Shown here: positions 1 to 64,000 of the stretch, in pieces
How positions within the stretch are numbered: the first letter of the stretch is position 1
Layout: each line of letters starts with the position of its first letter
From: a virus
IMG/VR virus record: IMGVR_UViG_3300012665_000925
Span: 63,624 to 127,623 of that record
Direction: 5' to 3' (one strand)
Length of the DNA: 64,000 bases
Notes under the pieces: generated by a model
What the model saw: only the letters and a program-made list of their open reading frames with translations
Database searches by the model: none
Told to the model about the DNA's origin: nothing
Position numbers and translations under genes: made by a program

Positions 1-67
1 AGTGCTTTGATATCAGAGCCAGATTTTCCTGGACTAACTAATTTCTCAAACTTATCCGATAGACCCA

Positions 68-337
68 TTAGTTGGTTCTCCTGTTGCATCCGCACTCGCC
101 GCGACGGTGTCGGTCAACTGCACTGTTAGATGTGTCAAACCCTTCTTCACGAAGGACTTTGCCGATGGTGGCATTGTTTAAACGGTTGGGCGTGCCGTCG
201 GGAGTTTCCAGCATATCTTTCAATGCTTGTCTATCGGTTTCTGGTAGTTGAGTACCGTGAATGATTGAGCCGATTTTACAGAGTGTTGAACGCTTAGCTG
301 TTTTACTAGCTTCTGCAAGCCTGTCTGAGAGTGACAT
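68..337 (-). CDS. hypothetical phage protein
   Basis: 89-aa ORF with SD GAAAGGA upstream; C-terminal HRRGECGC. Confidence 0.6.
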   Translation of the reverse strand: MSLSDRLAEASKTAKRSTLCKIGSIIHGTQLPETDRQALKDMLETPDGTPNRLNNATIGKVLREEGFDTSNSAVDRHRRGECGCNRRTN

Positions 338-408
338 AGGTAGTCCTTTCGTACTGCGTATTTGTCTTTTGTAATTCTACTACACCAATATAGATGTATG
401 TCTAGTAT

Positions 409-771
409 TTAACTAGCTTTTTTTCTAGTCCTTCTTACTGGAACCATTGGCGATTCCAAAGTGCTATCCAGTGCTGGGGTGTAGCCAGGGTTGTTTGAGA
501 GAAGAAGTTGCTTGATGAACTGAAGCTCGACGTGATTTTCTTTGGTGGTATCCGAGGCCGTTTTTACTTGGTCAGCTAGAGAACTCCCACCGTTAGGCCA
601 AAGCTGGTGTTCTACTCGGTCAAGTCTTTCAGAGATTGTTCTGCCTTTTGCGTCCAAACCGATAGAGTCTTGAATTCGACGTGCTAATCTATAGATAGCA
701 ATGATGCCACCAATGATGATTCCAATTGCAGTTATGACTGCTGAGGTCGTAAAAATTACATCCATTTGCAT
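409..771 (-). CDS. membrane protein (actinophage holin-associated/minor tail type)
   Basis: N-terminal TM helix, then ERLDRVEHQLWPNGGSSLAD motif typical of actinophage membrane proteins. Confidence 0.55.
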   Translation of the reverse strand: MQMDVIFTTSAVITAIGIIIGGIIAIYRLARRIQDSIGLDAKGRTISERLDRVEHQLWPNGGSSLADQVKTASDTTKENHVELQFIKQLLLSNNPGYTPALDSTLESPMVPVRRTRKKAS

Positions 772-969
772 GAGTTATAATGGTATCCCTGGTAGTAGCG
801 GTTAGGTTCGTTACTACAATAATACCCTAATAGGGTCGCCCTGATTTGGCAGGTTGTTAGGTCAACCACTTCGGTCAGTTTTAGTGCATTTGCACAATTT
901 TTTGCGTTTCGACTTGCATTGTCGCATCTTTGTATGTAGTCTGGTCGAAGTAGATTTAGGAGAGAAAAT

Positions 970-3585
970 ATGGCTGATTGGAATTCCGCGGGAAATGGAC
1001 GTCTCGCAAAAGCAGCAACTTGGTATGCATCGAAAGGGTGGAGGGTCTTGCCCTGCCACGGTATCGCTGATGGAGGTCGTTGTACCTGTAGTAGCCCTCA
1101 CACGGAGCCTAAAGATGTCGGTAAGCACCCAGCTCTAAAAGAGTGGAATGTTAACGCCACCAACGATGCTCCAACTGTAGGCGGTTGGTGGGAGCGCAAT
1201 CCTGAGTACAACATCGGTGTTTACACTGGCCCATCTGGGTTCCTAGTAATCGATGTTGACCCACGGTCTGAAGGTCTTGAGTCATTTGACAAGTTTGAAG
1301 AACTCCTTGAGGGAGTCCTACCTAGCACTGTAGAAGCTGAGACTGGTGAGTACACCCACAAGGGCAAGATTGTTCGTGGACGCCACCTCTATTTCAAGTG
1401 CGACCCTGAAGAAAAGCTAGTCGGAAACCTACTCAAAAACGGTCTTAAGGGTATCGATATCAAGCACAACGGGTACGTCCTTGTTGCTCCGTCTCGCCAC
1501 TTCTCTGGAATCACTTATGACTGGAAGCCAGGCCACGCTCCTTGGGAGATGGAAATGGCTGAAGCTCCTGAAGAACTTCTACAGGTACTACGCAAGAATG
1601 CTCGACGCCACGGTAGCACTAGCTACACGGAGGGCAGTTGGGAGTGGATGAATGACCTTGAGTTCAAGGGCGAAAAGGTCAACGTTCAGAAGATTCTTGA
1701 AGAAGGTATTGACGAAGGTTCTCGTGCCATCGATGTCTACAAACTTGCATGTGCTCTAGCCAACAGCATTGGCGTTGAGAGCGAACACAAGAAGATGATG
1801 ATTGAGACGACAATGATTCGTTTCAACGCCGAGAAGGTTCGTCCTCCGATGGAGCTTGAGGGTCCAAACTCATTGCTCATGCACACACGCCGTGCAATCG
1901 AATTTGTTGCTGACAACCCGAAGACTGACCGCTTATGGAATGGTCTATCTGATTGGCAGCAGGGTAAGACTTGGGCTGAGAGTGCCTCGTCCCCTGAGGC
2001 TCAGGCTGCGCTATCTACTCCTAACGGTGCTAGTCGTGGTCCTAACTCTGTAGGTCAAGCAATTACTCGCATGGTTGAGGCTGGCGTATCTATTCAGGAT
2101 GCATCCAACAATGGAAATCTAGACATTCCTCAGGACCAGGACGCTATCTCCGAGCAAGATGGTGGACAGCCTGGAAACCGTACTCTGACTGACACTGGTA
2201 ATGGTAGACGCCTTGTAGATACTTTCGGTGCCGCTATTCGTTACACTCCAGGGTTGGGCTGGTTCCACTGGGACGGCAACTACTGGAAGCCAGACGTTGA
2301 AAACTTGGAAATGCAAGAACTCTGCAAGCGAGTATCTGCAGTAATCGCCAGCGAGATTAACAACTACGTTGGAGACACAGACAAGCAGTCTGAGATTATC
2401 AAGTGGGCTAACCAAGGTAAGTCAAACACTCGTATCAACAACATGCTTTCCAGCTCAAACTCTGACCCACGTGTGGTAGTCGGTGTCGAGAAGTGGGACA
2501 GCGATGTCAACTTGCTTGGTGTTCAGAATGGTGTGATTGACCTCAAGACTGGCGAACTACTAAAGGGTCAGCCAAACCTCTACATTACTCGCCGTGCACC
2601 TGTTGCGTACAACCCAGGTCTGCGTAACCCACGCTGGGAGCAGTTTATTGACTTTGCTACTGGTGGAGACAAAGAACTTCAGAACTGGTTACAGAAAGCA
2701 GTTGGCTACACACTGACTGGTAACAACAACCACGACCTTATGTTCTTGGTCTACGGTCCTCCAGGTTCTGGTAAGAACACCTTTGTTGAAGCAATCGTTA
2801 AGGCTCTTGGAACTAAGCAGTACGCTTGGCCACTTGACTCTACTGTTCTTGCTGCCAATGACGGCTCTGCTAACCGCTCTGACGAGTACCACTGGGCACA
2901 GCTTCGTGGTCGCCGTATGGTTTGGGTCGATGAGTTGCCAGAATCCGAGCGACTAAAAGAGAACGCTGTAAAGAAGCTAACTGGTTCGTCTGAAATCTCA
3001 GCACGTTCCCCTGGTGAGCAGCCGTTTACGTTCGAGGCTCAGGCGAAGCTTTGGGTTACCACTAACCACCGTCCTACGATTATGGATGATGCTATGTGGC
3101 GTCGTCTTCGTCCAATCCCATGGTTGCATGTTCCAGAGAAGTCTGACCCAGACTTGAAGGCTTACTTGTTTGACCCTGAGGGCGGTCTTGCTGGAGTTCT
3201 TGCTTGGGCTGTCGAAGGTGCTGTTAAGTATCTAGGCTCCTCTGCTAAGGACCCGCTAGGTATGTGCGGTGCTGTTGAAGAAGCTTCGTCTATCTACCGC
3301 AAGGAGCAGGACCGAATTGGTCTATTCATTGAGGAAGAGACTATCGAGACTGACGGTAATGACATGCCAGTCAAGAAGCTGTACACCATCTACAAGATGT
3401 GGTGCGGTGAGCGCGGTGAGTATCCTCTATCTCAGGCAAACTTCCAGCGTCGTCTTGCTGACCGCGGTATGGAAATTGGTGGTCACGGTACAAACGCTAT
3501 TCTCAAGAACCGTTTCACTAGACCTCGTGCAGTTCCTGATTCTCAGGTCGACTACTCTCTTCTTAGTCGAGCAGCTGACTTCTAA
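970..3585 (+). CDS. bifunctional primase-polymerase fused to D5/P4-type SF3 helicase
   Basis: Prim-pol motifs GWRVLP, NIGVYTG, VIDVD, GRHLYF, GYVLVAPS; D5_N TDTGNGRRL; Walker A GPPGSGKNT; DDAMWRRL. Confidence 0.92.
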   Translation: MADWNSAGNGRLAKAATWYASKGWRVLPCHGIADGGRCTCSSPHTEPKDVGKHPALKEWNVNATNDAPTVGGWWERNPEYNIGVYTGPSGFLVIDVDPRSEGLESFDKFEELLEGVLPSTVEAETGEYTHKGKIVRGRHLYFKCDPEEKLVGNLLKNGLKGIDIKHNGYVLVAPSRHFSGITYDWKPGHAPWEMEMAEAPEELLQVLRKNARRHGSTSYTEGSWEWMNDLEFKGEKVNVQKILEEGIDEGSRAIDVYKLACALANSIGVESEHKKMMIETTMIRFNAEKVRPPMELEGPNSLLMHTRRAIEFVADNPKTDRLWNGLSDWQQGKTWAESASSPEAQAALSTPNGASRGPNSVGQAITRMVEAGVSIQDASNNGNLDIPQDQDAISEQDGGQPGNRTLTDTGNGRRLVDTFGAAIRYTPGLGWFHWDGNYWKPDVENLEMQELCKRVSAVIASEINNYVGDTDKQSEIIKWANQGKSNTRINNMLSSSNSDPRVVVGVEKWDSDVNLLGVQNGVIDLKTGELLKGQPNLYITRRAPVAYNPGLRNPRWEQFIDFATGGDKELQNWLQKAVGYTLTGNNNHDLMFLVYGPPGSGKNTFVEAIVKALGTKQYAWPLDSTVLAANDGSANRSDEYHWAQLRGRRMVWVDELPESERLKENAVKKLTGSSEISARSPGEQPFTFEAQAKLWVTTNHRPTIMDDAMWRRLRPIPWLHVPEKSDPDLKAYLFDPEGGLAGVLAWAVEGAVKYLGSSAKDPLGMCGAVEEASSIYRKEQDRIGLFIEEETIETDGNDMPVKKLYTIYKMWCGERGEYPLSQANFQRRLADRGMEIGGHGTNAILKNRFTRPRAVPDSQVDYSLLSRAADF

Positions 3586-3660
3586 AAAACAACCCTGTCA
3601 CTAATACATAACTAAGATTTGTGTAGTAGAATGGCAATGTGTTTCGGGAGAGAGGCACGT

Positions 3661-3691
3661 GGGGGCTGGTAGTTCTCAGCTACTAGCCCCC
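3661..3691 (+). terminator. stem-loop between primase and glycosyltransferase genes
   Basis: GGGGGCTGGTAG-loop-CTACTAGCCCCC. Confidence 0.45.
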
Positions 3692-3713
3692 TTCTAACTA
3701 CTTAGGAGACTAA

Positions 3714-4520
3714 ATGAAAATTTGCATCGCTACCCCGATGTATGGCGGTAATGCAAAGAGCAACTACTCGTCATCACTACTGCAGCTTCTTGCTGCGCTC
3801 ACCTCTGCTGGACACCAAGCATTTCAAACTGTAATCACGAACGAGAGTCTTATTACTAGAGCTAGAAATACTCTAGCCAAAGAGTTCCTAAAGACTGATG
3901 CGGATGCAATCCTGTTTATCGATGCAGACCACGGATTCTTTGCTGAAGACATCATCAAAATGATTGAGTCTGGTAAAGACTTGATTGGCGGCATCTACCC
4001 GATGAAGGCAATCAACTGGACCAATGTTCGTAAGGCAGCTCTTGCTGGTAAAGAAGACCTAGAGTCTTACTCTGGATTCTTTGCTGTCAACTTCCTTGAA
4101 GAAGAGCAGACATTTCAGTATTTCGAACCATTCAAGGTTCGCGACATCGGTACTGGAATGATGTTTGCTACCCGTAAGGTGTTTGAAGACTTGAAGCCTA
4201 TTTGTAAGTCATACAAAAACAACTCAATCAGTAACGGCGGCATCGAGGATGCAACTATCACTGAATACTTCACCACAATGATTACTGACGAGCCAGAATC
4301 AATTCTGCTATCTGAGGATTACGCGTTCTGCCACATGTGGCGTTCGCTAGGTAACGACGTCTATGCTGCCCCGTGGGTTCGAATGACTCACTCTGGTGAC
4401 TACAACTTCGCTGGAAACTTCTTGCGTATGCTAGAAGCTAATCAGATGCCTGCTGCTCCGATTGCAGGTCAACCAGATTCTTCACCGTCGTCGGATGCCA
4501 CTTCCGAAGATTCTGAGTAG
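3714..4520 (+). CDS. GT-A fold glycosyltransferase-like protein
   Basis: IATPMYGG start, ESLITRARN, DxD motif LFIDAD, LSEDYAFC. Confidence 0.75.
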   Translation: MKICIATPMYGGNAKSNYSSSLLQLLAALTSAGHQAFQTVITNESLITRARNTLAKEFLKTDADAILFIDADHGFFAEDIIKMIESGKDLIGGIYPMKAINWTNVRKAALAGKEDLESYSGFFAVNFLEEEQTFQYFEPFKVRDIGTGMMFATRKVFEDLKPICKSYKNNSISNGGIEDATITEYFTTMITDEPESILLSEDYAFCHMWRSLGNDVYAAPWVRMTHSGDYNFAGNFLRMLEANQMPAAPIAGQPDSSPSSDATSEDSE

Positions 4521-5118
4521 GAATCTCGTCGCGGTTTAGGCCGTCGGCAATTGTTTTAAACGAAGCCCCTGAAGCTCTTTCAGACAGAATTCTCTGTTTG
4601 ATATCTTCGGGGGTTTTGTTCTTGGGCCCCATGTCTACGCCCCACACCACTCCGCGCTCGCGGCGGTCCTTGTGAACATCACGCTGACGCTCAGCAATGA
4701 TTCCACGTTCCATCTCGGCTAGGGCGGACATAATTGTAACTACGAATCGGCCCTGGTAGCTAGAGGTGTCTAGGTTCAGGTCCAGCATCACAAGACGCCA
4801 GCCGTTCTTATTGGCTCGGTCTACGATGCTTAGGAAGTCCTGGGTTGAGCGAGCCAGGCGGTCGATGCGAGTGACGAAGAGTGCCTTTGCTTCCCCCGCG
4901 TCCAACCTCTTCAAGGCGTTAGTGAGTGCTGGTCGCCCAGAGATAGATTTACCAGAGCGTCCTTCTTCTCGGACAAGCTCTATGTTTGCATAGCCAGCCA
5001 ACTCGGCTGCTTGATGGAGCTGACGCTCTTGGACGTCAAGAGATACGCCGTCGTTTACCTGTAGTTGGGTAGATACGCGTGCGTAAAGTAAGGCTAAATC
5101 AGTAGGTTCAACATCCAC
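4438..5118 (-). CDS. serine recombinase (resolvase/invertase family)
   Basis: YARVST catalytic Ser, SGKS..RPAL, RIDRLARS, AEMER; C-terminal IADGLN...W..TTV. Confidence 0.92.
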   Translation of the reverse strand: MDVEPTDLALLYARVSTQLQVNDGVSLDVQERQLHQAAELAGYANIELVREEGRSGKSISGRPALTNALKRLDAGEAKALFVTRIDRLARSTQDFLSIVDRANKNGWRLVMLDLNLDTSSYQGRFVVTIMSALAEMERGIIAERQRDVHKDRRERGVVWGVDMGPKNKTPEDIKQRILSERASGASFKTIADGLNRDEIPTQNLRKWHPTTVKNLVDLQSEQQASD

Positions 5119-5125
5119 TTATTAA

Positions 5126-6022
5126 TTATAAGTCAGTAAGAATTGTTGTTACTGTGGTGTGGAGTGATTCTAGTCCGTTGTAGTTTGAGATGCGGTGGTC
5201 AAACTTGTAGTCATCTAGAGCGTGCTCTGAGATGTGGTCATTTGCGGCTTTGTAGCCAATACGCTCTACTCGCCAGATTTCTCCGCCTAGCTTTTTGATT
5301 TCATCAGCCTCGTTTGGAAAACGGACGTCAGCAAACACAACTTTGGAGCCATCTGGGATGGCTTTAATTGCCTGGTCCACCCAGAAGTTCTCTCCGAACA
5401 TATCGCGACCTACTTCTGTGCCTAGGCGTTGGAGTAGCTCACGGACGCCTGGGGTGATTACTTTTGCCGTATCCCAGTCTAGGTCTTTGCCTAGGGACTG
5501 CCTTACGGACATGTAACTGCCCTCGATAGTCTGAACTGCTGGGTTGAGTCGGGTTAGTGCTTCTTTCATAGGGGCAGCAAAAGACATCTTGACGTACCCG
5601 TGATTCTCGACCATGTGGTCAGCGATAGTGTCTTTGCCAGCACGTGCCCACCCAGAAAGTCCGATGCAAGTAACACGAGGTACTAACTGTCCGTCCTTGA
5701 GAACCATTAGTGGAATACCGATTGCTTGAGCAACGTGTACCTCAAGCTGAGCACCCTTTGAAGTTTGCCATCCTGGCAGGACACAGAGTGCATCCACGTC
5801 CATAACATGCGGTAGGTCTCGACGCATGTACCAAGACCACAGTTGGTTTGGTCGGTCAGGAGAGCCAGCTGAGTCTAGGGCTTCTTGAACCGTTGCTCCG
5901 TCATTGTGAGCGGGATTGATTACATCGTGGCCCAGAGAGTCTAGTTGGCGTTCTGCGTCAAAGAAAGCTGGAAAGTTCCAGTCTTTGATTCCTGTCATTG
6001 GACCTGCGATGTATACCTTCAT
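5126..6022 (-). CDS. DUF4406 (deoxyribosyltransferase-like) domain fused to dNMP kinase
   Basis: N-term KVYIAGPMTG..NFPAF..INPA, LPGWQTSKGA.LE; C-term P-loop GWARAGKDT, RELLQRLGTE, DVRFPNE, HISE. Confidence 0.85.
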   Translation of the reverse strand: MKVYIAGPMTGIKDWNFPAFFDAERQLDSLGHDVINPAHNDGATVQEALDSAGSPDRPNQLWSWYMRRDLPHVMDVDALCVLPGWQTSKGAQLEVHVAQAIGIPLMVLKDGQLVPRVTCIGLSGWARAGKDTIADHMVENHGYVKMSFAAPMKEALTRLNPAVQTIEGSYMSVRQSLGKDLDWDTAKVITPGVRELLQRLGTEVGRDMFGENFWVDQAIKAIPDGSKVVFADVRFPNEADEIKKLGGEIWRVERIGYKAANDHISEHALDDYKFDHRISNYNGLESLHTTVTTILTDL

Positions 6023-6384
6023 TATTCCTTCTCTTTATCAATGTTTAAATTGATGTCTTTCACAATCTCGTCAAACTGCTCATCGGTGTCTGATAAGTCA
6101 GAAATATCTACGGAAACGAAGTCACCTTTACTGACTGTTTCTAGGAAGTACATAGCCTTAGCTGAGTCGTAACCGTCATCGTATCCAGCAACAAAAGCTT
6201 CAATCTCCACCTGAGTTGCCTCCCTAACAGTGTACTCGTCAACCTCTTCATCAAAGGCAAGTTCTCCGACTGCTTCTTCAGGGGTACTGGCCCCTACGTA
6301 GTCGTAGTCTTCAGTCACACCGTCTTCATCGAAATACTTCCAATCGATGCGGTAGATTCTCGCGGTGTTTTCTTCTTCAGACAT
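6022..6384 (-). CDS. acidic hypothetical protein
   Basis: 120-aa ORF translationally coupled to both neighbours. Confidence 0.6.
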   Translation of the reverse strand: MSEEENTARIYRIDWKYFDEDGVTEDYDYVGASTPEEAVGELAFDEEVDEYTVREATQVEIEAFVAGYDDGYDSAKAMYFLETVSKGDFVSVDISDLSDTDEQFDEIVKDINLNIDKEKE

Positions 6385-6965
6385 TACTTATCGGCAGGCT
6401 GTTCGAATGCTAGGCGAGTGATTTCTTCTGATGCAAGTAGTACAGCGATTGGGGCAGCGGCAGTGATTAGCACACCAACCCATGCGCGGAAGTCTGCTAG
6501 CGAACCATCCCAGAAAGAGAGGGTGTGTGCAATGTTGGCTACAACTGATACTGCCGCGAATGCGGTTAGTCCGCCTAGGGTGCGCCAGGTGCTCTCTCCA
6601 CGAGCTTTAAAAACTACGAGCGAGATTGTGTAGGCAAGAATTGCAGCATCGATAAACACTGCTGGTAGCCACTGTAGGAAAGTCGGTAGTCCAGTCCATG
6701 CTGAAACATCGTAGATGCCGTTAAAAGATACTGCGAACGAAGTAATCATAAGCAGGGAAACTAAGGCTACGGCAGTTGCCAGAACTGGAATGGCATCAGG
6801 ATTGATGCGTGCTGATTTTTTTCTAACTACAGGTTCTTCTACTTTTGCAAAGTTATTTACAACAGGAATTGGAGCAGGTGCTGGTTCGCTCATCGGTAAG
6901 CCTTCCTTCTTCGGCATTGGTGGGTACATGTATTCAAGAAGTTCATTTTGGTCGTCGTTCATCAT
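6384..6965 (-). CDS. DUF2637-like multi-TM membrane protein
   Basis: 4 hydrophobic helices; FAVSF, LPAVFIDAAI, SVVANIAH, AAAPIAVL; SD GAAAGGA. Confidence 0.7.
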   Translation of the reverse strand: MMNDDQNELLEYMYPPMPKKEGLPMSEPAPAPIPVVNNFAKVEEPVVRKKSARINPDAIPVLATAVALVSLLMITSFAVSFNGIYDVSAWTGLPTFLQWLPAVFIDAAILAYTISLVVFKARGESTWRTLGGLTAFAAVSVVANIAHTLSFWDGSLADFRAWVGVLITAAAPIAVLLASEEITRLAFEQPADK

Positions 6966-7006
6966 TTTTCCTTTCGGTGATATGAGTCTATAGTAAATCA
7001 AGCAGA

Positions 7007-7031
7007 AAAGCCACCCGTAAGAGTGGCTTTT
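7007..7031. terminator. bidirectional hairpin terminator
   Basis: AAAAGCCAC-ccgtaaga-GTGGCTTTT. Confidence 0.55.
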
Positions 7032-7147
7032 CGGTATTTCGCCTCACTGGACGGAATTAATACTTATCTAGATTCTAGCCCCCTACGCTGCTCTCTGTCA
7101 ACTCCAACATGTGAGATAATTGAGGTACAAGTTAACAGAGGACTGCC

Positions 7148-7309
7148 GTGAGTAAACCCAATAACATATGTGCCGTTTGTAAAGAACGATTCGTAGTTGA
7201 CTCTTTGGCTCGTTTATGCGAGATGAAGCATGATGGAGTTGTGTTTGTCAGGCAAGAATATGTTCCTAGGCCCAATCAGAGGCCGCTAAAGCCTAAAGAA
7301 GATTCTTAG
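7148..7309 (+). CDS. small putative zinc-binding protein
   Basis: GTG start after AGAGGA; CAVC...C..KH; 53 aa (below ORF track cutoff). Confidence 0.45.
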   Translation: MSKPNNICAVCKERFVVDSLARLCEMKHDGVVFVRQEYVPRPNQRPLKPKEDS

Positions 7310-8559
7310 ACTAGGGTCACCCAGGAAGTGCCGTTGTAGGCTTTTATGCGTGGAAAAGCCGTAGAAGATACTGTCCCCGTGGTAGGCGTCGTGTTGAGGT
7401 CAGATACGTTTGGGTTGAAGTAGTTTTGATAAAAATAAATTGTCCAAGCACCAGAAGAGCCGCCCACTGAGTCCACGCCCCAGGTGCCATTAAAGCCCGC
7501 TGGGCTAGAGGTACCAGTAATTGTAACTGTGTCTCCAACAAACACGGGTTGAGCTACTGTGTTTACTTGTACAGAAGCAAAAGAGTCCAGTCCATAAACT
7601 TTTCCATTGGTAAATGCCGTAGCAGGCATTCTTGTTACTCTGATAGTTCTTGACCCACCAGCAGCATAGTAGATAGGTCGCCAAGTAGTTCCGTCCCAAA
7701 TTCCACCGTTTAGTTTTGTTGCGGTAGACGCTGGGCTGTATGGCCCTGAACTATTGGCGTCTATATATACGCTGCCATCGGTGGATGTGTAACTACCTGC
7801 ACCAGTCGGGATTACAGCGTTCATGGCAGCTACATAGAATTGATAGGTCTCGCCTGGAACTAGACCTGTAATAGTTGCACTCGTAGCGTTCACGGCGGTC
7901 TCTGCTACGGCAATCGATGAGCCTCCACTAGCGCTTGTCCATTTCACCTTATATCTAAGGGTAGTTGCTGCGTACCCGCCTGGGTCCGATGGAGCAGACC
8001 AGCCGATGGTGACGCTAGTTGATGTTTTGCTAGTGATTGTTGGAGCTGCGGGGGCGTCTGGCAAGTAGTAATACTTGAGAACAAATCTAAGGTTACCTGG
8101 GTTATAGGTAGTAGCTACAGTGGTTGAAGTGTTGCTACCGCTATAGCTGCTGAATGAGCCAGTAGCAGTGTCTCGTTTAGATGCTAGAGATGCGCTTGCC
8201 CAGGTTCCTGCATAATAGGTAGTTCCGCCTGCAATTACAGCATTAATAGTTCCAGTGACTGAGGCGGTAGCACTAGAGACAGAGGCTGTTACACCATTTA
8301 GGGTCACTGTAGTTATGTCGAATAGCACACCTGCTGACTTCCACAAACCCATTCGAGCTGCGTTAGTGGTTCCAGAAGTTCCACCTACGGTCATGTTCAC
8401 AGACTCGATTTTATAAAAAGCGATTCCCTGGTAGGGGTCAGTGTTTCCAGCAACTAAATCAGCAGATGAGAAGTTGTCAATCATCTTCAACCCAGAGGCG
8501 GAGCCAAAGGGTTGGTTAGTGGTACCACCGTTGGTAAATGTTTGTACGGTTGTTGCCAT
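7306..8559 (-). CDS. fibronectin type III domain virion/tail protein
   Basis: Fn3 pattern PDAPAAP..TSVTIGWSAP..YKVKW..TITGLVPGETYQFYVAAMN. Confidence 0.8.
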   Translation of the reverse strand: MATTVQTFTNGGTTNQPFGSASGLKMIDNFSSADLVAGNTDPYQGIAFYKIESVNMTVGGTSGTTNAARMGLWKSAGVLFDITTVTLNGVTASVSSATASVTGTINAVIAGGTTYYAGTWASASLASKRDTATGSFSSYSGSNTSTTVATTYNPGNLRFVLKYYYLPDAPAAPTITSKTSTSVTIGWSAPSDPGGYAATTLRYKVKWTSASGGSSIAVAETAVNATSATITGLVPGETYQFYVAAMNAVIPTGAGSYTSTDGSVYIDANSSGPYSPASTATKLNGGIWDGTTWRPIYYAAGGSRTIRVTRMPATAFTNGKVYGLDSFASVQVNTVAQPVFVGDTVTITGTSSPAGFNGTWGVDSVGGSSGAWTIYFYQNYFNPNVSDLNTTPTTGTVSSTAFPRIKAYNGTSWVTLV

Positions 8560-9980
8560 TAGAAGCTAATCCAGATATCCCCAGCAACTAGCGGTGAGTC
8601 AACTGGCGTCGTGTTTGATACATAAATTCTAGCCATATTATTTACGGTAGCTGTAGTTGGTGCGGTATTTCCAATAATCGCGCCTCTAATTGCGTAGTTC
8701 GCTGCTAGGTTGGTGACTACAGTCGGGGATGAGATTGTCAATGGTGCAGTTCCAGAAGCAACAGTCGATGTGAGTGTGGATGAGCTAACGCTGGTCATAC
8801 CAGAGATTGTTGTTGTAGCTGCTGCGCCAAGAGTTAGTGTTTGTGCTCCGAGTAGGACAGCTGTATTTGCCAACTTAGCATTAGCGATTGAGCCCGAAAG
8901 CATCGTGTTGGTTACAGACCCAGTATCGCCAGTGGTTACTACTGTGCCTGTGGTTGCTGGGAGAGTGACTACAGTTCCAGTTCCAGCAGTGGCACTAGCA
9001 AGAAGTTGAATTGTTCCAGAGGTAGACCCAGGGAAGGTAACGCTAGAGATTCCAGTAAGACCCTGGTTTGCCGAAGCTCGGTTTAGGGCGACTGCGGTAG
9101 TTCCTACATAGGCAGTCGAGTTTCCTAAGACGGTGCTGGTTAGAGTTCCAGTTACGTTAGCGCCTGGGATGTTTGTGAGTGATGCACCAGAACCAGAGAA
9201 TGTGGCTGCAGCAATATCTCCTACCGCAGTAAACGCTCCTGTACCAGTAAGTGTTGCAGCAAGCGTTACGCCACCATACCATTTGAAACTGCCAGTTGTG
9301 TCGCTAGTAGTGTGCCAGAACTCGCCAGAGTTAATACCAACTGTATAGCCAGCAGAAGCTGCACCGATGTTGTCGTAGTAGATGGTTCTAACGCCACCAC
9401 TGTATGAGTTAAATGTTGGGGCACCAGCACCCAAGCCAAATTTCTGCGAGACCAGAGTTGCTTGATTAGCAGCGAAGTTTCCAGAGGAGTCTCTTAGGAC
9501 AAGAGTCGAGGCACCGTTGGCTGTCGCACCGTTTGTGGCAATCGCTACTGAGTCTGCGGATGAGTCACCAGTAATTGTGATACCAGTTCCAGCAGTAAGA
9601 GTTAGGGTGTCAGTAGATGAGTCAGCTACTGGACTGGTTCCAGATGGGGTTGAGATAGTAGCAAAAGAGTTTGAAGCCGAGCCACCACCACCGCCAACTA
9701 GGTTAGTAGATACCCCAGCACCACCACCAGTGATGTCAATGTAGTATCCACGGGCACTTCCGCCTTGCTCGAAGAAGCGGAGTTTATCTTGGAAGACGTC
9801 AATAGTTACACCGCCAGTTAGGGTGGTGTTAGTTACTGCTTTATTGAGGAAGATTTCTCCACCCTCATCGCCAGACGAGTTAGTGGAGCGTAGGTTTCCA
9901 GATGCCGTAATTGCCGAAGCAGAGGTTATGTCACCATTTACGGTTATTGGTACTTCAAATTCTTTAGGGTTTTGGGCCAT
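8559..9980 (-). CDS. tail fibre-like protein
   Basis: G/T/S/A-rich; shares VTNTML.GSIANAKL repeat with neighbour; ends GDIWISF. Confidence 0.75.
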   Translation of the reverse strand: MAQNPKEFEVPITVNGDITSASAITASGNLRSTNSSGDEGGEIFLNKAVTNTTLTGGVTIDVFQDKLRFFEQGGSARGYYIDITGGGAGVSTNLVGGGGGSASNSFATISTPSGTSPVADSSTDTLTLTAGTGITITGDSSADSVAIATNGATANGASTLVLRDSSGNFAANQATLVSQKFGLGAGAPTFNSYSGGVRTIYYDNIGAASAGYTVGINSGEFWHTTSDTTGSFKWYGGVTLAATLTGTGAFTAVGDIAAATFSGSGASLTNIPGANVTGTLTSTVLGNSTAYVGTTAVALNRASANQGLTGISSVTFPGSTSGTIQLLASATAGTGTVVTLPATTGTVVTTGDTGSVTNTMLSGSIANAKLANTAVLLGAQTLTLGAAATTTISGMTSVSSSTLTSTVASGTAPLTISSPTVVTNLAANYAIRGAIIGNTAPTTATVNNMARIYVSNTTPVDSPLVAGDIWISF

Positions 9981-12877
9981 TATCCAATTATAGTGACACG
10001 GTAGGCGTCTGCGGCTACGTTAGACGCAGAGTTCCAACCTAAAGTCACATCTCCTGTCGTGTTGCTGATTTGAACGTCAACCTCAACATTGGAGTTAGTA
10101 GCTAGGTCGCGAACTTGGACGATGTAACCAACTGCTCCAGATGTAGCAGGTAGACCGTGAGTCGACTGTGGGATAGACCAGGTTGCCTGACCGCTTGAGA
10201 TGGTAATCGCAATGTTGTTGGCACTGTACTTACCAGTTGCTCCAAGAGAGGTGCGAGCTGCGGCTGCAGTTGTAGCACCAGTACCACCAGCAGTTACTGG
10301 AAGTGTTCCAGTTGTTAGTGCTGAAGTAGAGGTTGCGTAGACAGCACCGCCAGAAGTGAAGCTGGTAAGACCAGTACCACCCTGAGTGGTTGCCATGGTT
10401 CCAGTAATTACTGTGTTAGCAACTGCGGTAATCGCAACTGAGCCAGAGGTTACTGTGAACTGAGCTGATGGGAATAGCGCAATACCTGCAGCAATTGAAG
10501 TTGCTAGCGAGTGAGTAGTTGTGGCAATGCCAGTTACACGACCGTATGAGTCGGTGGTTAGACCAGAAACAAACGAAGTAGTTGCTGATGGAGTTGTGTT
10601 TGAGTAAGTGACTGTTGCAAGGTCGATGTTGTCAGCGTTAACAACGATGCGAGCTGTGCTTGCAGTACCGACATCGAATGCCGAACCGTTAGCAACAAGA
10701 CCTGCACCAGCAGTTGTTCCAGTTGCACCAGAGAACTGAGTCCAAGAAATAGCGTCGGTACCAATCTTGATACCGTTGACTGGGGCAGTGGATGTACCTT
10801 GTAGAGTTTGGACCCACTGAGTTCCAGCGTTGGTTGTACCAGAGATAACATATACCAAGTCACCAGCTACAAGGTCTCCAGCGTGAGAGTTGTCAGAGTC
10901 TAGAGAACGGGTAAGAATACCAGCTACGCCAGTTTCTGGAGCAGTAGATACGTAGTAAAGACCGTTAACGATAGAAGATGTACCTGCAGCTGCGGTAACA
11001 CCGTTCTTAACAAGAACTCGGTCACCGAGAGCCAAGTTAGTCGCACTGTCAATTGTTTTGAAGCCAGTGGTCGAGAAGGTGATTGTTGCACCAACACCAG
11101 TACCGCCATCTGCACCTGTTGTACCAGCTGCGTAAACAGCTGCAAGAGTTGTGGTTGTTGCATACTTAACAGCGTCGTGAGCGTTTACACCCTGAGCCAT
11201 GTTGTCAACGTATGCCTTGTTAGCAGCGTCAGTGGCGTTTACAGGGGTAGGAACTGTAACTGTTCCAGTGAAGGTAGCGTTGTTAGCTGAAACTGTTCCA
11301 GTAAGGGTCGGGCTTCCAGCGAATACAAGAGCTCCAGTACCAGTCTCGTCTGAGATGATACCTGCAAGTTCAGATGACGAGGTAGCAGCAAGAACGTTTA
11401 GCTTGTCGGTTGTTACAACAAGTGTCTTGCTGGTTGGAATTGTGGTCGAGTTGATGGTAGTGATACCAGCAAGAGTGGTTGAGCTTGAGCCCAAGGCAAT
11501 TGCAGTGGTACCAACGGTTACTGAGGTGTTAGCAAGTTTTGCGTTAGCAATCGAGCCAGCAAGCATTGTGTTGGTAACTGTAGCTGAATCAGCAGAAGTA
11601 ATAAGAGTGCTTGTACCAGCTGGGACAGTAACAGTTCCAGAAGCTGCGGCTGCAGTTACAAGAGTTGTAGTTCCAGATGAAGAACCTGCGATAGTAAGAC
11701 CAGCAGAGCCGATGGCTGGGCTGACTAGTGATAGACCAGAGACGCTAGTTGTGGTTGCACCAAGAGTAAGTGTGCTAGAACCAAGAGTTACCGTGCTGTT
11801 AGCCAACTTGGCATTCGCAATCGAACCAGCAAGCATGGTGCTAGTTACGGTTCCTGTATCACCAGTGGTTACAACCGTACCTGTAACTGCAGGTAGGGTA
11901 ACGGTAGTTGTACCAGCGGCAGCTGATGCCTTAAGAACAGTTGTTCCAGAAGTAGAGCCGTTGAATGTGGCACCAGTTCCACCGACTGTTGGGAGGGTAA
12001 GTGTTACACCAGCGAAGGTAGTTACTGTAGAACCAAGAGATACTGATGTGGAACCAATCACTACAGCTGAGTTTGAAAGCTTTGCGTTGGCGATAGAGCC
12101 AGCAAGCATCGTATTAGTTACAGTTGCGGAGTCGGCAGAAGTGATTAGTGTGCTAGTTCCCGCTGGAATTGTTACTGTACCTGAAGCAGTAGCCGAAGTG
12201 ACTACTGTTGTGTTGCCAGAGGATGAGCCAGCAATTGTAAGACCAGCAGAACCAACTGCAGGAGTTGTAAGAATTGGCGATGTAAGAGTTACACCAGCAA
12301 AAGTAGCGACAGTTGAGCCCAGTGAGACAGAAGTTGAACCAATTGTTACTGCTGAATTAGAGAGCTTAGCGTTAGCGATTGACCCAGCAAGCATGGTGTT
12401 GGTGACGGTCCCAGTGTCGCCAGTAGTGATTACTGTACCTGTAATGGCTGGAAGAGTAATTGTGGTTGTACCAGCAGTAGCACTTGCTACAACGGTGGTT
12501 GTACCAGAAGTAGAACCACTGAATGCCGCACCAGTTCCGCCAATTGTTGGCAACGATAGCGTTAGACCAGAAACGCTAGTAGTGGTTGAGCCAAGGGTTA
12601 GGGTGCTAGAACCAAGAGTGATTGTTGAGTTAGCTAGCTTTGCGTTGGCAATGGCCGCGCCTGATGCAATATCGGCATTGACGATTCCACCAGAGATTAG
12701 TACCTTGTCCCAGGCGGTGCCGTCATATATGTAAAGCACGTTAGCGGTGCTATCGAAGTAGACTTGACCCTTAACAGGTGAAGACGGTGCAGTGCCCGAG
12801 TTCTCGATTACTGCCTGTCTAATCTCGTTCTTGTTGAGATTGATAGGAACTAAGAAGCTCTTTGCATTTATAGCCAT
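9980..12877 (-). CDS. long repetitive tail fibre protein
   Basis: 965 aa with about 90-aa repeats containing TVTNTMLAGSIANAKL; DAANKAYVD; GDRVLVKN motif. Confidence 0.8.
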   Translation of the reverse strand: MAINAKSFLVPINLNKNEIRQAVIENSGTAPSSPVKGQVYFDSTANVLYIYDGTAWDKVLISGGIVNADIASGAAIANAKLANSTITLGSSTLTLGSTTTSVSGLTLSLPTIGGTGAAFSGSTSGTTTVVASATAGTTTITLPAITGTVITTGDTGTVTNTMLAGSIANAKLSNSAVTIGSTSVSLGSTVATFAGVTLTSPILTTPAVGSAGLTIAGSSSGNTTVVTSATASGTVTIPAGTSTLITSADSATVTNTMLAGSIANAKLSNSAVVIGSTSVSLGSTVTTFAGVTLTLPTVGGTGATFNGSTSGTTVLKASAAAGTTTVTLPAVTGTVVTTGDTGTVTSTMLAGSIANAKLANSTVTLGSSTLTLGATTTSVSGLSLVSPAIGSAGLTIAGSSSGTTTLVTAAAASGTVTVPAGTSTLITSADSATVTNTMLAGSIANAKLANTSVTVGTTAIALGSSSTTLAGITTINSTTIPTSKTLVVTTDKLNVLAATSSSELAGIISDETGTGALVFAGSPTLTGTVSANNATFTGTVTVPTPVNATDAANKAYVDNMAQGVNAHDAVKYATTTTLAAVYAAGTTGADGGTGVGATITFSTTGFKTIDSATNLALGDRVLVKNGVTAAAGTSSIVNGLYYVSTAPETGVAGILTRSLDSDNSHAGDLVAGDLVYVISGTTNAGTQWVQTLQGTSTAPVNGIKIGTDAISWTQFSGATGTTAGAGLVANGSAFDVGTASTARIVVNADNIDLATVTYSNTTPSATTSFVSGLTTDSYGRVTGIATTTHSLATSIAAGIALFPSAQFTVTSGSVAITAVANTVITGTMATTQGGTGLTSFTSGGAVYATSTSALTTGTLPVTAGGTGATTAAAARTSLGATGKYSANNIAITISSGQATWSIPQSTHGLPATSGAVGYIVQVRDLATNSNVEVDVQISNTTGDVTLGWNSASNVAADAYRVTIIG

Positions 12878-12894
12878 TATATATTATCCTTGGT

Positions 12895-13323
12895 CTAGGA
12901 GAGGTATGCGTAACCAGAGAGGGCGTTGGAGAATTCTATGGTTAAAGTGTTATTATTATTATACGTTATGTAGCCTTCAATGACATTTCCGTAGTTGTCT
13001 TTGACGGTCACATTTGGGTTGAATCCCAGGTTGTGGACTACTTCCCAGGTTGCGGATGTTGAAGTTTGCCCGTGGGTGTAGTTAATCTTTTGATTATCTG
13101 TCCAGGCGGTGTCGAAATTAGTAGAAGAACCCTTTACTAAAATCTGACCAGTAGTACCACCCGTGGCTACTCCTGCGCCTGCAGTTCCTGCTGGACCCTG
13201 TGGACCAGTTACTACTGTGGTTACAACTACGTCCCAGACTGAGCCAGTCCATTTCCAGGTGCGCTCGCCGACCGTAAACGTCTCGTTTACTTGGGGGGAG
13301 TTTGGAAAATCAATTGCTGTCAT
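12895..13323 (-). CDS. virion structural/tail protein
   Basis: IDFPNSP..WKWTGSVW; GGTTGQILVK; W.V.HNLGFNPNVTV. Confidence 0.7.
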   Translation of the reverse strand: MTAIDFPNSPQVNETFTVGERTWKWTGSVWDVVVTTVVTGPQGPAGTAGAGVATGGTTGQILVKGSSTNFDTAWTDNQKINYTHGQTSTSATWEVVHNLGFNPNVTVKDNYGNVIEGYITYNNNNTLTIEFSNALSGYAYLS

Positions 13324-14375
13324 TATGGTACCTCGTATGTTCCTGATAGGTAAAAGTAGTCTGCGGTCTGAACCGTAAGTGGGGTGTTGTGGTCAAATGC
13401 GACATCTTTAGCACTTGAGCCTGGGTGCCACAAAGTTATTGTTGTAGTTCCACTTTCAGCATCTGCGGCTATTGCGTGATGATTTCCAGTAGATGCATCG
13501 TGGAATCCGCCATCTCTAAAAACATAATCTGCTACTGGTGCAAATGGCAAAGTTAAAGAGTATTGACCAGTCCCAAAATTTGTGACATTTGTGCAAGCAA
13601 CATTTATTCTGAAATGAACAAGTTTTCCAATTTTGATGTATTTTCCAGTTGCTGGAGTTCCAGTATAAGTTAGTCCAGTCCCAGACCATACTGGAGAGTA
13701 TGATTCAGAAGTTGGATTTAGAGCAGGTCCTGGTTCACCTTGTGCCCCAGTTGCTCCAGTGTCACCAACAAGAGACGCCAACCATGCTGCTTCGGTGCCA
13801 ACAAATCCGTTAGCTACAGCAATTTCGTATGCCGAGTCACCATCCGTACCATTTGTTCCGTTGGTTCCGTTTGTTCCGTTTGTTCCAGCGGCACCAGTTG
13901 CTCCCGTTGCGCCAGTTGCTCCCGTAGCACCTGTAGGGATAGTGAAGTTCAAAGTCTGAGACGGTGGAGTTCCTGAAATAGTAACGCTTGCTGCTGAGCC
14001 AGGGCTTCCAGTAGTTGTGTTGCCGATACTCAGCGCAGTAGCTGGACCTATATAAGAAGTAGAGGTCTCAACCCAGTAGCCGTCGTATCGCAGATACATC
14101 TGCGCTGTAGATGAGCGGAACCATGTATCTCCGACTTGTGGGTTTAATGGTGCGGTTTCAGAAACCGTATAAGTTCCTTTTGGCCCTTGTGCTCCAGTTG
14201 CACCCGTGGCACCTGCTGGTCCAGTGGCTCCAGCGGCTCCTGCAGGTCCCGCGGCTCCCTGAGGACCGCCAATACTAACCTCAACGTGGACAGCTTGCTC
14301 TTCAACAATAATCTTGTTGGCATCGTATTGGTCTACATAGACCCTATTTGGTAGGTCATTTTGCTCAATTGCCAC
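13323..14375 (-). CDS. collagen-like tail fibre protein
   Basis: Gly-X-Y runs (GATGPAGATG, GTNGTNG); SAYEIAVANGFVGTEAAWLASL; C-terminal fibre-tip-like domain. Confidence 0.85.
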   Translation of the reverse strand: MAIEQNDLPNRVYVDQYDANKIIVEEQAVHVEVSIGGPQGAAGPAGAAGATGPAGATGATGAQGPKGTYTVSETAPLNPQVGDTWFRSSTAQMYLRYDGYWVETSTSYIGPATALSIGNTTTGSPGSAASVTISGTPPSQTLNFTIPTGATGATGATGATGAAGTNGTNGTNGTNGTDGDSAYEIAVANGFVGTEAAWLASLVGDTGATGAQGEPGPALNPTSESYSPVWSGTGLTYTGTPATGKYIKIGKLVHFRINVACTNVTNFGTGQYSLTLPFAPVADYVFRDGGFHDASTGNHHAIAADAESGTTTITLWHPGSSAKDVAFDHNTPLTVQTADYFYLSGTYEVP

Positions 14376-14755
14376 TAGCGAGTCACCTCAGCTTTGACAA
14401 CGAAGTTACCTTCGATGATACTGTGCACCTCAGTCCCGCCTGTCGCGACTAGTTCTAAGTCGTAAACATACTGCCCTGCAGCAACATTGGACATAGTATT
14501 AGCGTCGATTAGTAGGGTGATTTGTCCTTTGGTATCGGCTGAACCGTCTGCTCCTAGAGTGATTCGGCCATTAGCAGTGGTGAGTGAGATGGTTACGGTG
14601 TCTGAAGTTACGTTTGGGCGGACCTGCATTCTTGCAGTCCACGTTCCAATAGCGATGGGGGCCTTTGCAGAGTCTGTCCAGGTGATGGTACGCGAAAACG
14701 TACTGCCCTGTTTAGCAGTAATATTGTAGATTCCAGCAGGTGCGCAGCAGCTCAT
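14375..14755 (-). CDS. BppU-like baseplate/tail adaptor
   Basis: YNITAKQGSTF, ARMQVR, YVYDLEL..IIEGNFVV pattern. Confidence 0.65.
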   Translation of the reverse strand: MSCCAPAGIYNITAKQGSTFSRTITWTDSAKAPIAIGTWTARMQVRPNVTSDTVTISLTTANGRITLGADGSADTKGQITLLIDANTMSNVAAGQYVYDLELVATGGTEVHSIIEGNFVVKAEVTR

Positions 14756-14861
14756 GTTGCCTCGATTCGGAGAGAAATTAAAGTCTATTCTTAGTTTACA
14801 CCACTTATCGCTAGACAATACGGGCAATAGTCCGATAGACTAACAGAATGGAGAGATTTTA

Positions 14862-15830
14862 ATGGCTAAAAGTATGAGATTTGAGTACCCATATCTGGAG
14901 GATTTTGGGGCTAGATTAGTGCATCTTATGGACCGCCCTGAACCAGAAGTGAAAGAGTGGACTGCACTAAACCCATCTGTGGGTTATTCTGAGGAAGACG
15001 GGCATATCTGCCTGATTCGCTCTAGTAATTACAAAATTAACCCGACGACCCGTGAGTTCGAGATTCTCACTTCTGGAGACATTAGAACACATACGTGGGT
15101 ATGTAGCCTAGACAGCGAGACCTGGAAAGTCAGTAATCTTCGTGAAATCAAGATTGTTGGCGGCCCTGCCGTTCCCCGAGGAATCGAAGATGCTAGATTA
15201 TTCCGTCGTGATGGCGTTTGGTACATGCACGGCGTAATGCTTGAGCGTGCTCACACTGTCCCTGCCCGCCTTGCGGTGTATCGACTAGACCTAAAAACTA
15301 ACGAGGCACACTTCATTGAAAAAATGGAGGGACCTAACGTTGACCGCCCAGAAAAGAACTGGATGACTACGTTCAATGAGGCTAGTCCTAATTTTGAATA
15401 TGTTTACAGTCCTACTGGTATTTTGAAGGATGGCCTATTTATTAGTAGACCTAACTCAAATGAGGAGATTGCTCAGATTAGAGGCGGTAGCTCACTTTTG
15501 GAGCTAGATGGCGGTGGCTACATTGCCATTACCCACACTGTCTACGATAAAAAAGAGCAGTTCTCGGAAGATGGCTACATCAAACAGCGTGTTTTCCGTA
15601 GCTACACTCATCAGTTTGTTCGATATGACAACTATGCCAAAATCATTGAAGTCAGCCCTGAGTTTTTGTTTGAGGGTTACCCAGTTGAGTTCGCCGCTGG
15701 TATTGCAGATGCAGGGGATAACTTTGTTATCTCTTACGGTATTGAAGACTCCAGTGCAAATCTTGCAGTTATTCCAAAGAAAAACGTTATGGATATGTTC
15801 TACCCTGCCGATGAGGTAGAAGACTGGTAG
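14862..15830 (+). CDS. beta-propeller glycoside hydrolase-like protein
   Basis: NPS, GIEDARLF, EKNWM, RGGS, VEFAAG, ISYGIED motifs. Confidence 0.65.
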   Translation: MAKSMRFEYPYLEDFGARLVHLMDRPEPEVKEWTALNPSVGYSEEDGHICLIRSSNYKINPTTREFEILTSGDIRTHTWVCSLDSETWKVSNLREIKIVGGPAVPRGIEDARLFRRDGVWYMHGVMLERAHTVPARLAVYRLDLKTNEAHFIEKMEGPNVDRPEKNWMTTFNEASPNFEYVYSPTGILKDGLFISRPNSNEEIAQIRGGSSLLELDGGGYIAITHTVYDKKEQFSEDGYIKQRVFRSYTHQFVRYDNYAKIIEVSPEFLFEGYPVEFAAGIADAGDNFVISYGIEDSSANLAVIPKKNVMDMFYPADEVEDW

Positions 15831-15832
15831 CC

Positions 15833-16063
15833 ATGGCTGATAGCGACTTATTAGAACTAACTGACCTAGATTTAGACGAGGATAATGAAGAACGTTTAGC
15901 TCATTACGCCGAATCCTCTGAGGTTACAGAGGGGTATATTATGGGAACACCCGTAATAGCCCTGTGTGGGAAAGTCTTCGTGCCCTCTAGAGACCCCGAA
16001 AAACTAAGGGTTTGCCCGATTTGCAAAAAAATTGTAGAGGCACTATTCTTGAATCACGAGTAA
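15833..16063 (+). CDS. DUF3039 family protein
   Basis: HYAE..VTEGYIMGTPVIALCGKVFVPSRDP...CPICK. Confidence 0.85.
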   Translation: MADSDLLELTDLDLDEDNEERLAHYAESSEVTEGYIMGTPVIALCGKVFVPSRDPEKLRVCPICKKIVEALFLNHE

Positions 16064-16136
16064 TACTCCCCCTTTCTGGGAGGATGTATACTTGTAAAAC
16101 AACAATAACTCCCTAAAGAAAGCGGTAACGCAGCAT

Positions 16137-18170
16137 ATGTTCTCATTTAAATTGAATGAAGAGTTCGTAGCGGAGTACAAGTCCAAGGAATCCCCTTTTG
16201 GTTACAAAGATGCCGCTGGCAACTCTGTAGGCGAAATTACATTTCTACGCACGTACTCACGCAAAAAAGAAGATGGCACTAAAGAAACCTGGTCAGAAGT
16301 TTGTGAGCGTGTAACTAACGGTACATACTCAATCCAGAAAGACCACGCAAAGCAGAACCGCTTGCCATGGTCAGACGCTAAGGCTGCTGCCTCGGCAAAG
16401 GAGTTCTTTGACTCCCTATTCCACCTCAAGTGGTCTCCTCCAGGTCGTGGACTCTGGGTCATGGGAACTAACATTGTAAACATCCAGAAGAACTCGGCTG
16501 CTCTGCAGAACTGTGCTTTTGTATCTACTTTGGAAATGACCAAGCAGAACCCAGGTAAGCCATTCGCATTCCTCATGGAAGCATCGATGCTCGGTGTGGG
16601 TGTTGGCTTTGACGACAAGGGTGCTGACAAGAACTTTGAAATCTATGAGCCAGGTCAGCCTCAGGAATACGTAATTCCAGACACCCGTGAGGGTTGGATG
16701 GAGTCGACTGTCGCACTTATCAACTCATTCTTGAAGCCAGAGCAGCCAAGCTGGGACTTTAACTACGACCAGATTCGCCCATACGGTGCACCTATTGCAA
16801 CCTTTGGTGGAACTGCTTCAGGTCCAGACCCACTTATCGCTCTTCACAACAAGATTCGTGACTTGCTCATGGGTCGCAAAGGTGAGCTACTGACTACTGT
16901 CGACATTGCTGACATCGGTAACCTAATCGGTCGCTGTGTTGTATCAGGTAACGTTCGTCGTTCGGCTGAGCTTTTGATTGGTCGAATTGACGACGACAAC
17001 TTCTTAAACCTTAAGAATGTCGAGCAGTTCCCTGAGCGTAACTCATACGATGCTGAAGCCCCTGGTTGGGGTTGGATGTCAAACAACTCAGTCATGGTAA
17101 ACGTTGGAACTGACTTCTCAAAGATTATCGATGGAATCATCCGCAACGGTGAGCCTGGCGTTATCTGGGAAGACATCTCTAAGGCTTATGGCCGTCTAGG
17201 TGACCCAATCAACAACAAGGACCACCGCATCATGGGCTACAACCCTTGTGCAGAGCAGTCGCTTGAGAGCTACGAAATGTGTACTCTTGTTGAGACTTAC
17301 CTAAACCGTCACGACTCGTTGGAAGACTACAAGCGTACTTTGAAGTTCGCTTACCTCTATGCCAAGACCGTAACCCTACTTCCTACTCACTGGGAAGAGA
17401 CCAACGCCATCATGCAGCGTAACCGTCGTATCGGAACTTCAATGTCTGGTATTGCTAACTTCGCTGACAACAAGGGCATCCCAGCTCTTCGTACATGGAT
17501 GGACGAAGGCTACTCAGTTGTAAAGCGTTACGACACTGTCTACTCTGAGTGGTTGGGTATCCGTGAGTCAATCAAGACCACGACCGTTAAGCCATCGGGT
17601 ACTGTGTCTATTCTTGCTGGTGAGTCTCCAGGTGTTCACTGGACTCCAGGTGGCGAATACTTCATGCGTGCAATCCGCTTCGGAAACAACGACCCAATGT
17701 TGCCACTATTCAAGATGGCTAACTACACGATTGAGCCAGCCTCTGAATCACCAGAGACTACTTCAGTAGTGTTCTTCCCAATCAAGTCAGGGGCTAAGCG
17801 TGCAGAACGCGACGTCACTATCTTTGAGAAGATGGCGCTCGCGGCAACTGCTCAGCGTTACTGGTCAGACAACTCTGTATCGGTGACTATCTCGTTTGAC
17901 CCTGAGACAGAAGCCAAGCACGTTGAGTCTGTACTTCACATGTATGACGGTCAGCTAAAAACTGTATCGTTCTTGCCGTCTGGTAACTTTACCTATCCTC
18001 AGATGCCGTACACCCAGATTACTAAGGAAGAGTTCGAGGACGCAGCTGGTAAGTTGTTCCCTATCTCATTCGATGGTGTCTACCAGGGTCTTGGTGTCGA
18101 GGCTATCGGTGAGGCATACTGCACCACAGACGCCTGTGAAATCAAGTTGATTGTGGAGAACCAGAAATAA
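16137..18170 (+). CDS. nrdJ: class II (AdoCbl-dependent) ribonucleotide reductase
   Basis: FLRTYSR, PPGRGLW, NCAF, GNVRRSAE, NPCAEQ.LE..E.C.L, TVKPSGTVS, C-terminal CTTDAC. Confidence 0.95.
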   Translation: MFSFKLNEEFVAEYKSKESPFGYKDAAGNSVGEITFLRTYSRKKEDGTKETWSEVCERVTNGTYSIQKDHAKQNRLPWSDAKAAASAKEFFDSLFHLKWSPPGRGLWVMGTNIVNIQKNSAALQNCAFVSTLEMTKQNPGKPFAFLMEASMLGVGVGFDDKGADKNFEIYEPGQPQEYVIPDTREGWMESTVALINSFLKPEQPSWDFNYDQIRPYGAPIATFGGTASGPDPLIALHNKIRDLLMGRKGELLTTVDIADIGNLIGRCVVSGNVRRSAELLIGRIDDDNFLNLKNVEQFPERNSYDAEAPGWGWMSNNSVMVNVGTDFSKIIDGIIRNGEPGVIWEDISKAYGRLGDPINNKDHRIMGYNPCAEQSLESYEMCTLVETYLNRHDSLEDYKRTLKFAYLYAKTVTLLPTHWEETNAIMQRNRRIGTSMSGIANFADNKGIPALRTWMDEGYSVVKRYDTVYSEWLGIRESIKTTTVKPSGTVSILAGESPGVHWTPGGEYFMRAIRFGNNDPMLPLFKMANYTIEPASESPETTSVVFFPIKSGAKRAERDVTIFEKMALAATAQRYWSDNSVSVTISFDPETEAKHVESVLHMYDGQLKTVSFLPSGNFTYPQMPYTQITKEEFEDAAGKLFPISFDGVYQGLGVEAIGEAYCTTDACEIKLIVENQK

Positions 18171-18746
18171 TTGGTAGTAATCAGTAGCGTCTACACAAAG
18201 ACTGGCGACCAAGGAACTACTTCTCTCGGAGACGGGAGTCGTACTTCTAAGAACGATGCCAGACTTGAAGCGTTCTCAACTGTAGATGAGGCCAACTCCA
18301 GCATTGGAGTTGCCTTGTCTATGGACATTGATGCTGATGTGAAGGAGGTCCTGCTCCGCATTCAAAACGACATGTTTGATGTTGGGGCAGACCTCTGCAC
18401 ACCAGTTATTGATGACCCTAAGTATCCACCGCTAAGAGTTACGGAAGAGCAGGTTACTCGACTAGAGAACCTAATCGACCAATACAATGAGCCTCTAAGC
18501 ACTCTTAGAACTTTTGTGCTCCCTAGCGGAACTCCGTTGGCGGCTCAGCTTCATGTAGCCAGAACCGTGGTTCGCAGAGCAGAACGTCAGACTTGGAACG
18601 CTATCCATGCGTTTGGTGAGGGTGTCAACATCACTACTGCCAAGTATCTCAACCGTTTGTCTGACTTACTATTCGTACTATCCCGTCACGCTAACCGCGA
18701 GATTGGCGATGTGCTTTGGGTTCCAGGTGCTAACCGTGAAAAATAA
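18171..18746 (+). CDS. pduO: PduO-type ATP:cob(I)alamin adenosyltransferase
   Basis: YTKTGDQGTT, TVDEANS, QNDMFDVGADL, FVLP, RTVVRRAER, YLNRLSDLLF. Confidence 0.93.
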   Translation: MVVISSVYTKTGDQGTTSLGDGSRTSKNDARLEAFSTVDEANSSIGVALSMDIDADVKEVLLRIQNDMFDVGADLCTPVIDDPKYPPLRVTEEQVTRLENLIDQYNEPLSTLRTFVLPSGTPLAAQLHVARTVVRRAERQTWNAIHAFGEGVNITTAKYLNRLSDLLFVLSRHANREIGDVLWVPGANREK

Positions 18747-19215
18747 AAATCTAAGTATCTTAATCACCGCTGGGCTAGTTCTTGGTGGTGTCGGATTTGT
18801 TGTTGCTACTCAGCCTGACAAGGAGTGCGTGAATGTCTATGTTGACTATGGGGTCTTAGACTCTAATGCAAAGTCGACTAAGTGCATTTCTGTAAGTGGA
18901 GAAGCTAATGGTCTAGAAGTTCTAACTAAAGCTGGTCTCTCAGTTGAGGGTACTGGTAAGTATGGGCTGCAGATTGTATGCCGTGTGAACTCTCTACCTA
19001 GTGCAACTAGACCAATCGGTATCAAAGACCACGAAGACTACGTTGAAACCTGTGCTGAGATGCCAGCAGCATTCGCCTACTGGGCAGTGATTGTCAAGAA
19101 GGGTGCTCTACCTTGGGGTTGGGCAGATACTGGAATTGACAAGGTAACACTCAAGGCTGGCGACTCTGTCGGTCTTGTGTTTGCTGACAACGAGAATGTG
19201 AAGTTCCCAGAATGA
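18736..19215 (+). CDS. membrane-anchored DUF4430/transcobalamin-beta-like protein
   Basis: N-terminal TM/signal, then VYVDYG..C..GLEVL..AG..VCRVN..P...AYW...W.WA..G.....LKAGDSVG. Confidence 0.55.
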   Translation: MKNKNLSILITAGLVLGGVGFVVATQPDKECVNVYVDYGVLDSNAKSTKCISVSGEANGLEVLTKAGLSVEGTGKYGLQIVCRVNSLPSATRPIGIKDHEDYVETCAEMPAAFAYWAVIVKKGALPWGWADTGIDKVTLKAGDSVGLVFADNENVKFPE

Positions 19216-19394
19216 TTGCCGTTAAGAATCAAGATGAAAAACAAATTTTTGATGAGCTAGTTAAACGCAACTTCAAAACAACTAATCAAAAGTCAGCATC
19301 TCGAATCGCTATTGAAGTTGGAATCCAACTAACAGCTTTTTGGGCACTAACCAACCTAGCCATTTATGTATGGCGTCTATGCACAGGCTGCTAA
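19212..19394 (+). CDS. small membrane protein
   Basis: ATGA overlap with upstream gene; C-terminal hydrophobic helix. Confidence 0.5.
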   Translation: MIAVKNQDEKQIFDELVKRNFKTTNQKSASRIAIEVGIQLTAFWALTNLAIYVWRLCTGC

Positions 19395-19410
19395 AGAAAG
19401 AAGAATAAGA

Positions 19411-19641
19411 ATGAGCGTAATCGTTTACAGTAACCCAAACTGCGTCCAGTGTGAGCAGACCAAACGTTTCTTGACTGTCAAGGGCGTTGAGTTCGAAGCC
19501 AAGATGATTCAGGACAGTCCAGAGGTCTTTGCCCTCATCGAGGCGAAGGGCTACTCGTCAGCTCCCGTGGTTGTGGTCGGCGAAGACAGCTGGTCTGGAT
19601 TCCGTCTAGACAAGCTAAACACACTGGTCCACCAGGACTAG
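19411..19641 (+). CDS. nrdH: NrdH-like glutaredoxin
   Basis: CVQC, APVVVVG..WSGFR. Confidence 0.92.
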   Translation: MSVIVYSNPNCVQCEQTKRFLTVKGVEFEAKMIQDSPEVFALIEAKGYSSAPVVVVGEDSWSGFRLDKLNTLVHQD

Positions 19642-19654
19642 CAAATACTAGAAG

Positions 19655-19681
19655 CCCCTCCTTCGGGAGGGGTTTTCTTTT
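19655..19681 (+). terminator. intrinsic terminator ending the nrdJ operon
   Basis: CCCCTCC-TTCG-GGAGGGG-TTTTCTTTT. Confidence 0.85.
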
Positions 19682-19699
19682 ATGCGGTAGAATTGTTGC

Positions 19700-19894
19700 A
19701 TGGCTACTACATACGAATACAAATGCTCGGAAAACCCAGAGCATAAATACCTCGAATACCGAAGTATGCACGAGGACCAGAAGCAGCTGACTTGCGTTGA
19801 AGAGGGTTGCGACGGTAAACTATTGAGAGTGTTCTACGCACCGAAGATTAACTTCAAAGGCGGAGGATTCGGAACCAATAAAGACTGGGTATAG
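19700..19894 (+). CDS. FmdB-like zinc-ribbon protein
   Basis: TYEYKC...C....C..LLRVF..INFKGGGF; leaderless start 6 nt after TAGAAT. Confidence 0.8.
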   Translation: MATTYEYKCSENPEHKYLEYRSMHEDQKQLTCVEEGCDGKLLRVFYAPKINFKGGGFGTNKDWV

Positions 19895-19920
19895 CCCACT
19901 AAATAGATAGAGACGTAACG

Positions 19921-20229
19921 ATGGATTTCTACCACGATGCACCAGATTTCCTCGAAAATGCAGATGCCCCCTGCGCGGAGACCTTCCCTGACATGTTCTT
20001 CGCTGACGAACCTAAACCAGGGGTTCTTTCATACCGCTCAACCTATGAGTTTGAAAACGAAGCAAAAAAGGTTTGTGCTGAGTGCCCTTACCGACTAGCC
20101 TGCCTAAAGTACGCTATGGACCATCAAGAAATCCAGGGCATCTGGGGCGGACTTACTGAAAAAGACCGAACCGCTGTCCGCCGTGGTACCCGCGGAATCA
20201 ATATTACCTACCGCAATAGAAGTCGCTAA
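19921..20229 (+). CDS. whiB: WhiB family transcription factor
   Basis: C...PDMFF...AKKVCAECP....CLKYA...GIWGGLT. Confidence 0.93.
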   Translation: MDFYHDAPDFLENADAPCAETFPDMFFADEPKPGVLSYRSTYEFENEAKKVCAECPYRLACLKYAMDHQEIQGIWGGLTEKDRTAVRRGTRGINITYRNRSR

Positions 20230-20298
20230 ACTGCGGTAAAATAGAAGTAGCTCTTGGGAGAGAGGGTTTAAACACCTACTCACTCTTAGGGAGATTAT

Positions 20299-20559
20299 AT
20301 GGAAATCGCAAAAAAGATATTCAAGCGTACAATCGCTTTGGTTATCCTCAAGGTCAGCGGTGTTCTAGCCGCTGGTTCAATTGCTGGAGTCGAACTCTGG
20401 CAGTCAGCCCTTGTTGCCGCATTCGTTGGTGTCATGGAAGTCGCTGAGTCTCTAGCACGTGCTTACGTTGTAGATGGCGTTCTAGACAACGATGAAATCG
20501 ACATTGCATTCGCTTCTTCAGCTGAGGCTGAAGTTGCTCGTAGCAAAAAACTCAACTAA
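20299..20559 (+). CDS. small membrane protein (holin-like)
   Basis: two hydrophobic helices; followed by terminator hairpin at about 20573-20600. Confidence 0.5.
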   Translation: MEIAKKIFKRTIALVILKVSGVLAAGSIAGVELWQSALVAAFVGVMEVAESLARAYVVDGVLDNDEIDIAFASSAEAEVARSKKLN

Positions 20560-20658
20560 CTAAATACCATCAAGTCCCTCAGAGAAATCTGGGGGATTTG
20601 TTGCGTTAGGGGGTCTTTAGTGCTAGCCTTTACCTACTACTACAAACATTGGAGAGAC

Positions 20659-20895
20659 ATGGATTTTGAAGAATGGCTAAAGTTTGGATTCGACCAGGGT
20701 TGGTGCGGTCCAGCAGTTTGCGAGACTCACGATGGTCTCCCACTAAGTGAAGCTGAAGCTGAAGAGTTTGAAGAGAGCGACCCTTGTATCAACATTGTTC
20801 GCCTCTATGAAGATGCTGAAGTTAAGCAAGCAGTTGAAGAAAGCCACGGCCCTTCTGTTTGGCGTGCATCTAATCGAGGCTACGAAGTAGAGTAA
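20659..20895 (+). CDS. hypothetical phage protein
   Basis: MDFEEWL..GWCGPAVC.THDG; SD GGAGAG. Confidence 0.6.
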   Translation: MDFEEWLKFGFDQGWCGPAVCETHDGLPLSEAEAEEFEESDPCINIVRLYEDAEVKQAVEESHGPSVWRASNRGYEVE

Positions 20896-20919
20896 TCCCA
20901 CTTGGTCTAGAATTACAGC

Positions 20920-21669
20920 ATGACTTATAAGTTAGTTGCTTTTGACCTAGACGGAACTCTTGCGGAGAGTAAGTCCCCTATTTCTGATGAGATGGCCGAG
21001 ACACTAGAAAAACTACTTACCATTGCTCAGGTTTGCGTCATCACTGGCGGTGGTGAGAATCAACTACGCTCTCAGGTGGCAGATAGGCTGACTACATCTA
21101 AAGGTTTACACCTGATGCCAACATGCGGTACTAGATATTTGGTGCGTAATAAGCGTCATTGGGCTGTCCAATACTCTGAGGATATCTCTACTATCGACTC
21201 CCGTAGAATCGCTAGGATTGTTCAAGAGTGTGCTGAGGATTTAGACATCTGGGAGAAAAGACCCTACGGAGATATTATCGAGCGTAGAGGTTCGCAGGTT
21301 ACCTTTTCTGCCCTGGGACAAGAAGCTCCTCTTGATGAGAAGTTAGCCTGGGACCCCGACGGGTCTAAGAAGATTGCCCTACGAGATGCGGTGGCAGAAA
21401 AACTGCCTAGCTTTGAAGTTCGATGCGGCGGTACAACTAGCATCGACATTACCCGCAGCGGAGTGGATAAAGCCTATGGCATTCGCAAACTAAGTATGGT
21501 TACTGGTATCTCTACTGGTGAAATGCTTTTCATCGGTGATAGACTTGACTCCAATGGCAACGACTATCCAGTGATTTTTACTGGGGCTACTTGCATTGAA
21601 GTATCAGGACCAGAGGAAACTCTGGGTGTAATTAAAGACCTAATCAATAACGTTCTTAAGGAGAACTAA
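20920..21669 (+). CDS. HAD-IIB phosphomannomutase-like hydrolase
   Basis: FDLDGTLA, ITGG, ERRGSQVTFSALG, GGTTSIDIT, FIGD...GNDYP. Confidence 0.85.
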   Translation: MTYKLVAFDLDGTLAESKSPISDEMAETLEKLLTIAQVCVITGGGENQLRSQVADRLTTSKGLHLMPTCGTRYLVRNKRHWAVQYSEDISTIDSRRIARIVQECAEDLDIWEKRPYGDIIERRGSQVTFSALGQEAPLDEKLAWDPDGSKKIALRDAVAEKLPSFEVRCGGTTSIDITRSGVDKAYGIRKLSMVTGISTGEMLFIGDRLDSNGNDYPVIFTGATCIEVSGPEETLGVIKDLINNVLKEN

Positions 21670-21803
21670 TGGCAAAAGGTAAAGGTGGCGGTGGACAGAC
21701 TCCGCAGAAAACAACGACTGACCGTAAGAACGGTAAGGCTGAGAAGAAGCGTCCAAAGTTTTTCGATGCAATCAAGCGTCGTCTAGTAACAAAAAAGAAC
21801 TAA
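21669..21803 (+). CDS. small basic protein
   Basis: MAKGKGGGG..., 44 aa, SD AAGGAG. Confidence 0.5.
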   Translation: MAKGKGGGGQTPQKTTTDRKNGKAEKKRPKFFDAIKRRLVTKKN

Positions 21804-21840
21804 TCAGGTATACTGATAGTACAACTAAATAGTGCAACAT

Positions 21841-22142
21841 GGGGATGCCTGGTTTCGACTGGCAGACTTTAACATGGTGAAGCAAGCAGAAACGGCCACG
21901 CATTCTTAAAGTGTGGTAAAGAAATAAATGCTGAATCTCGTTCAACATTCGCTCTAGCCGCGTAATCTTAGGATTCGCCGTTAGGCCCCTGACAAAGCAG
22001 TAGTTCTAGCTGGGCAGTCAGGTTTTAAATAAGTAGAACACGCAATGCCCGCAATACCCGTAGTACCGTGGCTGGTAGAGCCTAAGCTTGTAGAAGAACA
22101 TCTAAACCTGTTAGGACGGGGGTTCGATTCCCCCCATCTCCA
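21841..22142 (+). ncRNA. ssrA: tmRNA
   Basis: 5' GGGGATG pairs with 3' CATCTCC-A (G3:U70); GGTTTCGAC; T-arm GGGGGTTCGATTCCCCC; tag frame 21930-21965 AESRSTFALAA* after ATAAAT. Confidence 0.93.
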
Positions 22143-22152
22143 CGGATTTGGT

Positions 22153-22181
22153 TTGACATCGCGGAGAGGCTTTGTTAGACT
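22153..22181 (+). promoter_or_regulatory. sigmaA-type promoter
   Basis: TTGACA-N17-TAGACT with extended TG. Confidence 0.8.
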
Positions 22182-22187
22182 AATCTA

Positions 22188-22441
22188 CTGACTAGTGGCA
22201 GCAGCAGAAGCTGACCCTTAGTGAAATAGACGCAAGACCGAAGTACGAGAACCCGAACCTGAAGCTCATTGCGAGCGGACGCAGACGAAGTACCGAGAAG
22301 TGAGCCGAAAGACTAGCATTGGAATCAGGAGTCGCGCCCTGGACCTAGTTACTATGAGAAATGATGGTTGGCTACTAACCCGCACGGCGATAAGTAGTAG
22401 ATAAAAACCTGCACCTCTGTTCGTAAGTTCATGTGCAGGTT
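22188..22441 (+). ncRNA. candidate structured ncRNA
   Basis: own promoter, no + strand ORF, GNRA-type loops, closing hairpin AACCTGCAC..GTGCAGGTT. Confidence 0.5.
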
Positions 22442-22446
22442 CTCAT

Positions 22447-22518
22447 TGACCGCTAGCTCAACGGCAGAGCGTCTCCCTGTTAAGGAGGTGGTTCCTGGTT
22501 CGAATCCAGGGCGGTCAG
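22447..22518 (+). tRNA. tRNA-Asn(GTT)
   Basis: acceptor TGACCGC/GCGGTCA; anticodon loop CT-GTT-AA; GGTTCGAATCC. Confidence 0.93.
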
Positions 22519-22532
22519 CAATAAGGAGAGAT

Positions 22533-22874
22533 ATGCCTGTACCTAAGAAGATATTGATAGGAACCCAGTCCTGGGAGATTATCGAGCGTTCTCGTAAAGT
22601 GGATGCTTCTCTCAATGAAGACGACTATGGCTACACTCTGAGCAAAGAGAATCGCATTGTCATTGACGCTGACATTACTGATAGTCGCAAGCGTCAAACC
22701 CTGTTCCATGAAATCATGCACGCTGTCCGCTTTACGCTGGGCGGATACCCTACCCCTAAGAAGACTGACGATGTTGATGTCTGGGAGCACTACTTCATCG
22801 GGATGTATGAAGAGGGTCTACTTTTGACCCTGCAAACCAACCCAGAACTTCTTGAGTTTTTATTAGAGAAATAG
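22533..22874 (+). CDS. HEXXH metallopeptidase-like protein (ImmA/IrrE-like)
   Basis: QTLFHEIMHAV; SD AAGGAG. Confidence 0.7.
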   Translation: MPVPKKILIGTQSWEIIERSRKVDASLNEDDYGYTLSKENRIVIDADITDSRKRQTLFHEIMHAVRFTLGGYPTPKKTDDVDVWEHYFIGMYEEGLLLTLQTNPELLEFLLEK

Positions 22875-22932
22875 ACTTGACATCCTAGGGGTATTGCTGT
22901 AACGTGGGTCTTACCAATAGTAAGGAGCCAAA

Positions 22933-23157
22933 ATGGCAGCGTATCGCAAAGAGCTACAAGAACTCATAAAGACTGCTGAGAAGCAGGGCTGGGTAGTATC
23001 AGCCAACAAGAACAACCACTACAAGTGGACTTCGCCAGGCGGAGCGTTCTTCTTCTCTGCAAGCACCCCCTCTGACTGGAGGGCTCTCAAGTACATCGTC
23101 CAGTACCTACGCAAGTATGGTTTTGAAGAGACTAATGGAAAGAAGAAGACCAAATGA
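22933..23157 (+). CDS. HicA-like protein
   Basis: LIK.AEKQGW.V....NHYKW.SP....STPSD.RA; own TTGACA promoter. Confidence 0.6.
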   Translation: MAAYRKELQELIKTAEKQGWVVSANKNNHYKWTSPGGAFFFSASTPSDWRALKYIVQYLRKYGFEETNGKKKTK

Positions 23158-23647
23158 GAAAAACCCTAATCAATGCCCTGTTATGGGCGATTTGCCTAGC
23201 ACTACTTTTGGTAGGCATCACTAGTGCTAATGGTGGGGTAGAACCTAAGCAGAACTGCTGGGACCAACACCAGACTGAAGAAGAAGCAATCCTGAACTGC
23301 GAGAACCACGATGGCAACTGAGGAAATCATCCTTAGAGTCTTCTTGACCTATCTAGCAATCTTCGGCATCTTCAATCTAGGTGGGTACATGTACCTCAGG
23401 CTATTCGTAGCCAAGAAGCAGAAAACCCCTGTAACTAGGCGTACTAGAGCCTGACGGCGTATAACTTTAAACTTAAAGGTATACAGGAGATTGTCCATTA
23501 TGTTATGTACGAACTTAGTACCTTAGACCTATGCTAGGCTTTATATCGTGAAGAAGAAACCAGGATACCCGTGCATTAAGCACAGGATTAGATTTAGGGG
23601 CAGCTACTGCCCTAAGTGCTACAAAGAACGAAGGGACGCAGAGCGTT

Positions 23648-24088
23648 ATGCGTAGGAGAGTTGTTCTTGTGACTGGTGGGTTTGACCCGCTGCACAGAGG
23701 TCATATTGCTTACTTCAAAGCCGCCCGTGAGTTGGGCGACGCCCTTATTGTTGGAGTGAACTCCGATGAGTGGTTAGACCGCAAAAAGGGTAAACGGTTC
23801 ATGGACCTAGAAGACAGACTCGCTATCGTCGACGCCCTTAAGTCTGTAGATGGTGTAATCACTTTTGATGATGCTGACAACACTGCCATCGAGGCGATTA
23901 AGACTTGTCTAGCGGACTTCCCTGATGCTGTGATTATCTTTGCAAATGGTGGAGACAGAACACTTGACAATATCCCCGAGATGGTGGTAGAGTCAGAAAG
24001 ACTTCACTTCGTCTTTGGCGTAGGTGGAGAAGACAAGAAGAACAGCTCTAGCTGGATTCTTAACCGATATAAGGAGAACAATGGGTGA
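23648..24088 (+). CDS. cytidylyltransferase (TagD/RfaE-like)
   Basis: GGFDPLHRGH (HxGH), VGVNSD, FANGGDR, KKNSSS. Confidence 0.9.
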   Translation: MRRRVVLVTGGFDPLHRGHIAYFKAARELGDALIVGVNSDEWLDRKKGKRFMDLEDRLAIVDALKSVDGVITFDDADNTAIEAIKTCLADFPDAVIIFANGGDRTLDNIPEMVVESERLHFVFGVGGEDKKNSSSWILNRYKENNG

Positions 24089-24380
24089 TGGATGGACATG
24101 TCCAATCTGTAGTTGGGCAACGCGACAAGGCGGAAACGAGAACTGGTACAACTGGTCTGACGACTGCGAGGCGCACCTAAAGAGATGCAAGGAAAAAGAA
24201 GCCAATGGCTCTGAGCAGTGAGTGCGAAACTCATGGGTGGTTTTGGGACCCTGCTGATGATATGGGTTGCCCTGTGTGCCACGGTATTGAACTTGAGCAC
24301 AAACGGTGCGTTGAGGTACTAGAATCATCTGATAGCGCATGTGCTGACTGGGCTATAGCAACTATCGAAAGAGACTAGTA

Positions 24381-24569
24381 ATGAATGAACCAAACGCCAA
24401 AGCATTCGTAGTCGGATTTGAAGCTGGTGAGGCTGCAATGCTTGACCGAGCTATCAAAGTACTAGGTAGCGTCTCTTGGGTTAGCATTGCCAAGACTGAC
24501 GATGAATCTAGGATGGTCAGCACGACAGACCTGATTGCTCTTTTAAAGGAAGAACTCGGCGGAGTCTGA
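24381..24569 (+). CDS. hypothetical protein
   Basis: 62-aa ORF in co-directional run. Confidence 0.5.
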   Translation: MNEPNAKAFVVGFEAGEAAMLDRAIKVLGSVSWVSIAKTDDESRMVSTTDLIALLKEELGGV

Positions 24570-24588
24570 TAAACTAAACTAGAAATAC

Positions 24589-24661
24589 GCCCCCTTAGCT
24601 CAGTTGGTAGAGCGCGATACTTGTAATATCGATGTCATCAGTTCGATTCTGGTAGGGGGCT
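24589..24661 (+). tRNA. tRNA-Thr(TGT)
   Basis: GCCCCCT/AGGGGGC acceptor; CGATA-CTTGTAA-TATCG. Confidence 0.93.
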
Positions 24662-24764
24662 CAATGAAGTAGTGTAGCCTCAACCAACTCGACTACTTCA
24701 TAGCGAGACCCTTTTGGTAGCCAGAGATGTTGGTATCGACTGGGGAGCATCGGGTCTTGCGAAT

Positions 24765-24850
24765 GGAAGCGTGGCCGAGTGGCCGAAGGCGGTAGTCTTG
24801 AAAACTACTGACGTTAATAGCGTCCGCGAGTTCGAATCTCGCCGCTTCCT
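24765..24850 (+). tRNA. tRNA-Ser(TGA)
   Basis: GGAAGCG/CGCTTCC acceptor; GTAGT-CTTGAAA-ACTAC; long variable arm. Confidence 0.92.
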
Positions 24851-25040
24851 CTGTTGACAGAAATCGTCGCCGCAAGTATGGTTAGTGTATGACTAATAAA
24901 GAAAAAGACGCAGAGTACGAACGTATCATCCGTGAGATTAAGTTTGCTAAGCATCAGCAAAAGAAGCGTCTCTATGAGCAAGCAACTAGACAGCGTAGAG
25001 CTGAATTGAAAATCGTCGCTGCCAGTAAGGAACAAAGCAA

Positions 25041-25454
25041 GTGAGCGGATATCAACCAGACTTTGACCACGACCTAGAGCGCGGGAAGGTTGGGGAAAGC
25101 CTGCTTGGGACGTTTCTTGGGGACTTGGCTGACGGGGGTAAGTTTGAAGTAAAGACTGACTACCTTGCTCAGAAGTACGGGAACTTCTACATCGAGTGCC
25201 AACAATTCAACTGGTCGGATGAGTCAGACCTTCGGGACTCGGGAATCAGAACAACTAAGTCTGAGTGGTGGGTATGCGCCAGTCCAAACGGTAGTGGGAT
25301 GCTTGTCATCCGTACTTCGGATTTGAGAGACCTTATTGAGGAAACTAAGCCTCCTCTTGGTAAGCAAGGAGTTACTAACGACTTCACTAATGGGAGTTAT
25401 GGCTACAAAGTCAAAGTAGATGATGTACTTCGTAAACTTAGTATGAAGAGTTAG
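25041..25454 (+). CDS. PD-(D/E)XK-like nuclease-fold phage protein
   Basis: FDHDLERG..GE, FEVKTD, GNFYIE, SGIRTTKSEWW. Confidence 0.55.
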   Translation: MSGYQPDFDHDLERGKVGESLLGTFLGDLADGGKFEVKTDYLAQKYGNFYIECQQFNWSDESDLRDSGIRTTKSEWWVCASPNGSGMLVIRTSDLRDLIEETKPPLGKQGVTNDFTNGSYGYKVKVDDVLRKLSMKS

Positions 25455-25472
25455 TCTGGTAGAATGTTCTTT

Positions 25473-25832
25473 ATGAGTGAGCAGTTCTTTGAGAGACCCT
25501 GGGGTGGGTACATGATTCTGAACGAGAGTTCGGATGGTGGAGTAGTGAAGTTGCTAAAGGTGAAGCCTGGTGCGCAACTGTCGCTGCAAAAGCACGCGTT
25601 GAGGTCCGAGAAGTGGTTTGCTATGACTGATGGGCTGTTGGCTCAGGTAAACGGTGAAACCATTGAGATGTACCAAACCGTTTCCGTCGACGTCCCTATT
25701 GGTGTAATCCACAGACTTATCAATCCAACCGCAGAGGTTGGCTATGTTGTTGAAGTAATCGCTGGTAAGTACGATGAAGAAGACATCGTTCGACTAGAGG
25801 ATGATTATGGTCGGGTGGACGCAAGTGAGTAA
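25473..25832 (+). CDS. cupin, mannose-6-phosphate isomerase type II C-terminal-like
   Basis: ERPWG, LSLQKH..RSE.W, HRLIN, EEDIVRLEDDYGR. Confidence 0.88.
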   Translation: MSEQFFERPWGGYMILNESSDGGVVKLLKVKPGAQLSLQKHALRSEKWFAMTDGLLAQVNGETIEMYQTVSVDVPIGVIHRLINPTAEVGYVVEVIAGKYDEEDIVRLEDDYGRVDASE

Positions 25833-25955
25833 AGAACCCTACTGCCCTGCCTGTGGGTTCAAGATGCTCTACATGTTTGACAATGCCAACGGTTCTGTCT
25901 ACCACTGCCTCGGTTGTGGCGGAGATGAAGTTGTTGCTAAGAAAGAGAAGAAATA

Positions 25956-26189
25956 GTGTCTGAGCTAGAGGATATGAAGATGACCAGAATACTTATCGGT
26001 GAGTTCATTGAGGGATTCAAGCATGGTGAGCAGGCGCTCGCCGAAAAGATTAAAGAGTGGATTGAAGCTAATCGCACCTACATGGAGATTGAAGCTGGGA
26101 TTGGTATCTACAGAGACCACTTCACATCAGAAGATTTGATTAAGTTCATCGATAGCGGAGAGTGGAGTGCTGTTGATGAGAAGTTTTAA
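25956..26189 (+). CDS. hypothetical protein
   Basis: 77-aa ORF in operon. Confidence 0.5.
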   Translation: MSELEDMKMTRILIGEFIEGFKHGEQALAEKIKEWIEANRTYMEIEAGIGIYRDHFTSEDLIKFIDSGEWSAVDEKF

Positions 26190-26334
26190 AGAACCTAACT
26201 ACACTGGCCCCGAATGCAAATGCTGCAAGACTGATATCGAGAAGGTATTAGAGAAGCTGGCTGAAGAACAAAAACGAACTAAGCTCGGCTTTATTCAGTA
26301 CCAGCGAATTGAAGAGTTGCTCAAGGAGCTTTAA

Positions 26335-27042
26335 TTGAAGGTCGGAATTGTTCTTCCTTGGAGAGATACTCCAGAAAGAATTGAAGGTTTTGAGGCAGCC
26401 CTTAGGTGGCACACTGAGATATTCCCTGACTTTACTTTCTATAAGAGTGACAGCGTTGGTGAGAAGTTCAACCCATCTGAAGCACGCAACCGTGGATGCC
26501 TAGAAGCAATCGCTGATGGCTGTGATGTTCTAGTAGTTCTAGATGCTGACACCCTTTTCCATCGCCTAGGGATTATCGAAGCCATTCAGGCTGCAATTAG
26601 AACTGGGTTTGTCTGCTACCCCTACACATATGTAGTTGACCTGTCTCTCGATGAGACTGTTCAGTATCTAAGTGGCAGAATAAATCTAGAGCTGTTTACA
26701 GAAAGAAATGGTGGCCCTGGAACAGGATTAGCTAATCATGTTGGCAGTGGTTGGGTTATGACTAGTGAGACCTTTAAACGGCTAAACGGTTGGGACGAGA
26801 ACTTCAAAGGTTGGGGCTATGAGGACAATGCTTTCCAAGAGGCTCATCTTAAAATGCTCGGCGCACCTATGGTTAGAGCCTTCGGAAGATGCTATAGACT
26901 AAACCATGAGGGACGAGACTTGGGGTCTATTGATGCGAACCGTATCAGGTTTTCATTGTATTCGGCGTCAACAGAAGATAGTATTGAAGAGTTGGTTTCA
27001 ACAAACCTAGTGCATCAGAAAGAAGTACAGAATGAAGATTAA
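26335..27042 (+). CDS. glycosyltransferase (GT2/GT7-like)
   Basis: IVLPWR, ARNRG, DAD, NGWDENFKGWGYED. Confidence 0.85.
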   Translation: MKVGIVLPWRDTPERIEGFEAALRWHTEIFPDFTFYKSDSVGEKFNPSEARNRGCLEAIADGCDVLVVLDADTLFHRLGIIEAIQAAIRTGFVCYPYTYVVDLSLDETVQYLSGRINLELFTERNGGPGTGLANHVGSGWVMTSETFKRLNGWDENFKGWGYEDNAFQEAHLKMLGAPMVRAFGRCYRLNHEGRDLGSIDANRIRFSLYSASTEDSIEELVSTNLVHQKEVQNED

Positions 27043-27730
27043 ATATCGCAGTGACGTGACTGTAGAACTAATCCAGTCAATGGCGTCAGACTCGGCAGTC
27101 GCGATGGCTGCTCGTGTAAGCACTGGCGCATCCAATAGCGTAGACGCCAGTAAGGATGCTGGCCTAATCAACTACCTAATGCGAGACAGACATGGTTCTC
27201 CATTTGAGCACAACGCATTTACCTTTTACATCGAGGCTCCTATCTTTGTGTTCCGCGAGTTCATGCGTCACCGAATCGCTTCTTACAACGAAGAGTCAGG
27301 TCGATACAAGCAGTTAGACCCTGTGTTCTATGTTCCAGACGAGAACCGTAAGCTAATCCAAACTGGTAAGCCAGGCGCTTATGTGTTCGTAGAGGGAAAG
27401 CCAAAGCAACTAAAGACTGTAATCAAGTCAACTCACAAAGCAAACGAGCTAGCCTACGAGCAGTATGAGAAGATGCTAGACGCAGGTATTGCTAGAGAAG
27501 TTGCTCGTGGAGTTCTTCCTGTGAACCTGTACTCATCTATGTATGTGACCATGAACGCTCGTGCCCTGATGAACTTCTTGTCTTTGCGCACTGCTCGCGA
27601 TGGAACGCACTTCCCTAGTTTCCCTCAGCGGGAGATTGAGATGGTTGCTGAGAAGATGGAAGAGTTCTTCGCCGCAGCTATGCCAGTAACTTATGAGACC
27701 TTCAACAAGAATGGAAGAGTCGCCCCCTAA
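27032..27730 (+). CDS. thyX: FAD-dependent thymidylate synthase
   Basis: HGSPFEH, REFMRHRIASYNEESGRY, AREVAR, NARALMNF, PQREI. Confidence 0.96.
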   Translation: MKIKYRSDVTVELIQSMASDSAVAMAARVSTGASNSVDASKDAGLINYLMRDRHGSPFEHNAFTFYIEAPIFVFREFMRHRIASYNEESGRYKQLDPVFYVPDENRKLIQTGKPGAYVFVEGKPKQLKTVIKSTHKANELAYEQYEKMLDAGIAREVARGVLPVNLYSSMYVTMNARALMNFLSLRTARDGTHFPSFPQREIEMVAEKMEEFFAAAMPVTYETFNKNGRVAP

Positions 27731-27758
27731 TGAATAGCTATAAGAAGGATGAAACAAA

Positions 27759-27962
27759 ATGAGTGAAGAATACGATGCAGGTGTAGTCGCTGGTAAAGCA
27801 GCGGAACGCAAGGCAATCATTGAAGCAATCATGGCTAACCCAGGGTTGATTGCTGAGTGCACTTTTGTGAACGATGCTAGCAACACTATTTTCATGCCAG
27901 CAAAGTTTATTGCAAAGCTCGATGGCACTTGGGTCGACCCTGTAGTTCCTGAAGAGGAGTAA
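27759..27962 (+). CDS. hypothetical protein
   Basis: ORF with SD AAGGA. Confidence 0.5.
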   Translation: MSEEYDAGVVAGKAAERKAIIEAIMANPGLIAECTFVNDASNTIFMPAKFIAKLDGTWVDPVVPEEE

Positions 27963-27969
27963 CTTCCTA

Positions 27970-28200
27970 ATGGATAGTTATGGCGTAATCCCAATCGGGG
28001 ACTATCTTTTGTCGGTACCTGGGGGAATCCTCTACACAATCGGTATCTTCCTAAGCCTAACCCTTGCTCGTGGTATCGCAGAGAATAGCCAAGCGGAACA
28101 CTTTAGACTGACTAAGTTCGTTGTGTATGGTCTGCTACTTAGTTTTCTAACAACAGCACTTTGGTTTCAGTTAGGAGTTTGGTTCTATGTCAAAGCGTGA
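27970..28200 (+). CDS. small membrane protein
   Basis: two TM segments. Confidence 0.5.
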   Translation: MDSYGVIPIGDYLLSVPGGILYTIGIFLSLTLARGIAENSQAEHFRLTKFVVYGLLLSFLTTALWFQLGVWFYVKA

Positions 28201-28369
28201 TTTCTTTGGGGCAGTACTTATCTATATGCTGTCTGCTTCAATCGTCATTACGTCAGCGTCCCTATTGTTTAACAACATCTGGGTCTTCTATGTAGGTGAA
28301 CTAGTTGCTATCCCTGTCTCACTTTTGATTGCTGGGGCAACTTTTAATAGCCACACCAAAGATGATTAG
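28187..28369 (+). CDS. small membrane protein
   Basis: two TM segments; SD AGGAG. Confidence 0.5.
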   Translation: MSKRDFFGAVLIYMLSASIVITSASLLFNNIWVFYVGELVAIPVSLLIAGATFNSHTKDD

Positions 28370-28422
28370 GTAGTTTTACTTGAAATACGCTAGACTATTT
28401 AAAACACAGAAGAGAGACAAAG

Positions 28423-28692
28423 ATGCGTGAACGACAGATTCGCAAGTTGCAGAAGAACCGCCACTTAGCTGAGATTGGTTTCACCCTTCTTCAGAACCCT
28501 ACCTTCAAGAACCTAAGCCGTGCAGACCGCTACAAGATGGCAAAGTTAATCTACAAGGCTGAACTGATTGAAGTAGAGATTAAGTCCAAGGACCTAAGCA
28601 AGACTCTCAACGCATTCCAAGACATGATTCAAAACATCACAAGTCAGATGGTCGATGACGATGATGATGATGACGAGAACCCCTTCAAATAA
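28423..28692 (+). CDS. hypothetical protein
   Basis: 89 aa with acidic tail. Confidence 0.55.
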   Translation: MRERQIRKLQKNRHLAEIGFTLLQNPTFKNLSRADRYKMAKLIYKAELIEVEIKSKDLSKTLNAFQDMIQNITSQMVDDDDDDDENPFK

Positions 28693-28727
28693 CATTTGTA
28701 ATTTGCGGGTATAACGCCAGCTCGGAG

Positions 28728-28845
28728 TAGACTAGAACCTTCAAGTGCCCTATAATAAGTAGTGGATAGATAAGTGTTCATATTATTTATTCTCCTTTCT
28801 ACTGGTGGGAAAGCCCTCGGACTTCGGTTCGGGGGTTTTCTTTTA
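28728..28845 (+). ncRNA. candidate antisense sRNA with its own promoter and terminator
   Basis: TAGACT-N17-TATAAT (28728-28756); about 85-nt transcript containing TTCAT...TTCTCCTTTCT; terminator about 28811-28845. Confidence 0.5.
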
Positions 28846-28887
28846 TTTGGACTTGACAAGATTGAAAGATAGCAGTAGATTGTCTAC

Positions 28888-29364
28888 ATGCAAACATTTC
28901 TACCATTCATCGAGTTCAGCGAATCAGCTAAGGCACTGGACAACAAACGACTAAACAAGCAGATTCTTGAGGGTTACCAGATTCTCAATGTTCTGAGCAA
29001 TGACGACCCCCACGCTGGTTGGCGCAATCATCCTGCAGTAAAAATGTGGAGAGGTCACGAAGACGCTCTCTGGGATTACATCTTCGCCTGTGTGCGTGAG
29101 GCTGACGAGCGTGGCATCAAGACAGATAAGAATGTCGAGAACCTGATGAACCTACGCAAACGCGCAGAGTACAACTGGGGTGGCGGAATGCCTGAGTGGA
29201 TGTCGAAGCAAGAAGTGCTTAACCGCTTAGTAACTACGCACAGAGCCAATCTCTACCGCAAAGACCCTGTCTACTACTTCGACTTTGTCAGTTCTGTTAC
29301 TAGCGAGTGGAACGAACCTTGCTGTGAGAAGTGCAACTACTACTGGGTAACGCACAAAGCTTAG
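28888..29364 (+). CDS. MSMEG_6728 / pyrimidine-dimer glycosylase-like protein
   Basis: MQTFLP..LDNKRLNKQILE..GWRNHPAVKMWRG..THRANL.RKDP; leaderless after TTGACA-N17-TAGATT. Confidence 0.8.
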   Translation: MQTFLPFIEFSESAKALDNKRLNKQILEGYQILNVLSNDDPHAGWRNHPAVKMWRGHEDALWDYIFACVREADERGIKTDKNVENLMNLRKRAEYNWGGGMPEWMSKQEVLNRLVTTHRANLYRKDPVYYFDFVSSVTSEWNEPCCEKCNYYWVTHKA

Positions 29365-29470
29365 GGTAAAAGAAATCCCCCCGACCTGATATGTTGGTGG
29401 GGGGAGTTCTATCTAGGGGTTTTGATTACACGCTATATGACTTATATAAGTGAGCGTCTTTATACCTTGT

Positions 29471-30325
29471 CTAGTCTAGGAGAGCCCAAGTCTTTGGACC
29501 CACGATACCGTCTACAAGCAAACCGTGCTTCTTCTGAACAGCCTTTACAGCCTTGTCAGTTCCTGCTTCGAAGTTACCTGTGACAACAATCTTTAGCTGC
29601 TGCTGGATGAATTTAACTTCTTCACCCTTTGAACCAATCTTTAGGTAGTGACCTGGGTAGCCTGGGTTAGCAATCTTGGCAACTGCAACTACTGGCTTCT
29701 TAACTTCAGCTACTTCTGGCTTTACAACCTTTGCTTCTTTTGGAACAGCAACAGTTGGGATTTCAGCGACAGAGTGAGATGGTGCAACAGTTACAGTTGC
29801 AGTCTCAGGAGTCTCCTTGTGAGCATTGATGTTTGCCTTCTCGAAAGCCATAACAGCCTTGCAGAACTCCATTGGGTCGTAGTAACCCTTACCATTGTGG
29901 AAGCCTGCCATTGGCTGAGCCTTGATGTGACCTGCCCAGATTTCCCAGTGGAGGTGCTTGCCAGTTGCGAAACCAGTCTCGCCCATCTTGCCAACGATTG
30001 TGCCAGCTTCAATCTTCTGACCAACCTTGACCTTGATTGAACCCTTGACCATGTGGAAGTAAGTCCAAGTGACCTTCTTACCCATAACGGTTGACTGAAC
30101 GATTACTGAGTGACCACCAGAAGTTGGTGAGTCGTTAGGCTTAACAGCAATAACCTTGCCATCTGCCCATGCTTCTAGATAAGTAGTTGCGCCACCCTGC
30201 CAGATGTCAACACCATTGTGGTGCTTCTTTGCCTTCTTGATTGGGTGCATACGCCAGCCAAATGGGCTGGTTACTTTCCACGATTTGTGAGGTGTGCCAT
30301 CTACTGGCCACTGTGATTTTGCCAT
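29471..30325 (-). CDS. endolysin: M23 peptidase plus peptidoglycan-binding domain
   Basis: HNGVD, YFHM, TGKHLHWE; C-terminal GSKGEEVK.IQ..L..DGIVGPKTW. Confidence 0.9.
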   Translation of the reverse strand: MAKSQWPVDGTPHKSWKVTSPFGWRMHPIKKAKKHHNGVDIWQGGATTYLEAWADGKVIAVKPNDSPTSGGHSVIVQSTVMGKKVTWTYFHMVKGSIKVKVGQKIEAGTIVGKMGETGFATGKHLHWEIWAGHIKAQPMAGFHNGKGYYDPMEFCKAVMAFEKANINAHKETPETATVTVAPSHSVAEIPTVAVPKEAKVVKPEVAEVKKPVVAVAKIANPGYPGHYLKIGSKGEEVKFIQQQLKIVVTGNFEAGTDKAVKAVQKKHGLLVDGIVGPKTWALLD

Positions 30326-30391
30326 CTTGTTTTCCTTAAGGTTTGTAGTTTGAGAAGGGAGCGACCCTTACCTTCTAATTTTACCTCTTGG

Positions 30392-30616
30392 CTACTTAAC
30401 TGATTTCTTCCGAGGAGCTGGCTTCTTCTTTGGCTCTTCTGGCTTTTCGTAGCGAAGCGGGAAGGTTAGTACCCAGATTGCTAGGGTCGCCATGATGAGC
30501 GTACCTGTCAGGTCTTTGGCAGAGCCCTCAAGTACGAGCCATGCAACAGCCATACCTAGTAGTGTCCATGCTTGGTCAATGATGTCTTTTAGCAGACCTT
30601 TTAAAAAGTTCTTCAT
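30392..30616 (-). CDS. putative holin
   Basis: two TM helices and basic C-tail, next to endolysin. Confidence 0.55.
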   Translation of the reverse strand: MKNFLKGLLKDIIDQAWTLLGMAVAWLVLEGSAKDLTGTLIMATLAIWVLTFPLRYEKPEEPKKKPAPRKKSVK

Positions 30617-31032
30617 TACTTTTCTTCTTTCTGAGCTTCTGCTCGTTTGGCTTTGAGTTCTTCAAAGTTCTTTATTTTGGTGTCGCCCATGTATCCCCAG
30701 GCGTATCCACCTGCGATAAGTGCGTGGTTTACTGATTCGCCATCGTTGTCTAGATACAACCAACCAAGGACTCGGCCATACTTCTCTGATGAGTCTGGCT
30801 TCTCGGTTCTTATTACGATGCTGGTTGCAGCCTTCAGCTTCTTCTTAAGAAGTTCTTTGACTTCGAGCCCTAGAACTTTCTCTTCCTTGTTTGTTGTGCG
30901 AGACTCTGGGGTGTCGATACCAGCAAGACGAACTCGCTTAGTGATTGAGATATCGAAGCCTAAGTCAATCTCAACGTCGATGGTGTCTCCGTCGATGACT
31001 GCTATGAGTGTCTTTACTCTGTATTCGTACAT
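30616..31032 (-). CDS. thermonuclease (SNase-like)
   Basis: VIDGDTI, RVRLAGIDTPE, KYGRVL, GYA. Confidence 0.9.
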   Translation of the reverse strand: MYEYRVKTLIAVIDGDTIDVEIDLGFDISITKRVRLAGIDTPESRTTNKEEKVLGLEVKELLKKKLKAATSIVIRTEKPDSSEKYGRVLGWLYLDNDGESVNHALIAGGYAWGYMGDTKIKNFEELKAKRAEAQKEEK

Positions 31033-31034
31033 GA

Positions 31035-33785
31035 TTACTTTCCTATTCTTCTTGAACCGCCAGAGCTACTTGCTCCAGCTGAGGCTGTACTTGCAGCGGC
31101 TGCTGCACTTTGAATGGCTGCTCCAGCGGCAACAACCGCTGTAACAACTACCTTCTCTGACTCTTCACGAACCTTTGGGGACATGTCAGCACCAGCGTTA
31201 CCAATGAAGTTCAGGGCTTCTACTGCTCCAGCAAGACCAGGGATGGCTGCAAGTTCTGGGCTTAGTTCGATGTCGTCTTGCTCCGCAGCAAGGTAGAGTG
31301 CGTCCAACGCTTGCTCGTACTCGGCGGAACCCTGCTCGGCAGTTTCGAATGTTTCGAGAGCGGCTTCAACAAGTTGCTCTGCTTGAGCCTCGGTAAGTTC
31401 AGTTGGGTCAACAGCATCAAGGTTTACTTCCATAAGGTTCTCGGCAGATAGTTCTGCTGGGATTTCCTTAGAGCCTTCTTCTTCTACAACTGGCGGCTCT
31501 TCTTCAATCAGGGTGGAGACTTCTTGAATCTCGTTCTCGGTTGGTAGTTGAGTCGAAGTCGTCTTGGCTGTGATAACAGATGACTGATAAGAAGTTACAG
31601 CTTCAGTGTGAGCTACTTCCGCTTCAGTGAAAGTACTAGTAGCAGAAAGTGAGGCAGCTTCGGCAGTTTGAAGTTGAGTGGTGGTAGTGGTAACTGTCTC
31701 CGCTACACTGGCTGCAGTTGTGTCCGCTATTACGAAGTTGTCGTCGGCAGCTACCTTCTTAGTCTCTACTTCAGTCTTGATAGTAGAGGCAGCAACTAAC
31801 TGGTCAGATGCAGAGTCATACTCAGATTGGGCCACGTCGACGTCAGTAGTTGCAGTAGTTAGTTCTGAGTTGGCAGTTAGGTAGTCAGAGTTAGCAGAGG
31901 ATTGGTCATTTTTGGAAACAGTAAGACTTTCCTCCACTAATGAGAAGTTGTCGGATTTAGTTTGGAATACTTCTTCGGCGTTGTCAAGTATGGTCTTGAG
32001 TGCTGGGTCGTGAATTAATGGGGCAGTTGGTTGACCTTCGTATGTGAGAGTTCCAGTGATGTGCTTGTACCAACCGCCACAAGGGTCACCCCATACAGAG
32101 TTGAGTGCTCGGATGGTGATTGTAGAAAGCCCATCTAGTTGTGGGGTAATGTTCTTTCCACAAGTTGGGCGGTCGATTGCTTCGTATCGCAAGTTACTAT
32201 AAGTGAAAGTCGCACCTGCTGGGGCTGTGAAAGTTGCCTGTCCGCCTTCGTTAATCTTTACATTAAGGGTCCCCTCGGTTCTTACTAGCTCCGTGGTGTA
32301 GTAAGTCTCCGTGGTGTAATAGATTTCTTCTTCGTAAGTGATGACTTCTTCGTAAGTTGTTTCAGTGGTTGGTTGACCATGGGAAACCTTAAGTGTTGGG
32401 TTCTTGACGCGAGGTCCATAGTTACCAGCCCAGTAGCCATTGTCAATTCCAGAGAATGAAACAGTAATGTAAGAGACTGGACCTGTTGGGGTCAGGGTGA
32501 TTGACTTGGTCTCCCAGTCGTGTCTACCCTCTGAGGTGTAGGTAGCAGAGCCAACTGGATTCTGGTTGATGTCCTTAGCCTCAACGGTCATCGAGTATGA
32601 GTCAGTGATGTTCCTGTTGGAGTCATCATTGAACCAGTCGGCTGAAAGAGTAAGTGTTGCGTCTTCGAACGGTCCAGAGTAAAGACCTTGGCTAACCGTT
32701 TGGTTTGTGTAAGAGAAGACAATGTTGCTATTGAAGTAGCCTGGCTGTGAGTTCTGCCAACCAATTGAAAGTCCACTCCAGCCTGCGTTCCCCTGTGAGA
32801 AGTCTGAGTTGAAGAGTAGGTTCGGGATAGTCTGCTGGGTGGTTGTTGTGTGTGGAACAAGAGTGCGAACTTCTACTGTCCTAGTGTTCTCTACCTGACG
32901 AGTGTGTTCTTGCTGATAAGTAGGTGCAATCCAATCTGGGTCAGGGATTAGATTTGTGTCGTAGTTGCTCTGAGCTATGTCTCTTATTGCTTGTGCTGAA
33001 TTTTTAGCCTCTAGAGCTGTGTTGTATTGGGTTTGTGCGTCCGCTAGTGCGACGTTCGCGTTCTGGAGTAGAGTTGCTTTTTCCGAGAAAGCCTGTGCCT
33101 TTAGTGCTTTGTTCAGGGCCGCTGCGTTTAATATATTCAACTTCGTATTAGTGGAAGCTTGTTTTAGAGCTAGCTCGTCGGAAGCATTTTGAAGTTGTTG
33201 GGCTGCTTCGTTTCGGGCTGCTAGTGCTGCATCTCTAGTTGCTTGTGCTTCTATCTGTTGCTGGGCTGCCAGATTGTAGGCTGCTAGGGCTGCTTCTTTA
33301 TTAGAGGTGGCAGAGTTGAGATTTGCTAGGGCTTCGGAAAGAGTAGTGGACGCTTTCTGATAGGCGGCGTAATCTGACTTTGCCTTAGCGATGGCGGACT
33401 TGAGTTCAGAGATACGGGACTGGAGGTTCTGAACCTTGGTGTTGATGGTTGCCTGCAGTGCGGGGTTCTTTGCAGGACTAATAAGAAGTTGCGAAACTTG
33501 ACTTTCAGCTCGGTCTAGACTAGACTGTAATTGCTGGATATCAGACAAAGAAGGAGTTTCAGATGACAATATCGTTCGAGGGTTTTGACCTAGGAAGTTA
33601 CTTGCTGGGCGTTGGAACGCCGATTGCCCTAGCTTTTGTGTACGCTGTGATTCAAGCAGTGAAGCAGGCTGCGCGTAAGACACGTCGCTAATAGCGAGTT
33701 GTGCCATGCAAATTGGCATACCAAAAAGAAGGGCCGTTGTGAAAACCAACGGTCCTTTTCTTATCTTGCTGTTTCTATTAATCAA
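31035..33785 (-). CDS. large secreted/membrane coiled-coil protein with central beta-sandwich domain
   Basis: N-terminal signal/TM, Ala/Gln heptads, NLLFNSDF..W carbohydrate-binding-like segment, hydrophobic C-terminus. Confidence 0.6.
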   Translation of the reverse strand: MINRNSKIRKGPLVFTTALLFGMPICMAQLAISDVSYAQPASLLESQRTQKLGQSAFQRPASNFLGQNPRTILSSETPSLSDIQQLQSSLDRAESQVSQLLISPAKNPALQATINTKVQNLQSRISELKSAIAKAKSDYAAYQKASTTLSEALANLNSATSNKEAALAAYNLAAQQQIEAQATRDAALAARNEAAQQLQNASDELALKQASTNTKLNILNAAALNKALKAQAFSEKATLLQNANVALADAQTQYNTALEAKNSAQAIRDIAQSNYDTNLIPDPDWIAPTYQQEHTRQVENTRTVEVRTLVPHTTTTQQTIPNLLFNSDFSQGNAGWSGLSIGWQNSQPGYFNSNIVFSYTNQTVSQGLYSGPFEDATLTLSADWFNDDSNRNITDSYSMTVEAKDINQNPVGSATYTSEGRHDWETKSITLTPTGPVSYITVSFSGIDNGYWAGNYGPRVKNPTLKVSHGQPTTETTYEEVITYEEEIYYTTETYYTTELVRTEGTLNVKINEGGQATFTAPAGATFTYSNLRYEAIDRPTCGKNITPQLDGLSTITIRALNSVWGDPCGGWYKHITGTLTYEGQPTAPLIHDPALKTILDNAEEVFQTKSDNFSLVEESLTVSKNDQSSANSDYLTANSELTTATTDVDVAQSEYDSASDQLVAASTIKTEVETKKVAADDNFVIADTTAASVAETVTTTTTQLQTAEAASLSATSTFTEAEVAHTEAVTSYQSSVITAKTTSTQLPTENEIQEVSTLIEEEPPVVEEEGSKEIPAELSAENLMEVNLDAVDPTELTEAQAEQLVEAALETFETAEQGSAEYEQALDALYLAAEQDDIELSPELAAIPGLAGAVEALNFIGNAGADMSPKVREESEKVVVTAVVAAGAAIQSAAAAASTASAGASSSGGSRRIGK

Positions 33786-33849
33786 CGAGATTCAGTCCTT
33801 AAAAATGAATCTCTCCCTCTTCTATTGTAAGTCAGAACGGGAAAATTGA

Positions 33850-34062
33850 TTAGTCTTCTTCTGGTCCCCAGACCTCATCGTGAACTCGTCTGAGGAGTAT
33901 CATCACATCTCTTGCGAGTGATTCGGTAGCGAGAAGAACGTCTGCTCTTTCGTCAGGAATGTCTGAAAGTATTAGCTCGTTGTGTGTCTGTTTGATGACT
34001 TCCGAGCATAGGAAGATTCGGTCGAGGGCTGCCTCGGTCGGGGTTCTTGTATCTTCCTGCAT
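33850..34062 (-). CDS. hypothetical protein
   Basis: leaderless-like start after TACAAT. Confidence 0.5.
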   Translation of the reverse strand: MQEDTRTPTEAALDRIFLCSEVIKQTHNELILSDIPDERADVLLATESLARDVMILLRRVHDEVWGPEED

Positions 34063-34106
34063 GTAAATATTGTACCTTGTTTGAGATTAGGGAGTTGTTT
34101 ATGTTT

Positions 34107-34420
34107 GATGTACTAACAAGAAATAAGAGCGGAAATAGTGGTTTGAACTATAGCATAGGGGTCTGGAGTGTAGTAGGGTATTTGATAGAAGTCAAGGAAG
34201 AGAAGGGAAAAAGGTACTAACAGAAAATGATTTGTTTTGGAGAGTTTGGTGCTAGTATCTTGGAGGATGTACTAACAAGAAATGATTTGCTTCGGCTATC
34301 AAAAAGTGTTAGTACCCTAATAGATTTATTAGTTCTGTTCGTAAAACTACTATGCGTGTATATGTGCGCTATCGGAGTTAGGGTGGTTTACGAACGGAAC
34401 TATCAGAACTAAAAAATCTA
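34107..34420. repeat. AT-rich intergenic region with GTACTAACA repeats and a long inverted repeat
   Basis: GTACTAACA at 34110, 34214, 34269, inverted at 34307; TAGTTCTGTTCGTAAA / TTTACGAACGGAACTA arms. Confidence 0.65.
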
Positions 34421-34494
34421 ATGAAATCTATGCTAGAGTGTTAGAAGGAATTTGCATTTGCATTTTCGCTTGACAAATGGATTGGAGAAATAGA

Positions 34495-34950
34495 ATGGCA
34501 GACATGGAAGAGTTTTTTGACGTGACTATGGAAGAAGCGATTTCGGCTTTGGATAAGTTCGACAAAGGTCGAGAGAGGGACACACGAATTTGTATTTGTG
34601 GACACCACTCAAATCGACACACAGAGATTGATGGATTGATTGACTGCAAGGTTGTGAAGTACGAATGTTCTTGCACAGTCTTTAGACCAGTCTTAAAATC
34701 CAGCAATGTGAAACCGTTCATCAGAACAACAACTGGTCCAGGAGTTGAGCACGCTTTGTTGAAAGGTGTAGCAGGAGCAGTCAAGTTGGGAGCAGAGATT
34801 GAGTGGTTGGTCGAACCTAAGTGCGACAAGTGCGAAAAAGAAGCGAAGGTATTACCAGTTGCTCTAAACCCAATGTCACTTCGAGTCTCAAACATTGGGA
34901 CAAGAGTGAACCAGTTAGTCTGTCGCGAGTGCCTAGTAGAGTTGAGCTAA
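34495..34950 (+). CDS. Cys-rich (zinc-finger) hypothetical protein
   Basis: CICGH, C.C, CDKC, CREC. Confidence 0.6.
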   Translation: MADMEEFFDVTMEEAISALDKFDKGRERDTRICICGHHSNRHTEIDGLIDCKVVKYECSCTVFRPVLKSSNVKPFIRTTTGPGVEHALLKGVAGAVKLGAEIEWLVEPKCDKCEKEAKVLPVALNPMSLRVSNIGTRVNQLVCRECLVELS

Positions 34951-35381
34951 TGATGAGTACCAAGATTGCACCAGCCCTAGCATGGACCAACCTAGAGTTT
35001 GAGGTCACCGAAGAGAACCAAATCCTTATGATGGGCAGACCAAACTATATCGAAGCAGCTCGTCTCGGAAAGATTAAAGACGAACTACAAGAGATTTTCT
35101 TTGACCTGACTGATGAGGGGGTCCAACTGGACATCACCTACTTGCTCAACGGTGAACACAAATCGATGGGTGAGAGCTACATCACTTTCCTAGTTCATCT
35201 GGAGTACCCGATTTACATCCTTGACAAGATTGATGTTGAGGAGTACGCTTTAAGTCTGATTGAAGAACGTGGACTGCCTAGCTATGTGACGTTGTTCAAG
35301 AAAGAAACCACCAATGAACTTGAGTCACCACTGAAGTCAATGAATGTGGCTGAACTATTGAAGAAGGATTTCAGTGGCTAA
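34950..35381 (+). CDS. hypothetical protein
   Basis: start overlaps previous stop (TAATG). Confidence 0.55.
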   Translation: MMSTKIAPALAWTNLEFEVTEENQILMMGRPNYIEAARLGKIKDELQEIFFDLTDEGVQLDITYLLNGEHKSMGESYITFLVHLEYPIYILDKIDVEEYALSLIEERGLPSYVTLFKKETTNELESPLKSMNVAELLKKDFSG

Positions 35382-35521
35382 GAACGCCAAAGGCAGTAGG
35401 CAATGTGGGTTCTGCATGACAGGACACCACGAAACCTGCAAACCCGAGATTCGACACTTCGACAAAGTGTGGCTCTGCTATTGCACCGAATGTCACCCAG
35501 ATAGAACTAGCGAGGAAACAA

Positions 35522-35815
35522 ATGAAGAAACTACTCCAGAAGATTAAGAACCTACTTGGCATCAAGTCCAAGAAGAACTATCAAGTCCCTAAGGAATTCA
35601 GGGAGTATCTCAACTCGATTGAACGAGACGAGAAAGGTCGCTGGATTTTCCCTGAACAGAAGAAGACCACCAAACTTGCTGAAGTTCCAGTCGAACTAAT
35701 CGGGAACAAGGACTGGCAGGATTTCAAGAGTGTTGTCGGAGACGAGAAGACTTGGGAAGCACCCTGCATGTGTAGCGTCAAACTAGGTAAGTGCAAATGC
35801 AAGAGCAAAGACTAG
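35522..35815 (+). CDS. hypothetical protein
   Basis: SD GAGGA; RDEKGRW motif; Cys-rich tail. Confidence 0.55.
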   Translation: MKKLLQKIKNLLGIKSKKNYQVPKEFREYLNSIERDEKGRWIFPEQKKTTKLAEVPVELIGNKDWQDFKSVVGDEKTWEAPCMCSVKLGKCKCKSKD

Positions 35816-36264
35816 TCACCCCTAAAGAGGCAGCTAGCCAACTCTATGTAACTATCGGGATGATTGCCTACTGGATTCGAAAAGGCAGACTTCACAAGCA
35901 CTACCTTGAGGGCAGTACCCGAAACTATCTAGTGGATTTGGAAGAAGCCAAGCGAGCAGCGAACTGGCACAACCTTCGATACGTTGGACTACCAGAACAT
36001 CTAGTTACGACTAGCGAGGCAGCAGATGCTATCGGAGTTGGCACCAGAGAGATTGGGTACTACGCCAGAATGGGCTACATCCAAAAGCACTACGTCTTGG
36101 GAAACAACCACCACTACCTCGTGGATATCAACGAAGTGCTTGAGCAACCAGAACGGATTGCCAAGATGTATCGTTCCGAAGAACGGAAGGCCCATCTTCG
36201 AATGATTGCTAAGACTCAACCGAGAGATAAAACTGGACGACTATTTGTTCGCAGGTCTTCCTAG
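35797..36264 (+). CDS. tandem HTH (excisionase/MerR-like) DNA-binding protein
   Basis: two repeats of LVT..EAA.......I.Y..R.G...KHY......YLVD. Confidence 0.75.
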   Translation: MQEQRLVTPKEAASQLYVTIGMIAYWIRKGRLHKHYLEGSTRNYLVDLEEAKRAANWHNLRYVGLPEHLVTTSEAADAIGVGTREIGYYARMGYIQKHYVLGNNHHYLVDINEVLEQPERIAKMYRSEERKAHLRMIAKTQPRDKTGRLFVRRSS

Positions 36265-36296
36265 ATTTTGAACGGCTTGTCTGATAAGCTATTGGG

Positions 36297-36536
36297 ATGC
36301 TAGACGAGAAGCCGATTAAGATTATGTACGCTGCACAGTATGTGGGCGTATCGCAGAAGACCGTCTACAACTGGCTTCATCTTGGGTACATGAGACTCTA
36401 CCATCCTGGCTATGTCCTTCTAAGCGAAGTACGGCGAGCACAGATTAGAGCCAATAACACTAAGTCCGATAAATCACGGCAAGCATCTAAGGTATCAAAC
36501 CGCGACCGCCTTGGTCGATTCAGTTCCTTCGACTAA
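36297..36536 (+). CDS. HTH (excisionase-like) DNA-binding protein
   Basis: AAQYVGVSQKTVYNW..G; leaderless. Confidence 0.75.
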   Translation: MLDEKPIKIMYAAQYVGVSQKTVYNWLHLGYMRLYHPGYVLLSEVRRAQIRANNTKSDKSRQASKVSNRDRLGRFSSFD

Positions 36537-36803
36537 CGGCAAGCACCTATCAACGGATAGGTTCGTTGTTATTGACAAGAGGAAACCCTTCCGTCACCCT
36601 CACCGTGCGCAAAAATTCGTCCGAGACAAATCAACGGTCTAAAGGTTTTGTACAATTGGTACGAAACAGTAAGGTTACCCGAGGTTTGGTAAACTTGTTA
36701 CGAAGGCAGCTTCGTCACAGACCTCTCCCCAGTTGACGGAGCTGCTTTCGCTTTAACCGAAGCGGCCTGCCCCTTCAACATACTACTAAGGATTAATGCA
36801 AAG

Positions 36804-37736
36804 ATGACCGATGCCGACCTAGACTTTTTCGGAAGCGGCGAGGATGAGAAAGCGGAGTACGTAATTGACGAACCGCTCGACCTTCGCGTTGACCTATCCG
36901 CCCTTGGTATTGAGGAAGTAGACAAGGGAGTATGTGAGGACAACTACTCCAACCGTGCTATACTACGGCGAGCGCGTCTAAGTTGGGACCCAGTATATTC
37001 AACCAACGGTGTGCCAACGGGTCTCATCAGAGCTCGCTCTAAAGAAACCACTATGGAGCGTCGACTCATGTCGCTCTCCGAAAAGCGCCCCATCCTAACC
37101 GACCCAACTTCAAACAACTCAGATTACCTAACGGGCCTGGATTTGATAGCTGAGGAAGCGTCTGACTTCTTAGTACCACCTTGGGTAGTGCACGCTACTC
37201 GCCTCTACTTGAAAGAACAAGAAACGGGTGTTCTTAATCCAAAGCGTCAACCGTTAGCTCAACCGCATCGTTGTCGTCAGATTAAGGACGACGGTATCCG
37301 ATGTATGCTATGGTCCAGTGGACGTCCAAAGGATGACGGTCTATGTCGCATTCACTTGAGAAGCGTTAAGCACAAAACCTCAGATGACATCGAACGTGCT
37401 CGTGCGAAGTTGGTCCAGGCAGCTCCTTACGCCGTCGACATGCTTGAAGACTTGATGGAGAACGCTGAGTCAGAACCAGTTAAGCTCAAAGCTGCCACTG
37501 AAATTCTTGACCGTGCTGGTGTACGTGGTGGAATCGAAATTGATTCAAACGTTAATATCGACGTGCGGCCTGCAGCTAGTATCATTGCTGAACGTTTGCA
37601 GCGTTTAGCACTGGGTGCCGTCGAGGCTAGTGCTAAGCTTGCAGATGCAGGTATCGAAGTTATCGATGCTGAAGTTGTGATTGATGAAGAAAAACCGAAA
37701 AAGCTCGAAGAGCTCAGCGGCCAGGAAGAGAACTAA
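36804..37736 (+). CDS. possible terminase small subunit-like protein
   Basis: RC...C...C..H zinc motif; APYAVDML....SEPVKLKAATEILDRAG motif seen in actinophage small terminase-like proteins. Confidence 0.45.
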   Translation: MTDADLDFFGSGEDEKAEYVIDEPLDLRVDLSALGIEEVDKGVCEDNYSNRAILRRARLSWDPVYSTNGVPTGLIRARSKETTMERRLMSLSEKRPILTDPTSNNSDYLTGLDLIAEEASDFLVPPWVVHATRLYLKEQETGVLNPKRQPLAQPHRCRQIKDDGIRCMLWSSGRPKDDGLCRIHLRSVKHKTSDDIERARAKLVQAAPYAVDMLEDLMENAESEPVKLKAATEILDRAGVRGGIEIDSNVNIDVRPAASIIAERLQRLALGAVEASAKLADAGIEVIDAEVVIDEEKPKKLEELSGQEEN

Positions 37737-37742
37737 ACACTA

Positions 37743-37976
37743 ATGCAAAGTTACCAGGACCTGGTCGATGCGGCCCGCAGCCATCTGCTAAACATAACCG
37801 CGGATATCAACAACGCATCAACGCGGCTTGAACACATACGACTAACCGCGCTAGCTCAGGAAGCTGAGAATCTAGTAACCGAGCTTGAGAATTTCAACCG
37901 AGGCCTGGTATACTCACATGAGGGCCCGCATACTGAAGCGGCCCGCGAAGACAATACCGTATCGCTATTCGAATAA
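37743..37976 (+). CDS. hypothetical protein
   Basis: 77-aa helical ORF. Confidence 0.5.
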   Translation: MQSYQDLVDAARSHLLNITADINNASTRLEHIRLTALAQEAENLVTELENFNRGLVYSHEGPHTEAAREDNTVSLFE

Positions 37977-37997
37977 CGGGTGCCCTGGGAGAAGAAC

Positions 37998-38843
37998 ATG
38001 TTTACTCGAACCGCTAAGCTTGCAGCTGCTAGCTTTGTTGAGACGGCGAGCGCTTATCTAAACTACGAGTCTGGACCGTTGATGAGGAATCAGTTCGGCG
38101 AGCGCGTAGGATACAATTCACAACCGTGGGCTGGGATGTTCATCGACGTAGTCGGACGTGAGTGCGGCCTGCATCTACCATCCTTCGCATATACGCCAAC
38201 CGCGCTTAGTGAGATGTTACGCGACGGGTGCCAGGTAGCTCGACCGATGCCTGGTGACATCGCCTTCTTCAACTTCTCATCAGAGAATGCAGGAACCGCC
38301 TTCGCGATGCCACATGTCGCAATTGTCACTGACGTGCGCGAATTCAAGTCAACGGGTAGGTTCCTGGTCATCGAAGGTAATAGCCGCCCCGCTAATGCAA
38401 AGTTAGCGACGGGAGTCGACGGAGTCTTCTCACGAGTCCGCAATGCTGCAGACGTCATCGCATTTGTTAGACCGAAGTACTCGAAGGCGACGGCGGCCCG
38501 AGTCATCCAACTTTTCACTAAGGTTATTGGGAAGCTAGGCCTGGCGGCCAGCTTAGATTCAACTGCTCTTGAAGAAGCGGCACGCGCTAACATTGGGGTG
38601 GTCCCCGCAGCGCTAGCTCCATCACTTCGCAATAAGCAAATCGAAGCTGTTCAGCTAGCACTGGGTGTAACCGTCGGCCTGCAAGGAGCGAAGCAAGGTG
38701 CCTGGGATTCAGTAACCGTAGCCGCCTTCACCAACTTCCAACGAAAGATTGGACTCGTTGGCCAGGATGCTGATGGAATTCCGAACCGCTCGTCACTGCA
38801 GCGGCTTGCATCTGAAACGAATCTCTTCCACGTCCTGGATTAA
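37998..38843 (+). CDS. CHAP-like amidase plus PG-binding domain (lysin-like, catalytic Cys apparently absent)
   Basis: QPWAGMF, PGDIAFF, HVAIV, IEGNS; C-term FQRKIGL..ADGIP. Confidence 0.65.
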   Translation: MFTRTAKLAAASFVETASAYLNYESGPLMRNQFGERVGYNSQPWAGMFIDVVGRECGLHLPSFAYTPTALSEMLRDGCQVARPMPGDIAFFNFSSENAGTAFAMPHVAIVTDVREFKSTGRFLVIEGNSRPANAKLATGVDGVFSRVRNAADVIAFVRPKYSKATAARVIQLFTKVIGKLGLAASLDSTALEEAARANIGVVPAALAPSLRNKQIEAVQLALGVTVGLQGAKQGAWDSVTVAAFTNFQRKIGLVGQDADGIPNRSSLQRLASETNLFHVLD

Positions 38844-38863
38844 CGGCGGCCCGCATCCTGGTC

Positions 38864-39036
38864 AACTTCTCATTAATGATGTCTAGCTGCTGAGCTACAC
38901 TGCGGCTTCCAGGTAAACTTCTCATTAGCGTGCGACCGAACGGTTACCTGGGATACGACGGGCCCGCATCCTTCAACTTCGCATTAAGACGGCGAGCTGA
39001 GCTCGAAGCTGTACGTACACTGCCACTTCTCATTAA
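38864..39036 (+). repeat. four direct copies of ACTTC(T/G)CATTA upstream of a TTGACA promoter
   Basis: copies at 38864, 38916, 38975, 39024; TTGACA 39082-N17-TACAGT. Confidence 0.75.
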
Positions 39037-39136
39037 CGGTTCCATCCAGGAAGACCGCGGCCTGGTCTTCAGACGTCTGACTTGACATCGACGGCATGCA
39101 CTGCTACAGTTGAACTATCAACCGAGAGGAACCGCA

Positions 39137-39337
39137 ATGCCTAAGTACTTCATAAGATTCGATGTCATCGAAGAGTGGAAGGGCACCTTTGATGCCGCCA
39201 ATCTAGAAGAAGCCAAGGACCTGGCCCGCCAGTGGGCTGAGGACAAGATTGGGACCGATGAACTTCCAAACTTCGACGACCGTAACCACGGAATTTCAAC
39301 CGAGGTCTACGAAGACAGTCTCGAAGAACTTCCGTAA
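39137..39337 (+). CDS. hypothetical protein
   Basis: SD GAGAGGA. Confidence 0.55.
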   Translation: MPKYFIRFDVIEEWKGTFDAANLEEAKDLARQWAEDKIGTDELPNFDDRNHGISTEVYEDSLEELP

Positions 39338-39403
39338 CGGCCTGCCGCAAGACGGCGAGCGCTTCCCCGAATCATCATCTTTGGACCGTAGTATGCTGAC
39401 GGT

Positions 39404-39703
39404 ATGAGACATATCGAAGTACACGTACTTGAAACCGAGACCGATGCATTCAGTGCAGTGGCCAGCGGCCTGCTTGATGACCCTGCACTAGTGACGGCCT
39501 GCGTTGACTGTGGGGACGACATAGGTGCACTCGAAGTGTTCGAACCGTACTGCGTTGTGCTCGATGACGAAGACCGCTGGTACATCTGCACGTATTGCGC
39601 TGAGCCTGTAACCGAGCCCGAGTCAACGGAGTCCTACGACTACCTCCCACTGGGAGATGACGAAGACGACGAAGATGACCGCTTCGTTGTACTAGACGAC
39701 TAA
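39404..39703 (+). CDS. acidic zinc-finger hypothetical protein
   Basis: CVDC, CTYC; leaderless after TATGCT. Confidence 0.55.
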   Translation: MRHIEVHVLETETDAFSAVASGLLDDPALVTACVDCGDDIGALEVFEPYCVVLDDEDRWYICTYCAEPVTEPESTESYDYLPLGDDEDDEDDRFVVLDD

Positions 39704-40031
39704 TACGAAGTGCCAGCTGAAGCTCATCAGCTCAGCCGCTTCTCAACTTCACATTAGTGATGTCCATCTGAGAGTTAGCACTCAACGGGTCCGACTGCTA
39801 ACGACTTCCGAATAACCCTCAGGGAAAAAACGAATACAAACGCCCCCTCCAACATTTGACTAACGAGCGTATGGGTGTATAGTTAGAGGTATAACTTCAC
39901 ACTTCCGATTAGTAATCTCAAAAGATTTTCAAGAAACTTGCGAAATGAACTTGACACAACTAATCACTAGTGCTAAGTTAGACCTTGTTGGAAACCTCCA
40001 ACGAGCAAACTATCCAAAAGGACGAAAACAA

Positions 40032-40511
40032 ATGGCAACAGGTAGCATTGTAGGAAATGGTCTTTACTTAGAGTTCATTCCAACTAACGACCCGACCAGC
40101 ACTAAGGTAATGCAGGTGCTGTTCACCCCAGAGGGCTTTGACGAAAAGGGTGTTTACACCGAGTTCGCAATGCACTCACGCACAGTCGCAGACTACTCAC
40201 CTCGCAAGCAATGGAGAGTAAGCAAGTGTGGCACTAGCAATAAGTCAGTTCTGACTTCGGGTGTTCCAATCACAGGAACAGACGCACAGGAAATGGCACT
40301 CAAGATGATTGAGCGATTTACTAAGGCAGTTGAGAAAGCAGTTTACAACTCTGCTGGTGAGGCTGTCTGGGAACTACGCTCAAAGCCAATCGCAGTAGAA
40401 ATCACCACCTTTGACCTCGTTGAGGTAAACGAGTGGAAAACCCCAGCCCCAGCATTGAGGCGTATTCAGAAGTGCCGAGTTGCTCTTGACTTTCCAGAGA
40501 AACTTGTGTAA
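40032..40511 (+). CDS. hypothetical protein
   Basis: SD AAAGGACGAAAAC. Confidence 0.6.
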   Translation: MATGSIVGNGLYLEFIPTNDPTSTKVMQVLFTPEGFDEKGVYTEFAMHSRTVADYSPRKQWRVSKCGTSNKSVLTSGVPITGTDAQEMALKMIERFTKAVEKAVYNSAGEAVWELRSKPIAVEITTFDLVEVNEWKTPAPALRRIQKCRVALDFPEKLV

Positions 40512-40553
40512 GGTCAATCAGGTAATAACCAAACAAACTAAGGACGAAACAAA

Positions 40554-41576
40554 ATGACAACAATCACATCAGCACCAACTACCCCAGAGGTAGACAGCAT
40601 TTACCCAGACCTTGCTAAACTGGTCTATGGTGTAGCAGTTCAGTCGCTAGACGCAGGTAGCGTTCCAGCAGGATTGTCAAGCCTACTTCCAATCGCAGGT
40701 CGGGCTAATCTCCGAGCAAAGGGTGGAGAGAAATCAGCACCTACTACAAAAGTAAAGGCAGAGCCAATGGTGGAAATCCTAGAGGGTCTTGAGAAATACA
40801 CTCGCCCGAATGGTCAGGACTACTACGCTCGCAAGTGGGGCGAACACACCGACATTGAGGTTCTACGCAAAGCCCGAGCAGAAAAGCACTTCATTCTGCT
40901 CTACGGAAATCCTGGGTGTGGTAAGACTGCTCTCGTTGAGGGTGCTTTCGGGGACGACCTTTACACGCTAATCGGAACTGGCGACACGGAAACTGGGGAC
41001 TTCCTCGGTGGCTATGTCCAAACTCCGAGTGGTGGATTTGAGTGGGTGGACGGAGTTCTAACCCGAGCAGTTGAGGAGGGCAAAGTTTTGCTCATTGACG
41101 AAGTTGGTCTGATTGACCCAAAGGTTATGTCTTTGGTCTACGGACTTATGGACGGACGAGATGAACTTGTCATTACTGCCAACCCCGAGCGTGGGACTGT
41201 GAAAGCCAAAGAGGGCTTTTATGTAATCTGTGCCACGAACCCTAATGCCCCAGGAGTTCGCCTTTCAGAGGCGTTGCTATCTCGCTGTGTCATTCAGGCA
41301 GAAATGACTACTGACTGGGGACTGGCTAAGAAGTTGGGTGTCCCTGCGACAGCCACCACGCTTGCCCAGAACTTGAGCAAGAAACAGCAAGCAGGGGAAA
41401 CCACTTGGTCGCCACAGTTCCGAGAACTCCTAGCGTTCCGTGATTTGGCTAAGACCTTTGGAACTCGCTGGGCTGTTTCCAACCTGATTGGCTCTGCCCC
41501 AGAAATGGACAGACCAGTCGTGGTAGATGTTGCGACCCGAGTATTCGGTGAGGAATGTCGCCCAGCAAAGATTTAG
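40554..41576 (+). CDS. MoxR/CbbQ-type AAA+ ATPase
   Basis: GNPGCGKT, WVDG.L..A, LLIDE, ATNP, LSEALLSR. Confidence 0.9.
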   Translation: MTTITSAPTTPEVDSIYPDLAKLVYGVAVQSLDAGSVPAGLSSLLPIAGRANLRAKGGEKSAPTTKVKAEPMVEILEGLEKYTRPNGQDYYARKWGEHTDIEVLRKARAEKHFILLYGNPGCGKTALVEGAFGDDLYTLIGTGDTETGDFLGGYVQTPSGGFEWVDGVLTRAVEEGKVLLIDEVGLIDPKVMSLVYGLMDGRDELVITANPERGTVKAKEGFYVICATNPNAPGVRLSEALLSRCVIQAEMTTDWGLAKKLGVPATATTLAQNLSKKQQAGETTWSPQFRELLAFRDLAKTFGTRWAVSNLIGSAPEMDRPVVVDVATRVFGEECRPAKI

Positions 41577-41709
41577 TGGTATTCGTCCACCACTAAACAG
41601 AGTGGGGGCTGTCAAAAGATTTTCACGAAATGAACTTGACAGCCTCTACCAACTCTGCTACTGTCATTAGTAGGACGAAACAAACCAGTCGGGAAAGGAC
41701 TGAAACAAA

Positions 41710-43509
41710 ATGGGACACACATCAAGATTGGCAACTCGCAAGAGTTCCACACCTGCCGAATGGCTAAAGGTATGCTCACAGATTGGCGAACAGGCTAACA
41801 CTTGGGCAGACAGAAACGACCTCGCTGTCTATGGTGGTGAGGACGCAGGTATGGGTCAAGCCCTCGCTTGCTTTATTCACGACACAGCAGAGATTGAGAT
41901 TTCTCTACCTATCGCTTTCGGCAAAGCCACCACTCCAGAAATGGTTGGCGACCTACGCCTACGCAGAAACCAATACGAGTTTCCAGAGGCAGTTGGCGTA
42001 ATCCTCCACGAGGCGTTTCACGCTCGCTACTCAATCTGGAACTACGACCACCTTGAGAGCCTTGACCCAAAGATTGGCGAGGCGTTTATGTTGCTTGAGG
42101 AAAGTCGCATTGAGAGCAAGGCTGTCTACCACTACCCAGAGAACGCTCTGTTCCTACGAGCCTCCTCAATGGGTCTGTCATTCGCTAACGCTGACGAGAG
42201 CCTAGCCTCTATGACTGCGACTGCCCAGTTCGCTAACCTCGCAGGTCTAACCCTTGCCCGAGTTTCTGCTGGGGTCTTGGACGACTTTGATGTTGCCCCT
42301 ATTCGTGAGAGCCTAGAGATTGGTCTTACCAAGCCAGTCCTAGACCAGTTGGAGGAAATCTGGACAGAGTTCCAGACCCTAGCCAATCACCAGATTATTC
42401 GTGGCGTAGAACTCGCTACCAAGTGGGTTGAGGTTATCAAGGAACAGGCTAAGGCGAATGGTGAGCCAGACGAGCCAGAGCAGGGTGAGGGTGGCTCTGG
42501 TATGCCACAGGCACTCAAAGACCTACTAGGCGAACTAATGGACGCTATGGCAGAGGCTATGGAGGAAACCTCACAGGCAACCTCACAGGCTTTGGACGAG
42601 CAACAGGCAGACGAGGAACTAAAGCAGGAAATCGCCGAGCGTAAGTCCGAGAGCAGTCGCCGAGCAGAGCGAGAGAAACAGGCTGAAAAGACTTTCAGTT
42701 CCGTTTCCTCGGGTGCTGGCGAAAGTGGCAGTTCCTCACGCCTGATAGAAACTCGCAAGCCCGAGGGCGTTGAGCGAGCAGGGGCAGTCTTGCTGGCACA
42801 GATGTTGGAAAAGGCAAAGTATGTAGAACGCTCAATCACGGAAATCAACTCGGTCATTCCACAGGGTCGCCTCCGTCCCCGAGCCTTAGTCCAAAAGAAA
42901 GCACTTGAGGCTAAGGGCGTTCGCTCTGACCTCCCAACTTGGAGGGCGACCAAGCGTAAGCACACGGACGACCCAACTCTCAAGATTGGCGTTATGGTGG
43001 ACATTTCAGGTTCTATGGGTTCGGCTATGAAACCTATGGCGAGTATCGCTTGGATTTTATCCGAGGCTGGTCGCCGAGTTCAGGCTAAGACTGCTATGGT
43101 CTATTTCGGCTCTGGTGTGTTCTCAACTCTCAAAGTTGGACAGCACCTTTCCGAAGTCAATGTCTACTCTGCCCCAGACGGAACTGAAAAGTTTGGCGAG
43201 GCTTACAAGGCGATTGACGGAACTCTCGGTCTGACTTACTCGGACGGAGTTCGTATGTTGGTAATCGTTTCGGACGGACACTTCACAGGCTCGGAAAGCG
43301 AGAACACGACAAAGGCTGTCGCCGAGTGCGAGCGTAATGGCGTGGCTGTCTTGTGGATTACTCCTGCCGAGTGTATGTCGGGAGGGGCAGAACACTTGCT
43401 CAAAGGCACGAACGCCGAGGCAATCACCTTGACGGACACAGGCTCAATCGCCAGAGCAATCGGCAAGTCTGCGACCAAAGCCCTAGAAAAGATTGGAGGG
43501 CGTGGATAA
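41710..43509 (+). CDS. VWA-domain protein (CobT/CbbO-like) with N-terminal HExxH
   Basis: LHEAFHARY, LEESRIE, acidic linker, MIDAS DISGSM, IVSDG. Confidence 0.88.
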   Translation: MGHTSRLATRKSSTPAEWLKVCSQIGEQANTWADRNDLAVYGGEDAGMGQALACFIHDTAEIEISLPIAFGKATTPEMVGDLRLRRNQYEFPEAVGVILHEAFHARYSIWNYDHLESLDPKIGEAFMLLEESRIESKAVYHYPENALFLRASSMGLSFANADESLASMTATAQFANLAGLTLARVSAGVLDDFDVAPIRESLEIGLTKPVLDQLEEIWTEFQTLANHQIIRGVELATKWVEVIKEQAKANGEPDEPEQGEGGSGMPQALKDLLGELMDAMAEAMEETSQATSQALDEQQADEELKQEIAERKSESSRRAEREKQAEKTFSSVSSGAGESGSSSRLIETRKPEGVERAGAVLLAQMLEKAKYVERSITEINSVIPQGRLRPRALVQKKALEAKGVRSDLPTWRATKRKHTDDPTLKIGVMVDISGSMGSAMKPMASIAWILSEAGRRVQAKTAMVYFGSGVFSTLKVGQHLSEVNVYSAPDGTEKFGEAYKAIDGTLGLTYSDGVRMLVIVSDGHFTGSESENTTKAVAECERNGVAVLWITPAECMSGGAEHLLKGTNAEAITLTDTGSIARAIGKSATKALEKIGGRG

Positions 43510-43600
43510 CGCCAGCCAGATAGAACCCGACTAGGGTTGAGCAACCGAGAGGTTTTCGTCCCCCCTTTTGCCTCTCACCTGTTCCCCTAGTCGGATAGAG

Positions 43601-43640
43601 AACCCCCGAGATTTCCTTCCCATTTCTCTCGGGGGTTTTC
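43601..43640 (+). terminator. intrinsic terminator with pyrimidine-rich loop
   Basis: AACCCCCGAGA..TCTCGGGGGTTTT. Confidence 0.75.
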
Positions 43641-43831
43641 GCTTACCCGAGTTAGGGTTGCCTATCCCATCAGGACTTTCCAATAACTAATCCGAAGTTC
43701 ACCAGAGCGTCCTTCGGGAAAACTTCCCACTAACTAATGAGAAGCTAGACGGCCGCTTCCCCGAGTATTCGTTTTTTCCTGAAACGGCGAAGGTGCTTGA
43801 CACTTCGCACTAATCGTGCTAAGTTCTCACT

Positions 43832-44218
43832 ATGAGCATTTTAGATACCGAGGTCTTTCCAAGGACGAATGAGTATGACCTAAACCTGTGGCTTGATGAT
43901 GACGGCTACTTCAGGATTAGTTCGTATGAACTCGCTTGGGAAAGCCAGCACGACACAGACGAGGAGGGCAACCCCCTCTATGTAATGACCAACGAATACA
44001 ATGGCAACGACACTCTTATCTGTGTGGACACCAATGACGCAGAGATGATGAAAGCCTTTGGGCTGTCGCTGTCAGACTGTATGGAGGACGAGTGGACGAC
44101 CTCAAGTTTCTTTGAGGACGAATACCACAACCACTTCACCAAGACTTTTATGGACGCTGTGTCAGAACAGATTGACGCTATGTGTGTTCCATACGAGGCG
44201 AGAGTATTAGGTGCTTGA
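43832..44218 (+). CDS. acidic hypothetical protein
   Basis: leaderless after TTGACA-N17-TAAGTT. Confidence 0.6.
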   Translation: MSILDTEVFPRTNEYDLNLWLDDDGYFRISSYELAWESQHDTDEEGNPLYVMTNEYNGNDTLICVDTNDAEMMKAFGLSLSDCMEDEWTTSSFFEDEYHNHFTKTFMDAVSEQIDAMCVPYEARVLGA

Positions 44219-44285
44219 CAAAATGTCGGGCATTGGTGTAAGGTAGCAGTAGCACCAAAACAAACAACTAACAAAGGGAAACCAA

Positions 44286-44594
44286 ATGGACGACAGAGAA
44301 ACAACTCTAAAACTATTCGCACTAATCGGGGCAACTGCCGAGGCTAGTGCCGAGAGTGGAATGGCAACACCAATCCTTTACACGCAGATTGACATAGCAG
44401 TCAAAATGGCTGTGGAACTGGAACTCGGTGAGGACATCATCACTCACCTCAAACTCACGCAGATTGCTTTGGGTGAGGCTGTCAATGAAACAATGGAAAT
44501 GATTGACACAATGAAAGAGCAGTTCGTAGGACTGCGTAGCGAAATCGTGGAACTGGCACAGAGCCTAAACGACAACAACGAGGAGAACGACTAA
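44286..44594 (+). CDS. hypothetical protein
   Basis: SD AAAGGGA. Confidence 0.6.
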   Translation: MDDRETTLKLFALIGATAEASAESGMATPILYTQIDIAVKMAVELELGEDIITHLKLTQIALGEAVNETMEMIDTMKEQFVGLRSEIVELAQSLNDNNEEND

Positions 44595-45658
44595 TGCCAA
44601 ACTGGGTCTATACATCTATGTCGGTATCAGGTAAGACAGGGGACTTGACTGCCTTTGCCGAGAAAGCATTACAGCAACACGAAACTCAATGGCTCACCGA
44701 GAAGTGGAAACGCAACGAGGACGGCACGAACACCCAAGTTCCCGAGGAGGAACGCAAGGTAGAGATAGAACTCTCTGGCAAAAGCGACCTCTCGTTTTGG
44801 AACTTCATTCGTCCAACTGACGAGGAAATCCCTTACTACTTTGGACACAAGACTAAGCCAGAGGACGAGGACGACCCTGACGCAACTGCCGAGGAACGAA
44901 TGGCTAAGGCTATGACTTTCTCTGGCTCGGGCTGGTATGACTGGAACATTCGTGAGTGGGGAACTAAGTGGGACGCCAATGACGCAGAGTTGGACACCGA
45001 CCTCACGGAACTAGACGGCAACATAAACAACTCCATTTCCTATCGGTTCTCTACGGCGTGGTCAATCCCTACGCCTGTCTTTGAGGCTATGGTAGAGCAA
45101 CACCCCGAGTTGGACTTTGAGTTCTCCTCCGAGGAGGAACAGGGCTGGGGTGCTGAGTTCACTTCGTCTGACGGCGAGGAGGACGGCAAGCGTTCTCTAA
45201 TCCTGACGAAAGAGTGGGACATACCGAACAGCCACGCTGACTATGTAGAACGAGATAACGAGGACGGCTGTGTTTGTTCGTGGCAAGACGACGACGAGGA
45301 CAACTGGTATGAGGACTGCCCTCGTCCTGAAAAGGACTACTTCGTAGTAGTTAGTAAGACCTACCGAGTATCGGCGAGCAATGCCGAGAACGCATACAAT
45401 CTCGCAACGGACAACGACCCTGACGAGCAAATGGAACTGATTGACGACAACACGACAATCTTCATTGCTGACGAGAACGGCAAGCGTCTATACCCGACAC
45501 TAGGGAACGGCTCGCTTATGGACGAGCCTGACCAGATTGGGTGTAGCCACCACTTCGTCCCTGTCTATGAGAGCAAGGACGGCGAGGAAACGCTGACCGA
45601 AACCTCCTGCGTGTTCTGCCACGAAGTCAAGCCAGAGGACGAGGAGGAGAGCAAATGA
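44594..45658 (+). CDS. DUF1281/YubB ferredoxin-like domain protein
   Basis: MPNW, WYDWN.REWGTKWDA, FSTAWS.P. Confidence 0.75.
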   Translation: MPNWVYTSMSVSGKTGDLTAFAEKALQQHETQWLTEKWKRNEDGTNTQVPEEERKVEIELSGKSDLSFWNFIRPTDEEIPYYFGHKTKPEDEDDPDATAEERMAKAMTFSGSGWYDWNIREWGTKWDANDAELDTDLTELDGNINNSISYRFSTAWSIPTPVFEAMVEQHPELDFEFSSEEEQGWGAEFTSSDGEEDGKRSLILTKEWDIPNSHADYVERDNEDGCVCSWQDDDEDNWYEDCPRPEKDYFVVVSKTYRVSASNAENAYNLATDNDPDEQMELIDDNTTIFIADENGKRLYPTLGNGSLMDEPDQIGCSHHFVPVYESKDGEETLTETSCVFCHEVKPEDEEESK

Positions 45659-45855
45659 GCAACCGAGTAATCAGAGTTGGTGTGATGTTTGAGTTCTACC
45701 CTGACGGAGAGCACGAAGACCTGTTTGAGGGAATGACCCAGAAACAGATTATCTCCAACGCAAAGTCAATGACCTCTGACGACATTGACCGACTAGTCAA
45801 ATACAACGAAGTCTGGGACGCACTCCAAGTGGAAGTCGCCCTGACCGAGGAATAA
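45655..45855 (+). CDS. hypothetical protein
   Basis: ATGA coupling. Confidence 0.55.
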   Translation: MSNRVIRVGVMFEFYPDGEHEDLFEGMTQKQIISNAKSMTSDDIDRLVKYNEVWDALQVEVALTEE

Positions 45856-46071
45856 CAGACCACCCCCCAGTAGAGGGAAACACCTGAGCAAGTGTTCTAA
45901 ACTGCTCACCAAACTTTTCTAGAGGCGTGTATTCGTTTTTTCCCCTCCCCAGAAACTCGCCCCAAAATGGATTTGCTTTTGACAGGGGGTTCTGGTAATG
46001 TCGTTCTTGTGAGGTTCAGATAGCCTCTCGGAAACAAAGCCCAATGATAACTCGTAGAAAGATAAAATCAA

Positions 46072-46458
46072 ATGGCGACTGTAAGCAAGACTGCTGGAAA
46101 GACAGCAACCAAGTCAGAGGTTCTGACAACTGCCGAGGTAGAGGTTCGTATCTCTCCTAAGGTTCAGAAAGCAGTAAAGGCTCTTGTCCTTGCTCACGAG
46201 CAGGAAAAGGTAGTAGACGCTGCTATCAAGGTTAGTCGTGAGGCTATCCTCGCTGAACTCGGAAACGACCAGACCAAGTTCGGTGTGGACGCACGAGGCA
46301 AGCGACTAGTAAAAGTTCAGTTGGTTATGCCAAAGGACGCAACTCGCTACGACACAGCAGAGTTGGTCAAGTTCCTTGCTAAGACCCAGCCAGAAATCTT
46401 GGCTATGTTCCGAGCAGAGGACGCTAAGGCGACCACACGAGTTCTGACCCTCAACTAG
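46072..46458 (+). CDS. hypothetical protein (possible paralog of 53767-54126)
   Basis: cassette ORF; similar layout MAT.SKT..ILAELG.D.. Confidence 0.6.
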   Translation: MATVSKTAGKTATKSEVLTTAEVEVRISPKVQKAVKALVLAHEQEKVVDAAIKVSREAILAELGNDQTKFGVDARGKRLVKVQLVMPKDATRYDTAELVKFLAKTQPEILAMFRAEDAKATTRVLTLN

Positions 46459-46681
46459 GGTCAGACCCGAGGGGCGACAGATTACCCCCTTTCTCTGTCG
46501 CCTCTCCACAACGCTCTCTGGATAGACACGCTGTCTTTGACCCAGAGGGCGTTTTGTGTTTCTCGGGAGGTTGTATTCGTTTTTTCCCGAGATGCTAGAT
46601 GCTGGACAACAACACACCACTAATGGGTAGTTGCGAATGTCTGGTGTTGGTGCTAAGGTTTTGAGTGGAAAGGAAATACAA

Positions 46682-46969
46682 ATGATTTTACGAACAGCAC
46701 TAGGCGAAGTCCTACGACAGGAACGCCTCGCACAGGGCAAGACATTACGCAAGGTTTCAGGCACGGGGCTAATCGCTTTGGGCTATCTCTCGGAGATTGA
46801 GCGTGGGCAGAAAGAGGCTTCATCCGAAATCTTGGAGGGCGTTTCATTTGCTCTGGGTATTCCAGCACACGAACTCGTCTTGCGAGCAAGTCTGATTATG
46901 GCTGGGCTTTCTGTTCCAGACACGGCAGAAACGCTACTTGACGAATACGCCGACTTTATGGTAAGGTAG
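46682..46969 (+). CDS. XRE-family HTH regulator, ClgR-like
   Basis: LR..LGEVLR.ER..QGKTLR.VS....ALGYLSEIERGQKEASSEIL. Confidence 0.85.
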   Translation: MILRTALGEVLRQERLAQGKTLRKVSGTGLIALGYLSEIERGQKEASSEILEGVSFALGIPAHELVLRASLIMAGLSVPDTAETLLDEYADFMVR

Positions 46970-46973
46970 TGCT

Positions 46974-47207
46974 ATGGACGAAAACTACGAAATCAAAACA
47001 GTCATCATCTCGTATGATGACGACACGGAACCAATAGAAGTTGATGTGGTAATCGGGGACGGCAAGACTGTCTTTGATGAGAACTTTGAGTTTGACTATC
47101 GCATCTACTTTTACTTCCACGACCAAGCCGAATACGATTTGGCAAAGGGCGAGGAAATCAAACACGACGCGGGCATTGAGTTTCGCATTGTAGAGGAAGT
47201 GGAGTAA
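46974..47207 (+). CDS. acidic hypothetical protein
   Basis: in operon. Confidence 0.55.
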   Translation: MDENYEIKTVIISYDDDTEPIEVDVVIGDGKTVFDENFEFDYRIYFYFHDQAEYDLAKGEEIKHDAGIEFRIVEEVE

Positions 47208-47404
47208 TGGCAAGACAGGTTCACTTTGTAGTCGTTGTAGACCTTGACGACAAGTCTTGGTTCGTTGATGACGATACCTTTACGGCTCGCTTTGACAAAG
47301 ACGAGGGGACTTGGGATACCGATACCCTTGATTGGCGAGCAACAACTCACGAGGAAAACATTGAGGCTTTGGAAATCCTGAAACCGATTACCTCGCAAGA
47401 GTAA
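47207..47404 (+). CDS. hypothetical protein
   Basis: TAATG coupling. Confidence 0.55.
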   Translation: MARQVHFVVVVDLDDKSWFVDDDTFTARFDKDEGTWDTDTLDWRATTHEENIEALEILKPITSQE

Positions 47405-47830
47405 AACTAAATAGACTTGCCTAGCACGGAAAAACCCGAGGTTCGCCGAGGCGTTGGTGTGGGTATTCGGATACTAGTAAAGACGGATACTTGCTGACCA
47501 TCTTGCCCTTTATGCTAGGGAAACCGACCGAGAAGTCGCTAAAGTAGAGTTGCTTGAGAAAGAACGCATTGTGCTTATTCAGATAGCAACCAAAGTCAAA
47601 GTAGAACCAACGGCAATCCTGCCCCTGTAAGTATGTTGATGTGGACTTGTCCACGAGACGAAATAAACAGCCGTAGCGACCGAGGTTCTACTTTTTCTTT
47701 ACCCTCTGGGTTGTATTCGTTTTTTCAGGCACGCCTTCATCAACTTCGCATTAGTGCTTGCTTTTGTCGCAGGGTTGTAGTAAGGTTGGTCTTGTAGTCG
47801 GAAGTGCCGATTACGGGAAGGGATAGTCCA

Positions 47831-48313
47831 ATGGGACTAGATATGTATTTAGAGGCTCGGAAAGCAGTTTCGGGTTATTCACACAGACCAATAGACGACC
47901 AGAACGAATACGAGGAAGTGCTTGCCCTTATGGGTTTGAGCAAGTCTGACTTTTCGCCAGAGGCAAGTCCATTCGGTAGCCTTAGCGTGGGTGTTGGGTA
48001 TTGGCGTAAGGCTAACCAGATACACGCTTGGTTCATAAACAACCACGCACCAGAGGGCGTGGACGATTGCCGACCTTTCTACTTTGGTGGCAAGAGTGAA
48101 CTCAAAGTCCTACGCGATTTGTGTCAGGAAGTTTTGGACGACCACGACAAGGCAGAGGAACTACTTCCACCTAGCGAGGGCTTTTTCTTTGGGTCATACG
48201 CTTATGACGAATACTACTTCGCTGACTTGGAGAACACAGTTGAGCAGTTGGATAAGATACTCACTAATCCAAAGTTTGACGACTTTGAGTTTGTTTACCA
48301 CGCGAGTTGGTAA
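47831..48313 (+). CDS. conserved phage hypothetical protein
   Basis: MGLDMYL..YWRKANQIH.WF..LP..EGFFFG..YDEYY..Y.ASW. Confidence 0.7.
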   Translation: MGLDMYLEARKAVSGYSHRPIDDQNEYEEVLALMGLSKSDFSPEASPFGSLSVGVGYWRKANQIHAWFINNHAPEGVDDCRPFYFGGKSELKVLRDLCQEVLDDHDKAEELLPPSEGFFFGSYAYDEYYFADLENTVEQLDKILTNPKFDDFEFVYHASW

Positions 48314-48481
48314 ACTCCTAAACTGGAAAACCCCTAACGCACATTAGGGGTTTTTCTTTTGGCTCGCACCTGTATTCGTTTTTTCCCGCGCTCGCGGTGG
48401 CACGGCTTGACTTCACAACTACTTAGTGATAAGGTTGAGGTATCAACAGGACGAAACATAAGTAATCCGAAAGGGAACACA

Positions 48482-48907
48482 ATGACAGAAACCATAACTA
48501 TCGCAGGTCTAGTAGCGACTACACCGCGACACCTCATCACGGGGGACGGCTTGCCGATTACCTCATTCCGTATTGCCAGTAGCCACCGCAAGTTTGACCG
48601 CGACACTATGTCTTGGAAAGACGGCGAGACAAACTGGTATACCATCACCTCGTTCAAGCAGTTAGCAATCAACACGGCTGGCTCGGTGAACAAGGGCGAC
48701 CGCATTATCATAACGGGCAAGTTGCGTGTGCGTGATTGGGACAACGGCGAACGGGCAGGGACTTCTGTGGAAGTTGAAGCCGAGAGTATCGGCTTTGACC
48801 TCAACTGGGGAACGGGCGTGTTTACCCGAACCGTTATGGTTCGCGACCACGACACCCACGCAGAGGACACTTCACTCGCACCGATTGAGATTGACACTTC
48901 GGTCTAA
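48482..48907 (+). CDS. ssb: single-stranded DNA-binding protein (actinobacterial type)
   Basis: ITIAG.VATTP, SFRIASS.RKFD..W.DGETNW, LA.N..SV.KGD, GKLRVRDW. Confidence 0.9.
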   Translation: MTETITIAGLVATTPRHLITGDGLPITSFRIASSHRKFDRDTMSWKDGETNWYTITSFKQLAINTAGSVNKGDRIIITGKLRVRDWDNGERAGTSVEVEAESIGFDLNWGTGVFTRTVMVRDHDTHAEDTSLAPIEIDTSV

Positions 48908-49035
48908 CCGAACGGCAAGGGTAGGCGAGCATAACGGCTCGCCTATCCAGCCTCAACGGCAAGCCTAACGGCAAGCCTTGACAAGACTGACCCTAACTGG
49001 TAGGGTAGATAGAGCAACGGACGAAAGGAAAACAA

Positions 49036-49281
49036 ATGACCGATGTGCTTGACCGAGTGGAGAACTCCACTCAAACCGATAACGGACAGCCAATGGTTGC
49101 CCTGTATAACAAAGACGAACGCCTCGTAGGTATGGTGAACGGCTGGCGAGTTGCTGACGGAGTTATGGCGATAGACAGAACCATTCGCAGAGCAGTAGCA
49201 ACTTCCGAACTCTCAATGGCAGAACTGTTTGAGATTGACCAGCAAATCGCTAGACTTCGCGACTTGCGTGGAACTCTCTAA
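49036..49281 (+). CDS. hypothetical protein
   Basis: own promoter TTGACA; SD GAAAGGA. Confidence 0.55.
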   Translation: MTDVLDRVENSTQTDNGQPMVALYNKDERLVGMVNGWRVADGVMAIDRTIRRAVATSELSMAELFEIDQQIARLRDLRGTL

Positions 49282-49444
49282 ACCTTGACCCTCAACTTCG
49301 GTTGGGGGTTTCGGCTAGGGGGTTCGTATTCGTTTTTTCCCTAGACAGAAACGCTTGGGTCTTTGCCTAACGCAAAATGTCGGGGGTATGGTTTATTATT
49401 GAGATGTTGGTGAAATCCAGTAGTCAACAAGGAGAACGATACAG

Positions 49445-49660
49445 ATGCTTCCAGACGAAGTAATCAAACTAAGCAACACGCTAAAAGCCTACAAGCGAGT
49501 AATCGCTGACCTAGAAAGTCAGGCAGACACATACGAACCAAACGCACTTGACGACACCCTAGCCAAACTCACCCATAGGGTTTGGGAGATTGAGAATGTT
49601 TGGGGAGATGAGTTGGAGAAACTAGAAGCCAGCAAATCGCGACACCCTAGCAACAACTAA
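49445..49660 (+). CDS. hypothetical protein
   Basis: cassette ORF. Confidence 0.55.
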   Translation: MLPDEVIKLSNTLKAYKRVIADLESQADTYEPNALDDTLAKLTHRVWEIENVWGDELEKLEASKSRHPSNN

Positions 49661-49846
49661 CAACTTCACACTAAGGAACGCACTCGCGGAAACGCGGGTG
49701 CTTTTCTTTTACGCGGACTTGTATTCGTTTTTTCACTGAAGCACGCGGAACAAAAAACTACTAATGCGAAGTTGGCAAATTGTCGGGGGGTGCGTGGTAT
49801 ACTTGGAGAGTAGTCAAGTTCGGCTACACGGAAAAGGGAGATACAA

Positions 49847-50173
49847 GTGGCGACACTAATCACACACGCGGAAGCAAAGCAACAACTCAAAGACGAATGG
49901 TCTTGGCTGAAAGACACCAAGCACATTCGGGACGAAGTTAGGCAGATGTCTAACTCAAACCTACCAATCTACACAGCAGACATAATCAAAGTTTGGACTG
50001 AACTGCCACACGAATACAGCAACAAGTTTTCTGAAATTCGTTCGGCTGGCGAATGGCTGGACTTCACCATTCAAGATTTGATGAATGACGACCTTTGGTT
50101 GTATTACGACTTTGTGTTTTCTGGTGCGTTGTCTGAACTCGCCGAAGAACTCGGGATAAGTCTGGACGACTAG
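49847..50173 (+). CDS. hypothetical protein
   Basis: cassette ORF, SD AAAGGGAG. Confidence 0.55.
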   Translation: MATLITHAEAKQQLKDEWSWLKDTKHIRDEVRQMSNSNLPIYTADIIKVWTELPHEYSNKFSEIRSAGEWLDFTIQDLMNDDLWLYYDFVFSGALSELAEELGISLDD

Positions 50174-50345
50174 CAACACGACTAAGAGAACTCGCTGGCT
50201 CACGCTGGCGAGTTTTTCTTTGCTCGCTGGTTGTGTATTCGTTTTTTCCGTGGCACGCAAACACGGGAGCAGATGAGTTTGCTTTGTGGGGTGGAGTGTG
50301 CAATAATTGTCTTGTTGCCAAAAGTATTGGCACGAAAGGGAAGAA

Positions 50346-50735
50346 ATGATTACACAGACAATAGACGCTTACACGCTTGACCAGCCAGAAGTTCAGAGCC
50401 GAATTATTTCGGAGATTGACACAGACGGAGTTTTCTGGGCATACGCCGAAGTGTTTGAAAATGGCGAGTGGGTTCGCGATGACGCGGTAGTTTCTTATCA
50501 AAGGGACGAAGTTGTTGTCAGGGACATTCGCTTTGACACGGACGCATTGGAATACTTTGCCAATCAGGGCATAGTTCCTAAGCACAAGTGTCCAAACTGC
50601 TCGGGATACATTCCGAACAACGACCACATTGGAGCATACTCGGGGGCTATCTCACGCAGGGACAGCACCATTGAGATTTGCTCGGCTTGTGGAACGCGAG
50701 AAGCCTTGGAAGATTTCCTAAAAGCCAAGGCGTAA
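50346..50735 (+). CDS. hypothetical protein with C-terminal zinc finger
   Basis: CPNC..AISRRD..EICSACG.REA. Confidence 0.6.
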   Translation: MITQTIDAYTLDQPEVQSRIISEIDTDGVFWAYAEVFENGEWVRDDAVVSYQRDEVVVRDIRFDTDALEYFANQGIVPKHKCPNCSGYIPNNDHIGAYSGAISRRDSTIEICSACGTREALEDFLKAKA

Positions 50736-50979
50736 AAAACTTGTGGCGAGAGTTATCCCCCTTTCTCTCGCCACTTGGGCGTGAACATTCCGTCAAAGCA
50801 GAACGGCAACCTTATCCCCTTTCGGTTGCCGTTTTGTTTTACGCCGTGGAGTATTCGTTTTTTCACGAAGGCACGGAAAAAGCGAAAGGACAACTTCGCA
50901 TTAGTGTTGCGAAGTTGCGAATGTCGGTGGACTATGGTAAGTTTGTCTTATGATGAAATACATCAGAAAAGGGAGCAAG

Positions 50980-51411
50980 ATGAAATTAGAAACAACTATT
51001 ACCTCACAGTGCGTTTGCGAAAAGGTGGACGAAAATGGCGAGGGAGTATTGGACGAACAAGGCGAGGCTATACCTGCTGACGACTGCCGATACGACTGCT
51101 ACGAAGAACAGGTATACGACTTCACGGATAACATTCTGCCTTACTGGTTGGAAGCCAAAGGAATTATGGCAGACAGTCCAGTCCGTATTCTCGGCTCGGG
51201 TATGACTTGGCGTGGAGTATCAGGACACTCTGACACTTCTGCACGGGGAATTGTAAAGGCACTGGAGTTTGGAAACGACTTCACACTTCGCATTACTTAC
51301 GATGACGAAACTCACGACCTAAACATTGTTCGCTCAAGCCACGATGAATACGGAGCAAGTTTCTCTGTTGTGCCACAACCTATTGAAGACGATGATACCG
51401 AATGGGAGTAA
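50980..51411 (+). CDS. hypothetical protein
   Basis: cassette ORF. Confidence 0.6.
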   Translation: MKLETTITSQCVCEKVDENGEGVLDEQGEAIPADDCRYDCYEEQVYDFTDNILPYWLEAKGIMADSPVRILGSGMTWRGVSGHSDTSARGIVKALEFGNDFTLRITYDDETHDLNIVRSSHDEYGASFSVVPQPIEDDDTEWE

Positions 51412-51692
51412 GGTTTGCTGACCCGATGACTCTCACGGACGAACAGATAGACGAGATGATTAGAGAGTCTTCGGCGTCCACGGGACTTATCATCTACGAC
51501 TCTGACCCTATTGAATACTTCTAGCGAGAACGCCAACTTCGGTTGGCGTTTTTGTTAGCCCGAACTCGTATTCGTTTTTTCCCCTGGCCTTCGTCATCTT
51601 CACGCCACTAATGCTAAGTTGTAAAAAATGTCAGGGGTCTAGGGTAAGATAGTTATTAGTTGGACATACCAACAGAAAAGGGCTGATACAAA

Positions 51693-52268
51693 ATGCACCA
51701 CCCAACCACACTAGAACAAGTAGACATTTGCAAGAATGGACACGATGTTAGCGACAAAGAAAAATCTCTCTACTTCCGAGTAGACAACAGAACCAAACAA
51801 GTAACTACTGCTTGTAAGGCTTGCCAAAAAATTGCCGTAGACAGACTTCGGGAAAGTAATCGCAAGCCTAGAAAGTTGCCTATCTCACTTTTGGAAAGGG
51901 ACACTTGCAAAAAGGGACACGACATTAGGGACAAGGACGCAAGCCTTTACATCTATGTAACTTCGGATAAGGCTAAGAACCCTAACCACACCTACCTAAA
52001 ATGTCGTGAGTGCCACAAGGACAAGAGCAGGGCATACGCCTACGCCAATGGCCTTGTAAAGCAACCACGAACAAACAAGGTTGATTGGACAGCACTACGA
52101 GCAAAGAACGATGCCGACAACAAGGCACGCCTAGCACAGCAACCACCAAGACTAGTCAAGATTGCCGCATTAGGCGAAGCCTTACGGAACGAGATTTACG
52201 CCTTGCTGAAAACCTATGACGACACAGCACTAATGGAACTCTTGCTAGAACTTCGCAAGCGACCATAG
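51693..52268 (+). CDS. CxxGH zinc-finger repeat protein
   Basis: two CK.GHD...C..C modules as found in HNH-associated actinophage proteins. Confidence 0.65.
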   Translation: MHHPTTLEQVDICKNGHDVSDKEKSLYFRVDNRTKQVTTACKACQKIAVDRLRESNRKPRKLPISLLERDTCKKGHDIRDKDASLYIYVTSDKAKNPNHTYLKCRECHKDKSRAYAYANGLVKQPRTNKVDWTALRAKNDADNKARLAQQPPRLVKIAALGEALRNEIYALLKTYDDTALMELLLELRKRP

Positions 52269-52731
52269 CCACCGAGAAAGAGCAGACCCGAAAGGGTCTG
52301 TTTCTTTTTTGGCACGGGGGTATTCGTTTTTTCCTGACGCAAAAACTCTCGGGAAGAAATGGAAAGTTTTTAGGTTGTATTAGGTATGAGCATAAAGAAA
52401 GGAGGTGGCACTATGAGTGAAGAGCAAGACAGATTGCTAAATCCAAAGTTTGGACTGAACACCGATACGCCAGATGTAAAGGGTTTCCTAACTTGGCTAT
52501 TCAATCCAGAAGTGGATAAAGCCTACGAGCAGTTCATCAAGGACACCAGCGAAGACGCCGAGTAGGCGTTTGGTTAGGCAGGACTAACAATCCTGCCTTT
52601 CGCCTTACGCACGGAAAGTATTCGTTTTTTCCGCAGCAAACAACTCACTAATAAATGAACTTGTGTTTGTAGTTGGATAGCAGTAAACTCGGAGTAGAAC
52701 CAAAAGGGTTGGTTCAGAAAAGGGAAACGAA

Positions 52732-53118
52732 ATGATTGACTGGGACGCAGTAGAAGACGCAGTAGAAGACGCTAAGGGAATTGCGTTTGACACTTGCCAC
52801 AAGATTTACGTGCTTATGGACGATGAGCAGGTTGCTCTAATGCGTGAGTATGAATACGAAGAAATCAGAACGACAGAAGACCAGACACCGAGCGAGATGT
52901 TGGAAACGCTGAAAGATTGGTTCTCTAAGTCTTGCGGACTGAAATTCATAGAAGCAGTGGAAACTAATCACGAAGACCCGAACGCGGGCTTTACAACTTT
53001 GATTGGGCAGTTTGACCAAGACGATTGTGAAGATTGTGGCGAGAGTGGTTGTGCTGGCGTCTGTAATGACGATGAAGACGAAGACGAAGAAGACGAAGAA
53101 GAAGACGAAGACGAGTAG
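52732..53118 (+). CDS. acidic hypothetical protein
   Basis: IAFDTCHKIYVLMD; D/E tail. Confidence 0.6.
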   Translation: MIDWDAVEDAVEDAKGIAFDTCHKIYVLMDDEQVALMREYEYEEIRTTEDQTPSEMLETLKDWFSKSCGLKFIEAVETNHEDPNAGFTTLIGQFDQDDCEDCGESGCAGVCNDDEDEDEEDEEEDEDE

Positions 53119-53291
53119 TCAAATCTGATTGGAAACGCTCACCGAAAGGTGGGCGTTTTCTTTTGCCGAAGCACGGGCGTATTCGTTTTTTCCGTTGTCC
53201 TATTTTCGCTGGCGTGCCGATTTGACCTTGCGAAGAATAACTGGTATCCTGACCTTGTAATCAAAAGATTACATAAACGAAAGTGGGAACT

Positions 53292-53558
53292 ATGAACATC
53301 GCACCAGAGCAGTATGCCGAAATGGTAATCGCAAAAGCATACAAGGTTGAGAACACATACAACTTGGCACGGGCTATCGCGAGAGTTGCCGACAAGTATG
53401 CCAAGTGGGCTATGGTAGCCAGCGACAGAATGACTTGGGCACTTGTGGGAGATGAAGAACGCGACAAGTCCGTAGAACTTAGCCAGCACGAAGCGTGGGT
53501 CAAGTGTGAAGCGTATCGCCTAGCGTTGATTACTCTCACGGACAAACTGCCAAAGTAG
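53292..53558 (+). CDS. hypothetical protein
   Basis: cassette ORF. Confidence 0.55.
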   Translation: MNIAPEQYAEMVIAKAYKVENTYNLARAIARVADKYAKWAMVASDRMTWALVGDEERDKSVELSQHEAWVKCEAYRLALITLTDKLPK

Positions 53559-53766
53559 TCCAGAGAACACAAGCAAACTCTCTCACGGCAAGTGGGGGAG
53601 TTTTCTTTTGGCGTGGGCTTGTATTCGTTTTTTCCTGCCCGCCGTTTCGTGTCGTGATTGGATTTGCTATTGTCGGGGGATAGGAGTAAGATTAGGAATG
53701 TAATCGGAAGTCAAGGCAATCCCGCCAAGTCAAAGATTATGAACCACAAAGTAAAGGGACGATACT

Positions 53767-54126
53767 ATGGCTACATCAGCCAAAACCCGCACCACCGCAG
53801 TAGCAGTTGCTCCTGCGTCCACCACCGAAAACACTCGCAAGGTGTCTAAGGTTCTAGTTGCTAAGGTGAACGAAATGGCTCACCTACGCACCGAGATTGC
53901 CCGCTTGGAAAAGTTGGCTGGCTCACTCCGCAAGGAAGTCCTAGCCGAAGTTGGCTCTGACCCTGTTGTGCTAATCCACAACAACATCAAGGTTGCGAAG
54001 TTGTCGGTCGTAATCACCGAGCGTCCTGACCTAGACGCACTCCGCACCGCCTACCCTGACGCTTGGGACGCCGTGAAATACGACAGCCCTGCCGTCAAGA
54101 TTTCGGTAATCCACGAAGTCATCTAG
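53767..54126 (+). CDS. hypothetical protein
   Basis: cassette ORF, SD AAAGGGA. Confidence 0.6.
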   Translation: MATSAKTRTTAVAVAPASTTENTRKVSKVLVAKVNEMAHLRTEIARLEKLAGSLRKEVLAEVGSDPVVLIHNNIKVAKLSVVITERPDLDALRTAYPDAWDAVKYDSPAVKISVIHEVI

Positions 54127-54325
54127 GCACTAGCCACCGAGCCACCTAGCCCGCAAGGGTTAGGTGGTTTTGGCGTTCCCGCCGAATGACCCGCCCGCCA
54201 GATGTATTCGTTTTTTCCTGCTCTGGATACGGACTGGCGTGGCGATTTGTAATTGTCGTAGGCAACTGGTAGGCTTTGAGTATCAACAAAAGTTGATAAC
54301 TCACCGAACAAAGGGGCTACACAAA

Positions 54326-54673
54326 ATGGTTGCTGGAATTGTAATCACCACTCAGGACGACCTAGTGGAAATGGAAGAACTCTCATACGAGAGCATTAGC
54401 AAGGCAGTAGGCGGATACATTCAACTCGTTCCAATGAGCGGAGTGTTCGCAGGGTTCTCTATGTATCTACACGAAGAGGGCAAGTTGATTGGACTTCCAT
54501 TCAACGACTGGGCTACCGCAGTCTGGGAAAAGGCTTGGGGTGTAGGCACGGACTACATTCTGGGAGATGTTGTAATCGTGAACTCGCAGACTGACGGCGA
54601 CGGAAACGAACTTCCAATTAGCGAAGAACAAAAGGCAGAGTTCCTAAAGAACTTCGCCAACGCCGTAGCGTAA
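54326..54673 (+). CDS. DUF3846-like protein
   Basis: VGGYIQ, EEGKLIGLPFN..AT, I.GDVVI. Confidence 0.75.
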   Translation: MVAGIVITTQDDLVEMEELSYESISKAVGGYIQLVPMSGVFAGFSMYLHEEGKLIGLPFNDWATAVWEKAWGVGTDYILGDVVIVNSQTDGDGNELPISEEQKAEFLKNFANAVA

Positions 54674-54835
54674 AGCGTTCGGGTGGTTAGGGAAACCTAG
54701 CCACCCACTCGCTTCGGCAGGGCAGTATTCGTTTTTTCCGTGCGGACTAGACACACGGGGAATTGGTTCTTTACTTTGTCGGTGGTATCTGGTAGGCTTC
54801 TAGTAGTTGGAAAGTATCCAACTGAAAGGGAAGTT

Positions 54836-55042
54836 ATGAAGTATGTAATTCGTAGAGCAGTCTTAGGGGCTGTCGCAACACCACTAGTCGCTGGTGCTTG
54901 GGTTCTATTCACTGCCGTTCTAATTGGGCTGGGTGCTGAACCAAGTGCGAGTGTAAACCAAGTCTGGACTGACGGACTATGGCTGGGAGCAATCACGGCT
55001 GTTCTGTTCACTTTTGGACCACTACTCACTAAGGAAAACTAG
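54836..55042 (+). CDS. small membrane protein
   Basis: two TM helices. Confidence 0.55.
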   Translation: MKYVIRRAVLGAVATPLVAGAWVLFTAVLIGLGAEPSASVNQVWTDGLWLGAITAVLFTFGPLLTKEN

Positions 55043-55484
55043 TGAAGTATTTTCTGGCAGGGCTAGGGGCTTACTCCATTGGAGTAGGCTCTTGGTTCTA
55101 CTCAATCAACCAAACACCGAACTCTCTGCTCGTTGGCTGGTTCTTGGGTCTGCTCTTGCTCATTGGCTCTATGGCTCTATTCATTGGCGATAAGAAATGA
55201 CTAGGGAAGTATTGCTGGTTCTGGTTCTAGCGTTGCTCGTTGGCTCATCTATCTTGCTGGGCTGGTGCTTACACGCTTGGCACACACGACCACGCTATCG
55301 CCGTAAACGCCGTTAGTAAAAAGTCCCCCCGAGAAATCGGGGGTTCTTTCTTGCTGGGGTGATGTATTCGTTTTTTCCTAGCAGTCGTGCCGTGATTCGC
55401 TTTTGTCGCTGGAGTATGGTAGACTCCTAGTATCAACACTTCGTTGATGATTGACAATTCAATAGAGCAAAGGGGTTGAGTCTT

Positions 55485-55814
55485 ATGACTGAACAAACTT
55501 ATCTTCCAAGTTCCTACGAAATTTGGAGTGGCGGTGGCGACTTCACGGATATTGTGTGTGAGGAATGTGCCGTCAAGTTCGCCGAGGAAAACAAGTTAGT
55601 GTGGCGTGGCAACAAGTCCACTGACTCGTTCACCGAGGACTCCGAAGAACTAGGTGCTGGGGCAAGTTGTATTCCGTCCTACGCCCTAGGCGAGTCTGAT
55701 TACCCGCACTCGTGTTGTGAAGTCTACCTAGAGACGACACTCACGACTTATGGTGAGCAGGAACTTCGGGAGAACTTCCCAGACTGGGTAATCAAACTTT
55801 ACCTAGGCGAGTAG
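55485..55814 (+). CDS. hypothetical protein
   Basis: cassette ORF with CEEC. Confidence 0.55.
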   Translation: MTEQTYLPSSYEIWSGGGDFTDIVCEECAVKFAEENKLVWRGNKSTDSFTEDSEELGAGASCIPSYALGESDYPHSCCEVYLETTLTTYGEQELRENFPDWVIKLYLGE

Positions 55815-55978
55815 CGAGAATCCTCGCTCCCTTCGGGGGGGCGGGGATTTTTTCTTATCACGGAGTCGTATTCGTTTTTTTACTTTGCTAATCACTAGAC
55901 TTGACTTTGTCGGGGCGTTAGAGTAAAGTGAGAGTATCAAGTTCAACAAGGGACTTGATAAATGCCTAAGGGGGCAAA

Positions 55979-56206
55979 ATGTCTACATCAGACACGCACC
56001 ACATTCCAGTCAAAGTGGGGTTCACCACTATGTTCGTCAAGAACAATAGTTCTGCTCTACTCCAGTCGCTTAGCGAGGACGAACTAATCGCTATCGTCTA
56101 TGCTCTCAATGAGCGTAGCGAGCGAGTGTCGGCAGACTACTCAATCTTCTTGGGGCTAGTCGCAGACAAACTTGCCAGTCTGACTGACCACGACTTCACC
56201 GAGTAG
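55979..56206 (+). CDS. hypothetical protein
   Basis: cassette ORF. Confidence 0.55.
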   Translation: MSTSDTHHIPVKVGFTTMFVKNNSSALLQSLSEDELIAIVYALNERSERVSADYSIFLGLVADKLASLTDHDFTE

Positions 56207-56511
56207 CCACTACTCCAAAAGAACCCCCGCCTAACCCGCGGGGGTATTCTTTTGTCCAAATTGAACCCGCAGAACGCCCGCTGACGGACTTTTAGCGTCC
56301 AGAACGTCTACTGACCCGTCCAGCACCCTTAGACCCGTCTACGGGCGTCCTAGGGCGTTCTAGGTGTCTACCCTTTGATACGGGGGCATACAAAAGCACC
56401 ATTGAGCGTGCGGGGACGATGTATTCGTTTTTTCCAGCTGCTAGCACTCCAATTCGCTTTTGTCCGTGGCTTGGTGTAGACTGGATGTATCAAGTCCAAT
56501 AAGGGGGCAAA

Positions 56512-56946
56512 ATGAGCGAGCAAGAAGTAGCCATCAGCATTGAGTATGAAATCATACTGCGACTAGCAGAACCATACTTTCTCAAAAGAATTGAACCAGT
56601 AGGTAAGTGTATGGTTTGGCACGGACCATTCAAGCAAGAAGTTACGCATAGAAAACCCGTGATTAGGAAGTCCGTGCCAACTAACCAGACACGTTCAGCG
56701 TCCCGCTATGCGTGGGAATTGCTCTACCCAGAACTACCAGAGCATAGAAAACTCCGTTACACTTGCGGAAACGATTTGTGTGTAGCCCCAGAGCACCAAG
56801 AAATCATTCAGGATAGTTGTCCTAAGGGGCACGAAATGACTGACGCAAACAAATACCTAGTCAAACTAACTAATGGCTTCACCACCTACACTTGCCGTGT
56901 CTGCGTTACCACCGCCCACAAAGCGAAAAGAAAAGCCAAGAAGTAG
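56512..56946 (+). CDS. HNH-endonuclease-like protein (possibly degenerate) with CxxGH finger
   Basis: CMVW.G, R.AWE, TCGN.LCV.PEH, CPKGH...CRVC. Confidence 0.7.
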   Translation: MSEQEVAISIEYEIILRLAEPYFLKRIEPVGKCMVWHGPFKQEVTHRKPVIRKSVPTNQTRSASRYAWELLYPELPEHRKLRYTCGNDLCVAPEHQEIIQDSCPKGHEMTDANKYLVKLTNGFTTYTCRVCVTTAHKAKRKAKK

Positions 56947-57108
56947 GTAGACCACCAACCAGCAACCCCACGGACGCAGGATAAGCGTATTCGTTTTTTC
57001 CTCAGCTTCGGACTCAACTTCGTATTAGTTTGCTTTTGTCGGTAGCCCGTGGTAAGATTTAGGTATCAAGTAAACCACTTGATTTGAAAACTAAACAAAG
57101 GGAGAGCA

Positions 57109-57318
57109 ATGAGTTCAATTCAACTAGTTCCCGCCTACGGGCGCGACTACAAGAACCAGCGTGAAGTCCAAGAAGCGTGGGACGCTAACAAGGACTTTTG
57201 GACTGCTGATATGTTCAATGGCTACGGCACTGCGACTAACAAGCAGGACTGCGATGCTATGGCAATGCGAGTAGTTATTCGCTACGCTAACGGCTTGAAA
57301 CTATACGCCGTCAAGTAA
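57109..57318 (+). CDS. hypothetical protein
   Basis: PAYGRDYK....W...KDF motif. Confidence 0.6.
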   Translation: MSSIQLVPAYGRDYKNQREVQEAWDANKDFWTADMFNGYGTATNKQDCDAMAMRVVIRYANGLKLYAVK

Positions 57319-57453
57319 AGCCACGGGGTTAGGTGTCCCCCCACACCTAGCCCCGTTTTACTTTTGTCGCGGGACGTATTCGTTTTTTCCTCGGCCGTGA
57401 ACGCTGTGGTGAATGGATTTGCTTTTGTCGGTGGGTGGGTGTAGTATCTAGGT

Positions 57454-57666
57454 ATGGATACAAACACACAATTAGAAAACGCACTCAACGCGGTCGCCGA
57501 AATTGACGCCCGCCTTGACCTAGCCAAGCCCCTTATGGATTTGGCTATTGACCTCACTAATGCGGCTTCAAGGCTGTATAGCGTGGGCAAACTAGACTGG
57601 GCAAACGAAACCCTTGCTATGGCAAATAAGGTTCTGGAACTCGCTAACAAGCACCTAACCGCCTAG
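57454..57666 (+). CDS. hypothetical protein
   Basis: leaderless after TAGTAT. Confidence 0.55.
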   Translation: MDTNTQLENALNAVAEIDARLDLAKPLMDLAIDLTNAASRLYSVGKLDWANETLAMANKVLELANKHLTA

Positions 57667-57785
57667 TCCCCCGAAACTAACCCGTCAGCGTTCCCCCTAA
57701 CGCTGGCGGGTTTTTTCACGCACGGGCTACTCACGGCAACGTATTCGTTTTTTCCGTAGGCCAGAAAAAAAATTGGCGTGGCGAT

Positions 57786-57814
57786 TTGCTTTTGTCGGTG
57801 GTGGCCTGTATACT
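57786..57814 (+). promoter_or_regulatory. representative cassette promoter
   Basis: TTGCTT-TTGTC..-N17-TATACT; consensus TTG(C/A)(T/C)T-TTGTC-N12-TA(G/A/T)(A/G)(C/A)T recurs in about 30 cassettes. Confidence 0.85.
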
Positions 57815-57857
57815 TAGAGAGTAGTCAAGAAAGGCTACCTAAGCAAAGGGAAAAGAA

Positions 57858-58088
57858 ATGAACGGATTACAAGCAAGACTTCTAGTCATTAGCCTAGAAA
57901 CCGAAATCAAGTCGGAAGGAAACTTCCAGATGACCCGCGAGCCAGCAATGCGTTCACTCGGTCGCCTAATGGGAATTGACGCTTACGCAACATTCGGTCG
58001 TGGCGTCAAGGGTCGCCAGAAAGCGTTGGAGTGGCTCAAGGGAGCAATCGCAGACGCGGAAGCCGAACACGGAGCAGACGCGTTCTAA
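57858..58088 (+). CDS. hypothetical protein
   Basis: cassette ORF. Confidence 0.55.
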   Translation: MNGLQARLLVISLETEIKSEGNFQMTREPAMRSLGRLMGIDAYATFGRGVKGRQKALEWLKGAIADAEAEHGADAF

Positions 58089-58277
58089 TCAGGAGTGAAG
58101 CCCCTGGCCCGAAAGGGTCGGGGGTTTTCTAATTTTTTTCTGGCAGGGGTATTCGTTTTTTCCGTCAGGGTCGGGGGACGCGGTGTGGCGATTAGGAATT
58201 GTCGTAAGGGTATGGTAAACTTCTATTAGTTGGAAGTTAGCGAATGTCTAACTCAACTGAAAAGGGAGTTGAACCAA

Positions 58278-58565
58278 ATGGCAAGAATGCCTAGTGTTTC
58301 AAAGATTGAGAAGAACGATTGGTGGACGAAGTTTGAAAGTGGCTTAGTCAAGGTTGAAGTTGCGGAAGTATTCCTAGTCAACACAATTGGTAGCACCTAT
58401 GAAATCGCTGAGTGGGATACGCACGGAGCGTTTCCAGCAGACTTCTATCGCATCACCAATGTTCGCACTAACAAGAAGAAAATCTTCTGGGGAGAAACAG
58501 CGTGGATGGACGCACGCCGTTTCGCAAGCGACCTAGACTTTGCGGCGTGGAGCAGTATCGGATGA
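58278..58565 (+). CDS. hypothetical protein
   Basis: cassette ORF; FWGETAW.DA.R. Confidence 0.55.
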   Translation: MARMPSVSKIEKNDWWTKFESGLVKVEVAEVFLVNTIGSTYEIAEWDTHGAFPADFYRITNVRTNKKKIFWGETAWMDARRFASDLDFAAWSSIG

Positions 58566-58856
58566 GCGAACCACTAAGCCCTTGCTGTAAAGCAAACTAC
58601 TTGTGGCTCACTTGCGATGAATGCGAGCAAAGTGGAGAGGCTCACGACTTCGCGACTTGCTCCAAATGCGGAGCAGACATAGACGACTAAGAAGAAAGGC
58701 TCTCGCAGAAATGCGGGAGTTTTTTTCTGGACGCGAGGTGTATTCGTTTTTTCCGCTACGACACACTCGGGGCGATTACGATTTGCTTTTGTCCTACCCG
58801 AGTGGTATGCTTATGGTATAGCCAGAAAGTCTGGCTAGAAATGAAAGGGAAACCAA

Positions 58857-59078
58857 GTGAGCAAACATCACGAAGTTCTAGAAGTTCAGAAGTCAATGAT
58901 TGCTATCCACGATAGCCGAGACAAGTTGGCTAAGGAAGTTATGGCAGGTTTGGGAAACGGCGACAACCTTGCTGGTATCAACCTAGACACGCTAACCAAG
59001 TTCGCTAGAGAAGTTATCAAACTAAACAAAGAGTTTGAGATTTTGTCAGCACAGCACAAGGAACTAATGGGCTACTAG
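58857..59078 (+). CDS. hypothetical protein
   Basis: cassette ORF. Confidence 0.55.
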   Translation: MSKHHEVLEVQKSMIAIHDSRDKLAKEVMAGLGNGDNLAGINLDTLTKFAREVIKLNKEFEILSAQHKELMGY

Positions 59079-59292
59079 CAACAAGCCCGAGAAACCCTCA
59101 ACCGAAATGGTTGGGGGTTTTCTTTTGCCCTACGGCTTAGTGAGAAGTGGGATGACGCGGGATGGTATTCGTTTTTTCCCCGACATCTCAACACTCGCAG
59201 AATGAACTTGCGTGTGTCGGTGGATTGGTGTAAACTGAAGTGGTAGTCAGGAGAGCAAGGGGCTTGAGGGCTACAAAAGGGAAGGGTCAGAA

Positions 59293-59532
59293 ATGACTAA
59301 GATTGTTCTAACATCTACCTCTACTGGTCAGCGTGGTCAGAATGGGAAGAAGAAGGTTTACGAGATTATCGTAAACGGTCGTTCGGTTGAGGTTCGCTGG
59401 GGCAAAGCGGAAGAAGACCAGCGACAGGCACAGACTAAGTTCTTTGCGTTTGACTGGCAAGCACAGCAGTTCGCATTGGAGAAGAAGTGGGAGAAGGTTG
59501 AGAAGGGCTACACAGTAGCCTACACCGCCTAA
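59293..59532 (+). CDS. stand-alone WGR-domain protein
   Basis: KKVYEI.V.G..V.VRWGK...Q.K.F...A......K.EKGY. Confidence 0.75.
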   Translation: MTKIVLTSTSTGQRGQNGKKKVYEIIVNGRSVEVRWGKAEEDQRQAQTKFFAFDWQAQQFALEKKWEKVEKGYTVAYTA

Positions 59533-59766
59533 CCCCTGATAGACCCAACGAGGGTATTGCCCCCCTTTCCCCTCGTTGATGAGAAGACCCCCGAGTTCAG
59601 ACTTGGGGGTTTTCGCTTTCCCTGTTCGGTTCACGGGACGTATTCGTTTTTTCCCTAGACGAGATGACGCCAGTTTGGGAGTTTGCTTTTGTCTGTGGTA
59701 GCGAGTAGAATTGACCTTGTAGTCAGGACGACAAGGGGTCGGAGGGCTACGTTGAAAGGGGTTCAG

Positions 59767-59958
59767 ATGTTTACTCTGAACACAACGGCGGGACACGCTG
59801 TCATCAACGGACTAGGACAGATTCTTCTGTTCGCTACTTGGGCACAGGCTAACGCCTACGCCGAGGCAAGTGAGGAGTTGCGTGGTCGCGTTTCACCTTA
59901 CTTGACCTACGCACCAGAGCCTCTGGTTGCCGAGGAAGTGGTTGAGCAGTTCATCTAG
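59767..59958 (+). CDS. hypothetical protein
   Basis: cassette ORF. Confidence 0.55.
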   Translation: MFTLNTTAGHAVINGLGQILLFATWAQANAYAEASEELRGRVSPYLTYAPEPLVAEEVVEQFI

Positions 59959-60156
59959 GACTGACCAGCGAGAGCCTCACCCTACGGGGTGGGGTTCTTC
60001 GCTTTTCTGGGTTGGGGCTAGTAATCTGAAAAAACGAATACGCACCTGCGGGGACACGGCTCGTCCAACTCGTCCCTTGATTTGACTTTGTCTGTGGTTA
60101 GGTGTAGGCTGGGTTTTACCAGCCGAAGAGTTCGGCGGTAGAAGGGGGCAGGGACT

Positions 60157-60609
60157 ATGTCCAAGCCAGCAAGCGAAAAGCAGATTGCTTTTCTTTCCAC
60201 ACTCGCGAGCGAGCGAGTTCACGAGTTAGCGATTGACTTCGCGGCTCTAACATCAGGTCAGGCGTCAAGCCTGATTGAAACCCTATTGGGTTCTCCACGC
60301 AAGACTGGCGGTTCGGTTGAGCGTATTACCGAAGAAGGTATGTATCAAAACGCGGGTGGCGACATCTTCCGCGTCCAGACTTCACGCCAGTCTGGCAACC
60401 TATACGCAAAGCGTCTTGACGTCTTTGACGGCGGTTTCATCTACGAGCCAGGGGCTCTCCGCAACATCAAGCCAAGCGACCGCCTAAGCGTTGAGCAGGC
60501 TAAGGCTCTGGGCGTTCAGTATGGTTTCTGTATCGTCTGCGGTATCTTGCTTACCGACCCTAAGAGCGTTGAGCAGGGTATCGGTCCTGTGTGTATCAAG
60601 CGTGTCTAA
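60157..60609 (+). CDS. DUF6011-like zinc-finger protein
   Basis: ASEKQ.AF N-term; CIVCG..LTDP.S...GIGPVC. Confidence 0.7.
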   Translation: MSKPASEKQIAFLSTLASERVHELAIDFAALTSGQASSLIETLLGSPRKTGGSVERITEEGMYQNAGGDIFRVQTSRQSGNLYAKRLDVFDGGFIYEPGALRNIKPSDRLSVEQAKALGVQYGFCIVCGILLTDPKSVEQGIGPVCIKRV

Positions 60610-60806
60610 CGCAAGTTAGTCAAGACCCCCTTGCCAAACGGCAGGGGGGTTTTCCTTTTGCTAGTGCGAAGTTGCCAGCATCACGGATAGTATTCGTTTT
60701 TTCCCTAGTGTTCGGCTCGTGTGGTGGGGACTTGCTTTTGTCTGTGGGGTGTGGCATAATTGAGGGGTGGGCAACCCTGCTCACCACCAACTCAAAGGGG
60801 CTTCAA

Positions 60807-61055
60807 ATGTCTACATTCTTCAACTCAACCACCACCCTAACCACCCTTATCCAGTCAGTAGACGCTGACGGAGTTGGCACAACCTACCGAGGTTATGACC
60901 GATTCCCTGTGGGACACGACTACTACTTGGAGAGTGAGTGCGATGTCTGTAATGGCGAGGAGGCTGTCGCTCGCCTCGTTGATACAGATGAGGGCGTCTG
61001 CGAGGACTGCCGTCAGGAAGCGAAAGAGGGTGGCGACAAGTTCGCCAAACTCTAG
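60807..61055 (+). CDS. hypothetical zinc-finger protein
   Basis: CDVC, CEDC. Confidence 0.55.
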   Translation: MSTFFNSTTTLTTLIQSVDADGVGTTYRGYDRFPVGHDYYLESECDVCNGEEAVARLVDTDEGVCEDCRQEAKEGGDKFAKL

Positions 61056-61203
61056 GCTCACCACGCTTGCTTCGCTTCGGCGAAGTTTGCGTGTTCGTGT
61101 AGCGTATTCGTTTTTCCAGCGTGGCTTGCGGATAAGGCTGTGGACTTGACTTTGTCGTAGCAGTATGATAGACTGGTGGCACACCAGTTGAAAGGGGTTT
61201 CAA

Positions 61204-61371
61204 ATGAACAAGTTAGAAGTTGCTCGCCTAAAGGCAGAGCGTGAAGTCTTGGCTTCACTATTGCGTGAGCGTTCACGCTCTAACGCTTCGGGCGTTCACG
61301 GCAACAAAGGAACAAAGAGAGCCAACACTCGTTCGGCTCGTAAATCAAAGGCACTAAAGGAGTGGGCATAA
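61204..61371 (+). CDS. small basic protein
   Basis: 55 aa, SD GAAAGGGG. Confidence 0.55.
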   Translation: MNKLEVARLKAEREVLASLLRERSRSNASGVHGNKGTKRANTRSARKSKALKEWA

Positions 61372-61682
61372 TGGAACTAACACCAACAGAACAAAGTGCG
61401 GTAAAAGCAATTTACAGCGATTACCACATTGGTGCGATGTCTGCGGACGAAGCACTCTACGAACTAGAGCAACTCATCAACAAGTAGGACTAACAAGTAA
61501 AGACCCCCTAGATGAAAGTCTGCGGGGTTTTTTCTTTGCCCTGCGTCTGTGGGACGTATTCGTTTTTTCAGGCTTATACGGAAGCAAGTGGCGTTGGCTT
61601 GACTTTTCACTAAGAGAGTGTTAGACTACTTATGTAGTCAGGAAGCCAAGGTGGTTGAGGACTACACGAAAGGGCAATCAAG

Positions 61683-62006
61683 ATGACCAACATCAAGATT
61701 ACTTGGGTATCAAAGGGATACTTGGGCGAGCACAGGGACGAAACTATCCTTGACCTAATCAACAAGGGCTACGATGTTCGTGGCAACGCAACAGCTGAAC
61801 TGGAGTTTGACTTTCCAGAGGGCGACAGAGAAATCTGTAATGCCGTATTCAGCAACACCAACCACTACGCTGGTAAGTTCTGGGACGCACTACAAGAAGT
61901 TATCCCTGCGGACAGACCACACACCGCACTAAGCATTGGCGACAAGGTTGCCATTGACGGACGAGAGTATGTGTGTAGCGAAATCGGTTTCACGCTAGTC
62001 GCCTAG
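61683..62006 (+). CDS. hypothetical protein
   Basis: HTALSIGD.V motif. Confidence 0.6.
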   Translation: MTNIKITWVSKGYLGEHRDETILDLINKGYDVRGNATAELEFDFPEGDREICNAVFSNTNHYAGKFWDALQEVIPADRPHTALSIGDKVAIDGREYVCSEIGFTLVA

Positions 62007-62179
62007 CCAAACCTGCGGAGAGCCACTACCCGAAAGGGCAGTGGTTTTTCTGCGTTTGGGTTGCGGTTGAATGTATTCGTTTTTTCCTTGATGACGCCGT
62101 AGCAGTTTGGCGATTTGACTTGGGGGCTATTTTGATGTAGACTTGTGATGTAATCAAACGATTACACGAAAGGGAGATT

Positions 62180-62362
62180 ATGTTTAGAGAGCAAGCAGGG
62201 GACGACCAGCAAGCAGAACTATTCGCTATGGGTCTAATCAAAGAACCAAAGGACTACGGAACACTAATGCTTGTTCCTTGTCGCCACAAAGTATTCTGCC
62301 GAACTCACGGAACATTCTGGCTACGCTTGAGATTTCTCAAGTCAGGAAAGATTTTCTTCTAA
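62180..62362 (+). CDS. hypothetical protein
   Basis: cassette ORF. Confidence 0.5.
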   Translation: MFREQAGDDQQAELFAMGLIKEPKDYGTLMLVPCRHKVFCRTHGTFWLRLRFLKSGKIFF

Positions 62363-62441
62363 CCTACTTGACTTTGTCTTAGGTAAGTGGTAAGATTGTC
62401 TTAGACAACCAAATAGGTTGCTAGAAAGAAAAGGGAAACAA

Positions 62442-62645
62442 ATGGAAGTAAAGTATCCAGAAGTCAAGAAAGTCAAACTAGTTGGCGAAGACGGAAATGC
62501 GTTTGCTATTCTGGGGCGTGTAATGAAAGCAATGAAAGTTGCTGGACTACCGAAAGAAGTTGTAGACGCTTACTACGCGGAAGCCACGAGTGGCGACTAC
62601 GACCACTTGCTACAAACCACTCTCCGTTGGGTGCGGACTAAGTAG
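62442..62645 (+). CDS. conserved small phage protein
   Basis: LVGEDGNAFAILG....A.SGDYDHLL. Confidence 0.7.
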   Translation: MEVKYPEVKKVKLVGEDGNAFAILGRVMKAMKVAGLPKEVVDAYYAEATSGDYDHLLQTTLRWVRTK

Positions 62646-62850
62646 AACCCGCCGAGTTGTCGGACACAACTCAAAAAGCCCTCTCGCTCACACACGGCGA
62701 GGGGGTTTTCTTTTCTCCGTGCTAATGCGAAGTTGCGGAAGCATCGTGAAAAAACGAATACTCTGGCTGGCGTGGCGACTTGACTTTGTCTGCCGTCTAT
62801 GTTAGACTACTTATGTAGTCAAAAAGATTACTTGATAAAGGGAGAAGCAA

Positions 62851-63072
62851 ATGGACACAGTAAGCGATTGGTCAAAGAACTTTGAACAGCGTTGGGACGA
62901 GTATGTTCTAGAAAAGACGACAGACGAACTTCAGAGCGAGGGCGACAGCCTGAACTATCACTTTGAGGACTGTGCCGAGGGCGGCCACGGCATTAGCACC
63001 AAAGACTCAATCCGTATGGACCGCATTGAGAAAGAACTTCTACGCCGAGGCAAGAGGCCTTGCTGGAAATAA
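62851..63072 (+). CDS. hypothetical protein
   Basis: cassette ORF. Confidence 0.55.
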   Translation: MDTVSDWSKNFEQRWDEYVLEKTTDELQSEGDSLNYHFEDCAEGGHGISTKDSIRMDRIEKELLRRGKRPCWK

Positions 63073-63253
63073 CTTCCAACTAAGAAAGCCGTCAGCCGAA
63101 AGGTTGGCGGTTTTTTTTATTATTTTTTTTTTCTGCGGGCGTATTCGTTTTTTCACCAACAACACGCCGCTTCGTATTGGCATTTGACTTTGTCGGTGTA
63201 TCGTGTTAGACTACTTGTGTAGTCAGAAAGATTACTTGATGAAAGGGAAACAA

Positions 63254-63406
63254 ATGAGCGAACAGCAGGAAACCCGCGAGCAGATGATTGCCCGCCTAAT
63301 CCGAGAGGAAGCCCAAGCGGAGCGTATGTTTGAACTCCGTGCTGCTTTCGGCGACGAGGAAGAGGTTGTAAACATCCTCACTGGTGAGAGAACTCGCCTA
63401 CGCTAA
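63254..63406 (+). CDS. hypothetical protein
   Basis: ELRAAFG..VVNILTG motif. Confidence 0.6.
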   Translation: MSEQQETREQMIARLIREEAQAERMFELRAAFGDEEEVVNILTGERTRLR

Positions 63407-63595
63407 ACCACGACAGCGAGCCCCCTACTGAAAAGTGGGGGGCTTCTTCGTTTCTGTTTTTTATGCGGTGCGTGTGTGTTCTGAAAAAACGAATACTTAC
63501 GGGGACGCGGGTAGGTATGGCGACTTGACTTTGTCTGTCGTGCGTGGTAAACTACATTTGTAGTTGAAAACAGCAACTACGAAAGGGAAGAAGAA

Positions 63596-63865
63596 ATGAC
63601 CACTGTTACACCAAACGAAGCAAAGTGCGGAATGCCAGCAACCTACGCAATTGGCAGCGACTCATACGCAACCGAAGTTACCGCTGTTTACCGCTTTGCT
63701 TCTGGCGAGCGTAAGGGACAGGTTCGTGCTGTTGAAGCAGGTAGTTACGGATTGTTCACACTTCGTATCAAGGGACGCAAAGCAGGACGCCTAATCCGTC
63801 AGGGTGGCGACCACGGGACCCTGCGTCTAGGCGAAGCCATTAGTTATTGGGACCCTAGTTTCTAG
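63596..63865 (+). CDS. hypothetical protein
   Basis: ATY.IGSDSY...YWDPSF. Confidence 0.6.
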   Translation: MTTVTPNEAKCGMPATYAIGSDSYATEVTAVYRFASGERKGQVRAVEAGSYGLFTLRIKGRKAGRLIRQGGDHGTLRLGEAISYWDPSF

Positions 63866-63876
63866 GTTCCCCCTGA

Positions 63877-63908
63877 AAGCCCCCTGATAAAAGTCAGGGG
63901 GTTTTTTC
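63877..63908 (+). terminator. intrinsic terminator
   Basis: CCCCCTGA-taaaag-TCAGGGGG-TTTTTT. Confidence 0.8.
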
Positions 63909-64000
63909 ACGCACGGCTTTTTTTTTTTTTTTTTTTTTTTTTTTTTGTTTTTTTTTTTTTTTTTCTGTTTTTTGTTGCTTGGGGTTTTGGTCTTGCTTTT

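Follow-up and report, generated by a model that had tools for sequence, protein, structure and literature searches.

What is the function of a 15-bp sequence that stands at the head of every unit in a long array of short phage genes: does it control the genes, or is it the place where they are exchanged? The array lies in a 64,000-nt window, corresponding to positions 63,624-127,623 of IMG/VR record IMGVR_UViG_3300012665_000925. The source appears to be a large, uncultured freshwater phage, and its WhiB genes, together with actinophages as the best protein matches, point to an actinobacterial host.

Layout of the array

An initial annotation of this DNA described about 30 cassettes built on a standard chassis. 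This layout is real, and the usual order is terminator, box, host-type promoter, hairpin at about +1, AAAGGG and a short ORF (Table 1). The claim that a unit usually holds one short, unrelated ORF also stands, as 28 of the 34 box-to-box intervals contain a single ORF and no paralogues were found within the window (blastp, E<1e-5). The 43 called ORFs of the array have a median length of 82 aa; they were called by our own heuristic on the + strand only, and all are found on that strand. Around nine of 44 scanned ORFs (42 of them inside 43740..63910) match a Pfam or PHROG family, including HTH, SSB, two HNH-type endonucleases and several DUFs. As most array ORFs have no family match, the role in host takeover or anti-defence suggested for them in the initial annotation is conjectural.

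Terminator-like sites number 57, compared to 21.0 ± 5.5 in shuffles, and a hairpin with a T-rich tail is found within 75 nt upstream of 23 of the 31 boxes on the + strand, in agreement with the GC-rich hairpins and U-tracts first noted. The proposed AAAGGG ribosome site is recovered as AAAGG or AAGGG not more than 20 nt upstream of 33 of the 43 ORFs. Four leaders are too short for folding. The other 31 (of 35) have a mean z of -2.46 relative to plain shuffles, with z<-2 in 20, and the stem begins 1-8 nt past the -10 and differs in sequence between units, as had been claimed for a hairpin at +1. Three promoter-leaders singled out as alike, at about 61620, 62801 and 63205, make up repeat family D15 (74%, 100% and 91% identity).

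The predicted promoter has the -35 TTG(A/C)(C/T)T, a spacer beginning TTGTC, N17, and then TAnnnT. A profile made from 22 sites picked by hand matches 23 places at E<0.01, all at 47.7-63.6 kb; 22 of these matches are given by construction, and 52657 is the one new site. The profile's five matches outside the array all have E>=0.88; this promoter class is found in the array only. A regular expression for the TGTC type identifies 19 sites downstream of + boxes. The promoter with TGTC in its spacer is as first described when judged by the profile and the regular expression, but a generic E. coli-type sigma-70 scan gave no enrichment (17 found, 13.9 ± 4.2 in shuffles), and the first-half units (43.7-53 kb) have weaker promoters or promoters of a different type. 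There are at least two promoter-like sites without a box (units 6 and 32), and one box lacks a convincing promoter (unit 12).

Table 1. Units of the cassette array and the serine recombinase gene (positions in the 64,000-nt window)
Feature	Position	Strand	Box	ORF(s)	Remarks
Whole array	39823..63910	+			35 units, each headed by a box
Unit 1	39823..43764	+	39823-39837, inverted	40032-40511; 40554-41576 (MoxR-type AAA); 41710-43509 (VWA-like)	Promoter pick weak
Unit 2	43765..45928	+	43765-43779	43832-44218; 44286-44594; 44594-45658; 45655-45855	-10 6 nt ahead of ATG (leaderless type)
Unit 3	45929..46572	+	45929-45943	46072-46458	
Unit 4	46573..47712	+	46573-46587	46682-46969 (XRE-type HTH_3); 46974-47207	Then ~300 nt ORF-free
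Unit 5	47713..48371	+	47713-47727	47831-48313	-35 at 47758
Unit 6	48372..49325	+	48372-48386	48482-48907 (SSB); 49036-49281	Second ORF: own promoter-like site without box near 48978
Unit 7	49326..49720	+	49326-49340	49445-49660	
Unit 8	49721..50234	+	49721-49735	49847-50173	Ocr match E 0.008, fails family cut-off
Unit 9	50235..50850	+	50235-50249	50346-50735	
Unit 10	50851..51567	+	50851-50865	50980-51411	-35 at 50915
Unit 11	51568..52319	+	51568-51582	51693-52268	HNH-type zinc-finger matches, weak
Unit 12	52320..52617	+	52320-52334	52413-52565	Promoter not convincing
Unit 13	52618..53178	+	52618-52632	52732-53118	G2 orthologue has different leader
Unit 14	53179..53620	+	53179-53193	53292-53558	Presence varies naturally, joint at boxes
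Unit 15	53621..54203	+	53621-53635	53767-54126	
Unit 16	54204..54724	+	54204-54218	54326-54673 (DUF3846)	Closest relative: CA box, spacer 10 bp shorter
Unit 17	54725..55363	+	54725-54739	54836-55042; 55042-55200; 55212-55316	Three small hydrophobic ORFs
Unit 18	55364..55867	+	55364-55378	55485-55814	-35 distance 33 bp
Unit 19	55868..56420	+	55868-55882, one mismatch	55979-56206	-35 distance 33 bp
Unit 20	56421..56986	+	56421-56435	56512-56946 (HNH endonuclease, phrog_826, 5e-14)	-35 distance 33 bp
Unit 21	56987..57375	+	56987-57001	57109-57318	
Unit 22	57376..57740	+	57376-57390	57454-57666	-10 6 nt ahead of ATG (leaderless type)
Unit 23	57741..58148	+	57741-57755	57858-58088	
Unit 24	58149..58739	+	58149-58163	58269-58565	Variants without 58562-58690
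Unit 25	58740..59164	+	58740-58754	58857-59078	
Unit 26	59165..59639	+	59165-59179	59293-59532	
Unit 27	59640..60026	+	59640-59654	59752-59958	
Unit 28	60027..60689	+	60027-60041, inverted	60157-60609 (DUF6011)	Box likewise inverted before G1, G2 orthologues
Unit 29	60690..61103	+	60690-60704	60807-61055	
Unit 30	61104..61555	+	61104-61118, one mismatch	61204-61371; 61362-61487	
Unit 31	61556..62072	+	61556-61570	61683-62006	Leader ~61629-61682
Unit 32	62073..62746	+	62073-62087	62180-62362; 62442-62645 (phrog_1933)	Box-less promoter 62367 between the ORFs
Unit 33	62747..63140	+	62747-62761, inverted	62851-63072	-35 distance 33 bp
Unit 34	63141..63481	+	63141-63155	63254-63406	
Unit 35	63482..63910	+	63482-63496, inverted	63596-63865	Terminator 63875-63907
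Serine recombinase	4438..5118	-		226 aa	Resolvase domain 1e-33 and start of Recombinase domain; outside array

The box, its variants and its place before the promoter

The box, GTATTCGTTTTTTC(C), is present in 35 copies at 39.8-63.9 kb of the window. Searched as a 14-mer with up to two mismatches it gives 35 matches where 0.39 are expected, and the maximum in any shuffle was two; 33 copies are exact and two (55868 and 61104) have one mismatch. All copies are found between 39.8 and 63.5 kb and none at 1-39.8 kb. They are strictly intergenic, 31 on the + strand and four on the - strand (39824, 60028, 62748 and 63483). A recurring 14-bp box had been noted for 43740..63910, and 34 of the 35 copies are indeed inside that span, but 98 copies from three genomes display a sharply conserved block of 15 nt with flanks that are not conserved. 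The relative G001 (125.8 kb) has 41 boxes, all within 49.9-78.6 kb and ten of them inverted. In 29 collinear box pairs only 0.5% of the box positions differ, compared to 2-4% in the flanks.

Two properties had escaped the initial annotation, namely the lineage-specific variants of the box and its preferred distance to the promoter. Positions 6-7 are CG, CA or TA depending on the lineage, and uniform inside each genome. The variants found on the same chassis are GTATTTATTTTTTC (20-23 copies per 20 kb), GTATTCATTTTTT (18 copies) and TATGTATTTTTTCC (13-14 copies). A contig 95% identical to the window (L206) has CA in both its boxes, and run X2 contains CA boxes at two further loose ends. No simple model easily explains a box that is uniform inside each genome but changes between 95%-identical relatives.

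Of 19 window units, 14 have the -35 at 42-45 bp from the box start and three have it at 33 bp; the modal distance is 43 bp, and other copies are about 10 bp off that. For three genomes taken together, 47 of 55 strong promoters are within ±2 of 43+10.4k bp, while 48% would be expected (p 8.5e-9), and with the main distance class removed 22 of 30 are on this ladder (p 0.0045), whose period and reference point were picked after seeing the data and which leaves eight of the 55 distances off it. A 10-bp indel between the window and a 95%-identical relative shifts the distance from 43 to 33. For the three inverted window boxes with strong promoters the distance to the -35 is 33, 43 and 55 bp, of which 33 and 43 fit the ladder. 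The distance from terminator to box (12-43 bp) is looser. Taken together, the preferred promoter distance and the lineage-specific variants suggest that the box has a regulatory role.

Exchange of units and the role of the box

To judge from genome comparisons, close relatives gain, lose and move units by joining DNA at the box. Two pairs of relatives with 97-99% identity (L211/G2 and L210/G1) give 12 structural junctions, of which seven are inside the 15-bp box, comprising four single-cassette indels from box to box and the three joints of one single-cassette transposition, while five are away from any box. One replacement spans from the -35 to the terminator start. Unit 14 is absent box-to-box in runs X1 and X8 from two independent studies, with the deletion joint 53164->53620 and a shorter-side fit of 166 and 205 letters, respectively. 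A back-joint between two boxes (63497->62768) has 76 letters on the shorter side. The breaks at box or promoter and the deletions joined at boxes that the initial annotation anticipated are therefore both found, and the relatives are neither collinear nor invariant. The unit 31 leader is 54/55 identical to a G2 leader heading an unrelated ORF. Where neighbours differ, leader and terminator accompany the ORF (0.61 with a background of 0.45, and 0.63 with a background of 0.49).

We find it somewhat more probable than not (roughly 0.55) that the box is a factor-binding upstream promoter element which is also the crossover point in a plastic, early-type actinophage gene array. Each unit would then be an autonomous transcription unit, transcribed early by host principal-sigma RNA polymerase from a strong, extended -10 promoter. 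The stem-loop from about the first transcribed base most likely shields the mRNA 5' end, and the unit would be completed by a strong ribosome site (AAAGGG), in most cases a single small ORF, and an intrinsic terminator. The box would be placed at roughly -79 to -65 relative to the start site, some four helical turns before the -35 and phased in steps of about 10.4 bp, and be the docking site for one sequence-specific factor, probably phage-encoded, that may act on the polymerase at all array promoters together by activation or timed control. No protein that binds the box was identified; the recognition helix of the array XRE HTH protein is nearly invariant across lineages with different boxes. 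The box would be the point of DNA exchange because it is the only perfectly identical sequence common to every unit. Recombination within these 15 bp could delete, insert or transpose whole units (box, spacer, promoter, leader, ORF, terminator and spacer), and each product would stay a working unit. We favour short-homology recombination over enzyme-directed exchange, although 15 bp is little sequence for ordinary homologous recombination and G001 yielded neither a RecT nor an ERF annealing protein.

Directed exchange would make the box a dedicated site-specific recombination site of an integron-like cassette system in a phage, where a box-specific enzyme, such as the recombinase in Table 1 or an unrecognised nuclease, would cut DNA or exchange strands at the box, release units in circular form and put them back in at other boxes. 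The array had been called integrase-free; this is inexact since the window encodes that serine recombinase, while a tyrosine integrase was not found in G001 (93% complete). All seven box junctions are within 15 bp even though promoters and leaders also repeat, the boxes are mostly direct repeats as deletion and insertion would need, and the back-joint would suit a circle or a duplication. A serine recombinase is likewise encoded by G001 and by contig G006, which has CA boxes, and is absent in G004, which is without this box type. However, serine recombinases use two-fold symmetric dimer sites, and the box is a single asymmetric 15-mer that has neither an inverted counterpart nor conserved flanking sequence. 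Recombinase identity is 69-93% in the best 80 of 597 related IMG/VR stretches, among them contigs (L145 and L146) with a 20-kb early region without such a box. Because the recombinase is widely conserved while the box changes between much closer relatives, it is probably not the box enzyme. The preferred -35 distance would moreover be left unaccounted for, and some boxes are inverted while genes are not, making this explanation very improbable.

It is also unlikely that the box works in the manner of a stoperator, as a roadblock or shut-off site bound just past each terminator by a phage repressor that stops read-through or silences the array later or in a carrier state, with recombination being incidental. 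An asymmetric, strictly intergenic 15-bp site in more than 30 copies, 31 of 35 co-oriented with transcription and 12-43 bp past terminator stems, would fit such a function, and the lineage variants resemble the divergence of immunity specificities described for Cluster A phages (PMC9283540). Nevertheless, the boxes are found in one array and not genome-wide, and their distance is tied to the -35 and not to the terminator. A reversed stoperator is described as losing its function (PMC9283540), while four of 35 boxes in the window and ten of 41 in G001 are inverted, and two of the three inverted window boxes with strong promoters keep the usual 33 or 43 bp, the third being at 55 bp. No family annotated as a repressor emerged when 52 and 44 window ORFs were scanned against PHROGs, nor was an integrase found in G001. 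Helical phasing with the -35, and inverted boxes at the usual distance in two of three cases, could also be accommodated by an intrinsic DNA signal needing no dedicated factor, such as a displaced UP-like or bent T-tract element with which the alpha subunit of the polymerase makes contact. There is a T6 run in the box, and the box variants come near the distal UP half-site pattern, A-W5-T5. A degenerate A/T-rich signal would, however, need far less than 15 of 15 positions invariant within a genome, G1, C6-G7 and C14-C15 included. As position 7 changes in concert between 95%-identical relatives and the box is two turns upstream of the canonical UP position (-40 to -60), such a signal is likewise very improbable.

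Comparison with known systems

The array shares features with several known systems. Integron cassettes are promoterless, and their attC sites, which are imperfect palindromes, are recognised in folded single-stranded form by an array-adjacent tyrosine integrase. In both systems cassettes of one ORF each are acquired, lost and rearranged at a short site that recurs along the array, but in the phage every cassette has a promoter of its own, the site is a 15-mer that is not palindromic, and G001 gave no tyrosine recombinase. The host-takeover module of SPO1 was reportedly described by Stewart et al. in 1998. As outlined in a later account, it resembles the array in having dense small early genes in many short transcription units, with high-expression promoters and ribosome sites; it has no sequence relation to the array, and that account describes no invariant box or box-bounded shuffling (PMC6873191).

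The stoperators of Cluster A mycobacteriophages, which are sites of L5 gp71-type repressors, are like the box asymmetric, 13-15 bp long and present in more than 20 copies in short intergenic spaces of actinophages; most of them point in the direction of transcription, and their specificity varies among related phages. As described, they occur throughout the genomes of temperate phages and cease to function on reversal (PMC9283540), whereas the box is restricted to a single array, can stand inverted and has a preferred promoter distance, and no repressor homologue was seen.

The nearest known parallel would seem to be the PeSL (promoter-early stem-loop) cassettes of T4-type phages (Arbiol et al., 2010, PMC2839356; Comeau et al., 2014, PMC4122927). 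The array belongs to an actinophage, and neither its lineage nor its host is related to those of the T4-type phages. According to what is described for PeSLs, their similarity extends over about 100 bp and the stem-loop terminator overlaps the promoter, while the array has a discrete, invariant 15-bp box apart from promoter and terminator, with the terminator ahead of it. The box also differs in that its variants are specific to lineages and its helical spacing from the -35 is a preferred one. A mini-circle model has been proposed for PeSLs. In both systems composites of a terminator and a strong host-type promoter occupy the intergenic gaps of a plastic region rich in orphan ORFs, the motif bounds single-ORF indels between close relatives, and every exchange product keeps its own promoter and terminator.

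Units and the box that heads them

The 14-mer GTATTCGTTTTTTC, searched with at most two mismatches, is found in 35 copies in the window against 0.39 expected by chance. Of these copies 33 are exact, and 31 lie on the plus strand and four on the minus strand. All 35 are intergenic and fall within 39.8-63.5 kb, while the first 39.8 kb of the window contains none. An alignment of 98 copies from three genomes showed that the conserved block is 15 nt long, ending in TTCC, with sharp edges and unconserved flanks. This box is asymmetric and non-palindromic. A hairpin enclosing it through pairing of the flanks can be drawn by eye in some copies alone and is not systematic. Past the last terminator, at the place where a box would be expected (63915-63973), the sequence has two T runs, about 29 and 17 nt long, which may be a true homopolymer, the result of slippage or the end of an assembly; the window ends at 64000.

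A scan of IMG/VR for the box gave at least 123 stretches, the majority with one chance match each; among the matches listed, two contigs carry the box of the window. G001 (125.8 kb, estimated to be 93% complete) has 41 copies, all at 49.9-78.6 kb, and G002 (53.9 kb) has 43, and a reversed-pattern control gave no matches in either of them. Inverted copies ahead of plus-strand promoters make up 4 of 35 boxes in the window, 10 of 41 in G001 and 7 of 43 in G002.

The initial annotation described self-contained units consisting of a terminator hairpin, the box, a promoter, a stem-loop at +1, a ribosome site and mostly a single ORF, and this layout was confirmed. Terminator-like sites, predicted from sequence only, number 57 against 21.0 ± 5.5 in shuffles, and 23 of the 31 plus-strand boxes have a GC-rich hairpin with a T-rich tail at most 75 nt upstream. 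The predicted promoter downstream of the box has a -35 of TTG(A/C)(C/T)T, a 17-nt spacer starting with TTGTC(G/T)GTGG and a -10 of TAnnnT, often with TGG or GTG ahead of the latter. This motif was found at 19 sites by a regular expression and at 23 by our own profile, which was built from 22 of the same 23 sites; a generic E. coli-type promoter scan gave no enrichment (17 vs 13.9 ± 4.2). In the first half of the array the promoters are weaker or different, and often have an ACTAATG-like word ahead. The stem-loop begins 1-8 nt past the -10, its stem varying in sequence and not in place, and 31 foldable leaders have a mean z of -2.46, with z below -2 in 20. AAAGG or AAGGG precedes 33 of 43 ORFs. 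A single ORF is found in 28 of 34 intervals, the median ORF length being 82 aa, and the window ORFs are mutually unrelated at blastp E<1e-5. In two units the mRNA is likely to be leaderless, to judge from the position of the -10 (see table), and would be without the hairpin and ribosome site of the others; such a design is common in actinobacteria.

Some further features of the array do not belong to this layout. The pentamer ACACG is about six-fold enriched between the box and the -35 in the window, G001 and G002 (12.4 per kb vs 1.6-2.4 per kb). Of 115 units 49 contain it, for the most part 17-25 nt ahead of the -35 (for instance at 54750-54760). It is also found in lineages with a variant box, and may be a second chassis element. 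The segment 47405-47546, which has no called plus-strand ORF, is 92% identical to G002 and to the metagenome contig L211 and is more conserved than the adjoining genes (73-83%). It has no Rfam match and could be a small RNA or a minus-strand ORF (47421-47654). The Rfam search of the array (E<=0.1) gave only two sub-threshold chance matches.

Positions of features discussed in the text
Feature	Window position	Remark
Small serine recombinase, 226 aa (Resolvase domain and start of Recombinase domain), minus strand	4438-5118	
WhiB gene	19921-20229	Candidate DNA-binding protein
tmRNA (tag AESRSTFALAA)	21841-22143	
tRNA-Asn	22447-22519	
tRNA-Thr	24589-24662	
tRNA-Ser	24765-24851	
MerR/Xis-like HTH	35791-36264	Candidate DNA-binding protein
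Leaderless-type unit 43765	43820-43834	-10 just 6 nt before ATG
Leaderless-type unit 57376	57442-57456	-10 just 6 nt before ATG

Exchange of units among relatives

Orthologous genes of G001 and G002 share 65-87% DNA identity with the window. Clusters 1-14, which form the left part of the array, are mostly collinear among the relatives, and the remainder is mosaic: for 15 of the 47 window ORFs neither G001 nor G002 has a counterpart, and the order of the shared genes is permuted. An orthologue whose neighbour has changed keeps its own leader (identity 0.61 vs a background of 0.45, n=42) and its own terminator (0.63 vs 0.49, n=47), while the spacers on both sides of the box are unconserved, syntenic pairs included. 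Leaders are also found ahead of other genes. Similar leader pairs precede ORFs of different clusters in 49 cases and of the same cluster in 15, and the leader of ORF 61683-62006, taken from roughly the start site up to the ATG, is identical in 54 of 55 positions to that of an unrelated G002 ORF. The window orthologue of this G002 ORF (52732-53118) has a different leader, and the upstream promoters differ. The chassis is itself modular.

The junctions at which gene order changes were located using close relatives supplied by a metagenome scan, L211 being 97-99% identical to G002 in most blocks and contig L210 97-98% identical to G001. These two pairs display 12 structural junctions, and seven of them lie inside the box. 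Four are indels of exactly one unit, where the aligned blocks stop and resume within the box and overlap by 16-24 nt, which is the box itself, or in one case by 46 nt. Three are the joints of a 757-bp unit transposed across five others. At each of these the parental identity switches inside the 15 bp, and at two a difference in box position 15 shows that the crossover took place ahead of it. The others are a replacement ending 16-21 nt upstream of a box, an allelic replacement from the -35 to the terminator start, and three small indels, of 93, 149 and 197 nt, each at over 250 nt from the nearest box.

Variation of the same kind is seen within the population of the window phage. Contigs from two metagenome runs of different studies, X1 and X8, contain the joint 53164->53620, its shorter side fitting over 166 and 205 letters, and thus represent variants lacking exactly unit 14, from the box at 53179 to the box at 53621. 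In the contigs of one run a back-joint, 63497->62768, has 76 letters on the shorter side and both ends just past inverted boxes. It would fit a mini-circle, and also a different gene order or a duplication. Two other well-supported joints, 58561->58691 and 61022->61143, lie away from boxes. Many further joints, at box or promoter edges, fit over just some 20 letters on their shorter side; these are cross-matches of the relatives' chassis and were not counted.

Since a 15-bp repeat is shorter than the usual assembler word sizes, and since the unit-14 deletion is present in two studies, assembly chimeras are an unlikely source of these rearrangements. Among 29 collinear box pairs 0.5% of the positions differ in the box, 2-4% in the flanks and about 1% in the terminator and leader; the higher divergence of the flanks fits an unconstrained spacer and is no evidence for a mutational hotspot at the box. 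That units are exchanged at the box is the reading we favour strongly (probability about 0.9). The shuffling proposed in the initial annotation is hence supported and can be stated more sharply, as the breakpoints fall at the chassis, more than half of the junctions inside the box, and one population indel runs from box to box; relatives of collinear and invariant content, which it had held to speak against shuffling, are not what was found.

Two local differences between relatives were seen in addition. Three DnaA-box-like words (TTATCCACA or its complement) are found in the gap between terminator and box at about 18520-18590 in L211 and at the matching place in G002, and similar words are found in contig L144; the window has none. 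Inside a conserved 354-aa ORF a 125-nt segment of the window (45511-45637) is swapped for 32 other letters in contigs from runs X1, X2 and X3, and looks like a variable insert within the gene.

The box as a proposed recognition site

In the window the distance from box to -35 is 42-45 bp in 14 of 19 units and 33 bp in three, and the modal distance between the start of the box and the -35 hexamer is 43 bp. For inverted boxes the distances are 33, 43 and 55 bp. When the strong promoters of the three genomes are taken together, 47 of 55 are within ±2 bp of a ladder of 43+10.4k against 48% expected (p 8.5e-9), and 22 of 30 when the main class is removed (p 0.0045), both for a period and a reference picked after inspection of the data. 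This test took the place of a Rayleigh period scan, which failed to separate periods because one mode dominates. The distance from terminator stem to box is far looser (12-43 bp), and the box is therefore tied to the promoter, on one helix face at roughly -79 to -65. That the box is a factor-binding upstream promoter element is a proposal to which we would give even odds.

Boxes differ between lineages in a concerted manner. More distant relatives, reached through the 354-aa ORF (44594-45658; 41-53% aa identity), have the same chassis with a box of their own, GTATTTATTTTTTC, GTATTCATTTTTT or TATGTATTTTTTCC, each uniform within its contig. The contig L206 (1,077 bp) is 95% identical to window 53708-54794, with a nearly identical coding sequence, and has CA instead of CG at positions 6-7 of both boxes. 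Its first box is moreover brought nearer to the -35 by a deletion of 10 bp, which changes the distance from 43 to 33. Loose ends in run X2 have CA boxes at two more loci, while none of the 35 window boxes is of this type. A scan of IMG/VR for the CA form gave at least 118 single matches, none of them related to the window among the matches listed. Still more distant contigs (L138, L142, L160 and kin) have other multi-copy intergenic words, CGCGCTCGCGG together with TGATCGATCA, GGGGTAAAAAT and AGCAAAAAGTAAAA, and lineage-specific boxes may be general across this phage supergroup.

A sequence-specific reader would be expected to leave such a pattern, with 15 positions conserved exactly between freely drifting flanks and with concerted change between lineages. 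The change of box between 95%-identical relatives and the helical phasing to the promoter point to a factor, which once found would help to learn how phages of uncultured actinobacteria control transcription. None of the candidates in the window and G001 was identified as the protein reading the box. An XRE-type HTH protein of the array (46682-46969) is present in all lineages, and its recognition helix is nearly invariant, so that no covariation with box type was seen. No sigma-factor domain was found in G001, and no repressor-annotated family came up when 96 window ORFs were scanned with PHROGs.

When it comes to the exchange itself, the initial annotation called the array integrase-free. 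This is inaccurate in that a small serine recombinase is encoded in the window, between the primase and dNMP-kinase genes and near tail-fibre genes. G001 has one such recombinase, 91% identical to that of the window, and no tyrosine integrase (Phage_integrase domain), RecT or ERF; nor was a Phage_integrase domain found among the window ORFs scanned. No convincing inverted repeats flank the tail-fibre genes close to the recombinase. We considered it as a candidate for acting at the box and doubt this role, because the box is a lone asymmetric motif of half-site size, and because the recombinase is widely conserved (69-93% aa identity across the best 80 of 597 related IMG/VR stretches), also in contigs whose early region is without this box type. 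A bolder proposal is that a dedicated phage enzyme or RNA-guided factor uses the box both for controlling the array and for catalysing excision and insertion of cassettes. If so, promoter-carrying, integron-like cassette exchange would be native to a lytic phage, and the specificity switch from CG to CA between near-identical relatives would create exchange groups. We regard this combination as improbable. To short homology as the route of exchange, as against a dedicated enzyme, we would give about even odds.

Phage, cargo and comparison with known systems

The window is a 64-kb piece of a large phage genome, and encodes a PrimPol/D5 primase-helicase, a class II ribonucleotide reductase, ThyX, tail-fibre-like proteins and endolysins. 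The top protein matches of the 599-aa ORF 41710-43509 are from actinophages, with identities of at most 43%. The phage collection searched contains no DNA near-identical to the window, and such DNA is present in freshwater and estuary metagenome runs of several studies. The phage is here treated as an uncultured freshwater actinophage. The first unit of the array, which has three genes and an inverted box ahead, encodes a MoxR-type AAA ATPase together with a VWA-like protein (40554-43509).

Pfam and PHROGs were used to scan 44 ORFs, 42 of them in the span of the array first described, and most array ORFs gave no family match. Those recognized are HTH, SSB, DUF3846, DUF6011 and DUF1281_C-like domains, a few PHROGs without function, and one clear (56512-56946) and one weak HNH endonuclease. 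A match to Ocr (E 0.008) was below the family cut-off, and ORF 49847-50173 gave no usable match in the ESM Atlas. The initial annotation took the cargo for host-takeover or anti-defence factors, which the matches do not support as stated; by analogy with the SPO1 module (PMC6873191) such a cargo is plausible.

In the open-access literature searched we found neither this box described nor any shuffling of cassettes in freshwater actinophages. The array is not an integron. Integrons have a tyrosine integrase, intI, beside the array, which is found neither in G001 nor in the scanned window ORFs, and their cassettes are promoterless with a palindromic attC, while the units described here have their own promoter motif and a non-palindromic box. 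UP elements are A/T-rich and located at -40 to -60, so the box lies farther upstream. The stoperators of Cluster A (PMC9283540) are asymmetric 13-mers in more than 20 copies that lie in short gaps between genes, and the box is likewise an asymmetric, multi-copy, intergenic actinophage site. However, stoperators are distributed genome-wide and strictly oriented with transcription, whereas the box is confined to one array, in the window and G001 alike, and is partly inverted. The cognate protein of stoperators is a monomeric immunity repressor with HTH and stoperator domains; the PHROGs scans given above bear on the part of the phage genome that lies in the window.

The closest known system is the PeSL cassette of T4-type phages. 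According to PMC2839356 and PMC4122927, it combines a strong early promoter with a stem-loop in hyperplastic regions, and gives motif-bounded indels of orphan ORFs between close relatives, with mini-circles as a proposed model. The array shares with it the predicted stem-loop terminator in the motif, the plastic region with orphan ORFs and the motif-bounded indels and replacements. It is an analogue and not a member by descent, since the best protein matches are to actinophages, WhiB genes are present and the phage is not a T4-type myovirus. Until now, modular shuffling at cassettes of promoter and terminator had been described from T4-type phages infecting Gram-negative hosts, and the same logic is now seen in freshwater actinophages, in a group that is abundant and uncultured. 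Here the crossovers resolve to one invariant 15-bp box in several independent events and in contigs of independent studies, which gives a concrete and testable rule for the renewal of accessory early genes in such phages. The box and its lineage variants can further serve as a sequence tag for arrays and cassette boundaries in metagenomes, and the chassis, with its insulating terminator, box, strong promoter, 5' hairpin and strong ribosome site, offers natural expression parts for actinobacteria. What sets the array apart from PeSL is a discrete and invariant box to which crossover is confined, and which is separate from both promoter and terminator, varies between lineages and is phased to the promoter.
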